This document shows, piece after piece, positions 1 to 64,000 of a stretch of 64,000 nucleotides of DNA. Source of the DNA: Tubulanus polymorphus (Eukaryota; Animalia; Nemertea); contig NC_134032.1 of NCBI RefSeq assembly GCF_964204645.1, positions 1,358,316-1,422,315 on the forward strand, written 5' to 3'. The notes beneath the pieces were generated by a model. The model saw nothing but the letters and a program-made list of their open reading frames with translations. It had not been told where the DNA came from and searched no databases. The translations under genes and the position numbers were made by a program. Position 1 is the stretch's first letter; each line of letters begins with the position of its first letter.

Positions 1-24
1 ATAGTATACAGCGTGTATTCCGGT

Positions 25-139
25 TAATCCTCTCATCTACGGGATTAGTGCTGTAGCTAATCCGCTTGGCGTGTGATGCAGTGCGGGAGCATAGAGGAAA
101 TTAGAGGATTAGGACCCGGGGATTAAGGCGTGCGGATTA
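25..139. promoter_or_regulatory. Cluster of six TAATCC/GGATTA K50-homeodomain sites (candidate enhancer)
   Basis: Sites at 25, 42, 58, 106, 120 and 134. Confidence 0.5.
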
Positions 140-654
140 AGGCGTGTGTGTCTGTGTGTTCAGCTAAGCCGAGCTGATTTACATTAGCTATGTCTCGGTA
201 TAGACTCGTAGGATAGTCTATGCTGATAATTTATTCCATCAAGATTTGAAATTCAAATCATTCGATATGAAAACTGTTACGTTTTTGTGTTTGGTCGGGA
301 TGAATTTGTTTGTTTATGTTAATGATGTTAGATATGAATATTAATGATTTAACAGGTGGGCTGAAGAGCGAAGCCGGCTCCACTTTGTGTTAATATATTA
401 TATATACGCGCGAGCTTTTTAAAAACCTTTATCTTCGAAAACAAATAGACCTCTAGCGCGTTTTCAATTTAGCGTCACTTTTTTTTTTTTTCGAAAGAAA
501 AAGTTCCGCAATGGATTTCATGCATATAACCGAAATTCGTTACCTATCCCATTTGCAGAATTATGACAATATTTATCGGGAAACCATTTTTTCAATTAAG
601 GTACTATTTTGGTGTCCTGCCCTGAAGATACTAATCTTATTGTGGTCTTATGCC

Positions 655-982
655 TTCTCAAAATACACCGCACTCAGGCCCTTTTCAAAATATACCGCAC
701 CCAGACTCTTTTCAAAATATACTGCACCCGCACCCTTTTCAAAATACACTGCACCCAGACCCTTCTCGAAATACACTGCACCCAGACCCTTCTCAAAATA
801 CAGTGCACCCAGACCCTTTTCAAAATATACTGCACCCGCACCCTTCTCAAAATACAGTGCACCCAGACCCTTTTCAAAATATACTTCACCCGCACCCTTC
901 TCAAAATACAGTGCACCCAGACCCTTCTCAAAATACAGTGTACCCAGACCCTTTTCAAAATATACTGCACCCAGACCCTTCA
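655..982. repeat. 27-bp minisatellite, about 12 copies
   Basis: Unit TTCTCAAAATACACTGCACCCAGACCC. Confidence 0.95.
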
Positions 983-1550
983 ATTTGAATTCTAATTCTC
1001 GCGTTATTGTAGAGTATAAGTTGTGATCAGGGTTTAATTTCACATGTTACTATCAGATATCAGAACAACGTAAAGAGTTTAATGATTCTGATTGCATTAA
1101 GTTAAGTATCTAGATTAAAAGGGATCTGCGCGCCAGCGCGCGTACACATATATCTGATAAACAGTTGAGTGAAATATTGAACCATTACATAAATCTAGCT
1201 ACACCCATTTTACATTGTGTCACACATGCATTGCTCTCTCTCCTCTCTCTCTCTCCTCTCTCTCTCCTCTCTCTATATGAGGAGAGTTATTTTACTCTGC
1301 TCTTTGTTGGTTTAGTCGATAATCAAGGATTATAAAACGTACATCGAATGTTAAGCCAGAGGCAGTGTTTTATACCCGCTGAATGCCGTGGTGGCGCTAC
1401 TGTCCGTCGTACGGTGAACTCTTTATGGCTTTTATCTATTCTGAGAAAAATTGATAATCTGCGATTACGTCAGGGTCGGCTGATCTGGTTAGGTCCCTGC
1501 CTGCGCATATTGACAATCCGAAAGGTGAATGGCTAGATTGAAGTGATCTA

Positions 1551-1677
1551 GGGCCAGTTGCTGAAAAGTTGGTTAAAGATAACCGGCCGTTAAATACCAT
1601 AGTAACAAAGAAATTTCAATTGTCACCATATCAACTATCCACTGGTTAACTCTAACCAACTTTTGAGCAACCGGCCC
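1551..1677. mobile_element. Harbinger/Tourist-like MITE
   Basis: 25-bp imperfect TIR GGGCCAGTTGCTGAAAAGTTGGTTA / TAACCAACTTTTGAGCAACCGGCCC; flanks CTA / CTG. Confidence 0.7.
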
Positions 1678-1814
1678 CTGGTTAGAACTCATTGTATTAG
1701 TGGTATAGGGTAATCAGTGTTGGTCCCACTGTAGTAGACCTCCGACGAGGGGTCCGGAGTGGTATACGTGGTTGTTGGTCTGGTAACCCTGCTGTAGACC
1801 TCTGTTAGCCACCA

Positions 1815-2110
1815 GCCCGGTTTCATAGACCGAGTATCGAAGTTATCCCTGGGGGTAAATCCTCAACCCGGGTGACAACCACCCGTAGTAACAATGAGAA
1901 ACCATGGTTATAACTGACAAATTTCAAAATGTTCCCAGGGACTATTTTTCTACCACATCTATGAAACCCAGCCTAGGAGTCTTGGTTTAGAAATTTTGAA
2001 ATTCGTCAGTTATAACCATGGTTTCTCATTGTTACTACGGTGGTTGTTACCCGGATTGAGGATTTACCCTTAGGGATAACTTGGATACTCGGTCTATGAA
2101 ACCAAACCCA
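1815..2110. mobile_element. Two inverted copies of a Harbinger-like MITE (GCCCGGTTTCATAGA termini)
   Basis: 1815-1973 and a truncated inverted copy at 1992-2110; a third copy at 24874-25036. Confidence 0.75.
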
Positions 2111-3060
2111 GGGGTCTTGGTTTAGTGGTTATCAGTTAGATAGCCGTTACATAGACCCCTCTTCTGCCTAGGAGTTAAGGCCTTGCTGTAGTTTAATGAC
2201 ATCAGCATTTTAAAAAGTTAAAAACTACATTAAAAATAATGAAATGTCAGACGAATTTGAAGTTGATTTTTTTTTCGCAGATAATTTTCCGCGTAAATCT
2301 TATTTGTGATTATGTAGTCTGAAAGTCGGGTATGAAATGTCGTTATACCGTTATCTGTGAGTCACAGATATTTGTTTGTGTTTTCGAAAGTTTTGTCCGA
2401 CTTTGAGCTTCAAAGGTTAGCGATATTTCGAAACTTAATTCATTAATCATTAATCTGGAGATAGCTAAAGGTAAACGCGATGTAGATTGAACCGGTTCGT
2501 AGGCCGATTGTAGACCGGTAATTGATGGACTGTAGGCCGACTGTCCACTAAGTACTTCAGAGTTTGTGTTTGCCTGAGCTTCAGCGGGTGGTAACCAAAC
2601 CCTGGCAAGCGAGGATGTCCGGATCCAGAAGACAGCGCTTACGCGAAAATTCCAAAAAACCACTAGGAAAATTAACGAGAATATTATATCATCGATAGTG
2701 TGATTTTAATTTGAAGGTACGCATCGAGTCGACTATATCGCTCTCAAACTCTCTCATCTGTATAGCCGATGAGATTGTGAGATGTCCCCTCGATCCTTTG
2801 ACGTCTCAGACAGGATGTGTCCCAACTTAAACGGGCGATAAGCTTCACCCGGCGAACACTCGACTGAGACAATAAGATAATCCACAGATAAACCTTGGAG
2901 TGATAAGCAAACATGGCCCGGTTGCTCCCTGCACTGTGTGTGTGTGTGTTATATTACAATAGATATGAACATATAGATCAAAGCTTTAGGTTTTATCTCA
3001 TTGTGTCTTACTTTTCAAGTGATTCTGCCGGAGAGTCAGCTCAGGCCATTTCTTCTCAAC

Positions 3061-3122
<62 letters not shown>

Positions 3123-3299
3123 TTGTGACCTTTTGATTTGAACTGAAATCCAGTCACGGCTTTAGACTTCAGACCAGTCTGAGAAGATAAATATCTAAGT
3201 TTTGTAACCGATCGGCTTCAGCTGGGCTATCAAAGGCTCAGCCGGGCTATCAAAGTCTATGTTAAGTCCATAACCAGTTTTGAATCTGTCGTTAATCGT

Positions 3300-3600
3300 A
3301 ACAACTTAAGACCAGTCTAAACTCATTATCGGTCTTATAGCCAATTTAACCTAAGACCAGTCTAAGCCCATTGTCAGTTTTATAGCCAATTTAACTTAGG
3401 ACAGTCTAAGCCCATTATCGGTCTTATAGCCAATTTAACTTAAGACCAGTCTAAGCCCATTGTCGGTCTTATAGCCAATTTAACTTAAGACCAGTCTAAG
3501 CTCATTATCGGTCTTGTAGCGAATTTAACTTAAAACCAGTCTAAGCTCATTATCGGTCTTATAGCCAATTTAACTTAAGACCGGTCTAAGTTCATCTTAG
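3300..3600. repeat. 45-bp tandem repeat related to the CTTAAGAC MITE family
   Basis: Unit TAACTTAAGACCAGTCTAAGCTCATTATCGGTCTTATAGCCAATT. Confidence 0.85.
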
Positions 3601-4205
3601 TTCGTAAGTCAATTCTACCAGTCTAAACTTGTTTAATATATTAGTCGACAAAAACCCACAATAATAAAGAAAAACTATCTGATAATTTGACGTTTCAACT
3701 CAAATCTTTGAGCCATTTTTAAAAAACTGAATTATTGTACAGTTATAAAAATAGAAAATATAGCAACAAGGTAACTAAGTGATCTCTACAGCTGTTGTTT
3801 ATATATATTCATGTCGCATGGTGGACTACAGGAAATTTGTTGTTGGTATTCAAGTTCGTCCGCCGCAACAAGCGTAAGAGTTGATCGCGATCACCCTATG
3901 CATTATCAGCGTCGTTATGTGATCACGGTTGTTTTCGGCGCGCGAGCGCGCGCGCCCGAACGCCTCGTTATTATCGTATTCGGATTAAAACGAAAGAATC
4001 GACGCCGGGCGTAAAAATAACACCATCGGCATGCTTACACGATTATTACATCGCGACTGAGGGAGACAATCGTCGCGTTGAATCAACAGTCAACAGATCG
4101 GCACCGGTTTACGAGTTCACAAACATTGTTTAAACGTGTCCCGAGTTTCGCTAAGTTGCGCGTATGATAATAAACGATACATGGTTTTGCTCTAAGACGC
4201 CGGAT

Positions 4206-4258
<53 letters not shown>

Positions 4259-4380
4259 AGAGAGAGAGAGAGTTCGTACTCCGTCGGAGGAACGGCGCTC
4301 GGGGTAAATCTCTACTTCAGGCGACGGGTAAACGTAATGATATCTGCTTAAACAGCGTCCCTACGACTCGCTGATTCTTC

Positions 4381-4660
4381 GATAAATGAAGAAATCCCAC
4401 ACTTCGAATTTTAAACTTATACAATCAAATTTATTATTATTTTGAAACCACAACGTTTCGGCTGTCGACTAACGGTTTATCTTTAGTTTTGACACGCTGC
4501 TTCTATTTTAGATCCTGCAAGTTTATATGGTTTGTTACTTGTTTTTCTGGTCATTCCACCTGATGATGGCTGTTAGTCAACAGCCGAAACGTTGTGCTTT
4601 CAAAAAAATAGATTTTATTGTATAATTTTAAATTCGAAGTGTGGGATTTCATCATTTATC
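4381..4660. mobile_element. Penelope-like inverted-repeat relic with a + strand minimal hammerhead (4557-4596)
   Basis: Arms 4381-4473 / 4573-4660. CAC-CTGATGA-T-GGCTGTT(agtc)AACAGCC-GAAA-CGT-T-GTG. Confidence 0.7.
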
Positions 4661-4734
4661 AACAGTATCAACAGTGTACACGGATTATAGTGTTTATTCG
4701 ACAACTATCATTGATTCTTTTTGTACGCCATATA

Positions 4735-4819
<85 letters not shown>

Positions 4820-5159
4820 AGGTCGGAATTAGCACCAGGAATTAGCATCTGTCCAGATTGCGATCAACCGCTTATGTTGTTGTTCCTTGTTAAAAAAAAT
4901 AAATGAAAGAAAAAATTTTTGAAAAATTATTGGTTGAAGTTTGAACAAGATGAATAACTCGGGAAAGTTTGTTGACGCCTTAAAAAATAACACATAAATC
5001 GCTTCAATATTGTCGACAATAAATGATACAATGAAGATTTCATGATATCGAGGATCAATAAAGTTATTTTGGATTTGAATATGTATCGATAATTGAATTG
5101 AATTGACCGGCAACCGGTCTAGTCCGACATATTGACTTGGATCCAGTAAAGTAGTGAGT

Positions 5160-5455
5160 TTAACCCTTTCAGTGCTGGCATATTAATACCCTATCGTGCT
5201 GAAGATAATTTGAAAATTCTGAAAAATTCCACCCTAGTGTGTTGAATAACGGGCTGACCGCTTTAGTGCATCTACACCGCGTCGCGGTGTATCGTTAGTT
5301 ACTTATATCTCACTATGTTTGACAGGTGCTGCCATCTTTCAATAGAGATAATTAGTAATTACTAATTAAATCAATACACCGCAGTGCGGTGTACTAGCAA
5401 AATCCATCACTGATTTGTACACCGCACTGCGGTGTAGACGCACTGAAAGGGTTAA
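5160..5455 (+). mobile_element. piggyBac-like MITE (about 288 bp), copy 1
   Basis: TTAA-CCCTTTCAGTGC...GCACTGAAAGGG-TTAA, with three internal TACACCGCnnnGCGGTGTA palindromes. Confidence 0.9.
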
Positions 5456-5575
5456 GTCGAGGTAAAGATGTGATGACTACTGCTGGGGTTCACTCCGACC
5501 TGTTCAATCTATCGCATCCGAAATCATACGAATACGATATTCGTTTTCTATGATAGTTTCTATAATTATTTACAG

Positions 5576-5777
5576 GTGGCGCCACCGTCATCGTTGAAAG
5601 TCGACCAGCAGCAGCAGCAGCAGCAGCAGCCACCAACAATGATTCCAGCGGTAACCAATGATACGATCAATTCGCCCCGGAGCAGTCCTAATCCTCCTCC
5701 GCCGCAGCAGCAGCCTCCTGTGATGACTAGAAGTCGCCCTCCAAGTCCTAAACAACCTTCCACTAGCTGCAATACTG
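5576..5777 (+). CDS. dve: Candidate internal coding exon (Gln/Pro/Ser-rich) of a long N-terminal isoform of the dve/SATB locus; its upstream exons would lie outside the window
   Basis: Acceptor tttacag|GTG at 5575/5576, donor ACTG|gtatgt at 5777/5778. Open frame VAPPSSLKVDQQQQQQQQPP...STSCNT. Exit phase 1 matches the phase-1 acceptor at 30557. Confidence 0.6.
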
Positions 5778-6199
5778 GTATGTAACTAAAATTATTATTA
5801 TATTATAATATTTATTGATTAGCGATGATTAACTGTTTGACTGCTGTGTCCTGCGATATTTGGGTCTGTCTAATGTTTGTATGAATACAGGGAGTGTTGT
5901 GAGTGTTATGAGGGGTGAAGGGTGAGGGGTGTTACAGGGTGTGTGACTGTCTATAATGTAGTGTAACCAGAAAGATGCATTCCGTAAAGTTTCCTTAAAG
6001 ATAATGATTTATTGATTCGACGTTTTAACTGATAGTCATCATCTTCAGGACAGATGATCACATGTTATAGTCATTAGTTCTACAGAGTTTTCATCAATGG
6101 TTATGTGGCAGTCGGTATATGTGTAAGGTGTTGCAGGGTTGTTAGTATTGAATATCCGGGGGTCTGGTGGCTGTCTGTGGTTGTGTATGATCGGTAACT

Positions 6200-6595
6200 T
6201 CTGCTGGTGCTGCCACTCCTGCCGCCACTCTGCTGCTGGTTCTACCATTGCTGGTGCTGCCACTGCTGGTGCTGCTGGTTCTACCACTGCTGGTGCTGCT
6301 GGTTCTACCACTGCTGGTGCTGCCACTCCTGCCGCCACTCTGATGCTGGTTTCAGTGGTGCTGCTGCTGCTGCTGCTGCTGGTTCTCCCATTGCTGGTGC
6401 TGCTGCTGCTGCTGGTGCCGCCACTCTGGTGCTGCCACTGCTGGTTCTGCCACTGCTGCTGCTGCCATTGCTGGTGCTGCCACTGCTGCTGGTGCTGCCA
6501 CTGCTGCTGCTGCCATTGCTGGTGCTGCCACTGCTGCTGCTGCCATTGCTGGTGCTGCCACTGCTGCTGGTGCTGCTGCTGCTGCTGCTGGCATG
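6200..6595. repeat. Imperfect (CTG)n low-complexity tract
   Basis: CTG/GTG/CCA triplet mosaic without flanking splice signals. Confidence 0.85.
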
Positions 6596-7149
6596 TGTGC
6601 ATGCTCCTCAGTGTTATCTGGTGTAGTGTTGTATTATAGGAGCTAATCCTCTCCCAAATTCCTCGTTTATCCTCAGTTTATCCGCAGCCAAATTACTTTC
6701 GCGAGGATTAACGCGAGGTTTCGATTTGTGCGCTAATCCTCGGCTGTTCCTCGGTTTAGAATTTCATCGTCGTCTGCCGCTGCGTCGTGTATCGTGTCCC
6801 GATATAACGGACGAACCGGCTAATCTCACATCTATTCCCGACGATTTTTATTTTTCTTGTCAACGTCGCGAGACGTCTTCGCGTTGAATCAGCGACGAGA
6901 ACTGACACGATTTTTTTTCTCTTTTTTCTAAATGATGAGGTTTTATCCGTGTTCGATGTTTTCTATCCATTTCACCGGACGGTTTATAAATCTGTCTCTC
7001 GTCGTGTTGTTGGAACTGGTTTTTTCTTCTAATGAAAAGTTTTTGAATTTCTTGAGTTTTTCGCTGTCAATCTGGCCAAATATGATCCCGTGTAGACAGC
7101 GAGCATTGCATGAAAATAAAATCAATCAATCTTTCATTCACTTTGCAAA

Positions 7150-7492
7150 ATAATGGGTACCTACAGCCATGTATGGGTACAGGTACCCACACAGGTACAT
7201 GTATGGGTATTCCACACACATGTACCTGGACACGTGTACGGGCACCTGGGCACGTGTACATATGCATGGGCACATGGACACATGTATGGACACGTTTTCA
7301 TATGTACGGGCACCTGGACACGTGTACGGGCACATGGAAACGTGTATGGGCGCGTGTACGGGCACCTGGACACATGTATGGGCACGTTTTCATGTGTACG
7401 GGCACATGTACACACGTGTACGGGCACATGTACACACGTGTACGGGCACCTGGTCACATGTACGGGCACATGTACATACGTGTACGGGCACC
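7150..7492. repeat. Degenerate GTGTACGGGCACATG repeat
   Basis: Units of about 20 bp. Confidence 0.85.
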
Positions 7493-8767
7493 TTTGCTGA
7501 TGGATCTAGTAAGACCGGTTTAATATAAGTTTTCTACTGCGAGGATTTGATTCGATTATTTCTCGAACACGGATTTAAAATGTAATTATCCCGTATAATA
7601 CGAGATGAATCATCCCCTCCCTCCTCCCTACTCCCCCCTCACCCCCGTCGCCGCCCGCGCGTATAAAACACACATGTGTGCGTTTAGGATCAGTTTGACT
7701 CACACTGTCGGTCGCCGCTTAGAAAAAAATTCATCAATTGTCGTGCCGTGGATCGGTGCTTGGGTCGCTGTAAATGCAGTGACGCGGGTCGCTGTAAATG
7801 CAGTGGTTGAAGGATTAGGCGTTTTCTCCGTTTCAATTATGAGCCACGCGCGGGACGGGATTATTGAAGATTAGCCTCGCCGTGATACATCCCTAAGACT
7901 ACCGGGGCGGGAGAAGGGAGGGGGGTGAGATTTCTACGTATTGAGGGTTTGGTTCTGGTGCGATGATACGGATGTATTCGCCCCGACGCGCGCTAACAGA
8001 AAAGATGATTTACTCCGTAAATCCCTTCGCGGCGAATTCACCGCGATATAAACGCGTTCACAATTCCCGAGAAAAGTTCGGTTACCTTCACAAATCAGGG
8101 ATGAAAATCTTCCGACCGTAGACGGATTTCCGACCTTTTCTAACATATTCTTTATTCCCGAGACCGGTGTAAATCACCTCAATCGCTTTAATCACCTAAA
8201 TCGCGGGCGTCACATCGGAGCACTCCGTAGTTAGGAGTGCTCCTTAAGACGGTTTTCGGCAGTTTTTAGCGCAACTGTGGAGTCGGAGAAACCAATATGG
8301 CGTCTCATTCAAAAAGCGGCTCTAATTCAGGCCCGAACTATTAACATTTCGACCGAAAGGAAGTAAGTTTTTGGCTCGCGATAGCCGATGAGATGGAGGT
8401 AATATAGTGAAGTGGTATTTATTGCTTTCCGTGTCGTCAGTGGATTATAATACAACACCTGATCCCCTGCGGATAGATGAGCTCTCGGCGGCGACTGCGC
8501 GTCATTTCCTTTCTCAGGATTCGGATAATCTCATTCTCTCTATCTCAGTTATTAAGTATATCCTCGTAGCGTTTCGTTAAGAAGCTCTCTGTTCGGTATC
8601 TGTTCATCGCGACGGAGTGTACCGATCACAACTGGGCAATCGAAACGGTTTACGCCTTTTTCGTCTCTCGAAGAACCCTATTCTACCTGTTTGAAATTAC
8701 CGTCAAGCTCCGCGACGTTTTTCGAAGAACCCTAGAATGGTTACCTTCGAACAGAAATGAATACCAG

Positions 8768-8995
8768 GGGCCGGTTGCATAGTCATCGCTTAGACTTAAG
8801 ACCGGTCTAAGACCAACTTAGTTATATAGCCGATCTAACAACTTAAGACCAGTCTTAAGATATAAGACCAATTATGGACTTAAGTCACAACTGTGCAACT
8901 GGCCCTTGGGCCTGGTTCCACAGTGAGTTAAGGTTAGTTCATTTTCAATGTTTAACTCTAGATTCAAATCTAAGTTAGAACTGCGGAACTGGATC
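8768..8995. mobile_element. Two abutting MITEs (CTTAAGAC family 8768-8905, GAGTTAACTC family 8909-8995)
   Basis: TIRs GGGCCGGTTGCA / TGCAACTGGCCC and GGCCTGGTTCCACAG / CTGCGGAACTGGATC; 3-bp CAG/TTG/CAG spacers. Confidence 0.75.
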
Positions 8996-9046
8996 CAGAG
9001 GACTTAAAACTAGACTCGATGTAGTCCCGAAATGCTTGTGGACTTC

Positions 9047-9240
9047 AGCTGGCTGTACTCGGAGCAGTCCGTCCTGCTGGCTGTACTCGGAGCAGTCCGT
9101 CCTGCTGGCTGTACTCGGAGCAGTCCATCCTGCTGGCTGAACTCGGAGCAGTCCATCTTGCTGGCTGTACTCGGAGCAGTCCGTCCTGCTGGCTGTACTC
9201 GGAGCAGTCCGTCTTGCTGGCTGTACTCGGAGCAGTCCAC
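9047..9240. repeat. 28-bp minisatellite
   Basis: Unit GCTGGCTGTACTCGGAGCAGTCCGTCCT. Confidence 0.9.
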
Positions 9241-9889
9241 CCTGGTGGCTTTACTCGCTGTTACGAGCTAAACTTACAAAGTTTACGAGTTCGATATTTA
9301 AACACTAGATGTCTCTGCTGGTAGTGGTCGCGCGCGCGATTAAAAAGTTTCAAACACCCGATGACAACAATGTCGACGGTTGATGATCGGGGTCGTTACC
9401 GGCAGTAACCGTCGGCAGCCGGCGGCTCGCGAGACAAATATAAATGATTTATACAACGTTAATAATCCGGGATTATAGGAATATTACGACGAGGGAGGAG
9501 TGGGGAGCGAGGGGAGCGAGGGGAGGCTATCGTTCAGCCTTATAAATATCGTATTATCCGCCGACGAAAGCTAGACAAATCGCGACTGAAATCTGACAGT
9601 CGCCAAATATCGGTCGGGCGTAGCTCGTCAGTCGTCCCCTCCGCAGTCGGATTAGAAGACAAACAAAATGATGAAAATACGCGGATTGTGTCGCCGCGGT
9701 GATTACAAACACGGCGCATCCTTCCTCACTCGCCAGTCATCGGATGAGTGATGATCATCGTCGCCGTCGACTTCGAGCGTGGTTTATGATGTCGACGGAC
9801 TGGTTGCCTGTAGCGGCGTGTCCGTATTATTAGACTGGTTGCCTGTTCGTTGTTTGTTTCAAAGCGTGTCCATCGGACTGGTATCGGAA

Positions 9890-10450
9890 TGGTTACCTGT
9901 TTGTTTTGGACTGGTTTCCAGTCACTATTTGACTGGTAACATGTCTGGTTTTTGACTGGGTTCCACTCGAAATATTGGACTTGTTACCCCCTCAGTTTAA
10001 GACTGGGTTCCAGTCGAAATATCGGACTGGTTATCTGTCTGGTTTGGACTGGGTTCCAGTCAAAATATTGGACTGGTTACCCGTCTGGTTTGGACTGGGT
10101 TCCAGTCAAAATGTTGGGCTGGTTACCTGTCTGGTTTGGACTGGGTTCCAGTCAAAATATTGGGCTGGTTTCCTGTCTGGTTTGGACTGGGTTCCAGTCG
10201 AAATATTTGACTGGTTACCTGTCTGTTTTTGACTGGGTTCCAGTCGAAATATTGGACTGGTTACCCGTCTGGTTTGGACTTGGTTCCAGTCGAAATATTG
10301 GACTGGTTACCTGTCTGGTTTGGACTGGGTTCCAGTCGAAATATTGGACTGGTTACCCGTCTGGTTTGGACTTGGTTCCAGTCGAAATATTGGACTGGTT
10401 ACCTGTCAATTTTAGACTGGTTTCTATGTTTATTCCATGGACTGGTTGAC
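9890..10450. repeat. 46-bp minisatellite
   Basis: Unit GACTGGTTACCTGTCTGGTTTGGACTGGGTTCCAGTCGAAATATTG. Confidence 0.9.
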
Positions 10451-11013
10451 GTGTTTTTATCTAGTTCATATTTTACTGGTATCAGCGTGTGATTTATTGA
10501 AACCCTGATAAAGATTATGCAATTATTCGGGGACCGTATAACGATAACTGATTTCATTAACTACTCAGCCACCAGATGGCGCACATCGCTCGGCCGTATT
10601 ATGCCAGTAGCGACTAGAACTATTATCCGCGTAAATAAATCCGAAATCATCTCAACTTTAAATTTTGATAAGATTAAATTCAAAAGCTTCTCCGACCAAA
10701 ACAACAGCTCAGTTCAAACTAATTCTGTCTGTGTTCCATTCTATCTCTACTACACCTTATATAGACTACGTATTAAAAACAATTTGCTATAAACAGACAA
10801 ACAAAGTTATTACATTACAAACGCAACTGACAAATACAATTCTACGTGAAACAACACATCGTTATAGGAGAGCTGCTAACTCACATATAGACTACGGGCC
10901 ACAGTGCAGACATCAGTACAGAAATTTGGATTTGAACCTAAAAGCACAGCAGTAGTAACACTAGAGTCAAAGACTTTTTCAACTGTAACTCTTCAGTAGG
11001 TTTTATACATTAT

Positions 11014-11322
11014 GTTCTGTAACTGTGTCTAGGTTCGGTAGGTGGTTCTGTAACTGTGTCTAGGTTCGGTAGGTGGTTCTGTTACTGTGTCTAGGTTCGG
11101 TAGGTGGTTCTGTAACTGTGTCTAGGTTCGGTAGGTAGTTCTGTAACTGTGTCTAGGTTCGGTAGGTCGTTCTGTAACTGTGTCTAGGTTCGGTAGGTGG
11201 TTCTGTAACTGTGTCTAGGTTCGGTAGGTCGTTCTGTAACTGTGTCTAGGTTCGGTAGGTGGTTCTGTAACTGTGTCTAGGTTCGGTAGGTCGTTCTGTA
11301 ACTGTGTCTAGGTTCGGTAGGT
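11014..11322. repeat. 31-bp minisatellite, 10 copies
   Basis: Unit GTTCTGTAACTGTGTCTAGGTTCGGTAGGT(G/C/A). Confidence 0.95.
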
Positions 11323-11789
11323 TTAAGCGCTTTTTGAAATAAATCTTCTTTTTTTTTTAATCTTCGAAAATCTCTTCCTCGTACATAAACTTGTCGTCGA
11401 TGGCAACCATCGTCGTCGGTTACGCCTGTTTAAAAGTTTTCGCTATAATCTCATTTCGTCGGCGATTAACGTTACGGGGTTTCCGCGGCGTATCCCCCGC
11501 TCCCCTCGCGCTCCCCTCGACGTCTTACGGCGAGATTCAGATTTTTCGGTTAAAACCTTAAAATGAATGTCGTCACTCTCTCCCCCGGTAATAGGTTTAA
11601 ACAGTATTTAGAATGCGGCCGTCGTGGATGACCGTAATCCTGCTAAAATCGCGAACATCATCAATCCTCCTCGTGCGCCCGCGCGTATCATACGTCTGAA
11701 TATCTGATCAGTAGTCATAAATCTGATAACTTAAACCCCGAATCTAAAGTTGGTATAAGGTTTAAGCGTCGGGAAAGTTACCCCACCTG

Positions 11790-11888
11790 GGTCCAGTTCC
11801 ACAGTTCTGAGTCAATATTCAACTCATCGAAAATGAACTAACTTTAACTCGAGAGTTTACCCTAAACTCGCGACTGTGGAACTGGGTC
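11790..11888. mobile_element. About 100-bp GAGTTAACTC-family MITE with CTG target duplication
   Basis: GGTCCAGTTCCACAGT...ACTGTGGAACTGGGTC. Further copies at 26134, 33740, 48351, 49732 and 57894. Confidence 0.8.
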
Positions 11889-12509
11889 CTGGAGTCTACC
11901 GTGGCAAGCGACGATCCACGACGCTTATCGATGCTGCTCTTCCGATTTCAAATTCTTCGACATTTTTTTTTTCGGTAAAAATCGAATATCGTTTCCTCTT
12001 AAATTAAAAATTAATTATTCACAAAAATAATTCATCGCTGAGCTATAGAAGAGAGAATTAATTGTATAATTCGATATAGTGAATAGTTTGAATCAGTTTG
12101 GAGTTGATTGAGGAGGATGAACCGATTTTGTAGAATTATGCTAAGTTTTTCGAAACTTTCTAAAACTTTTTTCGATTTTCGAAACAAAAAACTTTTTCAA
12201 GTAGTAGCGAAAGAAGTATTAGCGCTCGCGATGTCGCTCGCTCGAGGAGGTATTATAATTTATTAGACGGTTTACGTCAGTTAAGCCGTAATTCCGCTAT
12301 CGTGTTGGCCTGCTACTTAGAATAAAGCTATAAGCTCGGCGCTCGGGTTTTAACATAATCAGCTCAACATGCGAAGATTTCTGCCTTCGAATTCGCGATG
12401 ATAGATAGGAATTATTATACTTACTACGTTCATCTCTCGCGTAGAATAGACGCTTTAATCATACGCGGCGATATCTGAATTCACCGGTGAACAACCAGAA
12501 AGAACCCGC

Positions 12510-13376
12510 TCAGCTGTACGGAGTGAGAGGTATTGTCGTTGCCCCATCCGTCTGTCAGTCGCGCTCGGCGGTACGGAGTGATAGATATTGTCATTGCCCC
12601 ATCCGTCTGTCAGTCGCGCTCGGCGGTACGGCGTGAGAGGTATTGTCGTTGCACCATCCGTCCGTCAGTCCCGCTCGGCGGTACGGAGTGAGAGGTATTG
12701 TCATTGCCCCATCGTCTGTCAGTCCCGCTCGGCGGTACGGAGTGAGAGGTATTGTCGTTGCCCCATCCGTCCATCAGTCCCGCTCGGCCAAACCGCATGA
12801 GAGGTATTGTCGTTGCACCATCCGTCCGTCAGTCCCGCTCGGCGGTATGGAGTGAGAGGTATTGTCATTGCCCCATCCGTCCGTCAGTCCCGCTCGGCGG
12901 TACGGAGTGAGAGGTATTGTCATTGCCCCATCCGTCCGTCAGACCCTCTCAGCGGTACGGCGTGAGAGGTATTGTTGTTGCCCCATCTGTCCGTCAGTCC
13001 CGCTTGGCGGTACGGAGTGAGAGGTATTGTCGTTGCCCCATCCGTCCGTCAGACCCTCTCAGCGGTACGGCGTGAGAGGTATTGTTGTTGCCCCATCCGT
13101 CTGTCAGTCGCGCTCGGCGGTACGGAGTGAGAGGTATTGTCGTTGCCCCATCTGTCCGTCAGTCCCGCTCGGCGGTACGGAGTGAGAGGTATTGTCATTG
13201 CCCCATCCGTCTGTCAGTCCCGCTCGGCCATACCGCATGAGAGGTATTGTCGTTGCACCATCCGTCCGTCAGTCCCGCTCGGCGGTACGGAGTGAGAGGT
13301 ATTGTCATTGCCCCATCCGTCTGTCAGTCCCGCTCGGCCATACCGCATGAGAGGTATTGTCGTTGCACCATCCGTC
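12510..13376. repeat. 55-bp minisatellite, about 15-16 copies
   Basis: Unit GGCGGTACGGAGTGAGAGGTATTGTCGTTGCCCCATCCGTCCGTCAGTCCCGCTC. Confidence 0.95.
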
Positions 13377-13734
13377 TCTGTTCTTTATACGGGATATGTC
13401 TACAGATTCACAATTAGAATTTCAATTATTTACAAGATACATTTATGGTCTATGCGTAGGTGATGATGCTTTTGATTTCGGTCTTAGCAGGAATAAAGAT
13501 GGCTGACTGGTGGCCGTATTTGTTTCTCAAATTATACATACAGGGTAGGCCTAAAGTTTTTTCTTTATTTTCACTCGAAAACTGTCGGATTTATAGATGA
13601 TTTTTGGTATTCAGCTTATAGCTGTTGAGATGGCTGACTGGTGGCCGTATTTAATTCTCAAAATACTATATCCCTGTTATACTGGGTACATAGGTAATGG
13701 TCCCTACTTATTTTGGTTATAACGGTACTCGATG

Positions 13735-13914
13735 CCCTCCCCCTCTCTCTCTCTCTCCCCTCTCCCTCTCTCCCTCTCCCCTCCCCCTCCCCCTCCCCAT
13801 CTCCCTCCCCCTCCCCCTCCCCATCTCCCTCCCCCTCCCCCTCCCCCTCCCCCTCTCCCTCTCCCTCTCCCTCTCCCTCTCCCTCTCCCTCTCCCTCTCC
13901 CTCTCCCTCTCCCT

Positions 13915-13946
<32 letters not shown>

Positions 13947-13947
13947 C
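13735..13947. repeat. Polypyrimidine (CCCTCT/CCCCCT/CT)n tract
   Basis: About 210 bp, almost entirely C/T. Confidence 0.95.
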
Positions 13948-15012
13948 GTCCCCTCGCTCCTCATCTCTAACCCCTCGTCATTTTTTCCCCCCGTTGATCC
14001 GCGCTCGGTGTCGTGTTCGACAAAAGAAACCGGGTCTCGTATAGTCGCCAGTAATCCCGGTCGGATGAGAATTCGAACGCGTCGTAGGAAATAGAGGCAT
14101 TACGATTGGTTTGGATTTAGACGCGAGCGAGGCGCGGCTCAATAATCTCACTTAATGCCGCCGAGATAGTGTTCCAGCGTTGAATCCTCTTTACGGTAAA
14201 TCCTTCGTTAGTTTGAAGATTAGACGTCGACGTTCGTGCGTCGTTTGAACGGAATAAATCCGTAATCGCGAAACGAAATACTTCTTGATCTTTACCTTAA
14301 CCGCGGCGGCGCTCGGCGATCAAACGACACGCGAACAATTCGAACGTCGTTTTTGAAAAAGCCGAGCGGATATTTTCGTCGTAAATTGAAGTCGTTCGTG
14401 ACCAGGTTTTTTGCGCGCGAGAGTTCGTCGCTCGGTGGAGAAAGATCTGCGTCGGTCTGTCTGTCTGTCCGTCTGTTCAACCCCGCGGTCTCTACGACCC
14501 CTCGATTGCTTCAAAACTACTTCTAAATTTGAATTGCTTGAAACTCCTTCGATTTCAGCAAAATGCTCGAAACTCCTTTTATTTTGAGAAATAGGCGATT
14601 AGAAATTTTTCATTAGACTAGATACTAAATCGTATTAGTTGGGACGAGGATATGCCCAATCAGGCGGTTACTGAATTAGAAATCAAGTTCAGATAGTGAA
14701 AGCTTATTAAACCACTGAATTAACGGTTTTACTGCGATAAACAGTACCGATTTAGGAGTAATTGAGATATGTAAGTGATGCAGAATTGTCTGAAAGTTCT
14801 TCAATTTTGAGAAATAGACCATTAGAAATTTTAGTCTAGTTTGTAGTTGTACAGTAAACTACGCGTAAATCGTTAATTACCGGTTTACCAAAATAATCAG
14901 TACCGGTTCAGGAGGAAGGAGTCGACTGTAATTGGGACATGAAAGTGATGCAGACGCTTCCTCAAATTTTGAAACTCCTTGAAGACTCTTATCCGGCAAT
15001 GACTGATCAGTA

Positions 15013-15905
15013 GGGACCAGTTGTGAGTAAGATTTAACTCTGAACTCAGGATCCAGTTCCACGGTTGTGAGTTAGAGTTAACTCTGAACTCTGGATCCAG
15101 TTCCACGGTTGTGAGTTAGAGTTAACTCTGAACTCTGGATCCAGTTCCACAGTTGTGAGTTAGAGTTAACTGTGAACTCAGGATCCAGTTCCACAGTTGT
15201 GAGTCAGAGTTAACTGTGAACTCAGGATCCAGTTCCACAGTTGTGAGTCAGAGTTAACTCTGAACTCAGGATCCAGTTCCACGGTTGTGAGTTAGAGTTA
15301 ACTCTGAACTCTGGATCCAGTTCCACGGTTGTGAGTTAGAGTTAACTCTGAACTCTGGATCCAGTTCCACGGTTGTGAGTTAGAGTTAACTCTGAACTCA
15401 GGATCCAGTTCCACGGTTGTGAGTTAGAGTTAACTCTGAACTCAGGATCCAGTTCCACGGTTGTGAGTAAGAGTTAACTCTGAACTCAGGATCCAGTTCC
15501 ACGGTTGTGAGTAAGAGTTAACTCTGAACTCAGGATCCAGTTCCACGGTTGTGAGTAAGAGTTAACTCTGAACTCTGGATCCAGTTCCACGGTTGTGAGT
15601 AAGAGTTAACTCTGAACTCTGGATCCAGTTCCACAGTTGTGAGTTAGAGTTAACTCTGAACTCTGGATCCAGTTCCACAGTTGTGAGTTAGAGTTAACTC
15701 TGAACTCAGGATCCAGTTCCACGGTTGTGAGTTAGAGTTAACTCTGAACTCAGGATCCAGTTCCACAGTTGTGAGTTAGAGCTAACTCTGAACTCAGGAT
15801 ACAGTTCCACGGTCGTGAGTTAGAGCTAACTCTGAGTTAAAATTAGTTCATTTTCGATGTTTTAACTCAGGGTCAAATCTTAACTCAGAACTGTGGAACT
15901 GGACC
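15013..15905. repeat. 44-bp satellite derived from one end of the GAGTTAACTC MITE, about 19 units, ending in a full MITE
   Basis: Unit GGATCCAGTTCCACGGTTGTGAGTTAGAGTTAACTCTGAACTCA. Confidence 0.92.
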
Positions 15906-16593
15906 CTGAACGTTTTCTTTGATCCACTTCTCTCCACCTCCCTCCCATCCTCTTTCAGCTCTCCTCCTATCCTATCTTTGCCTCTCTCTCTCTCTCTCTC
16001 TTCAATCCCCCCGTTCGATACTCCCCGGTGATTCTATCCCCCCCACCACCCCCCCTGCGCGCGCGGCGTGTATATCTCATACCGCTGGTATAAGGCGTGC
16101 GTTGGTTCTCTCTGAGATTTATCCCGGGTAAATTGTCACGACGGATCGGTAAGGTTTCGTTGTCGAGCTAAAAGGCTTTGTCGGGTCAATTTTGTCGTGC
16201 TGCGCGAGTCTGATGGGAGATTCGAGGAGATTAGCCCTAATCCAACGACAGATTGAACGAGACTTTGTTTCACGGAGTTTCATTTAGAAAAACTATCGTT
16301 GACGACGGTCGCCGTCTCACCGTGTGTTGTGTAGACTCAGCTGAATAAAGTAAAAAAAAATAGCAACGACTTGAATTTGAAATCGTTTTGACATCCGCGG
16401 ACGTGAGGACGGACTGGACGATCGGATCTCATTGTTGTTGTTGTCAACGGTTACGTAATTGAAGTCTCTTCTCTTTATCTTGACGAAAAAAAAAAACTTA
16501 ATATATCTCGCTTTTGGTGAGAGATTTGGCCCAGGGACACGGTCGCGACTTCAGTCGATAAGTCGTATATAAGTCGTAAGGTTTAGACTGTAG

Positions 16594-16868
16594 GCGTCAG
16601 TTGCATAGTTATCGCTTAGACTTAAGACCAGTCTAAGACCGACTTAGTTCTATAGCTAATCTAACAACTTTAGACCAGTCTTAAGACTTAAGCCCACTTT
16701 TGGACTTAAGTCTCGACCATTGGAACTGGCCCCAGGAGTCAGTTCCATAGTCAAGACGTAACACTAAAAGTGGTCTTAAACCTTAAGACTGGTCTTAAAT
16801 TGTTCTAAGTTGGTCTAAGTTGGTCTTAGACCGGTCTTAAGTCTAAGCCCTGACTATGTAACCGGCCC
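16594..16868. mobile_element. Two inverted, abutting CTTAAGAC-family MITEs
   Basis: 16594-16732 and 16736-16868, separated and followed by CAG. Confidence 0.75.
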
Positions 16869-17269
16869 CAGATGTTTAGTTGTTGTTAGATTGACTATAT
16901 AGAATGAAGATCAGCTTAGACTAGTCTCAAGTTGTTAGATTTGCTACTTATTTAAGATTGGTCCTAGACTCTATATAGCCTTGTTGAATTGACTATGGAA
17001 CAACGAAGATGTTCATAGACCTGACTTAAATCTGTCTGTACAAAAGATAATTGGAAAAATGTGTGTTTCTTTCGTCAGTTGCTCTTACGCTGGTTAAACC
17101 TACTCTCTTACATGGTATGCAGCTAGTTACTTGTGCCCTGTAGGTAGATCGCGACCCAGTGGTCACGAGGGCTAGGACACAGTAACACAGCTGCCGGTTT
17201 AGCCTTGTGCCCAGAGAGACAGCCCGGTTCCACGCTTGTTCGCTAAGTCGGTGCTCATGCGGCGTCCAG

Positions 17270-17829
17270 GGTCCAGTTCTACAGTTCCGAGTTTAGATTC
17301 AACTCTGAGTTCACTCATTGAAAATGAACTAACTTTAACTCAGAGTTAACTATAACTCACAACTGTGGAACTGGATCCTGAGTTAAGATTTGACCCCGGG
17401 TTGAAACATCGAAAATGAACTAACTTTTACTCAGAGTTAACTCTCAACTCACAACTGTGGAACTGGATCCTGAGTTAAGATTTGACCCCGGGTTGAAACA
17501 TCGAAAATGAACTAACTTTAACTCAGAGTTAACTCTAACTCACAACTGTGGAACTGGATCCTGAGTTAAGATTTTGACTCTGAGTTAAATCATTGAAAAT
17601 GAACTTTAACTCAGAGTTAACTCTAACTCACAACTGTGGAACTGGATCCTGAGTTAAGATTTTGACTCTGAGTTAAAACATTGAAAATGAACTAACTTAA
17701 ACTCAGAGTTAACTTTAAGTCACAACTGTGGAACTGGATCCTGAGTTAAGATTTTGACTCTGAGTTAAATCATTGAAAATGAACTTTAACTCAGAGTTAA
17801 CTCTCAACTCACAACTGTGGAACTGGGTC
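17270..17829. repeat. Tandem hexamer (about 90-bp units) of the GAGTTAACTC MITE, bounded by CAG
   Basis: Repeated MITE body between one pair of outer TIRs. Confidence 0.9.
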
Positions 17830-18387
17830 CAGTAGTTAAGCTAGAGTGCCAAAATAAATTGAACATAGATAGATTTTTCCAAACAGGGAGGAGTCTGAAA
17901 AACTCACTTAGATTATCGCACGAGATTTGTCCCCTATCAGACCCCCTGTGCCTAATTAGAGAGCGCGTTGTGGACCGGTTAAACTTCACAAAGTTTTAAT
18001 CGTCAGTTTATCATGGATTCGTCGATCGTAGGTTTTCATTTGTATGCGCGTAAATAAGTTTATCATCGAATGATATATAATTACCTGACGGACAATCGGT
18101 AGACGGACGGGCGGACGGACGGCTTACCATTGATTCGGGTATCATCTCTACCGACACAACACCCGTCGCGTAGCTCTATAATCACTCATAATTAAATACA
18201 TTAATTATTTCACTCCAAAAGCCGCTTAACGGAAATTATCTATTTTTATTTGCACTTTGCGTTAGTGAGCGAGTTGTCTCAGTATCTGGACGGATTATTA
18301 TCCCTCGTCGTCGATGCCAACGACGACGATATCGATTACAAGTTTTGATTACTTTCACTGGATTTGTACGACTGTAAAACTGAGCGG

Positions 18388-18715
18388 GTGGCGAGTGAGC
18401 ATCCACCAGGTGTCGCTAGTGTGCAGTAGGACACCGGCGCTGGGCTCACTGTTGCTGTGGCGAGTGAGCATCCACCAGGTGTCGCTAGTGTGCAGTAGGA
18501 CACCGGCGCTGGGCTCACTGTTGCTGTGGCGAGTGAGCATCCACCAGGTGTCGCTAGTGTGCAGTAGGACACCGGCGCTGGGCTCATTGTTGCTGTGGCG
18601 AGTGAGCATCCACCAGGTGTCGCTAGTGTGCAGTAGGATATCAATTACTGTGGCAATAGACAATTCCACTTGTCGCAAGTGAGGATCCACCAGGTGTCGC
18701 TAGTGTACAGTAGGA
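18388..18715. repeat. 69-bp minisatellite carrying CCACCAGGTGTCGCTAGTG (5 copies)
   Basis: Direct reading of the units. Confidence 0.9.
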
Positions 18716-20152
18716 CGCGACTATAAATAGCATTCTTCGGTGCTGCTTCAAAGTGATGTAAATTTTCTTCTGACATTTTCTCATATTCTTTCGGCGTCGA
18801 GTTCTTCTTTTTTTTTTTGTTCAGAAAAAACCTCCGCTAAGTAACTGAACTTATGTAAGACTTTCCCCGCAGGGCGACTGGAGGGGGTGAAGATATATTT
18901 TTTTTCAGTTGATTTCATTAAGAATATTTTACGACGAAGAAGAAGCCCTCACTCTCTCTCACTCTCTCTCTCTCATCTCTTATATATTAAATCCTTCCTG
19001 TTCTATTCTGACGTACATACAGTAAGACAGAGATAAAGGTGAGAAACCCATTATCAGTTCAATGTAAAGGGATTACGCGGCCCGAAGTCTTGACTCTTGA
19101 AATCCGATTAAGCTCTACGCCTCTCGAACGCTGGATGAAGATAAACCCTTCAAAGTCATGCAGAATATTGCGACGACGAAAGACATATTTTTTTTTCTTT
19201 ATTTTCCCTTCTTTTTTTTTTTTTGATGAAAATTCATCGTGTTTTGGTTTTCATTGTTTTCGCGTCGGGATTGTTTGATTTTCGACTAGACACATACCGG
19301 TATTTGACGCGCAAGCGCGACGTGTCTTCAACTCTCCGGATCTTGGCGTCTTAGGAAATATTGTTGCGAACTCTTTAATCTTCGTTGATTTGTAATTCCA
19401 ACAATTTCTATTTGTCGGGATGAGAGATGAAAGGGCGGGTGCGTCACAATCGTACCGGGGCTTAACCGAGGATTTGAAAATATTCTGAAAAGCGGTCGGA
19501 GGATAAATTTTCCGATATAGGTCCTCTGAATAGAGTTCACTTTTCAGGTGAAATCGTGAAAGTGCTGAAAAGTGCTTTTTACACTGATTTACACAAATTT
19601 CCACCGACGAATTTCGACGCATTCGAATTTCGCGTTTTTTCAGTTACAACTTAGTCAAAATTTCGAAGCGGTCGTTTCTTTTTAGATTTTAAATTCGTTT
19701 GCAAATGCGTTCGGGAAAAAGTTCTGACTGTTACAAACCTCGCAATCGAAATCGAAATAAAGTCAAACGTAGGCTTAGAACGAAAATGAAAATAATAAAG
19801 GGAGGCCGCAAATAATAAAATGATAATCTACGAGAATGAATTTAACGATATCCTGAAAAATTCTGGCGCTGCTGTGGTTCAAAAGTCGGGTAGTTGTTAT
19901 TCAAAGACTATGTATTATTTATGTTTAAGAAACTGATAAGGTCCTCGCAAAAAAAAAAATTTCTTTTCAAGGAGATTTTAAGGAGAGGATTTGATATCAT
20001 TGTAGAGCATTATTAGATATGCATTTTTATTTTATCACATTGATCAAGGGTCAACGATAATTAGGGGAATACCCCTTTCTCTCTCCTATCTCTCACATGA
20101 TAGTTATTATATAAAAATGAAAATAAAATTATTTTATTATTATTATTATTAA

Positions 20153-20189
<37 letters not shown>

Positions 20190-21201
20190 GATGATATATG
20201 ATAATATACTAAATAAATTCCAGTTTAATATCGAGTCATTGATGTTCCGACTGCTATTGACAGGTAAGGGGGGTTGAGTGGATGAAGGGGGCGCTGTTTG
20301 AAGTAAAGGGGCTCAGCTGGCCCGAGTTAATCTCGTTGAAATTTCGCGATATTTCGTTCGCATCGCGACCGCCGAGATAATCGGTTTAACATCTCGCGGC
20401 TCGCCGGCGCGCTCTCGCATAAATCCCGAAGACGGAGACTTCATTTTTCGAAATAAAGCGAAAAAATCCGCCGCAAGAAGAATGAAGAAAAAGAGCGAGG
20501 AGAAATAGTTCTTTTTAGTCGCCGCGTCGCGGCTCAGGTCGGTCGGATGGATTCACGTATTTGAATACGTCTGGTGATAATTACGACGTGAAATACTATT
20601 GATGTATTTCAATTATAGATAATTCAATACATGTTTTGCCGTTTGATGGATTCCAGTTTGCCCGGACAGAAAGGGGGGGTTAATTATCGGGGGTCTGCTG
20701 ATTCCACGTTACCACGTGAGGGAGCTTTACCGTCGAACCCGGGAGGGGAAGATTAGAGAACCGTCTATGAAACGCTGTGTCCGCGTTGTGACGGTATGTA
20801 AAGAATTCGACACTAATAAAACATAAAAATGGACAAAATGATCTTCAACCTTGTAATAATGCTATTTCCAAAATCTCGATGTATTAAATTAGGCAGCCAA
20901 GAAAACTCACCCCAATCAGTCGCTTGTCAGTTCAGACTGAATGGAAGATTGTTTGAATGAACCGGAACCGCAATTTCCCAATTATATACTTCGATTTAAA
21001 AAGAAAAATTCTGTTAACTCGACCGCCGATCACACAACTATATTTGTACTTTGATTTCAAAATCAAACCCCCTGTTTCGCTGCCGGCGGGTGTGGCGGGT
21101 CTGTAAGGGGCGCTCAGTCAAAAAATCAAACGAAATTTACCAACCAAATAAATAAAAAGGACAATCCCTATTTTAAGATCAATAAAACAAGAAAATTGAA
21201 A

Positions 21202-21362
21202 TCTGAAAAGTTTCCTTAAAGCTGATAATTTATTAATTCAACAATCGACTAAAACCTAATAGTCATGATCGGTAATTACGAGTTAACAAAGCTGAAGATG
21301 ACTATTAGGTTTTAGTCGATTGTTGAAACGATGAATTATCGGCTTTAGGGCAACCTTTCAGA
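21202..21362. mobile_element. Degenerate Penelope-like fold-back with a broken hammerhead
   Basis: Inverted arms. CTGAAGA-T-GACTA(ttaggttt)TAGTC-GA at 21292, with the GAAA motif disrupted. Confidence 0.55.
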
Positions 21363-23689
21363 CATCATCTTTCTGGGGTTTTTTTTTGCGTCAGGATTCT
21401 CGCTATATATTTCTGAAGACTATAGAAGCAGAGCAGTGGATGAGAGGGTGGTGACAGGGGGGTTCACTGCTGATATCACTGACTGCTGTTTCATGTCCTT
21501 TCAGCGCGTTGAAAATGTCGATACTTTGAATGTCTGTCGTTTTTTTTTTTGTTTTTGTTTTTCATCCATTAAGGAGACATTAAAAAAATATATATGACTT
21601 CTCATAGTGTTCGTAGGATGTTAATTTTTTTACGGGGAGAGTCAGCTTGCTTTTATTATTGATTTATGGTCTATTGATATTTTTACGATCGACTATTTCT
21701 ATACTAGGCCTATTTCTTATAGAATGTGTACGTTCATGACATGTATGAATAGTTAACGAATTGAGTGTGCGGGATGGATCCAAGGGGAGGCTGCAGGGGT
21801 ACGCGCTGTCCCCCTTATAATTCCCAGATATTATACCTCAATATGAAACGTATTAAACCAGTACCTGGAAAAGTTAAAATTCATTATGACATTAGTTTTT
21901 TTGATTTCCAAAAATGAGTTAATATTTTATCCGATGAGCTTTCTTTCTTTCGCGATGCGCTTTATGCCCTATTGTGGGGGTGCGTCGTTCCCCGATTTCG
22001 ACCCAAGATCTGCTCCTGCTGGGCGTGTCCGCTTGCTTCTGACCGATTCACCGGTGTTGAAGAAGTATTGGCCACGGGTATTGCATCAACCCCGTATAGG
22101 TATCGCACGGGCTAAGTAATTTAAGCCGGAATAAATTTAAATGGCGTCCTGATGGTAGCCATCGCGATCATGAAACATCGACCTAACTTACAAATTCATG
22201 AATCTTTACAATTGAGTAGAAATTCTAAATATTCTCTCTAAATTACCATACGAAATATAAACGAACGTTTTCGCGCAATAGAAAAAAATCTCGCGACAAC
22301 AGTTTAAGAATATATTTGAATATTTTACTCGCCGAATAAAACTTTTGTTGTATTCTTTGTTTTTATTAACTATATTATCATATGAAAGAAGCGCGCGTCA
22401 TTTCGTTTGTGTCGATTGAGAAAAACGTTTCAATTTTTCGACGGTTAATTTTCGGCATAAAATTCGCATTAAATTCCGCCGGTTCGTGTGCGAGTGAATT
22501 ATGAATCGGTCGCGTCTTCGCTGTTTAACGTCGGTAAATATCGCGCCGAGTAACAGGTTCTAGCCGGTGATTATAATATCGGCGATGAATAAATTATTGT
22601 AATGTGACGATCAACAGTCGAGAGACTACAATAAGATTTTATCAGTCGATAACAGATTGTCATCCGACGACAGATTGTTCGCTTGTCGGCTGTTTGTCCG
22701 TTTATCGTTTTGTGAATTCGATGAATTTATTTTCTCAACGACATTTGCGCAGCTATCATTGTTTAGACTCCGAGGGCTGATTTCGGGGATGGACGAGGTG
22801 GATTGGTCTAACCCCTCCCAAATTTGAATGTGCCCTCCAAAGAGTACGGAGTTTCGTTTTTTTTTGCGTGGAAATTTTTAGAAAGACACAAAAATAATTC
22901 TGATTGTGCCGCCTTGATGGCCGGAAAGGCCCCATTTTGTTCTCTCAATTATCTGTGTCTAAACCCCTGCTCTGCTGGCGGCCCTCATATTGCTACGTGC
23001 TTGTTTTAAATTATGTGCCCTTTTAAATTTGCGGGTACACCCCCCTTCAAAGAATCCTTGTTCCGCCCTTGGTGTCTGGATTCAGTTCCACGTTTTCATC
23101 GACTATTTCGACCATTTTGTGGATCCAATACCATACAGTAGTGTGGATTGAATTTGTCTCCAGTTCCGCATTCGAGAGAGATCCACAGTTATGTGGGTTT
23201 AATTTGTCTTCGCACCTATTTCCACGGTTTCGCAGGGGCTCGATTTGACGTCATATAGCCAATCCCACGGTCATGAGGTGTCTCATTCAGTTCGGATAAT
23301 TTCGAAAATAGAATAGTCAGGATGTAAGGACCCCTCCCCCCCTCCCTAGAGAGGAAGGTGTGGCGTTACCAGTGAGGAAACATTTCGCAAGTCTTAGTAT
23401 TATCACTTCTTAACCACTAATTGTCCTAATCGATAAATGACATCAAGTTTTCACACATATGTTATTATGGAGAAGAACAAATTTTCAGATGAGTTGTAAT
23501 CCTTTTTACACTTGGACGCGATATGAAAATGATATTAGATTCGAAAAAATATGTTAATCGGCTTTTCAAAAGTGAATTGAATTCATATCTTCTTCTTCCG
23601 ATATCTGTCAACATCAACTGGTTGATGAAACACAGTGTATAGGTGCGTGCAAATAAATATATACGGACATTACTAATACATTTAGTATT

Positions 23690-24275
<586 letters not shown>

Positions 24276-24873
24276 GTGGAGATTTCGGATGGACGCCCAA
24301 CCTACCCGCGCTGAATAAGTTCGTTCTGAAATTTCTGGTTTAGACAGGAACGGGTTAATTGGGAAATAAGCTGGTTATAACTATAAGTAGTTAACCAACT
24401 TTACTGACTGGTTAAAACTGGTTAAACTTGACCAGTGGATTCAACACTAAGGGTTTAAGATAACCCCTTGTTTAATCCCCCCGGCAGGTGTGGAGGTGTC
24501 GTGGGCTTTTGAATGGACGACAAATTGAATCAAATCAACGAAACGAAATCTAATAAATTGAGAGACGCAATCTTTATTTTAAGATCAGAAAAGCTGGCCA
24601 GCGGATAACCAACATTAAAAACCGATTAAATTACCGTTGATGAAACACTCGTTGTGAGGTTGAAATATATAAGGAATCATCTGACTTATTGATGGAAAAA
24701 AGTTAAAGGAAACTTTTCAGAATTCGTCTATCTTTCTCATGATGTTAAGTCGCTATATATATAAAACTGATTGAAGTTCATGATTGGTTTGATAATTCTT
24801 AACGTGTGTGTAACTGAAACACAAGATAAACACGTGAGAAATAGCACTTTTCATAGTAAAATACCAAGACTCC

Positions 24874-25036
24874 AGGGCTGGGTTTCATAGATGTGGCAGA
24901 AAGATAGTCCCTGGGAATATTTTGAAATTCGTCAGTTATAACCATGGTTTCTCATTGTTACTACGGGTGGTTGTCACCCGGATTGAGGATTTACCCCTAG
25001 GGATAACTTCGATGCTCAGTCTATGAAACCGGGCCC
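24874..25036. mobile_element. Harbinger-like MITE, same family as 1815-1973
   Basis: TIR GGGCTGGGTTTCATAGA / TCTATGAAACCGGGCCC. Confidence 0.8.
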
Positions 25037-25189
25037 CGAGAGGTTTTGTGACTTACACAGGAAAAATGAAGTAAAAAAACTAAGTTAGAAAAGAATCAGG
25101 AAGGAAACGTGATAGTTTCAGCTGATACGGTGAACAGTTTTAGGTTGTTTTATCGACGGTGATTTTATTTTCTGTCTCTCGTCGTCAAT

Positions 25190-25425
25190 CGACCAATCAC
25201 AGACTCTCGCGTATTTACGCTTTCCATATTAATCCGCCCTTTAGTGTATCCCGTTGACGAGGGCACGCGAGCGCGCGGCGATAAATTCTTTCACTGCGAT
25301 GTGAATTGTTAGTGAGTAACGCACGCGCTCACGGGAGATATTTAACACTCTCATATATCGACGGGAGACACTCGCACACACGCGCGTCGTCAGTGTCAGT
25401 CAACAGTCGTTTAATCTCATTCAGA
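25190..25425 (+). promoter_or_regulatory. Candidate internal promoter of the dve/SATB locus
   Basis: CCAAT at 25193, GC box CCGCCC at 25234, CpG-rich stretch, Inr-like TCAGTG/TCAGTC (25390-25401) and TCATTC (25417), about 430 nt before the ATG. Confidence 0.5.
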
Positions 25426-25839
25426 ACAGGGTTTAATTGTTTAACGACCGCGCGGCTTCTAATCGGCGCAATCGAACGGGACTCCGATGACTCTCGAGTC
25501 GTCTATAGCCTACGGTGAACGGCGATGTCGAAGTGACTGAAAGAGTCATCTGAAACATTTACAGCGGCCGAACTGACTTTTTTTTCGCGGTTATCATTCG
25601 GAACTCGTCTTAACAGTCTAAACCACGCGACGTTGTATACAGATTTGGAGTCCGACTCTCGAGTCTCTTCGAAATGACTTCGACTTGAGAGTCTCTTCGG
25701 AAAGGACTTCGACGTCGTTTTTTTTTTGTCGGGAATAAACGATTGAGGATTTTTGAACTGACCTCGGTAGAGCTTCATGCGCACGTCGGCTGTATTTATA
25801 CGACTCGTAAATATTTCTCGGTTATTTCGGTGGTGAACT

Positions 25840-26005
25840 ATGACTGATTCTCGTGAGCTGTTAGGCGGCGCCGGTCTGCCGCCGACGTTCGGATTCCCGG
25901 CCTACTGGCCGCCCGGGATGGATATCGCTATGACGATGCGGGAGGCCGCTGAAGCCGTCAATCTCGGCTCGTCGACGATGATGCCCGATCAGCCGTGCCC
26001 GTCAG
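25840..26005 (+). CDS. dve: First coding exon of the short (internal-promoter) isoform of the dve/SATB locus
   Basis: ATG at 25840 with an in-frame TGA 3 nt upstream. MTDSRELLGG...PDQPCPS. Donor TCAG|gtact, phase 1, joins 30557 in frame. Confidence 0.75.
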
Positions 26006-26133
26006 GTACTATTTTAATAAATCTCTCATACCTGGTCTTATACCAGCAGTCTTAATACCAGTGATCTGCAATGTTTTAGGGCGAGATCGTTGATTTTTAC
26101 ACTTTTTCTTAAGTAGTTACTCGTCATCACCTG

Positions 26134-26335
26134 GGTCCAGTTCCACAGTTGTGAGTTAAGATTTGACTCTGAGTTAACTCACTGAAAATGAACTGATTTT
26201 AACTCAGAGTTAACTCTAACTCGCGACTGTGGAACTGGGTCCTGGGGCCGGTTGCACAGTCATGTTTTAAGTCCAAAAGTTGTCTTATATCTTAAGACTG
26301 GTCTTAAGTCTAAGCCACGACTATGCAACCGACCC
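26134..26335. mobile_element. Two abutting MITEs of different families, CTG-[26134-26241]-CTG-[26245-26335]-CTG
   Basis: TIRs of both families intact; CTG repeated three times. Confidence 0.8.
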
Positions 26336-26355
26336 CTGGGTATTTGGACTGGCTG

Positions 26356-26615
26356 CAGTGGCGGATCTGTAGGTCTGATTTAGGGACGGGATGCAGGCCC
26401 CGAAATAGGACATATCTAACGTATAATTAAGAGGCTCAACAAAAAAAGCTTATCGGAAAACATTGACTCAATTTTTGGAAATACGGAGAACAAGTTTATG
26501 AATCAAAACTTTTTCAGGTATCGATTTAATGTTTTTCATTTTTCCGCAATATTTTAGGGCAATGCGGCATTTTTAAGAGGGCACCCCCTGCACGCTCGTC
26601 TTGGATCTGCCCCTG
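26356..26615. mobile_element. Old non-autonomous DNA element with CAG(T/G)GGCGGATC-type ends (hAT-like)
   Basis: CAGTGGCGGATC ... GATCTGCCCCTG; no clear 8-bp target duplication. Confidence 0.4.
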
Positions 26616-27104
26616 GGCCGAGGGCTGGATAATTAGGGTTAGATTGCTATAGCTTTGTGAATATAGCCCGTCATGACGTCACGGTGCCAAGTTTAAGTTC
26701 TCTCTGATTAACGCTCTCTGCTCACATGTGCTGATAGTGATGTTATCACAAAAAAATTTTAAAAAATGAAATACGCGAATTACTTTAGATTCTAATAGCC
26801 GTCCTCTAGATCGGTCTAAATTTGGCCCGCTCCAATTTAGACAGATATGATACGATATAAAAGACCGATCCAGGTCTGTTCTGAGTTTTGGAACGGACTG
26901 TATGTCTGTGGACAGAAACTGGTTCGAGGTCTAAATTCTAAATCGTAATCATAACTGTCTACAGTCTTTGATTTCAATTGAAATAGAGTTTATGAATTTG
27001 ATATTATTTCATATTGCTGAAAATGATCATTATTTATCTTCGAATCTGTCCCTCGTGCGCGCGCGTCGCGGAGTAGTAATACATCTTGTTTCGGAAATAT
27101 CCTA

Positions 27105-27217
27105 GGCTCGGTATATTTATAGACCGGTATTATCTTGAACCTGGGGGTTAACTCTATTGATAATGAATTAAGTTAGCCCCCGGGTTCAAGTTAATACCAG
27201 TCTATAAAACCGGGCCC
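27105..27217. mobile_element. Hairpin MITE (related copy at 34956-35052)
   Basis: Near-palindromic element flanked by TAG. Confidence 0.65.
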
Positions 27218-27307
27218 TAGAATTAACCCCAGCTGGCTGTGAATGCACGTTAAACAACGTTACTGTCATCGAAAATTTTCTGAACCTATAAAAGCGACTC
27301 TTAAATC

Positions 27308-27540
27308 TTTAATTGAGATAAAAAAACCCACTATCTACAGATTAAAAGAATTTAAAAACAAGAATTTATTTATTCAATCTTAAATATATAGAACACACGA
27401 CGTTTCGTTCTCACCCTAGAGATCGTCGTCAGGTGTCTGAGATCGAAACGTCGAGTATTCTATATATTTTAGATTGAATAAATAAATTCTCGTTTTTAAA
27501 TTCTTTTAATCTGTAGATAGTGGGTTTTTATCCAATTAAA
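27308..27540. mobile_element. Penelope-like inverted-repeat relic with a - strand minimal hammerhead (27395-27436)
   Basis: About 100-bp inverted arms. The minus strand reads ACAC-CTGACGA-C-GATCTC(tagggt)GAGAAC-GAAA-CGT-C-GTGT. Confidence 0.7.
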
Positions 27541-28977
27541 TCTTAAATTGAGATATAAATTTTTGGGCAAAATACGCAACGCGGCATCTTGCGGTGCCAG
27601 CGTTAACCATCTGTAGGTCGCGATTTGGCGCGTTCTAAATTTGTCGCGGTTCGGGTACGGATCCGTTCGATCGAGTGGCGCACAGCAGCGCGAACGAACG
27701 TCAGGTTCGTCTTCACGCATAAACACAACGCCCGTAATTACGTATCATTAACATACAATGGAAATACATAAGTATAAAAGATGAATTGACGACGTCGATA
27801 CGGAACAGGTGTGACCGACCGTGTAACAGACCCCCATCTCCCTCTCTCTCTCTCAATCCCCTTCCCTGTATTTGTTCAAGTTTTATGATAAAACCTGGCG
27901 TCTTGTTTACAGAAGTGCGTTTCGAGCGGGTTTACGTCGGGAATTATTCCAGTTTTCGAACGATTTCTTTATCGGTTGCGGGTCTCATATTTGAACGTCG
28001 CGCAAATCATGAATATCGTATCAATAATGATTATATATATATATATATATATATGCATAAATACCCGCTCGCTCGCATACTTATGAGTCATACCTATAAT
28101 CGTTATCATTGTTGTCGCTGGGTTTGTTTACGCGCGGAAAAAAACCTTACTGAATTAATCTGAATTTCATTACGAAAATGCTGCTGTCGAACGTTCGATT
28201 TTTTTTTTTTAATTCAGTATTTGATATTTCCTAACTAACGTAGGCGAACAAAAATGTTGGACGAGCATTTTTTTTTTTAGGCCGATTTGGCGTTCTCGGG
28301 CCCGGTGCGACGTTTTCGGTCGCCAAATTTGGCCCGACCGCATAACGTCGCCCCGGGCCCGAGCCAGATATTTCGTAATAAATTTGAGAAATCAAAAATC
28401 CGCAATTACGAATGCAAAGTTCAAATCTCGATATTTCGACTAATTTTCTTTAGTTAATTTTCCGTCAAAATCTTGGTTTTTTTTTTAGTCGAGTTAGCCT
28501 ATAGACAGGTCTTCGGAAATCCAAGTTCAAAGTTTCGTTGATTCCGCGAGCGATTCGGAACTGCGTTTTAAGCGGCGAATTCTCAAAAATAGGCGTTCGT
28601 CGATTTTTGTTAAAAATATCGCGTACGTCGCGAGTTTTATACACACGGTATTAGTCGTTAAAATTCAGGATTACCGCCGCGTACGGATAATCCCGCCCTT
28701 AATCCTTATCCCGTTGACAGCTGCCGCCGCTAGGGCTTCCAGTACACGGAGCTCAATCCCGCTCGCATTGTCAGCTCATTTATGGATTTAGAGACATTAT
28801 TTTTTTATGCATTCGAATGGGCGCCTGGCTCCAGTTTAAAATGTGAAATAGGCGAAACTTGATTTTTGGCGATATTGCAGAAAATAGTATCCACATACAC
28901 GCCCCATGTCCTTTAGATAATACATTACGACATGGCCCTATAGAGAACACAGCTTTAAGCCTAGCGCACATCGACAC

Positions 28978-29295
28978 TGCGATTGGAGACAACTAGTTGC
29001 TACCGAACGATTACCCCGCGCACATCGAAATCTAGTTACAACCGGACAGTTGCAGCAACTGCGTGGCGCGTGTCGATCGTCGAAATCCAGAGCGCGCACA
29101 TCGACGGATATGACTGCGATTGAGTACAACCAGTTGCTCAAAAGTAGAACATGGGCAACTGGCTGGAACTGGAGATAGATCGACGCTTACCAATCGTAAG
29201 CTCGCTCACATCGACACATTCAAGCAACTGATCGTTTCCAGCCAGTTCCTCTCATGCGCAGAAAACTGCCTTGCAACTAGTTGTCTCCAATCGCA
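28978..29295. mobile_element. Inverted-repeat element with GCACATCGA subrepeats
   Basis: Perfect 23-bp IR TGCGATTGGAGACAACTAGTTGC / GCAACTAGTTGTCTCCAATCGCA. Confidence 0.65.
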
Positions 29296-29779
29296 CTGGC
29301 TAGGTCTCACAGGCCGAGTTCAGCTCTACAGACGTTTTCCTCATACGTAGATTTACAAATGATCCGATGATTATTATAATTTTCGCGCGTGAATAAAAGA
29401 AAATCCCGCGCGGAATCTTCTCGTATTCGAATATTGTATAGACGGCAATTTGTTTTGTAAATATGTGAATACGGCGCGCGTTTGAAAAGGTATTAACGGT
29501 CGAGCCGCGATGATCACTCGTCGATTCTTTCGTTAATCTCGGGTTTATCGTTTATTAATTCGAATCGTTGTCGTTTCGGTGTCGCAGATGTTTAAAAGTC
29601 GGTCACGCGTAGAGGAGTCATAGAGGAGTCGTCGGAGTCCCACGTAGAGTCGTACGGGGGATTATCAGTAAATACCGCTCTACACCGACTGCATACTTTC
29701 TACGTGCTACTCTGCAACTGGGTTAAATAGGAAATTAGACCCACTTAACTGTGGATTCACGGTCAAATTAAACATACAT

Positions 29780-30230
29780 GAATAACTGTGGAACTGGATC
29801 TACTGTCAAATTAAACCCCACACAACTATGGAACTGGGTCCAGAGTCAAATTAAACCCCCATCTGACTGTAAAACTGGGTTCAGAGTCAAATTAAACCCC
29901 CATCTGACTGTTAAACTGGGTTCAGAGTCAAATTGGACCCCCATCTGACTGTAAAACTGGGTTTAGAGTCAAATTAAACCCCTATCTGACTGTAGAACTG
30001 GGTTCAGAGTCAAATTAAACCCCATCTGACTGTATAACTGGGTCCAGAGTCAAATTAAACCCCCATCTGACTGTCAAACTGGGTTCAGAGTCATATTAAA
30101 CCCCCATATGACTGTAAAACTGGGTTCAGAGTCAAATTAAACCCCCATCTGACTGTAAAACTGGGTTCAGAGTCAAATTAAACCCCCATCTGACTGTTAA
30201 ACTGGGTTCAGAGTCAAATTAAACCTACAT
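29780..30230. repeat. 41-bp minisatellite
   Basis: Unit CTGGGTTCAGAGTCAAATTAAACCCCCATCTGACTGTAAAA. Confidence 0.9.
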
Positions 30231-30556
30231 TTCTGTGATATTGAATCCAAAGTCGAATTTAACCCACGCTCAGTTCCAGTCCTGCTGGTTGCTTACAGTG
30301 TGCAGACAACACTTCAAAGGCCAATGGAGCGGTCCAATGGAGAGATTGAATGAATAATCCAATCGGGTTAGTTTCGGGAAACCAAGATCCAAATGACATA
30401 AAGCAAAAACAAACAAACAACTGTAAAACTGGGTTCAGAGTGAAATTTAACCCACTCAAGGGTCAAGAGTCGAAGTAAATCCACCTAACTGTGGTTCCAA
30501 AGTCAAATCTCAAAATTCTCGATACTTATTTGCGTTTAATTTGTGAATATTTTCAG

Positions 30557-30784
30557 GTGCAGCCAAGTCCGTTCCAATTCACTGTATCGTCGAACAGATG
30601 TCGTCGCCGGGTAACGCCGACAGCGTCTGCCCGTCCCAGCACGCAGCGGTGACCGGCGCGGCCGCCGCCTCCGTAGAACTCGACAGTTACGCCATTATTC
30701 CGTGTTCGACTTTATTCAACGAAATCGTACGTTCGGCGCTGATGAAACTCGGTTATTCCACCACGGAATCCATGACGGCTAAAG
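30557..30784 (+). CDS. dve: Shared exon: N-terminal part of the COMPASS/ULD (ubiquitin-like) domain
   Basis: Acceptor tttcag, donor AAAG|gtaaat (phase 1 to 1). Translates (G)AAKSVPIHCIVEQ...ELDSYAIIPCSTLFNEIVRSALMKLGYS...AKG, the characteristic Dve/SATB ULD motif. Confidence 0.95.
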
Positions 30785-31890
30785 GTAAATCGATCCCCCT
30801 ATGACATCATCATTCGACTAGCATTTTAGTCGGCTTGCTAAGTCTGAAAAATGACCTGAAGCTGCAAAATTGAGTACAAATGTCCCCTTTTGCACACAAA
30901 TAGATAACATCCACATAATTCATTTAAGATGTGGACACGCACCGGTGCAGCTGTCTTTTGACCCTAATTTGCATAAATCCAAGATGGCCGCCATCGATGC
31001 CCGAATCCAGCATTTTTCCCCATATCATCAATTTCAATCAATATCTATGGAAAATATAAAATTTAAACATTGAAATATATTTCGAAGTATAGATAATAAG
31101 CAATGATGAGCGCAGACCGCTGTTCCAATATTCTATATATCCGATTGTGGAGAAAGTCGAGTCCTGGGATTATATCGAATATAGCAGTTCGGTCAGCATC
31201 TTAACTACGCATTAAAGTGAGGGGGTATAGGGCCTACAAGTTCATCGGAGCAGAATATTACTGGGAATCGCTTTTGAACTATGGGCACCCTCTTGTTGAT
31301 TCCAGGCACTATTTTGTGGGCCCTGCCCTATGTGTTTTAAGGCTAACTCACTAACTAATTGTTGTCTTGCGCCTAACATGGATTTTTAAAGGCGGCCATC
31401 TTTGATTACCGAAATCTCATAGGCCTTGCCCACTCGAGCGGTTTTGACCCAGGCCAAATTTTGCCCGTGCCAGATTCGGCTCGGGCTAATTGTTTACACA
31501 CACTGGACTGGCCCATGGCAGTTTGACGAGGGCTAAATATGGCCTGGCCAAAATGTTGTCGGACAAGACCCGCCTGAATTTTAGCACGGGTCAAATTATC
31601 GCAAAATTGATTCTGTAAGTGACTAACCTCACTTGCCGCAGCAGTGTGTGATGTATATGTGAAACGTGCTCTCCAATTTCAACTCGAGCTTGATTCCGGT
31701 CCCGGTCCCGGTCCTGGTCCCGGCCATTGTGAAGATATTAAGAATAGAAGATATTGATTATCGAGATGATGTTGTATTATCGATGTATTAATGATGTATT
31801 GTCGATGTATTAATGATGTATTATCAATGTAATAATGATGTATTAATGATGTATTATCGATGTATTATCGTTGTGTTCGATGTATTTCAG

Positions 31891-32017
31891 GCGCGATTCA
31901 AGTAAAGAACTGGAAACCGTTGTCGTTCGAACAGATCACCGATAATCCGGAAGCTACAGTTGAAGATATTCTCTCCGATTTAACGACCGTCGCCACTTTA
32001 CGCATACGTATTTATAG
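31891..32017 (+). CDS. dve: Shared exon: C-terminal part of the COMPASS/ULD domain
   Basis: Acceptor tatttcag, donor TATAG|gtacg (phase 1 to 2), 127 nt. (G)AIQVKNWKPLSFEQITDNPEATVEDILSDLTTVATLRIRIY. Missed by the ORF track. Confidence 0.95.
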
Positions 32018-32200
32018 GTACGCTTTTTAATTCATCGTTTCGGGGCTTCGTTCGATTAATCCGAGTACGGATCCGCTGTCCGGAAAGATTTCTGAAATTT
32101 TTTTTAGACGTCCATAGTGTTTTCATTGTAATTTGAAAAAAAATCTTTCTGGCTCAATTTTGGTCTTATTATTTGGCCAAAATAGTTTTCGTTTCTCCCA

Positions 32201-32496
32201 TTAACCCTTTCAGTGCTGACTAATCAATACCCTATAGTGCTGAAGATAATTTTAAAATTCTGAAAAATTCCACCCTAGTGCGTTGAATAACGGTAATACC
32301 ACTAAAGTGCGTCTACACCGCGGCGCGGTGTATCATTAGTTACTAGTATTTCACTATGTTTGACAGGTGCTGCCATCTTTCAAGAGAGATAATTAGTAAT
32401 TACTAAATAAATCAATACACCGCAGTGCAGTGTACTAGCAAAATCAATCACTGATTCGTACACCGCACTGCGGTGTAGACGCACTGAAAGGGTTAA
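32201..32496 (+). mobile_element. piggyBac-like MITE, copy 2
   Basis: Same TIRs, TTAA on both sides. Confidence 0.9.
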
Positions 32497-33239
32497 CATG
32501 AGTTCCCCTTTTTGAATCTGTTTTCGCGGCCCTTCCAAAATTTTATGCGGAAAATACTCGACTATTCAAAAGAATTAATCTTTTAACGCATTCTCTTCTT
32601 TTCTCGCAAATCCGTGCGGTAGTTAAAAGTTTTCGATTTCGTTTTTTTCCTTCCCACCTGAAAAATCCGTACTCGGAATAATTGAAAAAAGGCCGTACAA
32701 AAACAAGGACATATCGACATTTGAAATATTAGCCGAAATTCACTTCAATTTAACGTCATTCTAATGTTTGCCGTTGCTGGAATTTCTTCCAAGTTGATGT
32801 TTTTTTTTGTTTAAATTGTTTCCATAAGGAAAATATTTCTGTTATTTGTATTGAAAGATTTGCTATTAATGTAACGCGTGTGTGTGTCTGTGGCCTGTCC
32901 AGAAATCCAGGACCGAGTGGAACTGGGTTTAATTAAATCCATTGCGTGGATGTGAGTTTAATCCACAGTGGAACTGGGTCATCCAGTTGTAGTAATCTGG
33001 TGTGCTGTGGTAGTTAATGAATAGGCCTATTTAGGTTATTTCCGCGATTTTTTTTGGATTTAAGAAAAATCAGTTTTCCACGCACCTCTGAGATCCATGG
33101 CCTAACTCGGAGACCCTCGGCCCACTGCGTGTACCCTGGAGACCCGTGGCTATCTCGGGAGGTCGATGGCTCCTCGTTCTCTGCTGAGACCCGAGGGCCC
33201 GTCATACAGCCCACAGCGACCTCCTACGCCCCAGTCCCC

Positions 33240-33415
33240 AGGACAGGACACGCCCCTCGGGAACACGTCCGTACCCCTCCAGGACACGCCCCCGTACCCC
33301 TCCAGGACATGCCCCTGTACCCTGTCCAAGACACGCCCCTCCAGGACACGCCTCCAGGACACGCCCCTCCGGAACACGCCCCCGTACCCCTCCAGGACAC
33401 GCCCCTCCGGAACAA
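33240..33415. repeat. GC-rich GGACACGCCCC repeat just upstream of the cassette A acceptor
   Basis: Irregular 15-27-bp units. Confidence 0.8.
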
Positions 33416-33467
33416 GCCGCTGTTTCATCGAAACTTTCGGACATTTTTCGACACGTTGATCTTTCAG

Positions 33468-33579
33468 TGTAGTGGTAAAAACTAACGCAGCCACTGCAGA
33501 CGTTAAAGATAAACTATTACAGTTGTTGTTGACTCAATCGCAGGGTCTACTCTCAAACCTCGGCTGCCCTATCGATAAG
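33468..33579 (+). CDS. dve: Cassette A exon 1: first half of a degenerate CUTL-like domain (Dve type)
   Basis: Acceptor ctttcag, donor AAG|gtaagc (phase 2 to 0). (S)VVVKTNAATADVKDKLLQLLLTQSQGLLSNLGCPIDK resembles the Dve KDKLL..LL.QS..LL...GCP motif. Confidence 0.9.
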
Positions 33580-34313
33580 GTAAGCATTCTTATACTTTAA
33601 ATTCATTTAATATTCCATGGTTAAGGTAAGTTTTCAGGACGCCGTTTTTCGACAGTTTTTGTGAGTTTGAACATTTATCTTATTGAAAATGAACTGAAAT
33701 CAACTCACAACTCACAACACTGCGGAACTGTGTGTCCTGGACCCAGTTCCACAGTTGTGAGTTCGAGTTATCTCTCGGTTAAAGTTAATTCATTTTCAAA
33801 GAGTTGACTCAGAAATGACTCTTACTCAGAACTGTGGAACTGTGAGTCCTGTGTTGTTAGTTTCTGTGTATATTGGGTGGGTGTTCATTAGTGGAATAAC
33901 ACGTGGAATACTTATATTGTTTTATGTATGTAGAGATTTGAGATGTTACATGTACAGTGAACCCCCCGATAAACCAGGTGGTAAGCGAGGGTGGCGGTAA
34001 ATGGGAGGGCGGTATATCGGGGGTCGACTGTATTATCATCATTATCTAAGCTATCAAACCTGATTAAGGTCTTTTTAAATTCCCGATTTGCGTTGATTCC
34101 AGTTCAGTTTAGTAAGCGCAAGTTGTTCAGTTGTCGACGTAGTGATCGTCCCAGTCATAGCTTAAGCTTCTTTAGCCCATGACGTGTCCTACAATTGTGA
34201 TTCTGTTTTTGCTCGTCAGGGGGCGTTGCATATTATAATTGTCTAGCGTGGAGCGATCATCGACCCCCTAGAACTTCGGTCTAATCATCGCGATTCAGTT
34301 GAGTAATTATGAG

Positions 34314-34596
34314 TTAACCCTATCCGTGCTGACTAATAAATACCCTATAGTGCTGAAGATAATTTGAAAATTCTGAAAAATTCCACCCTAGTGTGTTGAA
34401 TAACGGGAATAGCACTATAATGCGTCTACACCGCGGCGCAGTGTATCATTAGTTATTAGCATTTCACTATGTTTGACAGGTGCTGCCATCTTTCAAGAGA
34501 GATAATTACTAAAAACCAATAACATCAATACACCGCAGTGTGGTGTACTAGCAAAATCCAACACCGATTCATACACCGCACTGCGGTGTAGACGCA
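34314..34596 (+). mobile_element. piggyBac-like MITE, copy 3 (damaged ends)
   Basis: Internal sequence near-identical to the other copies; right TIR truncated. Confidence 0.85.
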
Positions 34597-35074
34597 ATTA
34601 AAATGAATCATAACTCACAACATCGGAAATGTGATTATTAGCCGTTCTGTTCGAAGGATCTTCGATGAAAATTCTGAGAAATGTTTATTCGAAAGTTTCT
34701 CGGCGCGGCGACCGATGTATCCATCGCCGAGCTCGTAAATCACCGTGGTAACGAAACAGATAGGATTTCGGTTGTTTGGTCTCGGCCTCGGGGCGTGATC
34801 AGTAGAACATGTCGAGCGAGTAGAGAGGAATGAGAGGAGAGAGGACAGCGATTACGTTAAGCGGCTTGTAAAGCGTGTCGTGCGTCGATGATAATCATAA
34901 TAATTGTTGTTCGCTGCTGCTAAATAGATTCAGATCCTCGGAATAAGAAGGGACCCGGGCCCGGTTTTATAGACCGGTATTACCTTTAACCCGCGGGCTA
35001 ACTCAATTCATTATCAATTGAGTTAGCCCCCGGGTTAGAGGTAATACCAGTCCCAGCCTGACCCCAGCAGTTGA

Positions 35075-35290
35075 ATAGTTACTGGACCAAGTTCAGCAGT
35101 TAAACAGTTACTGGACCAAGTTCACAGTTTCTGAATCCAAGTTTCATAGTTACTGGACAAAGTTCCACAGTTACTGGACAAAGTTCCACACTGACTGGAC
35201 AAAGTTCCACAGTTACTGGACAAAGTTCCCCATTTACTGGACAAAGTTCCACAGTTACTGGACCAAATTTGGCAATAGCTGGACCCATTT
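35075..35290. repeat. 21-bp minisatellite
   Basis: Unit AGTTACTGGACAAAGTTCCAC. Confidence 0.9.
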
Positions 35291-36194
35291 ATACAATAAC
35301 TAACGGATACCAGTAACTGTTAAACTTTTTTGTGGAACTTAGTTTTTCATAGGTCACATTTGTCAGTAAGGTTTGATGCTTAGGAGTTCGAATCAATCCA
35401 TTCGTTTAATCCTCGAGTCTAATTCAAGCGACGACCGGGAGACCGACCGGGTTTTATCGTCCGTGAAACTTTCAACTTGTCCTCGGTTTCGTTTTTTACC
35501 GCCGCCATTAGAGGGCGTGGTTCGTCGTCGTCGTTATCGCGAGGATGAAAGATAATCCCGTTATAAAACGCGTCGTCGACGCAGATGTTTTTCGCTATAG
35601 TAACGTTTTACGACAATGGAAACCGGTTTTTGATCGCATTTGAAAAGATTTGCGGCTATAAGCCTCGAGCGTAGCGCGAGCGCCGACCGACACCGATAAT
35701 ACTCGACTGAACAATGCACCGTTTGAAAAAAAAAAAGAAGAATACTCTCCATAAAGTGAAATCGTCATCTATTTATTTGTTGTACGCGATAAATATTTGT
35801 GCTGGATTAAATTAATCGTATTAAGGGATATAGAATACAGATTGAAACTAGCGGCGCGTAGGTGATGATGTAGATTACGTCTTAAGCACTTGGCGTGAGT
35901 GGCGGGATGTAGGGAGCAGGGAGGAGGGAGGGAGGGGGCTCAGCTGCGCGTCAATCCGACGAATCAAATCGCTAAATTGTATTTCTCATGACGAGATCGA
36001 TGCGTAAGTTTTTGCGCGACGGTCGGTAATCCGCCCGCGCCGGATTATAGCTGGTACCGCCGCGCGATCGCGGCCCGCGGGCGCGCGCGCATCTGATCCG
36101 GCCCGCGGGCGTCGTGTTACCGAACCAGCGATCTAGTTGTTAAGTGAGATTTGTGATTTAGCTCAAGGGTGACATGTGTAAACGATGTTCGACC

Positions 36195-36770
36195 GAATAA
36201 ACCGTACGTCAGCCGCCGCCGGTTACTCATCTATTGGTTATTACACGCGACTGACACCAGGTGGCGCTACATCGCGACGAATAAACCGTTCGTCAGCCGC
36301 CGCCGGTTACTCATCTATTGGTTATTACACGCGACTGACACCAGGTGGCGCTACATCGCGACGAATAAAGCGTCAGCCGCCGCCGGTTACTCATCTATTG
36401 GTTATTACACCCGACTGACACCAGGTGGCGCTGCATCGCGACGAATAAACCATATGTCAGTCGCCGCCAGTTACTCGACATCTATTCGTTATTACACCCG
36501 ACTGACACCAGGTGGCGCTACATCGCGACGAATAAACCGTTCGTCAGCCGCCGCCGGTTACTCATCTATTGGTTATTACACCCGACTGACACCAGGTGGC
36601 GCTGCATCGCAACGAATAAACCATATGTCAGTCGCCGCCAGTTACTCGACATCTATTCGTTATTACACCCGACTGACACCAGGTGGCGCTACATCGCGAC
36701 GAATAAACCGTTCGTAAGCCGCCGCCAGTTACTCATCTAATTACACCCGACTGACACCAGGTGGCAGTAG
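36195..36770. repeat. About 84-bp minisatellite carrying ACACCAGGTGGCGCT (7 copies)
   Basis: Motif starts near 36256, 36340, 36420, 36507, 36591, 36678 and 36756. Confidence 0.92.
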
Positions 36771-37954
36771 TGCAGTTGTCGTGTAACTGGAGTCATCTCT
36801 ACTCTCTATCCCCATTTAGTATTTGCCATTTAGTTTACTAAGTTTTTCATTTGGATAAAAATGGATTCGAACCCACAATGAAATACGGAAAGCTTTGAAA
36901 CGTCGACTTTTCGGTTTTCAAATTAAAACGATCATCATGGAAATAATGATGTAAATTGCCACGATAATTGAATGACTAAAAGGTGTAAGTCATCAATAGA
37001 ATAAGTCATTGCATCACCGAAATAAGTCGTCGCAATTTCTAGTCAATTTTTTAAACTAAGTCATTATTGGGATAAGTTGTCGGTTTAATGATTGTCCCCA
37101 CTAGGACATCTGTTTACTGCGCGTTGTTCGGAAAAGTCGTCGACTTAATGATTGTCAAAATTACGACGACTTATTTGAGTCGAACCCTGTGAACCTTGAG
37201 TTCCCTGTGGATGATGCGCTGATCACGGCGTCCCAGCAGTAAAAATCAGCATATTTCGAATCCTGAAAGTTTTTGTCCGGAAATGATGCAGGCTTTTCCT
37301 TCATTCTGTGTTAATCACTGTTTCCCCTGTTTCCCGATCAATAATCATCCGATCCATTTTCCGCGTTAGTTTCCTGATTTCCTGATTTCCAGATTGGGCT
37401 TTTTTTTTGCATTTCAAATTTTTTTCATAGTCGAACGCGCTTAATTCCGATCATTTGGGACCGGCAGCAAAATGCATTAGGACGAAGATTATTTCGTCTC
37501 TCCATAATTTTTGAAATCCTGTGAATAAAGAATAAATATCATGCTTTATTTTATCTGAGTTTATCAAGAAATTTGATTTGCCGAATGCTTTTTGAGGATG
37601 AAAGTTATTGAATTTTGATCATGTTGTCCTATTGAAATGATAGCTACCGATGCTACTGATGCTCATTATCAATGAACATGGCTATGAACCATTGAATGCA
37701 ATACCGATGACTCAGCTCTGGGCCCAGTTCCACAGTCATGGCTTAGGCTTAAGACCAATTTAAGACCGTCTTAGTTCTATAACCAATCGAACAAGTTAAG
37801 ACCAATAAAGTTCTTTTCTTGCTGTCAGGATTTGCATAAAAATGGATTGATATCGATACTCAGATTCTAGAGATAATCGTGTTTCATTTATTTGCGCTCC
37901 TATCAATGTCTACCCCCTTGCTTATACTCAATCTAGCTTAACCGGTATTTTTAG

Positions 37955-38380
37955 TTAACCCTTTCAGTGCTGACTAATTAATACCCTATAGTGCTGAAGA
38001 TAATTTGAAAATTTTGAAAAATTCCACCCTAGTGTGTTGAATAACGGGAATACCACTATAGTGCGTCTACACCGCGGTGCAGTGTATCGTTAGTTCCTAA
38101 TATTTCACTATGTTTGACTGGTGCTGCCATTTTTCAAGAGAGATAATTACTATTTACATCAATACACTGCAGTGCGGTGTACTAGCAAAATCCACCACTG
38201 ATTTGTACACCGCACTGCGGTGTATAAATCAGCAATAGATTAAATAGATAAATTATTTCACTGTGTTTGACAGGTGCCGCCATTTTTCAATAGAGATAAT
38301 TACTAATTACATCAATACACCACAGTGCGGTGTACTAGTGAAATCTATCACCGATTCATACACCGCACTGAAAGGGTTAA
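37955..38380 (+). mobile_element. piggyBac-like MITE, copy 4 (internal duplication)
   Basis: Both TIRs and TTAA present; the right-hand part is duplicated. Confidence 0.88.
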
Positions 38381-38461
38381 CCGGTATTTTTATGCGAAAT
38401 AACTAATCGATATTATCGATCGCAGTTCTAACGTTCGCGTTTCATTTTCGTATCGTTTCAG

Positions 38462-40387
38462 GATCTGTTGAATCTGATTAGTCAAGGCGATATATCGAGC
38501 GCGAATATCGACGACGATAAACGTCTGTCGTTTCTGCGCTGGTACAACGAAATGTTGGAGAAAATCAACCACGGAAAACTACGCCATTACAACAACGCCG
38601 AAATCCCGCCGCTGCTTCCCGTATTCCCTAAAAACTCGGTCGTCGTTCCGGCCTCGTCTCCGGAATCGTCGCCGAGCAAAGACGCGGTAGACGGCGCCGC
38701 CAACAACAACAATAAACATTCGTCGTCGCCGGCGATGGCCGCCGTTTCGATCCATAAAACGCGGTTTCGGACTTCGTTCGACCCGGATTTAGAGATACCT
38801 CGATTGCAGCAGTGGTTCCAGCGTAATCAGCACCCGACGCGCGATCAGATGTTGCGGTATCTGCACGAGTTGAACGCGCTGGAGTCGCGTCGCGGTCGCA
38901 AGCCGCTCGACCTCACCAACATCATCTACTGGTTCAAGAACGCGCGCGCCGCTCAACGACGCGCGTGTCGCAATCTGGAGCTGGCGCTCGACGACGGCGC
39001 ACGCCTCGACGACAGAACGTGCCTGGATGACGGCGCGAATCTAGACGACGGCGCACGATTGGACGACGGCACACGCCTGAACGGCGCATCGACGGATGAC
39101 GGCACACGCCGCGCTGACGGCGCACAGCACGAGTTCATCGACGATAATGACAACCTCAGCGTCGAACGTCACAGTCCGATTTCCCTAGTAACGACGCGGC
39201 ATAGTGCGCCACCTGGTGGTCGCGTTATTTGTAACGGCGATTCCGACGCGGAATCTAAATCGGGCGGAGGCGGGGCGCCGGCGACGACCGATTCGACGAT
39301 TCCCGAATTACCGAATAAGAACGCGGTTTACGTCGTGAATCCGCTGATTCCCGATCGAATCGTCGCGAACGGCTGCGACGCCGAGTTCACGACTCGTCGA
39401 GAGGAGGCTCTAGATATGAGTCGACACGGCTCGCCGACTCGCAACGATAAAACACCTCCGCCGGTTAACCGGCTAAACAGGTCGACACCGACGATCAACG
39501 ACGACGATGAAAAGGAGGATGAAAACGGTCGTTATAACGACGATGATGATGATTTCTCGGATCATTCCAACGAAGCGATCGATATGTCGACCGGCGGCGC
39601 TCGCGAGTCGACGTGGGTCGACCGGTCAACTAGTCGACTACTCGACCGATCGAACGGCGACCGGTCGAGCAGCGTCGACTCGTCGACCAGCTCGTTTCCG
39701 CTGGAGACTAAACCGGATTTGAATACGTCGTCGCCGTCGTTATCGTCGCACTCGAGTCCGAGTCGACTGACGAACGGCGCGACGTCCGTGAAGGCGGAGC
39801 CTCCCGACGACGGAGGACACCATCACCGCGACAACGATGCATTTAAAGCGGCGTTCGCGGCGCACGCCCACCTGACGAGCGCCGCCGCGGCCGGTCTGTC
39901 GATGGTGCAGTCGTCGCTCGGCTATCATCACCATCGGTTACACCTACCGCAGAATCATCCTCACCACATGATCGCGCCTTTCTACGGCGTGATGTCTCCT
40001 TCCCTCCTGTCTCATCATCACCATCATCATCATCAACACGGCCATCCTCATCATCACAACAACCAGCCGCAGCAGCAGCAGCAGCAGCACGGTACGGGCG
40101 TAACGACGGCGACCGGTAACAGTAGCGCGTCAGCGGCCGCCGAGGAGCGGCGTAAACGCACGCGCGTTTTCATCGACCCGCTGTCGGAGATCCCGAAGTT
40201 GGAGAAATGGTTCGTGGAGGACACTCACCCGACGGCGTACATGATCGAGAAATACTGCGATGAGTTAAACAAGTCCGAATATCGTCAACGATTTCCGCGT
40301 CTCGAACCGAAAAACGTTCAATTGTGGTTTAAAAATCATCGCGCGAAAGTGAAACGAGCTCGGTTAGAATCGCCGACGGCCGTGTGA
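38462..40387 (+). CDS. dve: Cassette A terminal exon: two atypical K50 homeodomains of Dve/Compass (isoform A = 852 aa from ATG 25840)
   Basis: Acceptor gtttcag, phase 0. HD1 KTRFRTSFDPDLEIPRLQQWF...IIYWFKNARAAQRR (about 38753-38961). HD2 RRKRTRVFIDPLSEIPKLEKWF...VQLWFKNHRAKVKR (about 40148-40357). His and Gln tracts; TGA stop. Exon lengths sum to 2559 nt, a multiple of 3. Confidence 0.96.
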   Translation, partial: DLLNLISQGDISSANIDDDKRLSFLRWYNEMLEKINHGKLRHYNNAEIPPLLPVFPKNSVVVPASSPESSPSKDAVDGAANNNNKHSSSPAMAAVSIHKTRFRTSFDPDLEIPRLQQWFQRNQHPTRDQMLRYLHELNALESRRGRKPLDLTNIIYWFKNARAAQRRACRNLELALDDGARLDDRTCLDDGANLDDGARLDDGTRLNGASTDDGTRRADGAQHEFIDDNDNLSVERHSPISLVTTRHSAPPGGRVICNGDSDAESKSGGGGAPATTDSTIPELPNKNAVYVVNPLIPDRIVANGCDAEFTTRREEALDMSRHGSPTRNDKTPPPVNRLNRSTPTINDDDEKEDENGRYNDDDDDFSDHSNEAIDMSTGGARESTWVDRSTSRLLDRSNGDRSSSVDSSTSSFPLETKPDLNTSSPSLSSHSSPSRLTNGATSVKAEPPDDGGHHHRDNDAFKAAFAAHAHLTSAAAAGLSMVQSSLGYHHHRLHLPQNHPHHMIAPFYGVMSPSLLSHHHHHHHQHGHPHHHNNQPQQQQQQHGTGVTTATGNSSASAAAEERRKRTRVFIDPLSEIPKLEKWFVEDTHPTAYMIEKYCDELNKSEYRQRFPRLEPKNVQLWFKNHRAKVKRARLESPTAV

Positions 40388-40962
40388 CGCGAATCACTGA
40401 TTGAATCACCGACTGAATCACCGACTGAATCACTGATTTTCATGTGATGATTCTCTATTTCCCTATCACTCACATTTCTATTATTGGTCTCAATATTTTT
40501 TCTATTCGTTTCAAATTCCGTTGAACGTTGTTGTTTTCTTTTTCTTCTTTTCGTCGATTTTGAGAAATATTTTTATATCGAGTCTCGAAAATGACGAATT
40601 TTTTGATACATTGCCAAAAAAACACAAGCAATAGTAGTATACCTATCATTCCCCTAGATTTACATGCACATGTCGGTGTGTACACATGCACATGTCGGTG
40701 TGTACACATGTACATGTTAGTGTGTACACATGTACATGTTGGTGTGTAAATGCATTTAAATTTGTGTCGATATACATTCGATGTACGTAGGCCTACATGT
40801 CTGTGTAGTATGTTGATGTACATGTACATGTCATTGTGTTGGTTTGTTGATGTACATGTACATGTCGATGATGTATAACTGTGCTATGATTATCACCAAT
40901 CAATCAATTTTGTCTCGCGTTTTTATTGAACTGAGTTCAACGTGCTATATTTGTCTCATCTA

Positions 40963-41695
40963 TAGTTCATCTCACCGCGTACAGGTGGAGCTAGTGTCTG
41001 CGACCTGCTCATGATAGTTCATCTCACCGCGTACAGGTGGAGCCAGTCTCTACAGGATGCTGGTTATTGTTCATCTCGGCTATCGTCTGCTGGATGCTCA
41101 TAATAGTTCATCTCACCGCGTACAGGTGGAGATAGTGTCTGCGACCGGCTCATATTAGTTCATCTCGCCGTGTACAGGTGGAGCTAGTGTCTGCTGGATG
41201 CTCATAGTTCATCTCGCTGTGTACAGGTGGAGCCAGTGTCTGTGACTTGCTCATAATAGTTCATCTCGCCGTGTACAGGTGGAGCTAGTGTCTGTGACTT
41301 GCTCATAATAGTTCATCTCGCCGTGTACAGGTGGAGCTAGTGTCTGCTGGATGCTCATAGTTCATCTCGCCGTGTACAGGTGGAGATAGTGTCTGCGACC
41401 GGCTCATAATAGTTCATCTCGCCGTGTACAGGTGGAGCTAGTGTCTGCTGGATGCTCATAGTTCATCTCGCTGTGTACAGGTAGAGCCAGTGTCTGCGAC
41501 CTGCTCATAATAGTTCATCTCGCCGTGTACAGGTGGAGCTAGTGTCTGCGACCTGCTCATAATAGTTCATCTCGCCGTGTACAGGTGGAGCTAGTGTCTG
41601 CTGGATGCTCATAGTTCATCTCGCCGTGTACAGGTGGAGCTAGTGTCTGCTGGATGCTCATAGTTCATCTCGTTGTGTACAGGTGGAGCTAGTGA
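40963..41695. repeat. 49-52-bp minisatellite carrying GTACAGGTGGAGCTAGTG (about 14 copies)
   Basis: Direct reading of the units. Confidence 0.92.
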
Positions 41696-43042
41696 CTCTA
41701 AAGCAGTTGAAGGACGGCCGCTTACGTTCCCCCTATGATGTCACGGGGGTGTTTCGGATTCGCAGCCAATAGGTTTAAACTTTCATTACATATAAACAGA
41801 TATATATATACATTCCTATCAATTTTATTTGTTAAATTCTTCGCTTTTGATAAATTATTTATCATTGATTATTATAATTATAATTACTATTATTAATGGT
41901 TTAATTTTATCATTATCTACGCATACGAAAAGACCCACGAATAAAACTGAATTGAGATTGATTCTACTAACTGTACTGGCGCTGGGCAGCACTTTGTCTC
42001 TCGACGTTTTAATTCACGTCGCCGAGACTGTCTGCCGACGGGTTAATTATTTTTTTTTTTGGGGATCCCGGTTTTAATGAGGGTTGATTCCGACCGAAAC
42101 GATGAAATTTAGACTGGCGTAAATCTGTAAATAGCGCGTCGGGGCTAGATTCGTAATCGATCTCCGCGACTGACAAACAAACTTCCAAGCAATATATAAA
42201 ATAGATGCATTTATCCTAAACGTATGATGAAAACGATGATGATGATGAAAATGTCTCGGTTTCCTGTCTATATTTTGCCCATCTGAGAATTCGACGAATT
42301 TCAAAACTTTTTGAAATCGTCCGCCAAATTAAACGTTTTTTAATACATTCCATTTTTATCCGATGTAAATTTGCTAAACTTATTCAGTATTCGAAGCCAA
42401 ATTCAGTCTGATGTTTTTACTGCCCCCCGTGCGCGTGTGTTAGGAGTCATTTTTAGATGATTTCCTCAAATTTCATTATGGTGATGTCGATAAAATCGAA
42501 ATGAAATTTCCACTCAAATCCAAACTTACTCTATTATCGTCTCGCGAGCCTGATTTTTAATAAGCTTTAAAATTAAGAAAAATCGAATTTGATAACGTCT
42601 CATTAAACGGTGTCTCATTGATTAGCGGCTCATTAATTAGGAAGTTAATTAATCGCTTGCGATCGTGCGGCATTATGGTTTTTAAAACTTGATGAATAAA
42701 AAAAAAAACTGTTTTACGCGGTATTTTATCGTTTACGTCGAATGATTGTATCATGAAGATTTCTGTGTTTTCAATTGAAATATAAATCGATTATGATTAT
42801 AATGATTATTATGATTATTATTATTATTATTATTGATATTAGATGTGCTATCACCAGTAATTATTCCACCTTCGTTTTATATAAGTTATTATTATTACAT
42901 TTACTATATTTCGCTTATTTCTAATGCATTAAACATTCCATTTAAACGTTTCAATATTTCCACATATTTCGGGGTGGATTGAAAAGAAAAAAAAATCGAA
43001 ATTTTAACGAAACTGCGAAAGAATGCAGTTTGATGCTGGTAT

Positions 43043-43580
43043 AAATCTGCTGTCTGTACCCTGAACACCTCAGACAATCTGCTGTCTGTACACTGAACAC
43101 CTCAGACAATCTGCTGTCTGTACCGGGCACCACCTCAGACAATCTGCTGTCTGTACCCTGAACACCTCAGACAATCTGCTGTCTGTACCCTGAACACCTC
43201 AGACAATCTGCTGTCTGTACCCTGAACACCTCAGACAATCTGCTGTCTGTACCCTGCACCACCTCAGACAATCTGCTGTCTGTACCCTGAACCACCTCAG
43301 TCAATCTGCTGTCTGTACCCTGAACACCTCAGACAATCTGCTGTCTGTACCCTGCACCACCTCAGACAATCTGCTGTCTGTACCCTGAACACCTCAGACA
43401 ATCTGCTGTCTGTACCCTGAACACCTCAGACAATCTGCTGTCTGTACCCGGCCCCACCTCGGACAATCTGCTGTCTGTACCCTGAACACCTCAGACAATC
43501 TGCTGTCTGTACCCTGCGCCACCTCAGACAATCTGCTGTCTGTACCCTGAACACCTCAGACAATCTGCTGTCTGTACACT
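43043..43580. repeat. 32-bp minisatellite, about 17 copies
   Basis: Unit AATCTGCTGTCTGTACCCTGAACACCTCAGAC. Confidence 0.95.
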
Positions 43581-44466
43581 GTTATGTATCCACTGTCTGT
43601 AAACCCTATCTGTAAACCATCACTAACCAAGTAGGCCAATTCATTCACTGTTCATCCATTCTTTTATGGATGGATGGATACAGGTCTGCATGCATCTGTA
43701 GCCCAAAATTTGGTGCCATTTGGCTGCTGATGTCAAAATCAATACCGGTACTTTTTAACAAAGTTTTTCAAGCTGAATTTGAAGACGCTTTCATCAATCG
43801 CATTGATAATCAATGATACATGTACCAATATCTACCCGAGTAGCATCTGCAACCTTAAGGTAACGCAATCAGTATCAAGATGTCCTAGTAACAGCCTTTG
43901 TTGGTCACCAAAACCGGCGCTTAATTCGTAAGTTTTATCGCAGACGCTTCGATGAATTGTCTTGAGGTTTGGTTACAGATATCATCACGAGATAAATTTG
44001 ATCGGACGAAAGCTGAACGTCCTGCGATCTTTTTCAAAAATCGCCATTTTAAGTGTGGATTCCCTCTCGATGGTTCGCCGTATGGCAGTCAGATTTATAC
44101 CTGCGTTAACTAATACGTGATCTCCTCCTCGGGCGCCGTTTCAATCGGGAGGTGGTTCACCGTGTTTTCGACCGTTTGGACTGAATTTTTCTCCGATTTT
44201 GATTTTCTGGTTGATTTCATCGTCGTCTCGATTTTGAATTTAATTTTTCCAAATGAATTCGTAAGATCGCTATATTTGCACCGAACTCGCTGTACTATTG
44301 TTAAAAACACACAGATTATTTTAGATTCAATAAGATAAAGATATATATGAATATATATATATATATATATATATTAACACTAAATCTATGTATACAAATA
44401 ATTGTTTTGTACAAATATCGTTTTTTGTACATATTTTCTGGAGATGAAGAAAAGGAAAAAATGAAA

Positions 44467-44472
44467 AATAAA
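44467..44472 (+). terminator. Candidate poly(A) signal of isoform A
   Basis: AATAAA preceded by several TGTA elements and followed by T/GT-rich sequence. Other AATAAA at 41940 and 42695 are alternatives. Confidence 0.45.
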
Positions 44473-44959
44473 CTATTGTCAATGACACCAATTTTAAAAC
44501 GCTGCGTATTTCAGTTTATTTACTTGGGATATTGGTTCGTTTACTCTGTTTCACTGACCCAGTTTCACTGACCCAGTTTCGCCCGTTCGAATGACCCAGT
44601 TTCGTCCTGTTTGACCCAGTTCTAAACCTTGGTTTCTACGAACAGGTTATTATTGTCTTTAATTCAATTGAAGAAAAAACCCTTCCTCGCTGATCGACTC
44701 GTGCTCCGGCTATCGTCGATTTCTACCTCCCCCTGGTGACACCCGTGTTAACTAATCCATTACCAGAAACATTCGAGGGCAGTTAGTTATTCCAAGCCTT
44801 GTGAATATTGTCCATCGAGGCATCTTTTATGGATAAGGACACATAATATTCGACAGGTTTTTAGTGCGGAACATTAAATTTTTGGCAAGTATTCGGTGAA
44901 TTTTGTTCCGTCAAAAATGTTCTCTAAATATTGTCTGTTTTTTTTTTTCATAATTCCAG

Positions 44960-45065
44960 TGACCAGACGATCACGTGGACAGATCACGCGGTACGCTGTG
45001 CTGTGATTGGTCTACTGAAAGAGACTAGTCAAACAATCCTTGCTTCCCAGTGTCCACTTTCTCAG
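44960..45065 (+). CDS. Cassette B exon 1: first half of a SATB-like CUTL domain
   Basis: Acceptor taattccag, donor CAG|gtaaat (phase 2 to 0). (S)DQTITWTDHAVRCAVIGLLKETSQTILASQCPLSQ. Entry phase matches the donor at 32017. Confidence 0.9.
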
Positions 45066-45095
45066 GTAAATGTGTAAATCTTTAATGTTTCTTCA

Positions 45096-45384
45096 TTAAC
45101 CCTTTCAGTGCTGACTTATTAATACCCTTTAGTGCTAGAGATAATTTTTAAATTTTAAAAAATTCCACCCTAGTGTGTTGAATAACGGGAATACCATTAT
45201 AGTGCGTCTACACTGCGGCGCGGTGTATCGTTAGTTACTAGTATTTCACTATGTTTGTCAGGTGCTGCCATTTTTCAAGAGAGATAATTACTAATAACAT
45301 CAATACACCGCAGTGTGGTGTACTAGCAAAATCCATCACTGATTTACACACCGCACTGCAGTGTAGACGCACTGAAAGGGTTAA
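45096..45384 (+). mobile_element. piggyBac-like MITE, copy 5
   Basis: Same TIRs, TTAA on both sides. Confidence 0.9.
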
Positions 45385-45748
45385 TCGAACTTGATTAAAA
45401 GACCTACCCCTTTTTCAAAAGCTGGTTAGTTAGCCCTAAGGGGAGGGGATCCAGGGTCCAATTTCAACTACCTCAACAAAAATGGGCGCTTTGAAATTAA
45501 GGCGCATCATAGGAATCAACCCCAATTCACAGTGCGAACAATTTTCGACTATCTATGATGATATTTTTGCAAGAACCTGACTACTGTGTTCAAAGTGGTT
45601 TGAATTATGTTCAGCCTTTCTTCAAGAAGGGTATATCAGATTATTGGGATGCCTCGTGAGGCATGTGGGTTGGGGGGGACCCTGGATCCACCTGGTTTTA
45701 TTCGTCATACGTTTCAACTAATTTCTACATGTATTTATTTTCCGCTAG

Positions 45749-45845
45749 TCTCTGATATCGAACATCGCGAATTTGAAATATTCCGCGAAAATCAGCCGTG
45801 AAAAATGTCGGGAATTCGGCGTGTGGTACGACAAATACCGCCGAG
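45749..45845 (+). CDS. Cassette B exon 2: second half of the SATB-like CUTL domain
   Basis: Acceptor ttttccgctag, donor CGAG|gtgagt (phase 0 to 1). SLISNIANLKYSAKISREKCREFGVWYDKYRR. Confidence 0.9.
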
Positions 45846-45865
45846 GTGAGTCATTTCCGGTTCTG

Positions 45866-46003
45866 GGGCCGGTTCCATAGTCAAGACTTAAGACCAAAAG
45901 TGGTCTTAAATCTTAAGACTGGTCTTAAGTTGTTAGATTGGTTATGGAACTAAGATGGTCGTAAATTGGTCTTAAGTCTAAGCCATGACTATCGAACTGG
46001 GAC
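45866..46003. mobile_element. CTTAAGAC-family MITE with CTG target duplication (others at 37719 partial and 59514-59651)
   Basis: ctg-GGGCCGGTTCCATAGTC...GACTATCGAACTGGGAC-ctg. Confidence 0.75.
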
Positions 46004-46252
46004 CTGGTCTCTCAGAATTTATATACAGTTAACACCCAGTTGGTGGTCGCATATTCTACTTCGGGTAGGCGCTAATTTAGATAATACGTTATTAAGATTA
46101 TTAGGAGAATGAACCAGGAAAATTACTTATCAACTAATTAACTCATTTAGTTACTGATTTGCTTTAAAATCTAAATTTGCAAATGGCGTTGATTAAGGCG
46201 ATCATTATGCGAGGTGTTACTAAAGTTTTGGTTTCCTGTTGTTCTATCTCAG

Positions 46253-46397
46253 AGAAGTTTTCCAATGAGACGGCAGGAGGCGCCACTGAAGGGGCTGTTA
46301 AAGATACGAGGCTGACGTTCCACCCGAAATATGAATTACCGATCATGAGGAAATGGTACAGCGAGTGTAATAACCCGACAGATCGGTTACTGGAGCG
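46253..46397 (+). CDS. Cassette B exon 3: N-terminal half of homeodomain B1
   Basis: Acceptor tctatctcag, donor GAGCG|gtgagt (phase 1 to 2). ...KDTRLTFHPKYELPIMRKWYSECNNPTDRLLE. Confidence 0.88.
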
Positions 46398-46548
46398 GTG
46401 AGTATCGTCAGTGAGGGAGGGTTCTATCGTCAACTCTTCAGCGGGTTGGCAGCCTGTGGCAGCCTTGTGTGGCAGCCTGTGGCAGCCTTGTGTGGCAGCC
46501 TGTTGCAGCCCTGTGTTTGTAGTAACAACAGGCAGTAAGGTTCTGTGT

Positions 46549-47259
46549 AGAGAGAATCCAACAATAATAAGGAAAAAAAAGTGCGAAAATGTTTCCTTGA
46601 GCTAGTGTAGTTTATTCAGCGTTTTGACTATATCCTTATAGTCATCTTCAGGAATACTGTATTCCTTGAGCTAGTGTAGTTTATTCAGCGTTTTGACTTT
46701 ATCCTAATAATCATCTTCAGGAATACTGTATTCCTTGAGCTAGTGTAGTTTATTCAACGTTTCGACTATATCCTAATAGTCATCTTCAGGAATACTGTAT
46801 TCCTTGAGCTAGTGTAGTTTATTCAACGTTTCGACTTTATCCTAATAGTCATCCTCAGGAATACTGTATTCCTTGAGCTAGTGTAGTTTATTCAACGTTT
46901 CGACTATATCCTAATACGTTGAATAAACTACACTAGCTCAAGGAATACAGTATTCCTGAAGATGATCGGATATAGTCGAAACGTTGAATAAACTACACTA
47001 GCTCAAGGAATACAGTATTCCTGAAGATAACTATTAGGATATAGTCGAAACGTTGAATAAACTAAACTAGCTCAAGGAATACAGTATTCCTGAAGATAAC
47101 TATTAGGATATAGTCGAAACGTTGAATAAACTAAACTAGCTCAAGGAATACAGTATTCCTGAAGATGACTATTAGGATATAGTCGAAACGTTGAATAAAC
47201 TAAACTAGCTTCAGTTACATTTTCGGACTTATTTTCGTTATTATCGTGGGATTCTCTCT
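46549..47259. mobile_element. Penelope-like fold-back element with tandem 69-bp minimal hammerhead ribozyme units on both arms
   Basis: Outer inverted repeats (46549-46592 / 47217-47259). About 4.7 units on the - strand (46593-46915) and about 4 units on the + strand (46916-47210). Confidence 0.8.
47154..47197 (+). ncRNA. Minimal type I hammerhead ribozyme (best-preserved sense unit)
   Basis: TATTC-CTGAAGA-T-GACTAT(taggat)ATAGTC-GAAA-CG-T-T-GAATA: stem I, catalytic core, stem II and a palindromic ACGT stem III. Confidence 0.75.
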
Positions 47260-47328
47260 GCATCGCTTCAACACGGATCCAGAGTGTTTTATCAATCGTG
47301 AGTAAGGTTGTGTATGATTATATTGTAG

Positions 47329-47489
47329 TTATGTGACGGAACTGAATGAAAGCGCGACGCGACACGACCGCGCTCAGCTGACCGTACACAATCTGAGAAA
47401 CTGGTGGAAAAACGAGCGACAACGAGAGAAAAAACACGGACCGCGGACTATGAAATTCCAGGAGCCGAGGCCGTGTTTTACTTACTACG
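47329..47489 (+). CDS. Cassette B exon 4: C-terminal half of homeodomain B1
   Basis: Acceptor tattgtag, donor TACG|gtgagc (phase 2 to 1). (R)YVTELNESATRHDRAQLTVHNLRNWWKNERQREKK... Confidence 0.88.
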
Positions 47490-47643
47490 GTGAGCAGCCT
47501 ATTTACCCCTCGTCCCGTATGAGCTTTTTCCCACTCTACAGTCAACAGATATCAACTTATTTTCTCATAAGTTCTCGGTATTTGGATGGGGGAGCAAGGA
47601 TGTGTTGTTTTGTGTCTGGCGTAGAAAGGTCATCATCTTAAAA

Positions 47644-47933
47644 CCCTTTGAGTACTGACTAATTAATACCCTATAGTGCTGGAGATAATTTGAAAATTCT
47701 GAAAAATTCCACCCTAGTGTGTTGAATAACGGGAATACCACTATAGTGCGTCTACACCACGGCGCGGTGTATCATTAGTTACTAATATTTCACTGTTCGA
47801 CAGGTGCTGCCATCTTTCAATGGAGATAATTAGTAATTACTAATTAAATCAATACACCGCAGTGCGGTGTACTAGCAAAATCCATCACTGATTTATACAC
47901 CACACTGCGGTGTAGACGCACTGAAAGGGTTAA
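47644..47933 (+). mobile_element. piggyBac-like MITE, copy 6
   Basis: Slightly mutated left TIR, intact right TIR plus TTAA. Confidence 0.88.
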
Positions 47934-48806
47934 AACGAAACCTCAAAACATATCTTTTTACTAGGAAAGCTTTTACCATTGAATAATGTCTCTTACAGTG
48001 TTAGTTTTCATGTTCTTGTATTGCAATGGTATTTTTAATGATTTTATAATTTCATGTATATTTCTAATCAAAAGTAGGAAAACGAAAGTATTATATGTTT
48101 GGGTCCTGTGATAAATTCTGTTAAAAGTTCGTCGCGCCCTCTGGTGGGATAACTTGGTCTCGATCTCGATGAGTAACGCCAACGGCAACCAATTGTGGCT
48201 TTTTGTTAGCAGGGGATAGAGGGTTAACTGAACTTAGATAAACTGGAGCCGCTGTTTGAAGGCTTCAGTCGACAGAGCGTTTTATCACTTCCTCGGAGAG
48301 ATGGTTCCAGTCAATGGTAGTCCGCACAAAGAATTAGTTCGAATATTCAGGGTCCAGTTCCACGGTTCTGAGTTAAGATTTGACTCTGAGTTAACTCAAT
48401 GAAAATGAACTAACTTTAACTCAGAGTTAACTCTAACTCACAACTGTGGAACTGGGTCCCGAGTTCAGAGTTAACTCTAACTCACAACTGTGGAACTGGG
48501 TCCAGGGGTTTTGGTATTCGGTACCACTAAACAGTTACTGTTATTCCGCACATTACGTGTAATCGGGTTTAAACTTACTAAGTCTGGATTGAATTTAGGC
48601 TTGACGAGTCGTTTTGCCCTAGGCCAGTTGTAAATAGTCTGTGTTGCGGGTCCACTTTGTATTCGATATTTGGTAAATGAGAAAATAGACAAGTTGGGAT
48701 TCGAGACGCGTCGGTGCATGAAGCGTTGAATAAATAAGGGCGGCTCCGAGTTTTACGCAATGGTTACCTTGATGAATAAAGAATTTCGAAATTTATTTTC
48801 TTGCAG

Positions 48807-49540
48807 ATGAAACGGCGGCGAACCCGGCCTCCGGTAAAGTACATATAACATTCGATACAGTGCACGAGATACCTCTACTACGTCACTGGTACACGAGTAA
48901 TAAAAAACCATCTAACGAGTTACTGCAGCACTACGCGAACACGTTAAACCACAGTCCGGTCAGAGACGGAAAACCGAAAGTGAATTATCATAAACTACGT
49001 AACTGGTGGAATAACGAAAAACAACGCGAGCGCAAATCCGAACAGCATCAGCTGCCGAGACGCGGTCCCGGTCGACCTCCCAAATACCCGGCTTTAAACG
49101 AGCAAGCTAAAACAACCGATAACAGCGCCGCTACCGCGACTAGCGGCGCCGAACCGTACTATAAGAGACAGAGAACTAGCGATCATCATCAGCAGGGCGA
49201 GAGGCCGGTGTCTCAGAACGAGCAGCCGCCTGTCGCGCCGTCCTCTCCGCCGTTACAGTTGACTAATCTGGTGAACTCGCCGAGTCGCGCGTCTGGAATC
49301 CAGCGCTCGAGTCCGATCTCCCAATCTCTGAACTTTCATCACCACGGTTTAGATTTACTGGCCGAATCTCAGTTCTACGGGGGACACGCGCCCGGCGCTA
49401 TGATGTTTACGGCGTATCAGCCGAGCTCGTCGACGCCACTATTCCCGTCGCCGAGCCCGTATCGACCGCTGTCGCTGAGTAACGCTCGCGAAAGCCCGTC
49501 TGAACGATCATCGCAACATAGTAACAAGGACAACACGTAA
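48807..49540 (+). CDS. Cassette B terminal exon: homeodomain B2, AT-hook and Ser/Pro-rich tail (isoform B = 587 aa from ATG 25840)
   Basis: Acceptor ttttcttgcag, phase 1. KVHITFDTVHEIPLLRHWY...KLRNWWNNEKQRERK, then RRGPGRPPK; TAA at 49538-49540. Isoform exon sum is 1764 nt, a multiple of 3. Confidence 0.9.
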
Positions 49541-51005
49541 ATTACGTGAACTAGATGAACATCGCAAATTGAAGAGAAACCGACGATTATGAAGAAAATG
49601 TTAAAGAGCATGAATAGTGACGTCCCGATTCTTAATTCTTAACTATTAAGTAAGAATCGGTTTTTCGACTGGGTTTTATATAAACTGATTGGAACAGTAG
49701 AATGTGGAGTTGTTGGACAATCTGCGTCCTGGGTCCAGTTCCACAGTTCCGAGTTAAGATTTGACCCCGGGTTGAAACATTGAAAATGAACTAACTTTAA
49801 CTCAGAGTTAACTCTAACTCACAACTGTGGAACTGGATCCTGAGTTAAGATTTTGACTCTGAGTTAAAACATTGAAAATGAACTAACTTTAACTCAGAGT
49901 TAACTCTAACTCACAACTGTGGAACTGGATCCCGAGTTCAGAGTTAACTCTAACTCACAACTGTGGAACTGGGACCTGTAGTTTAAGAACGATTCGATGT
50001 CCTGCCCCCAAACTCATCTATCTCGTTAATAATACTGTAACCGGTAACGCAAGTTTACCTTTAATGTCATTATCCTTGTTTTATATCGTTAAAAACCTCT
50101 CTCGCGTTCGATCATGGCTCATAAAATTCAGTTCTCTTATTTTTTGTTCAAATGTGGGTTTTATCTTCAATTGCGGCTAACTGGTCGATATAAACCAGAT
50201 CACACGAATCTCAAGACATTTCCAAATGCGAAATTTGTACGACGTATTTTATTTTTACTTTGAGTAAACTGTAGGTTTCTGTGAGATGTTCGGTAAAAAC
50301 TTGGAACTTCAGTCGGAAAAGTTCAGACCGACGAAAAAACGTCCGAAAAGTTCGACCGAGAATGAGTTGGATTTAAGTAAGACGCGTCGTAGCTCTGGGA
50401 TTAGCTGTTATAAAGAAAACTAACGAACCGGACTAGTCCAACTTTCCGACTAGTCCAACTCACAGCGATCCGACTTGCAGTGGTTTTAATATATTTTATT
50501 TTGATGTAAATACATGTAGTTTTATGTACGACGACGCGCGCATGCGCAGTTGAATATTTATTTCAGTGTTTGTACTGCGAATATATTTCACATCGCAGAA
50601 CATCTTGAAATGGGCGGACTGATTTCTGATTTGCTTGTCAGACATCGCGCGTGGACGCTGGACAACTCATTGCTAACTGTTGAACGTGTTAATATGGGGT
50701 ATGATGGGATGTAGTCTGATTCAGGGAGGGGTGCTACGACCGACCCTCCACTCGGATCCGGCCCTAGCCCTCGCTATATCGATATACTGCGTTCTGTAAA
50801 ACAAATTCGCGACCTTTGTGTTTCAATAATTGATGTTTGTATTATATATATATATTACTTTGTTTTGGATGTTCTGAATCGGTGTTAGAAATTTCTGTGA
50901 AATCAAATATCTAACTATTGATGAAATCTGTTCAAATCTTTATCTGTAGCCGAATCAATATTACCAATTAAAGTTTGTTCGATTTTTCCCGTGATTTTGT
51001 AATTG

Positions 51006-51021
51006 AATAAAAGCATTTATT
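51006..51021. terminator. Back-to-back poly(A) signals for isoform B (+) and the Ig gene (-)
   Basis: AATAAAagcaTTTATT: AATAAA on + at 51006-51011 and on - at 51016-51021. Confidence 0.55.
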
Positions 51022-51119
51022 ATCGATGATATAGTTCATTATTGTTCATTATCAGTTTTGTCTCGTGAAGAGGCGCTGTTGTAGTTTAGTTCGTCGTTTT
51101 GCCGCGTTAGGGCGCTGCT

Positions 51120-51214
51120 CTATCCGATAGTGACGAGGACTGACGCTAGGAAACTCCACATTGTGACGGTCACCGCACAAGATAAACCAACAGCTGCAAC
51201 ATATAAGTGAATAC
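51120..51214 (-). CDS. Ig-superfamily gene exon 9: hydrophobic C-terminus (GPI-anchor signal-like). Full model 401 aa, IgLON/Lachesin/DIP-like architecture
   Basis: Acceptor gtttttaaag, phase 1. (G)IHLYVAAVGLSCAVTVTMWSFLASVLVTIG*, with AATAAA about 100 nt downstream. The nine exons sum to 1206 nt. Confidence 0.7.
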
Positions 51215-51478
51215 CTTTAAAAACTGAACTAAGTTATAATTGATGCCTTAAGAAATTACTTAATATTATTGACAACAATCAACCCAACTGCATTGATAGG
51301 ATACAAGGAACATTAAGCGAGTATGATTCCAGGAGTCATTGGCATGGTGGACCACTGTTAACACTGGCCTCATATTCGGACCTCGCTGGTCACGTTTTGG
51401 TGGCGAGTTTGTAACGATTTGTACTGTAACAAAACTCTGCCCCCTCCCTCCCTGTAGGAGTCAAAATGTATAACTAAC

Positions 51479-51602
51479 CTGACGCCTTCAGTTGAATTTC
51501 CCCTATCTTAAAGTCGTTGCACCCGATAGCGCGGTAGTAGCCAACCATCGTGTCCTTGAACTCCGTGACCTTCAATTCGGAGGTCACTTCATCGCCAACT
51601 AC
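51479..51602 (-). CDS. Ig-superfamily gene exon 8: second half of Ig3
   Basis: Acceptor ttctctccctacag, donor G|gttagt (phase 0 to 1). VVGDEVTSELKVTEFKDTMVGYYRAIGCNDF... Confidence 0.82.
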
Positions 51603-51679
51603 CTGTAGGGAGAGAAGAACGCTGAATGCAGCAACTCTGTAAGAGACTGCGATCGAGGCTTCCACTTAGAAAGTCTGAC

Positions 51680-51891
51680 CTTATTAGTGACGTTGTAGTC
51701 GTTATTACTGGTGATATTAGCCGAGTGATCTCCCGGATTCAGGGATCTCACATATTTCCAGCTGATCGTGTTACAGTCACGAGGAACTGGATTCATATGG
51801 TACGACGCCTTCATCGTGTAGTCCTTGGTCCCTAGTTTCAAAGCGACCGCAGCGTTACCTGGCGGCGAAACCGACGGTCTTTCCGGATCAA
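51680..51891 (-). CDS. Ig-superfamily gene exon 7: first half of an atypical Ig3
   Basis: Acceptor ctctcttatag, donor AAG|gtcaga (phase 1 to 0). (F)DPERPSVSPP...YTMKASYHMNPVPRDCNTISWKY... Confidence 0.82.
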
Positions 51892-51921
51892 CTATAAGAG
51901 AGTACAAGATAGATTGATAGT

Positions 51922-52505
51922 AGATGTGAGGGGAGGAGAGAGGTGACATGCGAGGGGAGGGGAGAGGTGATATGTGAGGGGACGGGTGGGTTGACATGTG
52001 AGGGGTGGGGAGAGGTGATATGTGAGGGGTGGGGTGGGTTGACATGTGAGGGGAGGGGAGAGGTGATATGTGAGGGGACGGGTGGGTTGACATGTGAGGG
52101 GTGGGGAGAGGTGATATGTGAGGGGTGGGGTGGGTTGACATGTGAGGGGAGGGGAGAGGTGACATGTGAGGGGACGGGAGAGGTGACATGTAAGGGGAGG
52201 GGAGAGGTGACATGAGAGGGGACGGGTGGGTTGACATGTGAGGGGAGGGGAGAGGTGACATGTGAGGGGACGGGAGAGGTGACATGTAAGGGGAGGGGAG
52301 AGGTGACATGAGAGGGGACGGGTGGGTTGACATGTGAGGGGACGGGAGAGGTGACATGTAAGGGGAGGGGAGAGGTGACATGAGAGGGGACGGGTGGGTT
52401 GACATGTGAGGGGAGGGGAGAGGTGACATGTGAGGGGAGGGGAGAGGTGACATGTGAGGGGAGGGGTGGGTTGACATGTGAGGGGAGGGGGCGGGTTGAC
52501 AGGGG
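51922..52505. repeat. 24-bp G-rich minisatellite filling an Ig-gene intron
   Basis: Unit GACATGTGAGGGGAGGGGAGAGGT and variants. Confidence 0.92.
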
Positions 52506-52533
52506 TCCTGTCAAAATTGAGGCAGTAACTTAC

Positions 52534-52700
52534 ATAAGACCTCAAGTTTTAACGTCACATTTCCCTGTTGCTGGGGTCGAAATGGCGCATGCGCGTCGAG
52601 CTGATTGGCCACGCACGTGATCAGATTTCCGTTATCTTCGGTGATGAAACGGTCACTGGAGGTCGTCATGTTAAAATACGCGGCCTTCGGGCATCCTAAC
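52534..52700 (-). CDS. Ig-superfamily gene exon 6: second half of Ig2 (C2-like)
   Basis: Acceptor gttgttttag, donor T|gtaagt (phase 2 to 1). LGCPK...EDNGNLITCVANQ...NVTLKLEVL. Confidence 0.85.
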
Positions 52701-53100
52701 CTAAAACAACGACGAGCCCACAGAGAGAGAGACAATGAGTCAGTTAGGACATGATACTTGAAGGGCAACTGGCCTCATCACGCGTGATTGATCATATGAC
52801 GTCACATGCGGTAACAAAGATGTACAATTATGTCAAGTTGCGAAAATACTTCCATATTCGCTAAAATGTTCGCTGATTGGTCCATTCTAATGGAAAATTC
52901 GACAAAAGTCTAATGTCGTTTGTTACAATACAATGCTGTAATTGGCCCGTCTGGATTCTGGTCGGCTGGTAAAGGCCCCAAAGAGTCGTGAGGTCAATTG
53001 GTTCGGGGAACAGTTTTAGCTTGGTGGGTTCGAAGTGAAGATGCTGAAGATACTGAGGTTGCGATATAAACGGGTTTTGACCGGTAGTATATTTACTCAC

Positions 53101-53335
53101 ACATTGTTACACACAATCTCCGCGTGACTGTCTGACTCAATATCCGACACGTGACGATCACCGATAAAAAATAGCATCGACGCAATGTTTTTATACGACT
53201 CGGCGCCGCATTCCAGTTCGATCGGAGCCGACCTACTCGCCGCCCTGGTGTCGTAAGTGATCAAACTGTCCGGGGCGAGGTTGATCGGATCGTTGACGTC
53301 AGTTACATTTCTCCAAGCTACGATAGCAGGGGGCG
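53101..53335 (-). CDS. Ig-superfamily gene exon 5: first half of Ig2
   Basis: Acceptor tcatacag, donor GT|gtgagt (phase 1 to 2). (A)PPAIVAWRNV...APIELECGAESY...EIVCNN. Confidence 0.85.
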
Positions 53336-53427
53336 CTGTATGATAATAAATACATTCACGCAAATGATACGCAAATCAACGAGGAATTAAAGTGTTTTAC
53401 ACTGGCAATGATGATTTAAATCTTTAC

Positions 53428-53517
53428 CGAGAATGATTAATTCATTAATCTCCTCTAATGTCCCAGACGAATCCTTTTCTAAGCACGTATAGTTCCCAAC
53501 ATCGGCCGCGGTCAAAT
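53428..53517 (-). CDS. Ig-superfamily gene exon 4: end of Ig1
   Basis: Acceptor ttctggtttcag, donor G|gtaaag (phase 1 to 1). (N)LTAADVGNYTCLEKDSSGTLEEINELIIL contains the D-x-G-x-Y-x-C motif. Confidence 0.88.
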
Positions 53518-53894
53518 CTGAAACCAGAAATGTAAATAGTTGACGCAGATACCGCACGAGCAGGGGGCCGATCTATGGGCTGATTTGGAAGTGGGTATCT
53601 AAAAAGGCACCCATGGGAAAACATGGTCTTCATATGCTAGAAAATTCGTAGAATATTCGAAGTTATGATTTCGAATTTTAGAAAACTTAAATTTATTCTA
53701 AATATAGATGTGCATTATTCACGAAGATAAGTTTCATTTGACATTATATTCAAATCTATGAAATATCCCTAGAAATTCAGTTTCATTCGTATTACTGAAA
53801 ATTGAAACATTTTTGTTGATGAAATGAAAGAGGGAAAAATTTGATGGACTGATGAAGCCTGCAGGTTCCACAAATCAACCCTGTTGCGCCCCTG

Positions 53895-55625
53895 GGCCCG
53901 GTTTCACGAACGGGGATAAACTTTTAATTCGAATTAGGTGATAAGTCGAATTAAAATGTTTTAATCCGATTAGTTGATTCGAGGATTAAATGTTACTCAA
54001 ACGCGAATTAGCGAAAAATTCACTTATTTGAATTATCTCCGAAGTTCATTCCGAATTAGCTTCCTTTGAATTCTTTCTCCAATGAGATTTTCAATAAATT
54101 CGAAAAATAGTCTTATATCACAAATATCTACATTATTGGTATTGTCAACCAATTTGAGTTTTGTCGTTGTTTGCGTGACATTGACCAGAGTTGAAACGAA
54201 CTGGGACAACAGTTTGTTATGGGGAGAGAAACCGAAATTAAGGTCACCACTGACGTAGGAATTGAAGTGTGAATTCTATGTCCACGCAGTGTAATAAATA
54301 CAATCTCGCAATTTGACTTAATCCTAAATTGTAACATTAGGTTACTTTAGCCGATGATTACACGAGACAATATTCTAATTAAAGGGCGATTTATATTTAT
54401 GACAATTCGATCTTTCAAAACAGTTGAATTGGAAAATATTCGGATGTTTTTTTAGAAGATTACACAAACAGTTATCCATGTATATTCGGGCATAATACCG
54501 ATATTATATATATATCAAACACTCGGTTACCCCTGTACAAATTTCCACTAGATCTACTAGGTTTTTTGATGGCATATAATGGCTTGTTAAATTATTATCT
54601 TTCCTATGATAAATCCACGGATTCATCGCATCCAAATCGCAACATATCAATATCCGACTTATAACTGATATGTTCGTCTAATCAGCCGTTTGTAGATAAA
54701 AAATATCGCTTACAGAAGAAACTGTTTTGATATCGAGTTGTTCCGTTGAAGTGACCGATTGAAAAAGCCGCCATCTTGATTTCGATTAATTAAACGACAC
54801 AACGTTGTTTAAAATATATGTTCAGTTTGCAATTGCGAAAATTACATCACAGTTAAACATCTTATCGATAGTTTCCATCGGAATGATAATTCCTCGTAAA
54901 GACGGGTTGATTTACGGAGAATGAGGCCCTGAAGTTTTCCCCCGAGAGACGGCTTTTGGCGACATCCAGACTGTGAACCAGAACTCCAGTGTGGAGTATT
55001 GGTAGAGTCTCCCGAACGTTGGTCAATGGATGGCCACTTACGTGTGAGTATGGCAAGTTCTATGGCACTCCATATGAACTAACGTCTCCTCGGTAAACAA
55101 TCAGACTGGTTGCGGGTTTTAACTAGTCAAAAACTCTTAATAAGAAGCGTTTTTCGTGATTTTTTTCGCGTTTCAACACTTAAACAAATCTTGAATAAAG
55201 GGTATCCTCCGTGCTCGTGGAGAAGGAATTAACGTAAATATTTCTGAGAATCTATTGTTTATCGTCACCGTTGACGGCGCGGGGCAAAACACTGCTTCAA
55301 CCCGGTTTTATAGACTATTATTAACTTTAACCCCGGTCTTATGATAAATATCTTCGTTATTGGTATCGTCAATCAATTTGAGTTTTGTCGTTTTTTTTGT
55401 GTTCCAGTCGTGCAGTAGCCCATTTTCGTAGTAACTAATTCGAATCAGCTGATTTAATCCCGCTCCGAAGAACCGTAGCAGGATTAGATTTTCGGGTTAA
55501 ACTAATTCGATTTTAAGTTAATTCACGTTTGTGAAACGGGCTTCGAAAATAAACCTCAAACTTCTAAATCGAATTAGCCATTTAACCCGAATTAGAGGCT
55601 AAATCCCCGTTCGTGAAAGCGGGCC
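53895..55625. mobile_element. 1.7-kb non-autonomous Harbinger-like element in an Ig-gene intron
   Basis: ctg-GGCCCGGTTTCACGAACGGGGAT ... ATCCCCGTTCGTGAAAGCGGGCC-ctg; no recognisable transposase inside. Confidence 0.7.
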
Positions 55626-55750
55626 CTGAGGTGTGAAACCGCTTGGGGCACGAGGGGGGGGCACGAGGGGGGGCACGAGGGGGGGGGGGGGCACGAGGGG
55701 GGGCACGAGGGGGGGGGGAACGCCGCATTCATAGCGAGATTACTACTTAC

Positions 55751-55913
55751 TTTTTATTGAGAGTTCATAACCGCTAGAGGGCGTGCCTGTCACATTGAAT
55801 CGATTGTTGTTAGCTAGTTCGGGTACTAACTTGTCGCCTTTTGAAATCAAATTATTTTCGCCTTCCATCAAAGATTTCACCCACGATATGTCTGTGCTTC
55901 TATTAGTCTTGCC
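55751..55913 (-). CDS. Ig-superfamily gene exon 3: core of V-set Ig1
   Basis: Acceptor cgtatatag, donor A|gtaagt (phase 0 to 1). GKTNRSTDISWVK...NNRFNVTGTPSSGYELSIK. Confidence 0.88.
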
Positions 55914-55958
55914 CTATATACGAAATACACGAGCCTTGTGACTTTCAGATAAAGAACA

Positions 55959-56464
55959 CTACTGTCTGTCACACATGCTCTTCGTGCGACGTTTTGGTCC
56001 GTAATTTCGTTCATAATCGGTTGATCTGTAAATATTATGCATCAATTTGTTCAGTAAGGAATTTGCATTCAGAAATAAATCATGAACTGGCAGAAATTTG
56101 TTTGTGTTTTCTTCTATCAGCGATAGTTTACCTAGCATACGCTCGCGTAATGCTGAAAAACGGCTTGTATGGCCCGTCACGTAGCGCCACCTACTGTATT
56201 TTGATATGCTAATGAGCAGGTGATGACGTCACTGTAACGTTTCCGAGCGTCCGCGGAGCGGATTTTTCAGCATTACGCGAGCGTATGCTGAGTAAACTAA
56301 CACTCATAAATGAAAACAAAAACAACTTAAGTGAAAATTGTTGTTTATTTCTGAATGCAAATTCCTCACTGAACAAATTGATGCATAATAAAGGTAGATA
56401 AACCGATTATTAACGAAATTACGGACCAAAACGTCGCACGGAGAGTAGGTGTGACAGACAGTAG
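55959..56464. mobile_element. Fold-back element with about 200-bp imperfect inverted arms
   Basis: CTACTGTCTGTCACAC...GTGTGACAGACAGTAG; arms pair over 55959-56160 / 56263-56464. Confidence 0.75.
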
Positions 56465-56632
56465 GTGAGGGCCTCTTACGACGGATCCCTCTGAAGTCTC
56501 CGCAAGTAGTTAAAAGATACCGATGCTCAGTGCGTAAAGGATTTGCAAAAGAATGGATATAGGCGCAAACAAGTTTGATTCGATTCGTGTTGCGCCCTGA
56601 CGCGCCGCTGCGGTTTTGTCACCGATACTTAC

Positions 56633-56697
56633 ACAACGAAATGACACATCTTCGCCAAGATTTTTCAAACTCCTTAAACTGTGAACAAAATGAACAC
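56633..56697 (-). CDS. Ig-superfamily gene exon 2: start of Ig1
   Basis: Acceptor attttcag, donor TGT|gtaagt (phase 1 to 0). (G)VHFVHSLRSLKNLGEDVSFRC. Confidence 0.82.
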
Positions 56698-57522
56698 CTG
56701 AAAATATTTCAAATCAAATAAAGACAAATCAGTTCAAACAAACAGCCATAGGACCACATCACGAGAGTTTGGGCGCCCAAAAACGCATCTTGTCTTCGAC
56801 GATTTTCCACTATGAGAGGCACTGGAGTGGAATTTGTCAACTGTTATGATTCTTGCCCGATACAAAAAAAATCCAGGCCGCGCCAATAGAAACCAGACAA
56901 ATATATGTTACAATGTTGCTCAAGTGGCCCGCGCTGAAGAAGGCCTCTTGGTTTTATCAACCATTCTGCTTTGATCTTGAGACCTTGTTTTTCAACCCAT
57001 AAATAATGAATAATCTTTGTGAACCTAATCGTATAAAACGGTCGAGGTTCACGATATGCGTGGTATATGAAGCTACTATTGTAGCGATAGCTTGTAAATA
57101 TCACCATCAAACTACTATTTATCATTCCTCTTCTTAGATTAGACTTATAATAATGGATGGATTTTAATTGAATCGGAGAATCAATCTACCATCGTTGTCC
57201 GAACGCGCACTTTTATACACGCGGTGGATCCTCGCCTGCCACAGGCGGAATCCTCGATTACCGCGATGAACGAGTAGAGTTAATTGAAAAAGCAACTTTT
57301 CGCTAAAAGGCCCAATTGGGATCGAAGTAATCGTTTTCTGGATGCTGGTTGCTTATTTTTTTAATTAGACCTAAAGCAAACTAACAAGTGAAAAACCGGC
57401 GCCAACAAAACACTCCAAAATCTGCTGAACTGATTATGTCTAAGCCTAATTAATTACACCCCTAATACTCTTACACCCCCCTCACCCCACCTGGTTATTG
57501 AGATTGAATTAAAACATCTTAC

Positions 57523-57577
57523 CACGATCAAGAAAACTGACACATAAAACCAAGAAACATAGATTAAGAAAATTCAT
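57523..57577 (-). CDS. Ig-superfamily gene exon 1: signal peptide
   Basis: ATG at 57577, MNFLNLCFLVLCVSFLDR, donor G|gtaaga (phase 1). Confidence 0.75.
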
Positions 57578-58074
57578 CGTGCGTGACTATAGTCCTCAGA
57601 ACAACACCAGTTCTATTATAACTGTGCTAGCCTGCTGGTTATATCTGTGGCAGTCTCTGCGCTTTGATATCTTATCGTCAAGTCATTTTGGCGGCTCTAT
57701 TTATTATCAAAAAAAGAACTCGTCGCGATAAGAACAAATGAGATCATTTTTCTGTGTTTACTGGCGAAGGGGAACGACGAGCAAGGTGATAATAATTTAT
57801 AGCCAGATAAAACTGTCGCGAGGTTTCGTGAACGGAGGACGCTTTAACGAACTCTGGGACGCTGTTTAAACACACAAAACACTGAGTTTCCAGGACCCAG
57901 TTCCACAGTTGTGAGTTAGAGTTAACTCTGAGTTAAAGTTAGTTCATTTTCGATGTGTCAACTCAGAGTCAAATCTTAACTCAGGACTGTGGAACTGGAC
58001 CCAAATAGAAAAACGTGGTGAAAACCCTGATTAGGACCACGTAACCCGTGCATAAACAGGCAACTGTGTTTAGG

Positions 58075-58366
<292 letters not shown>

Positions 58367-60917
58367 AAATTGAATTGGGTCAATACCTATGACAATGTAG
58401 CAAATGGGATTTAGTGTAAGGTCAGAATGCGTCACAAGGATTAGATCGTGTAATGTACAGAATATCACTATACATTCGGCCGTGATAGAAACGAAAAAGA
58501 TGGTTGAGTTTTGAGGCAGCGATGACGGATTCTTGCCGTTACTCAGTCGGTCCTTGGACCAAAACGGAAGAAAGTCACATTTGGTAAGTATGTAGCTGTT
58601 TTTTTTTGTTACATTTAGACCTCCGCGAAGTGAAATTCTTTGACCCGAGCTGCGCCAACAGTGTTGTCAATTATGAACTTATTGGTGAGTTAATCTAGGG
58701 GCGTCTCCGAGATGGACCCAAAATGCGGAGCGTTTATCGCCGTAACAGCTCAAATTCAATCATCTACACGGAGTTGGAATCATGTTTGAATGACCTACTG
58801 GTTTAGATGTCGTTAACAAAAACAATTGACTGAAACTGGTTGGTCTAGTAATTACAGCCCTAAACCAAATGTAGGCTTATTGCCTAGAATGCAATAATGT
58901 AATCGAAAATCTAAGTATCACTTTACATTTTCCTGTATAGAAAGAATTTTGTCTTATCCTGAAATATTGAATGTATTGTCCCTCTTATATATATATAACT
59001 CAGCAACGGCGTTAGTCTTACACCCGTCGTCCCGTGTGGCGTGAAAATCGTCGACAAATTTGAAGCGAAAAATCATTTCTCGCAAAAGCTTGGCAATCCC
59101 TTTAAAACCTACGAATTGAATGGTATATTTATAGATTCTAAGATGACGACTTAATTTTTGAACCCCTCGAAACGAATAGCGAAGGTAATAGCGAGGCGCT
59201 AAACTCGTTAAAGATTATCCGTCATTTTGGGACGAGATATCGCCACAATAGAGGAAAATGAAGCGCAATGAAATCAATGACAGCGAAAAATCAACAAGAT
59301 TTAAATTTTAAATCGAATAAGGCGGCTTTTTGCGCTTAGTTCCTCAAATATTTGAATTCTTTTCAAATATTAGTTTGAGAAAATTACGTACCCGGGCGCA
59401 CCAAAAATTGGCCCCAGTTTTTGATTTCGCTCTCATGTCGCATGTGGTTTAATGCCTGGTTTAATACCCGAAGTTATCGTATCGTAATTGCACCAATAAC
59501 GAAGGCAGATCTGGGGCCGATTCCTCAGTGGAGACTCAAGTCCAAAAATGGCCTTGAATCTTTAGACTGGTCTTAAGTTGTTAGATTGGCTATAGAACTT
59601 AAATGGTCTTAAATTGGTCTTAAGTCTAAGCCATGACTATGGAACTGGGCCCTGGCTAATAGGTTGCCTTGTCGTTTCACAAGTCTTCGTTGCTAGGTCG
59701 CAAACGTTGGTTTTAGTAGGATTTTCCCAGCTATCAGTTCGTGTGTTTTTATACATTTGCTGATGTTCTACTTCTTATTGTTTGCTGTTCCAGAATTCGT
59801 CTGGGCGAGACTTCAAAATATTTACGAGTGAAGCACAACAGAAGAATTCAATAGACTTGTACGACATCACCACAGGAAGCCAATCTATGGAAAACTCATC
59901 CCGGTATCACATCGCGCGCATTTGTAGATATCGAAAAGGCATCGATGGGAATATTGCATGGAAACTCCTAGAACAACATGATATCTCAGGTAAAATCTGA
60001 TCTAAGATCACTTAAGAACGCTCAACATGCCGAGTGAACCACAATTTATAGCATTTTCGCCGAATTCTTCGGGTACAAACTGGGATGAGACAAGGCTGTC
60101 TCTTGTGCCCCGTTTCGTTTTCTGATGGCGTTAGATTGGGCCATGACCGAAACAACCAGATTAACCCAATGGGACGGTAAGAGGACATTACTTCGCCATA
60201 TTATCTCATTTATTTAGATTTCTATCTTGTTCCATGCAAGACAAGACTTCGTCTCTGCATAAAACGGGGCGCAGAATCGGGATCGGGTCAATGTTCCTAA
60301 AAATAAGAACATTCGGATCATTCCCGAGTGCCGGTACTCCGTCGCCGCATGGAGCACGTCTTTGTGACATCCTGAAACTTGAGACGGCGCAACGCCGGGC
60401 AACTAACTAACCCTACTTTATTCAACCACTTCCTTATAGACAAAAACTCGAGCATCTAAATCTTCTAAGCTAGCCGAACAGTAGAACAATCTGTCTACCA
60501 ACATGGCGTCAAGGCGCAGTCTTCGCTAAGCTGTTTTAAATCACGGCTAGATCACAACAAGTAATCTACTGGTCAGGGCTTTTGTGCGTTTTAGCCTAAT
60601 GCCACAAACACGCTCCGTTTTTACGGCGTTATGTGGCACTGTGGTGACAGATGATAACCGATACCAAGGAAAATAGTGCTTAACTCCGGTTAAAGTCAGA
60701 GTAAGAATTTGAATGTGATCGCCGAAGACTGGGCCACCTTCGGTTATCTGAGTTAGTCGACTATAGTCGAACTAAACAAAACCGAATTTCAGTTTGTCGG
60801 AACTATATTCGGGAAATAGTTTCGAAATTAAGCGCAGTCCGTTATTAGTTCCGACCACTATAGTCGACTAGATGCGAAAACCGAATTTGGCACAGGTTGT
60901 TAGTAACTTCCCATAGA

Positions 60918-61213
60918 TTAACCCTTTCAGTGCTGACTAATCAATACCCTATAGTGCTGAAGATAATTTGAAAATTTTGAAAAATTCCACCCTAGTGTGT
61001 TGAAAAACGGGAATACCACTATAGTGCGTCTACACCGCGGTGCGGTGTATCGTTAGTTACTAATATTTCACTATGTTTGACAGGTGCTGCCATCTTTCAA
61101 GAGAGATTAAATCTAATTACTAATTACACCAATACACCGCAGTGCAGTGTACTAGTGAAATCCATCACCGATTTATACACCGCACTGCGGTGTAGACGCA
61201 CTGAAAGGGTTAT
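60918..61213 (+). mobile_element. piggyBac-like MITE, copy 7
   Basis: TTAA-CCCTTTCAGTGC...GCACTGAAAGGG-TTAT. Confidence 0.88.
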
Positions 61214-64000
61214 ATTGATGGGATGCATCGATTGAAGAAATTCACTATAGCTGTAAGACTGTATGTCGGGTTGCTCCACAATCCCGGGCTATTTTTAGTG
61301 TAGATTCGGTCAGACTTTGGTCACTTTTTTGACGAAGGGCTTGAACATGGATATAAAACGACCACCACTGGCCACTGTGTGTCGCGGTACAATTCCGAGA
61401 TAGATCTTTTCAAAATTCTGTCGCTCCCTTCCTTTGTTTTGTTCACCAGCGCGAATCAAACATATACGCAAAAGAATCCGTGTTTGTGACTGCGACAGAC
61501 ATCGATTTGAAGAGAGTATTTTGCACTGGATGATCCTCTTTACAGAAATCAGCGGTGATTTTCGCGACGACGGAAAAAAAAGCAAAAACGATCAGTTATA
61601 GTAATTATAGACAATGGATACAAGTGTTTAACGTGTTGACACTATCAGCACTCGAATGTGTCATCGAGTAAAGAGTATCATCAACTATAATCAACTAGCA
61701 TCAACTCATCTCAGCAAATATACATTCTACATTACCGTCCTTCCCCTTACCCCAAAACTATCGATCTTCTCTGACTATCATATCCAAGCATGGACGAAAA
61801 CGTTTTAGAGTCGATGATCCGAGCGACAAAAAAAAAAACAAAATGGTGGCGTTTTCAATCGTAGAAAAATAGGATTTAGTGTCTCGCGTTTGGATTGGTC
61901 TAGAGATTAGGATTTATGTTGTTTTTTAAGGGTTATAATTATAGGGTTCACAATGGATGATAGTGACCTATAATGGGCTATTAAAAGTTTGGTGATTACT
62001 TAGAATTGTGGCCATAAGAATAAGAAAGATCGCCTTCTGTTGCACAGTTCTCCCTTTCCACTCTCCATGTTCCCTTTTCATCTCTTCGAAAATCTGATTT
62101 TATCAGGGGTCACGACTGAACAAATGCCCTGGGTAGTCGAGCTTTAGTAAAGTACCTATATGTTTGAATCCTAAGACTTGTTGTTAGAATGACCCCCGAA
62201 TTTAGATAACACCGCAATGGACCTAATCAATTTGGACGGGTCTCAATTAATTTCGATAATAGGAATTAATTTCAGTTAAGAGACGAGATATTGTATATGA
62301 ATGTATATTAGACACGTTCGATCAGGCGATACTAAGACGTTTGAGTTCACGCTGCTGATAATACTCTGATGTCAGTCTGATGCTGCTGCTGCTGCTGCCG
62401 CTGCCGCTAATGCTGCTGCTGCTAGCTCAGACGAGAGACTGTAGCCTACGCGAACTCATCTCTTACAACATCGATAAAACACGGTTCTATCTCTCTATAT
62501 CTCGTAGCAAACGCTGTGTAATTAGGCTTTAAAACGCTCGTTGTTGTCTAGTTGTTCCGTGGCTTCTTAATACCGCTCGCTCGTTCGTTCGTTCGTTCGT
62601 TCGTTCCTTCCTACGAGATACGGAGAGCAAAAAAAAATTCATTTCGCGGTGGCCCTCAACTAATAGGATTAAACCGAAACTCTCTGGCCCAGCAGGCGCG
62701 TTTATCAGTCAGGATTTCTTACCATTCTCGACCTACCGTGAACAAGACAGGTAAGAAGATAAAATGCATTAAAGCCGTTCGTTTAAGAGGTTTTTCGTAT
62801 TCGTTTCTGGCTATTTCGAACCATATTAAAAGCTAATTTTACCTATTATCAATTTTCATTAATTGTTGATTTGATTGCGTTCGCCAATTGTCAAACATTT
62901 TGTAATTATCAATATTGCCCGCCCGAGGTTTCCGGCTCAAACCTAAGCCGATTCGTGACGAAACACCTTACCTCGCTCGAAATCGTAAAGCCTTCTTAAA
63001 TTCGTACCAGGAGCTCATTTATTTTTCGTGCTTATCGAAATAAGAAAGATATCGCGTGTTGGGAATCCTTGAAAGATGGGATAAATGTTTATTTAGTTGC
63101 GCGCGTGTATTTGGAGTTAATGAAAAATCCTCGCAAACCTCGAAGACCCTCATCTATATATCAAACCAGATTTAATCTTGCTCATCAAGACATAAAAAAG
63201 ATTCGGTAATCAATTTTGGTTTTCGACATGAAACAGCGTTTTTTTTTTAGAATGTTGGAGTAATCAGCAGTCTGATTACTTCAAGGTAGAATCAAGTGTT
63301 TCAGCCGATTTATAGGGACGCGTCAATATTGTTACTTAGGAAATGTCAAAATCATTTACATTGGGTAGACACAGAACGTGGGGTAGTTGTGAATTGGAAG
63401 CCTCATATTTGAGCTCCCATGCGTTGTGGCAGATATTCCTTTAAGGCGATCTAATCTAATAGGTTGTTAAGATGGCTGTCAATAGTTTACATGATAACCC
63501 GTGATCATCTTTTGAAGCGATAACGAAGTGAAAAAGCCATTTGTGAGAAGGTAACCGATTCTTGATTACATAAAGCGCAAGTCTCGGGTGCATGCTATTT
63601 AATGAAGTCATCATTTAAAATCGTGGGATTCGAGCCCGCATGAATTGTAGCTACCGCGACTAAAGAGCCGTTTTAGATCGGTTCCGAGGCCCGCTGCACC
63701 TATTCAAACTTCCAAGACGTCTGGTAAACTATTTCTTATCGTTTTAAGAGCATTTCTTCCGTTATCGATATAATCTAAAATAAGAATAAGATGATTGGAC
63801 AACGCACATCTTCAAACCCACGTTTTGTCCTGACCCATTTATGTTATTAGCTCTATCAATATTTCATAACCGGTTACATTAAACGTTTTAGAGTCTCTTA
63901 CAGATATAGAAAATCACATTGATGGAATTTTCTATGGCGCTATTGTACTTGTATTGTGTTTGGGTGTTGATGGAATTTTCGCGGGTCCCGCGCGGTTCTT

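What the first reader, a model, noticed from the sequence alone, without database searches (positions are those of the whole stretch)
30557..49540. One locus, two transcription factors: a shared ULD/COMPASS domain spliced to either a Dve-type or a SATB-type 3' cassette
Seen: the ULD exon ends in phase 2 at 32017. Two downstream acceptors continue it in frame, 33468 (cassette A, stop 40387) and 44960 (cassette B, stop 49540). Cassette B has no start codon or ULD exon of its own that I could find, and all five of its exons chain with canonical GT-AG sites and no stops. Known: the ULD mediates oligomerisation of SATB proteins; invertebrate Dve/Compass proteins have ULD plus two homeodomains, while vertebrate SATB has ULD plus CUTL, CUT repeats and a homeodomain. 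Inference: mutually exclusive 3' ends give two DNA-binding modules on an identical oligomerisation domain, allowing combinatorial A/B hetero-oligomers. Automatic annotation would probably split or miss cassette B. I cannot check whether this arrangement is already reported in other invertebrates.
Basis: partly seen in the sequence, partly recalled or inferred. Interest (0 to 1): 0.92.

Follow-up and report, generated by a model that had tools for sequence, protein, structure and literature searches.

The report
Nemertean Cmp/Cmpl two-cassette homeobox locus
In the ribbon worm Tubulanus polymorphus, one gene appears to splice a single shared oligomerisation domain onto either of two alternative DNA-binding ends; sea urchins are known to do this and the arrangement was published as exclusive to their group, so finding it in a protostome makes it much older.

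Summary
NCBI protein names identify the organism as the nemertean Tubulanus polymorphus. The ULD lies in two exons (30557-30784, 31891-32017) and ends in phase 2. It is the only ULD in the 268-Mb genome. Two in-frame cassettes follow. Cassette A (33468-33579, 38463-40387) is a typical Compass/Dve end with two homeodomains. Cassette B (five GT-AG exons, 44960-49540) has no in-frame ATG before the middle of its first homeodomain.

RNA contigs show B1-B2-B3 spliced. They also show acceptor 44960 joined to an exon that is not in the 1.36 kb upstream. The B contig carries exactly 28 upstream letters. That is the number expected from a k=31 graph if its upstream exon is shared with A1 (A1 starts TGT, B1 starts TGA). 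The letters themselves were not printed, so the 32017>44960 junction is inferred, not read.

"SATB-type" is wrong. B has a SATB-like CUTL but no CUT repeats, and its two homeodomains are CMPl-type (WWKNER).

The arrangement is already known as the sea-urchin Cmp/Cmpl locus (Cavalieri 2013), which was published as exclusive to ambulacrarians. I find the same layout in Lingula, and identical shared ULDs in a scallop. RefSeq splits B off as a truncated gene. The locus is a new member of a known kind and widens its taxonomic range.

The parts
5576..5777 (+). Common upstream coding exon (residues about 36-105 of RefSeq isoform X1). The first exon of X1 lies outside the window.
   Evidence: tblastn of P0122 on the window; splice sites read.
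30557..30784 (+). ULD exon a, shared.
   Evidence: Pfam PF16534 profile 1-68, E 3.3e-15; one of only two ULD matches in the genome.
31891..32017 (+). ULD exon b, shared. It ends in phase 2 (..TATAG|gt) and is the branch point for the two cassettes.
   Evidence: Pfam PF16534 profile 71-109, E 5e-16. The predicted dimer interface (residues 127-156 of P0002) lies in this exon.
33468..33579 (+). Cassette A exon 1. It holds a diverged CUTL-like first half and starts TGT.
   Evidence: The junction RIRIY-S-VVVK is present in P0002; sequence read.
38463..40387 (+). Cassette A exon 2. It encodes two CMP/Dve-type homeodomains (WFKNAR and WFKNHR, each with a 10-residue insertion) and the stop codon.
   Evidence: Pfam Homeodomain 4.6e-11; 100% match to P0002.
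44960..45065 (+). Cassette B exon 1 (first half of CUTL). It starts TGA.
   Evidence: Pfam CUTL profile 8-38; SATB1 CUTL in the PDB, E 0.0036; present in RNA contigs X2 record 12 and X5 record 28.
45749..45845 (+). Cassette B exon 2 (second half of CUTL).
   Evidence: Pfam CUTL profile 39-70, E 1.3e-9; SATB1 CUTL, E 2.6e-5; GT..AG joints seen in X2 and X5.
46253..46397 (+). Cassette B exon 3 (N-terminal half of CMPl-type homeodomain 1). It contains the Met where the RefSeq model starts.
   Evidence: joint 45845>46253 in X2 and X5.
47329..47489 (+). Cassette B exon 4 (C-terminal half of homeodomain 1, WWKNER).
   Evidence: Donor ACG|gtgagc; the junctions match P0001.
48807..49540 (+). Cassette B exon 5 (homeodomain 2, WWNNEK, plus the C-terminal tail and stop).
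   Evidence: 100% match to P0001. Runs X1-X5 hold 36-85% of its 31-letter words.

Best explanation
This is the Tubulanus polymorphus ortholog of the Cmp/Cmpl locus described in sea urchins. One promoter region and a common set of 5' exons encode the N-terminus and the ULD/Compass oligomerisation domain. The common exons in the window are 5576-5777, 30557-30784 and 31891-32017.

The phase-2 donor at 32017 is spliced to one of two acceptors:
- To 33468, giving cassette A, which is CMP/Dve-type with two WFKN homeodomains.
- To 44960, skipping A's terminal exon and its polyadenylation site, giving cassette B. B is CMPl-type, with a SATB-like CUTL and two WWKNE homeodomains.

The result is two transcription factors with different DNA-binding modules on an identical self-associating domain.

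Shown: the exon structures, the expression and internal splicing of B, use of acceptor 44960 with a non-local upstream exon, the uniqueness of the ULD in the genome, and the orthology of B to CMPl-type proteins.

Inferred: that the upstream exon joined to B1 is exon b, and that the two isoforms form mixed oligomers.
For: 1. The ULD occurs only at these two exons in the 268-Mb genome. A Pfam-level CUTL occurs only in B.

2. B1-B2 encode a conserved CUTL. It is 65-68% identical to the oyster and Lingula B exons and matches the SATB1 CUTL. There is no in-frame ATG before mid-homeodomain 1. An upstream phase-2 coding exon is therefore required, and exon b is one.

3. RNA run X2 has a 1489-nt contig at depth 95 that covers B1/B2/B3 with GT..AG joints. 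It also carries 26 further 5' letters that lie nowhere in 43600-46440. The two letters before B1 read AG, as exon b ends.

4. That contig therefore has exactly 28 letters 5' of B1. Logan contigs are non-branching k=31 paths with all 31-mers distinct (PMC12424806). A1 begins TGT and B1 begins TGA. A B-specific path that shares its upstream exon with the A1 path must start with 31-3 = 28 shared letters.

5. The same order of parts (ULD, A1, two A homeodomains, B1, B2, B homeodomain) occurs on one strand in Lingula and in Ptychodera. Both have phase-2 ULD donors and matching B1 acceptors.

6. The scallop proteins P0176 (B-type) and P0061 (A-type) come from one scaffold. They are 100% identical through the ULD and diverge right after it.

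7. Scorpion transcript contigs encode a full ULD-Ser-CUTL-homeodomain protein.

8. In a homeodomain tree the B-type sequences form one group (support 97/89). The group includes the hemichordate CMPl-type homeodomain and both Tubulanus B homeodomains.

9. cDNA evidence for mutually exclusive Cmp and Cmpl exon sets behind a common N-terminus exists in sea urchin (PMC3784565).

10. The ULD homodimer scores 0.67 against a best control of 0.00. The mark was reached by 21 of 30 proteins solved as pairs of one chain and 0 of 23 solved as single chains. The three runs agree in 100% of contacts and pLDDT is at least 81. SATB1 ULD oligomers are solved, so this pass may come from memory.
Against: - The 26 loose letters were not printed, so the 32017>44960 junction is not directly read.
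- RefSeq, which uses RNA evidence, has only A-type isoforms X1 and X2 for LOC141910186. It models B as a separate gene, LOC141910189.
- The oyster RefSeq B-type model has its own short 'MG' first exon and no ULD. B-specific promoters may therefore exist in some lineages.
- The contig end at 28 letters could in principle come from another branch or from a drop in coverage.
Confidence: 0.8

Rival explanations
1. B is an independent gene, as RefSeq models it (LOC141910189). It would have its own promoter and 5' exon somewhere in 40388-43599. Its product would lack the ULD, either starting at 'MRKWY' or carrying a tiny first coding exon as in the oyster model.
For: The RefSeq annotation. The oyster P0125 model begins 'MG' from a separate first exon. 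A single-copy, strongly transcribed segment lies at 43600-44238, upstream of B1. The upstream 26 letters were not identified.
Against: - A start at MRKWY would discard the conserved CUTL and cut helix 1 of homeodomain 1.
- The expressed 43600-44238 contigs are not joined to B1, although a 26-letter side would have been listed as a joint.
- The contig stops exactly 28 letters into the upstream exon, which is the signature of an exon shared with the TGT-starting A1 path.
- Orthologues in scallop, scorpion, spiders and Potamilus carry a ULD.
Confidence: 0.12
2. B1 is spliced to some other upstream exon of the A gene, for example A1 or ULD exon a. The product would be out of frame or non-productive, a splicing by-product rather than a second factor.
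For: A1 and exon a also end in AG. The upstream letters were not read.
Against: - A1 ends in phase 0 and exon a in phase 1, while B1 needs phase 2.
- The alternative partners of those exons (A2 starts G, exon b starts G) differ from B1 at the first base. That would give 30 shared letters, not the 28 observed.
- B's 414-codon frame is intact and conserved, and the contig depth of 95 is not that of a by-product.
Confidence: 0.05
3. B is a decaying tandem duplicate (pseudogene) or is not translated.
For: B has no close orthologue. The next best hit to P0001 has E 9e-14 and covers only a homeodomain. The branches of the two B homeodomains are long.
Against: B has five intact exons without stops and with canonical splice sites. 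It appears as spliced RNA in two studies. The CUTL and the WWKNER signature are conserved across phyla.
Confidence: 0.03

Closest known systems
Cmp/Cmpl locus of sea urchins and Saccoglossus (Cavalieri, Melfi & Spinelli 2013, PLoS Genet, PMC3784565)
   Same: Common 5' exons encode the N-terminus and the Compass/ULD domain. They are followed by mutually exclusive exon sets. The first set is CMP with two homeodomains, each carrying a 10-residue insertion. The second, downstream set is CMPl. The order of cassettes is the same. The Tubulanus B homeodomains group with the hemichordate CMPl-type homeodomain.
   Different: - The paper states that the locus is exclusive to ambulacrarians and absent from protostomes. 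This one is in a nemertean, with the same layout in Lingula and a shared ULD in a scallop.
- Tubulanus B has two CMPl-type homeodomains with 10-residue insertions. Sea-urchin CMPl has one homeodomain with an 11-residue insertion.
- The CMPl-specific CUTL was not described in the paper.
- Direct cDNA proof exists for the sea urchin and not yet for Tubulanus.
COMPASS/Dve family (Drosophila dve, C. elegans dve-1, amphioxus Compass)
   Same: Cassette A with the ULD is a standard member. It has a ULD plus two homeodomains with a 10-residue insertion, and it is 41% identical to the Lineus 'dve-1-like' protein.
   Different: Reviews describe the family as single-product genes (PMC10515288, PMC4901127). 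Here the same ULD also serves a second cassette.
Vertebrate SATB1/SATB2
   Same: Both have a ULD followed by a CUTL. B1 and B2 align with the SATB1 CUTL (PDB 2L1P, 3NZL, 4Q2J) at E 2.6e-5 and 3.6e-3.
   Different: B has no CUT1 or CUT2 domains. Its homeodomains have W48 and a 10-residue insertion, not F48 with a single Gly insertion. No homeodomain-level similarity to SATB was detected in the PDB.
CUX/CASP shared locus (alternative 3' ends giving a homeodomain factor or a Golgi protein)
   Same: It is another CUT-class locus in which one N-terminal region is spliced to alternative 3' exon sets (PMC10515288).
   Different: Its domains are unrelated. CASP is not a DNA-binding paralogue, whereas here both ends are paralogous CUTL-plus-homeodomain modules.
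Oyster 'Cmp1/Cmp2' (Paps et al. 2015, PMC5322547)
   Same: The paper lists two Cmp-family homeobox entries with adjacent gene identifiers in Crassostrea gigas. This fits an A cassette and a B cassette side by side.
   Different: They are listed as two genes. Neither a link to Cmpl nor a shared ULD is mentioned. I did not examine the C. gigas locus itself.

Membership tests
Cmp/Cmpl dual-cassette locus (PMC3784565) | A single set of 5' exons encoding the Compass/ULD domain, with no second ULD for the downstream cassette. | tested here: met
   ULD matches occur only at window 30565-30789 and 31881-32012 in the whole genome. tblastn finds none elsewhere in the window.
Cmp/Cmpl dual-cassette locus (PMC3784565) | An upstream cassette encoding CMP, with two homeodomains that each carry a 10-residue insertion. 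| tested here: met
   A2 has homeodomains with WFKNAR and WFKNHR, each with a 10-residue insertion. The RefSeq proteins P0002 and P0122 match.
Cmp/Cmpl dual-cassette locus (PMC3784565) | A downstream cassette encoding a CMPl-type homeodomain. | tested here: met
   The B homeodomains fall in the B/CMPl-type group with the Ptychodera homeodomain (support 97/89). They share the RLTFHP...WWKNER signature.
Cmp/Cmpl dual-cassette locus (PMC3784565) | [quoted passage not shown] | tested here: not met
   Tubulanus B has two homeodomains, each with a 10-residue insertion. An 11-residue insertion is seen in Ptychodera and in chelicerates, and a 10-residue insertion in all spiralian B-type homeodomains examined.
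Cmp/Cmpl dual-cassette locus (PMC3784565) | Transcripts of both forms share the same 5' exons (mutually exclusive splicing). | tested here: inconclusive
   The A form is established by RefSeq proteins. For the B form, acceptor 44960 is joined to a non-local exon and exactly 28 upstream letters are present, which fits the exon b/A1 branch. The letters themselves were not shown.
SATB | ULD followed by CUTL. | tested here: met
   Pfam ULD and CUTL; SATB1 CUTL matches in the PDB.
SATB | Two CUT domains. | tested here: not met
   There is no CUT match in the B exons. The five CUT matches in the genome lie on contigs C2, C10 and C11, and none on C8.
SATB | A homeodomain with F48 and a single Gly insertion between helices I and II. 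| tested here: not met
COMPASS/Dve (CMP) family | An N-terminal Compass/ULD domain plus two homeodomains with a 10-residue insertion, and no CUT domain. | tested here: met
   The ULD plus cassette A meets this. The ULD plus cassette B also fits the wording, but its homeodomains belong to the separate CMPl-type group.

The most novel reading that the evidence does not exclude
The two-cassette Cmp/Cmpl locus is not an ambulacrarian novelty. It would date to the last common ancestor of protostomes and deuterostomes and be retained in nemerteans, brachiopods and bivalves, and, with its ULD-CUTL-homeodomain product, in chelicerates. Its CMPl cassette is the only invertebrate module with a SATB-grade CUTL directly behind the ULD. 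It would then be the lineage from which vertebrate SATB arose by gaining CUT domains. This would overturn the use of the locus as an ambulacrarian synapomorphy and revise the Cmp-to-SATB model.
Probability: 0.35. Interest if true: 0.7.

Novelty: new member of a known kind. Interest (0 to 1): 0.55.

Why it matters
One shared oligomerisation domain serving two different DNA-binding ends is a compact way to make two regulators, and possibly mixed oligomers, from one locus. It was demonstrated only in sea urchins, where CMPl binds a chromatin insulator. It was then proposed as a molecular synapomorphy of Ambulacraria.

Three observations argue that the arrangement is ancestral to bilaterians. The same architecture is present in a nemertean. 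The layout is conserved in a brachiopod. A scallop has identical shared ULDs on A-type and B-type proteins.

There are two practical consequences. First, current annotations systematically break the locus. The B cassette is annotated as a truncated orphan gene in Tubulanus, Lingula and Saccostrea. It is fused with A in Ptychodera, and named 'SATB2' or 'mucin-12-like' in a scallop. Homeobox surveys therefore miscount the family. Second, the CMPl cassette becomes the natural candidate when asking where the SATB CUTL came from.

Tried and rejected
- Second ULD for B. tblastn with both ULD exons against the whole window, run permissively at E up to 50, found nothing beyond chance. A Pfam ULD search over the genome found only this locus.
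- CUT repeats in or near B: none.
- Close orthologues or transcript-derived proteins of B in the protein collections. Only RefSeq P0001 was found at 100% identity. The exhaustive search gave homeodomain-level hits only, starting at E 9e-14. No Tubulanus ULD+B protein is on record.
- Homeodomain similarity to SATB through the PDB: no SATB hit for either the B-type or the A-type homeodomains. The SATB link therefore rests on the CUTL alone.
- Microsynteny with an EMP70/TM9SF gene. One lies upstream of the locus in Ptychodera and in Potamilus, but in Tubulanus the nearest one on the contig is 14 Mb away. I dropped this line.
- The look-up of encoding contigs had no record for Lineus P0003 or Ptychodera P0131, because only the longest isoform is indexed. 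The Potamilus gene range was too long to return DNA.
- Rfam at gathering score over 40300-50000: no family. This includes the 69-nt palindromic array and the expressed 43600-44238 segment.
- Searching or looking up a joined ULD+B protein model was left out. All searches used single exons by reference or database proteins as returned.
- Read laying was kept to 2,841 letters and placed to avoid the long tandem arrays.


Full report
**What is there**

NCBI names on identical proteins show that the window comes from the nemertean Tubulanus polymorphus. It is contig C8:1358316-1422315 of a 268-Mb assembly. I re-derived the exon model by hand from the sequence.

The shared 5' part:
- ULD exon a is 30557-30784. 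The reading frame is open from its acceptor, and 'VPIHCIVEQ', the start of the ULD, precedes the ATG at 30598. It is therefore an internal exon.
- ULD exon b is 31891-32017 and ends ...TATAG|gt in phase 2.
- Pfam places ULD profile positions 1-68 in exon a (E 3e-15) and 71-109 in exon b (E 5e-16).
- A further common coding exon lies at 5576-5777. The first exon of RefSeq isoform X1 is outside the window.

Cassette A:
- A1 is 33468-33579. A2 is 38463-40387, a single large exon.
- A2 encodes two homeodomains, WFKNAR and WFKNHR, each with the 10-residue insertion typical of Compass/Dve proteins.
- The RefSeq proteins XP_074657005 and XP_074657006 (LOC141910186 isoforms X1 and X2) contain exactly these junctions. 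The two isoforms differ only at the N-terminus.

Cassette B:
- Five exons: 44960-45065, 45749-45845, 46253-46397, 47329-47489 and 48807-49540. All are GT-AG and stop-free.
- B1 and B2 together make a CUTL domain. They cover Pfam profile positions 8-38 and 39-70, the latter at E 1.3e-9.
- B1 and B2 match the solved SATB1 CUTL at E 3.6e-3 and 2.6e-5.
- B3 and B4 encode a split homeodomain, and B5 encodes a second one.

**Is B tied to the ULD?**

Several independent lines bear on this.

1. Across the whole genome, the ULD profile matches only the two exons in this window. A CUTL above Pfam's cut-off is found only in B.

2. B has no in-frame ATG from B1 up to 'MRKWY' in the middle of helix 1 of its first homeodomain. 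RefSeq's separate gene LOC141910189 (XP_074657009, 315 aa) begins at exactly that Met. That model discards a CUTL that is 65-68% identical to the corresponding exons in Lingula and an oyster. The RefSeq start is therefore almost certainly an annotation truncation. A coding exon ending in phase 2 must precede B1.

3. I had one read-laying run. I spent it on 43600-46440 to stay under the 6,000-letter limit and to avoid the long tandem arrays at 43044-43581 and 46593-47210.
   - Run X1 behaves as DNA, with even depth of 21-25 and no intron joints.
   - Runs X2 (2024) and X5 (2014, a different study) carry contigs with GT..AG joints 45065>45749 and 45845>46253. B is therefore expressed and spliced as predicted.
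   - The X2 contig is 1489 nt long at depth 95. Its length fits B1-B5 plus about 218 nt of 3' UTR.
   - It aligns from two letters before 44960. Those letters read AG, which fits both the intron's acceptor and the end of exon b.
   - It has 26 more 5' letters that lie nowhere in the 1.36 kb upstream of B1. Joints with sides of 21-27 letters were listed elsewhere in the same output, so a local source for these letters would have been reported.
   - B1 is therefore spliced to a distant exon. The table of loose ends was truncated, so the letters themselves were not shown.

4. The number of upstream letters is informative.
   - Logan contigs are non-branching paths of a k=31 de Bruijn graph, in which all 31-mers are distinct (PMC12424806).
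   - A1 begins TGT and B1 begins TGA.
   - If both follow the same exon, the B-specific path must begin with 31-3 = 28 letters of that exon.
   - The contig has exactly 26+2 = 28 letters before B1.
   - The other candidate donors are A1 (next exon starts G) and exon a (next exon starts G). Each would give 30 letters, and each is out of phase.
   - I treat this as good but indirect evidence. The junction 32017>44960 is inferred, not read.

**What B is**

- It has no CUT repeat. The genome's five CUT matches lie on other contigs.

An exhaustive protein search with RefSeq's B protein found no close orthologue. It did find a set of relatives sharing the signature RLTFHP..ELP.MR.WY...WWKNE(R/K)QRE. 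Pfam and source names show the following:
- ULD+CUTL+homeodomain proteins in scorpion (RefSeq and transcript contigs), spiders, horseshoe crabs, the scallop Mizuhopecten and the mussel Potamilus.
- CUTL+homeodomain proteins without a ULD, modelled as separate genes, in Lingula and Saccostrea.
- A 1143-aa Ptychodera flava model that strings ULD, A-type homeodomains, a second CUTL and a B-type homeodomain together.

In a homeodomain tree (38 rows, 71 columns, IQ-TREE), the B-type sequences form one side of a branch with support 97/89. This group includes the hemichordate sequence and both Tubulanus B homeodomains. The two Tubulanus homeodomains pair with each other, which suggests a local duplication, although both sit on long branches.

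**The arrangement is conserved and already described in one clade**

Cavalieri, Melfi and Spinelli (2013, PMC3784565) showed with cDNAs that the sea-urchin Cmp/Cmpl locus makes two proteins. They are identical for 233 N-terminal residues, including the Compass domain. Exons e5-6 give CMP, with two homeodomains each carrying a 10-residue insertion. The mutually exclusive exons e7-9 give CMPl, with one homeodomain carrying an 11-residue insertion.

The authors found the same organisation in Saccoglossus. [quoted passage not shown] They offered the locus as support for ambulacrarian monophyly. The reviews I read from 2015 and 2023 do not mention CMPl outside that clade, and a text search for the name found no follow-up.

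My comparisons contradict the claim of exclusivity.
- **Lingula.** ULD exon b, A1, two A-type homeodomains, and then 3 kb further B1, B2 and a B-type homeodomain all lie on one strand.
- **Ptychodera.** The same order holds.
- **Splice phases.** In Lingula and Ptychodera the ULD donor is phase 2 (..AAG|gt). The B1 acceptor supplies the third base, as in Tubulanus.
- **Scallop.** A 'SATB2' model (B-type) and a 'mucin-12-like' model (A-type) come from one scaffold. They are 100% identical through the ULD and diverge directly after ...ATLRIRLSS.
- **Pacific oyster.** A homeobox survey lists Cmp1 and Cmp2 with adjacent gene identifiers (PMC5322547).

The Tubulanus locus is thus a new, protostome member of a known kind of locus. 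It has its own variations: two CMPl-type homeodomains, and a 10-residue rather than 11-residue insertion.

**Mechanism and function**

The shown parts are the gene anatomy, the expression of B, and its splicing to a distant exon.

The likely mechanism is competition at the 32017 donor between the near acceptor and the far one. The near acceptor is 33468. It is followed by A's terminal exon and poly(A) site. The far acceptor is 44960. A single-copy segment at 43600-44238 has 4-7 times the k-mer depth of the B exons in X2. It may be A's long 3' UTR. If so, A would be several-fold more abundant than B, as Cmp is relative to Cmpl in the sea urchin. I could not test this.

Because the ULD is identical in both products, any ULD self-association implies that mixed A/B oligomers can form wherever both are made. 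A two-copy prediction of residues 47-166 of P0002 gave these figures:
- Score 0.67, against a best control of 0.00.
- The mark was reached by 21 of 30 proteins solved as pairs of one chain and by 0 of 23 solved as single chains.
- The three runs agree in 100% of contacts, and pLDDT is at least 81.

SATB1 ULD oligomers are solved, so this pass may be memory of that complex. It shows likeness, not binding. Hetero-oligomers remain an inference.

**Rivals**

- The main rival is RefSeq's picture of B as a separate gene with its own promoter. The oyster model with its own 'MG' first exon shows that this can be annotated, and both modes could coexist. I give it about 0.12.
- Splicing of B1 to another A-gene exon fails on phase and on the 28-letter count (0.05).
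- A pseudogene is unlikely given the intact frame, the conservation and the spliced RNA (0.03).

Exons were searched one by one by reference, and database proteins were used as returned.

**Verdict**

Shared ULD with alternative cassettes: yes, at about 0.8. SATB-type cassette: no. The locus type is already known, so this is a new member of a known kind. Its interest is moderate. It removes a published clade-specific character, it explains a recurrent annotation error, and it points to the CMPl cassette as a candidate source of the SATB CUTL.

Noticed in passing
window 43600-44238: This segment is single-copy in the genome. In RNA run X2 its k-mer depth is 392-713, which is 4-7 times that of the B exons. 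It is not joined to B1, has no convincing ORF and has no Rfam match. It may be a long 3' UTR of cassette A or a separate RNA.
   Followed up: partly
window 46593-47210: A palindromic pair of 69-nt tandem arrays (about 4.5 copies each, arms 95% complementary) lies in the intron that splits B's first homeodomain. Another note of the scan calls them minimal hammerheads. Rfam at gathering score finds no hammerhead or any other family there.
   Followed up: partly
window 45098-45384, 47642-47933 and 38101-38400: Copies of a roughly 290-nt dispersed element (91-94% alike) sit in introns of both cassettes. They account for huge depths (up to about 3x10^5) in all runs.
   Followed up: no
window 41085-41694 and 43044-43581: Two long tandem arrays lie between A's stop codon and B1. 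Their periods are 101/254 nt and 32 nt.
   Followed up: no
L006 (Lingula anatina LFEI02000230.1) 4288-12653: The locus layout matches Tubulanus: ULD exon b, A1, two A homeodomains, then B1, B2 and one B homeodomain on the same strand. RefSeq splits it into a 993-aa gene and a 214-aa gene.
   Followed up: partly
L007 (Ptychodera flava CM083799.1) 11000-20922: RefSeq fuses the A and B cassettes into one 1143-aa protein. The genome shows two B-type homeodomain matches (20289-20498 and 20701-20922), so a two-homeodomain B cassette is not unique to Tubulanus.
   Followed up: partly
L005 (Saccostrea cucullata JAVVLV010011024.1) 10001-14879: The oyster B-type RefSeq model (CUTL plus homeodomain, 238 aa) starts with its own 'MG' exon. 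No A-type exon lies within 10 kb upstream. This may be a B-specific promoter or an annotation artefact.
   Followed up: partly
P0265 and P0238 (Parasteatoda tepidariorum): In this spider the B-type (ULD+CUTL) and A-type (ULD plus two homeodomains) proteins come from records of different length (91.0 and 84.4 Mb). The two ends may therefore sit in separate genes, each with its own ULD.
   Followed up: no

Follow-up and report, generated by a model that had tools for sequence, protein, structure and literature searches.

The locus examined here raises the question of whether vertebrate SATB1 and SATB2 descend from an alternative end of a Compass/dve gene. According to the original prediction, a second cassette of this locus in the nemertean Tubulanus polymorphus carries a near-vertebrate SATB CUTL domain, and vertebrate SATB may stem from the B-type isoform and insect Dve from the A-type isoform by reciprocal loss of cassettes. 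Our analysis points to a two-cassette gene, to an ancient duplication giving rise to cassettes A and B, and to derivation of the ULD-CUTL half of SATB from B, a reading that is probable as a whole. The window, i.e., the whole stretch of DNA analyzed, comprises 64,000 nt; positions refer to it, and all exons lie on the plus strand.

Organization of the Compass/dve locus

Profile searches detected a single ULD in the T. polymorphus genome, located at this Compass/dve locus and encoded by two shared ULD/COMPASS exons at 30557..30784 (228 nt, phase 1-1; Pfam ULD E 3.3e-15) and 31891..32017 (127 nt, phase 1-2; Pfam ULD E 5e-16), the donor of the latter being suited to both cassettes. Upstream, the first coding exon of the RefSeq isoform (5639..5777) ends in phase 1, as placed by exact mapping of the isoform A protein P0001, while a candidate alternative first coding exon at 25918..26005 (ATG, 29 codons, phase-1 GT donor) is proposed from the sequence alone. 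Cassette A consists of an exon at 33468..33579 (112 nt, phase 2-0, mapped with P0001) encoding the first half of a divergent CUTL domain, CUTL-A, and a terminal exon at 38462..40387 with the second half of CUTL-A, two Dve-type homeodomains and the stop codon. The RefSeq first exon, the two ULD exons and cassette A make up isoform A, for which the best protein match was the RefSeq product of T. polymorphus (99% identical). Isoform A is an ordinary COMPASS member like Drosophila Dve and C. elegans DVE-1: it has a ULD and two homeodomains with a 10-residue insertion, at the spacing of fly and beetle Dve, and no CUT domain. It differs in carrying a divergent CUTL, whereas the COMPASS family is usually drawn without one.

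Cassette B follows with five exons. The first half of its SATB-like CUTL domain, CUTL-B, is encoded at 44960..45065 (106 nt, AG/GT, phase 2-0) and the second half at 45749..45845 (97 nt, AG/GT, phase 0-1), followed by a phase-1 intron specific to B and SATB. Homeodomain B1 is split between exons at 46253..46397 (145 nt, phase 1-2) and 47329..47489 (161 nt, phase 2-1), the latter with the WW-K motif, and the terminal exon at 48807..49540, entered in phase 1, encodes homeodomain B2, a tail and the stop codon. All five exons are bounded by AG/GT and, joined to the ULD exons, form a single open frame of 531 codons. Cassettes A and B each open with a phase-2 acceptor matching the donor of the second ULD exon. 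With high confidence, the locus can be described as a Compass/dve gene with shared ULD exons, cassette A of the Dve type, and then cassette B with a CUTL domain and two atypical homeodomains. We propose that this one gene would give rise to two transcription factors through a choice of 3' cassette, in which the phase-2 donor of the last ULD exon is joined to cassette A or, with A skipped, to cassette B; we infer B splicing in T. polymorphus from exon anatomy, compatible phases, open frames and domain identity.

Some further features of the locus were observed. The second B homeodomain seems to be particular to T. polymorphus, and exons 3 and 4 of cassette B (46253-47489) form a phase 1-1 unit whose in-frame skipping would yield a product with one homeodomain. 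The intron splitting homeodomain B1 contains a palindromic array of 69-nt units (46590-47210); four units fit a hammerhead-like core pattern, although an Rfam search of this array returned no hammerhead family and only hairpin matches below threshold. An intronic MITE-like element of ~290 nt is present in five copies (32201, 34314, 37955, 45096, and 47640), one of them between the CUTL-B exons, and minisatellites with units of ~85, 50, 32, and 41 nt lie in introns or between the cassettes at 36200-36760, 40960-41760, 43030-43610, and 29800-30270, respectively.

CUTL domains and introns in comparison with SATB

Each CUTL-B exon alone found SATB1 structures as its sole PDB matches (E 0.0033 for the first and 7.8e-5 for the second exon). 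The Pfam check proposed with the original prediction matched ULD on both shared exons and CUTL on both B exons, with E 0.024 for the first and E 5.8e-9, over the cut-off, for the second; the exons were searched singly or entered as individual rows of an alignment, joined models being used for alignment and trees only. The hand count of about 30 of 62 identical residues without gaps holds, as 30/61 residues counted from the alignments were identical to the PDB SATB1 chain in a gapless comparison, and 29-32/61 to fish and lamprey SATBs. Moreover, a predicted B-type model matched the SATB1 CUTL with a TM of 0.83. The label "near-vertebrate" was, however, overstated: the ~50% identity of CUTL-B to SATB is at about the level seen among B domains (mean 48%; SATB-B mean 46%) and far below that among SATBs (mean 72%), so T. 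polymorphus does not stand out as vertebrate-like. Against SATB, the CUTL-B of crinoid and sea urchin scores slightly above that of T. polymorphus.

The equivalent in cassette A had been called barely recognizable. It is indeed divergent (15-17/65 identity), but nonetheless a genuine CUTL: a search with its profile retrieves SATB1 (E 3.6e-8), the profile aligns with that of CUTL-B at a probability of 97.5%, and with its predicted model a wider structure aligner ranked the CUTL of SATB1 highest (Z 8.3; 65 residues at rmsd 2.4), a match that Foldseek with the same model missed. Furthermore, CUTL-A and CUTL-B share the position of a phase-0 intron in the alignment.

The phylogeny supported grouping of CUTL-B with SATB, as originally claimed. 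In the CUTL tree, support was 96/94 for A and 95/89 for B together with SATB; with the first homeodomain added for the invertebrate rows, the values were 100/99 and 97/81, and SATB fell inside B. The SATB signal in these trees is carried by 65 columns, from a sampling without amphioxus, tunicate and hagfish; the partial Ixodes and Sinanodonta rows were left out, and the rooting, on rows P0173 (L026:123-1004) and P0184, is provisional. These two proteins have a divergent ULD, a CUTL, one homeodomain and mixed A/B traits, and possibly represent a pre-duplication form; they belong to neither A nor B, and their scores are nearer those of B. With profiles built from protostome sequences alone, every SATB was called B (74-105 bits as B against 23-35 as A), and ambulacrarian A still scored marginally higher as A. 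At the diagnostic columns SATB equals B at 17/21 and A at 1/21, including the N-terminal Trp and the absence of the extra Gly of A, but many of these matches may be ancestral states, as P0173 and P0184 share several of them.

The introns of isoform B have phases 1,1,2,0,1, followed by 2,1, and its second ULD exon measures 127 nt; the resemblance to SATB2 proposed originally was confirmed for croaker SATB2 and milkfish SATB1a, the two fish genes on which the SATB intron comparison is based. The argument is mostly non-diagnostic, though: phases 1,1,2,0 and the 127-nt exon are found in isoform A too, since the first three introns border exons common to both isoforms, and A also has the fourth. 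Only the fifth sets B and SATB apart, a phase-1 intron just after CUTL being present in cassette B of five invertebrates (T. polymorphus, scallop, mite, leech, and crinoid) and in both fish SATBs, and in none of the A cassettes examined, in which CUTL-A runs on into the large homeodomain exon; its position shifts by several codons, and it therefore counts as one modest character only. Within SATB, CUT1, CUT2, and CUTL each carry a phase-0 intron immediately behind the aligned Gln that precedes the recognition helix; the Onecut and Cux CUT domains of the T. polymorphus genome have no such intron. The idea that SATB CUT1 and CUT2 are copies of CUTL, based on this common intron, was rejected, as they align with Onecut/Cux CUT (96.8%) and hardly with CUTL-B (2%).

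Distribution and age of the two cassettes

By profile search and name look-ups, B-type CUTL was found in scallop, mussel, limpet, whelk, Lingula, leech, spiders, mites, a pycnogonid, Ptychodera, a crinoid, and Diadema. T. polymorphus, scallop, mite, and crinoid agree in the succession of exons, the ULD being followed by A1 (phase 2-0), the large A exon, B1 (2-0), and B2 (0-1). In scallop, isoforms A and B are both annotated with one start, and proteins from short contigs in which the ULD is directly joined to CUTL-B are consistent with spliced transcripts. The B homeodomains form a single clade across phyla (97/82), including those of Diadema and Ptychodera. The A/B duplication almost certainly predates the split of protostomes and deuterostomes, given the presence of B, besides ambulacrarians, in molluscs, the brachiopod Lingula, a leech, and chelicerates.

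The survey of phyla retaining A or B thus located B in molluscs, brachiopod, leech, chelicerates, and ambulacrarians, while for insects it was performed at the protein level: none of the named insect protein matches had a B domain and insect Dve proteins are A-type, which on balance suggests that insects lack cassette B. In Lottia no B was found within 10 kb downstream of A, which is not proof of loss. A leech locus (L011:10001-18295) contains the ULD and cassette B with no cassette A between them, so loss of one cassette does occur. As judged from these sequences, reciprocal loss of B in insects and A in vertebrates would fit the data.

A two-cassette Cmp/Cmpl locus has already been published for sea urchin and hemichordate, with shared Compass exons, a two-exon Cmp set and then a mutually exclusive Cmpl set, and that study reports it as exclusive to ambulacrarians (Cavalieri et al., 2013, PMC3784565). 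The T. polymorphus locus is in accordance with this description in having shared Compass exons, a Cmp exon pair and a Cmpl set downstream, and its B homeodomains group with those of Ptychodera and of Diadema, which stands in for Paracentrotus CMPl; counted from its CUTL, the Diadema B protein has ~165 residues, close to the 163 that are unique to CMPl (PMC3784565). Contrarily to the exclusivity stated there, the two-cassette locus is here found in protostomes, whereby a published molecular character for Ambulacraria is overturned. T. polymorphus B further differs in having five exons and two homeodomains with a spacing of 39 as in Cmp (40-41 in ambulacrarian B), whereas CMPl is described with a single homeodomain carrying an 11-residue insertion; the available text ties CMPl to neither a CUTL domain nor SATB ancestry (PMC3784565). 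In a literature search whose coverage misses most subscription journals, no paper linking CMPl to SATB was found. As far as this literature reaches, it appears to be new that B occurs across protostomes, that both cassettes carry a CUTL, and that the B/Cmpl CUTL is linked to SATB.

Origin of the SATB front half

Cassette B shares with vertebrate SATB1 and SATB2 the ULD followed by a CUTL, the latter with ~50% identity and the same predicted fold, and the first five intron phases, but it lacks CUT1 and CUT2, and its homeodomains have an insert of ~10 residues and WW-K, as compared to FF-Q and no such insert in SATB. They carry WW at 48-49 with Compass spacing, lie outside the SATB homeodomains and are not SATB-type (F48, single-glycine insertion). 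No CUT domain (PF02376) was matched on the T. polymorphus contig, all five genome matches being on other contigs; besides Onecut and Cux, the genome holds a divergent CUT domain (L016, G000:C10:534651-534851). The CUT domains of SATB are of the Onecut/Cux kind. Without CUT domains and with homeodomains of the Compass type, B is no SATB itself, and it can have contributed no more than the ULD-CUTL half; for this front half, an origin from B is likely. The claim that SATB derives from B is thus retained for the ULD-CUTL half only.

We propose that a tandem duplication of a CUTL-homeodomain unit, before the protostome-deuterostome split, made both cassettes, after which CUTL-A would have diverged and CUTL-B remained conservative. 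Vertebrate SATB would most likely have drawn its ULD-CUTL from the B splice form and its CUT-CUT-homeodomain part from another gene, with the phase-1 intron after CUTL as a plausible junction and with the A cassette and the B homeodomain lost on the way. This agrees with the shuffling model, in which, as cited in later reports, SATB combines a Compass N-terminus with CUT and homeodomain of another gene (Takatori and Saiga, 2008, via PMC3784565, PMC11788884), and adds to it B/Cmpl as the donor of the N-terminus including CUTL and a candidate junction intron.

Two alternatives concern cassette B itself. It might be a recent lineage-specific duplicate of A, as A and B are homologous by profile comparison; with an A-B identity of 17/65, B orthologues in several phyla, and rejection of a recent duplication in T. 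polymorphus by the AU test (p = 0.0008), this can be virtually dismissed, and the outcome named beforehand as fatal to the original prediction did not materialize. It might also be a gene in its own right, lying downstream and driven by a promoter of its own, or an unused remnant, in line with the retrieved RefSeq product of the T. polymorphus locus being the A form only and with the listing of B as a distinct ULD-less gene in the annotations of Lingula, Patella, and Diadema. Given the phase-2 acceptor of B1 fitting the ULD donor, the five AG/GT exons with their open frame from the ULD, and the joined ULD-CUTL-B products in other species (PMC3784565 too), this is improbable.

The other two alternatives concern the source of the SATB CUTL. 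The published model implies descent from the canonical Cmp/A form. This route, with a deuterostome A that stayed SATB-like, would be in accordance with the hemichordate CUTL-A, which is nearer SATB (20-22/65) than protostome CUTL-A, and with the two-homeodomain Compass gene reported for amphioxus (PMC10515288). With CUTL alone, the AU test did not reject SATB as sister to ambulacrarian A (p = 0.23); with CUTL plus homeodomain it did (p = 0.007), the latter alignment having been chosen after the former result. As this descent also demands reversal of the A states of protostomes and ambulacrarians (loss of Trp, extra Gly) and a gained phase-1 intron, we consider it highly improbable. It is less remote, though still unlikely, that the SATB CUTL came from a third, pre-duplication-like Compass lineage, its likeness to B reflecting retained ancestral residues from which A diverged: the AU test rejected neither SATB as sister to all A (p = 0.14 and 0.22) nor a B clade without SATB (p = 0.50), and the position of P0173 and P0184 outside A and B but nearer B in score would suit such a lineage. 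However, the gene would have to be lost in every invertebrate sampled, the T. polymorphus genome having one ULD; a residue of A and P0173/P0184 is missing from both B and SATB, and the free trees place SATB inside B.

An origin of the SATB front half from B would also bear on function. The ULD of SATB1 forms tetramers that are required for DNA binding (PMC3351170), and by analogy the A and B products would oligomerize through the same ULD, so that oligomers of both kinds of product could arise and read DNA with two different CUTL-homeodomain ends; their proportions would depend on splice choice. In sea urchin, a histone-cluster insulator is bound by CMPl and not by CMP (PMC3784565), which hints at a role of B in chromatin architecture. 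More tentatively, and with some doubt on our part, the B/Cmpl isoform might be a bilaterian-wide proto-SATB tethering chromatin via ULD oligomers and CUTL, of which vertebrates kept the front half while losing A, and flies and nematodes kept only A. If so, Dve and DVE-1, widely used as stand-ins for SATB, would correspond to the sister cassette, and the ancestral function of SATB would have its models in molluscs, annelids, chelicerates, and echinoderms. The designation of Dve/DVE-1 as SATB ortholog needs qualifying, the ULD being in common and the CUTL module coming from the sister cassette. SATB1/2 are treated as a novelty of vertebrates, and with a donor splice form and a candidate junction named, their origin becomes directly testable.

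Cassette B is often missed by gene annotation, split off, or fused to A. Gene models with A and B fused into one protein were seen in mite (P0084), hemichordate (P0123), and crinoid (P0129), and in Patella A and B stand under adjacent locus tags. The adjacent oyster identifiers Cmp1 and Cmp2 (PMC5322547) possibly correspond to A and B, and the pycnogonid models P0121 and P0149 contain tandem or extra B cassettes.
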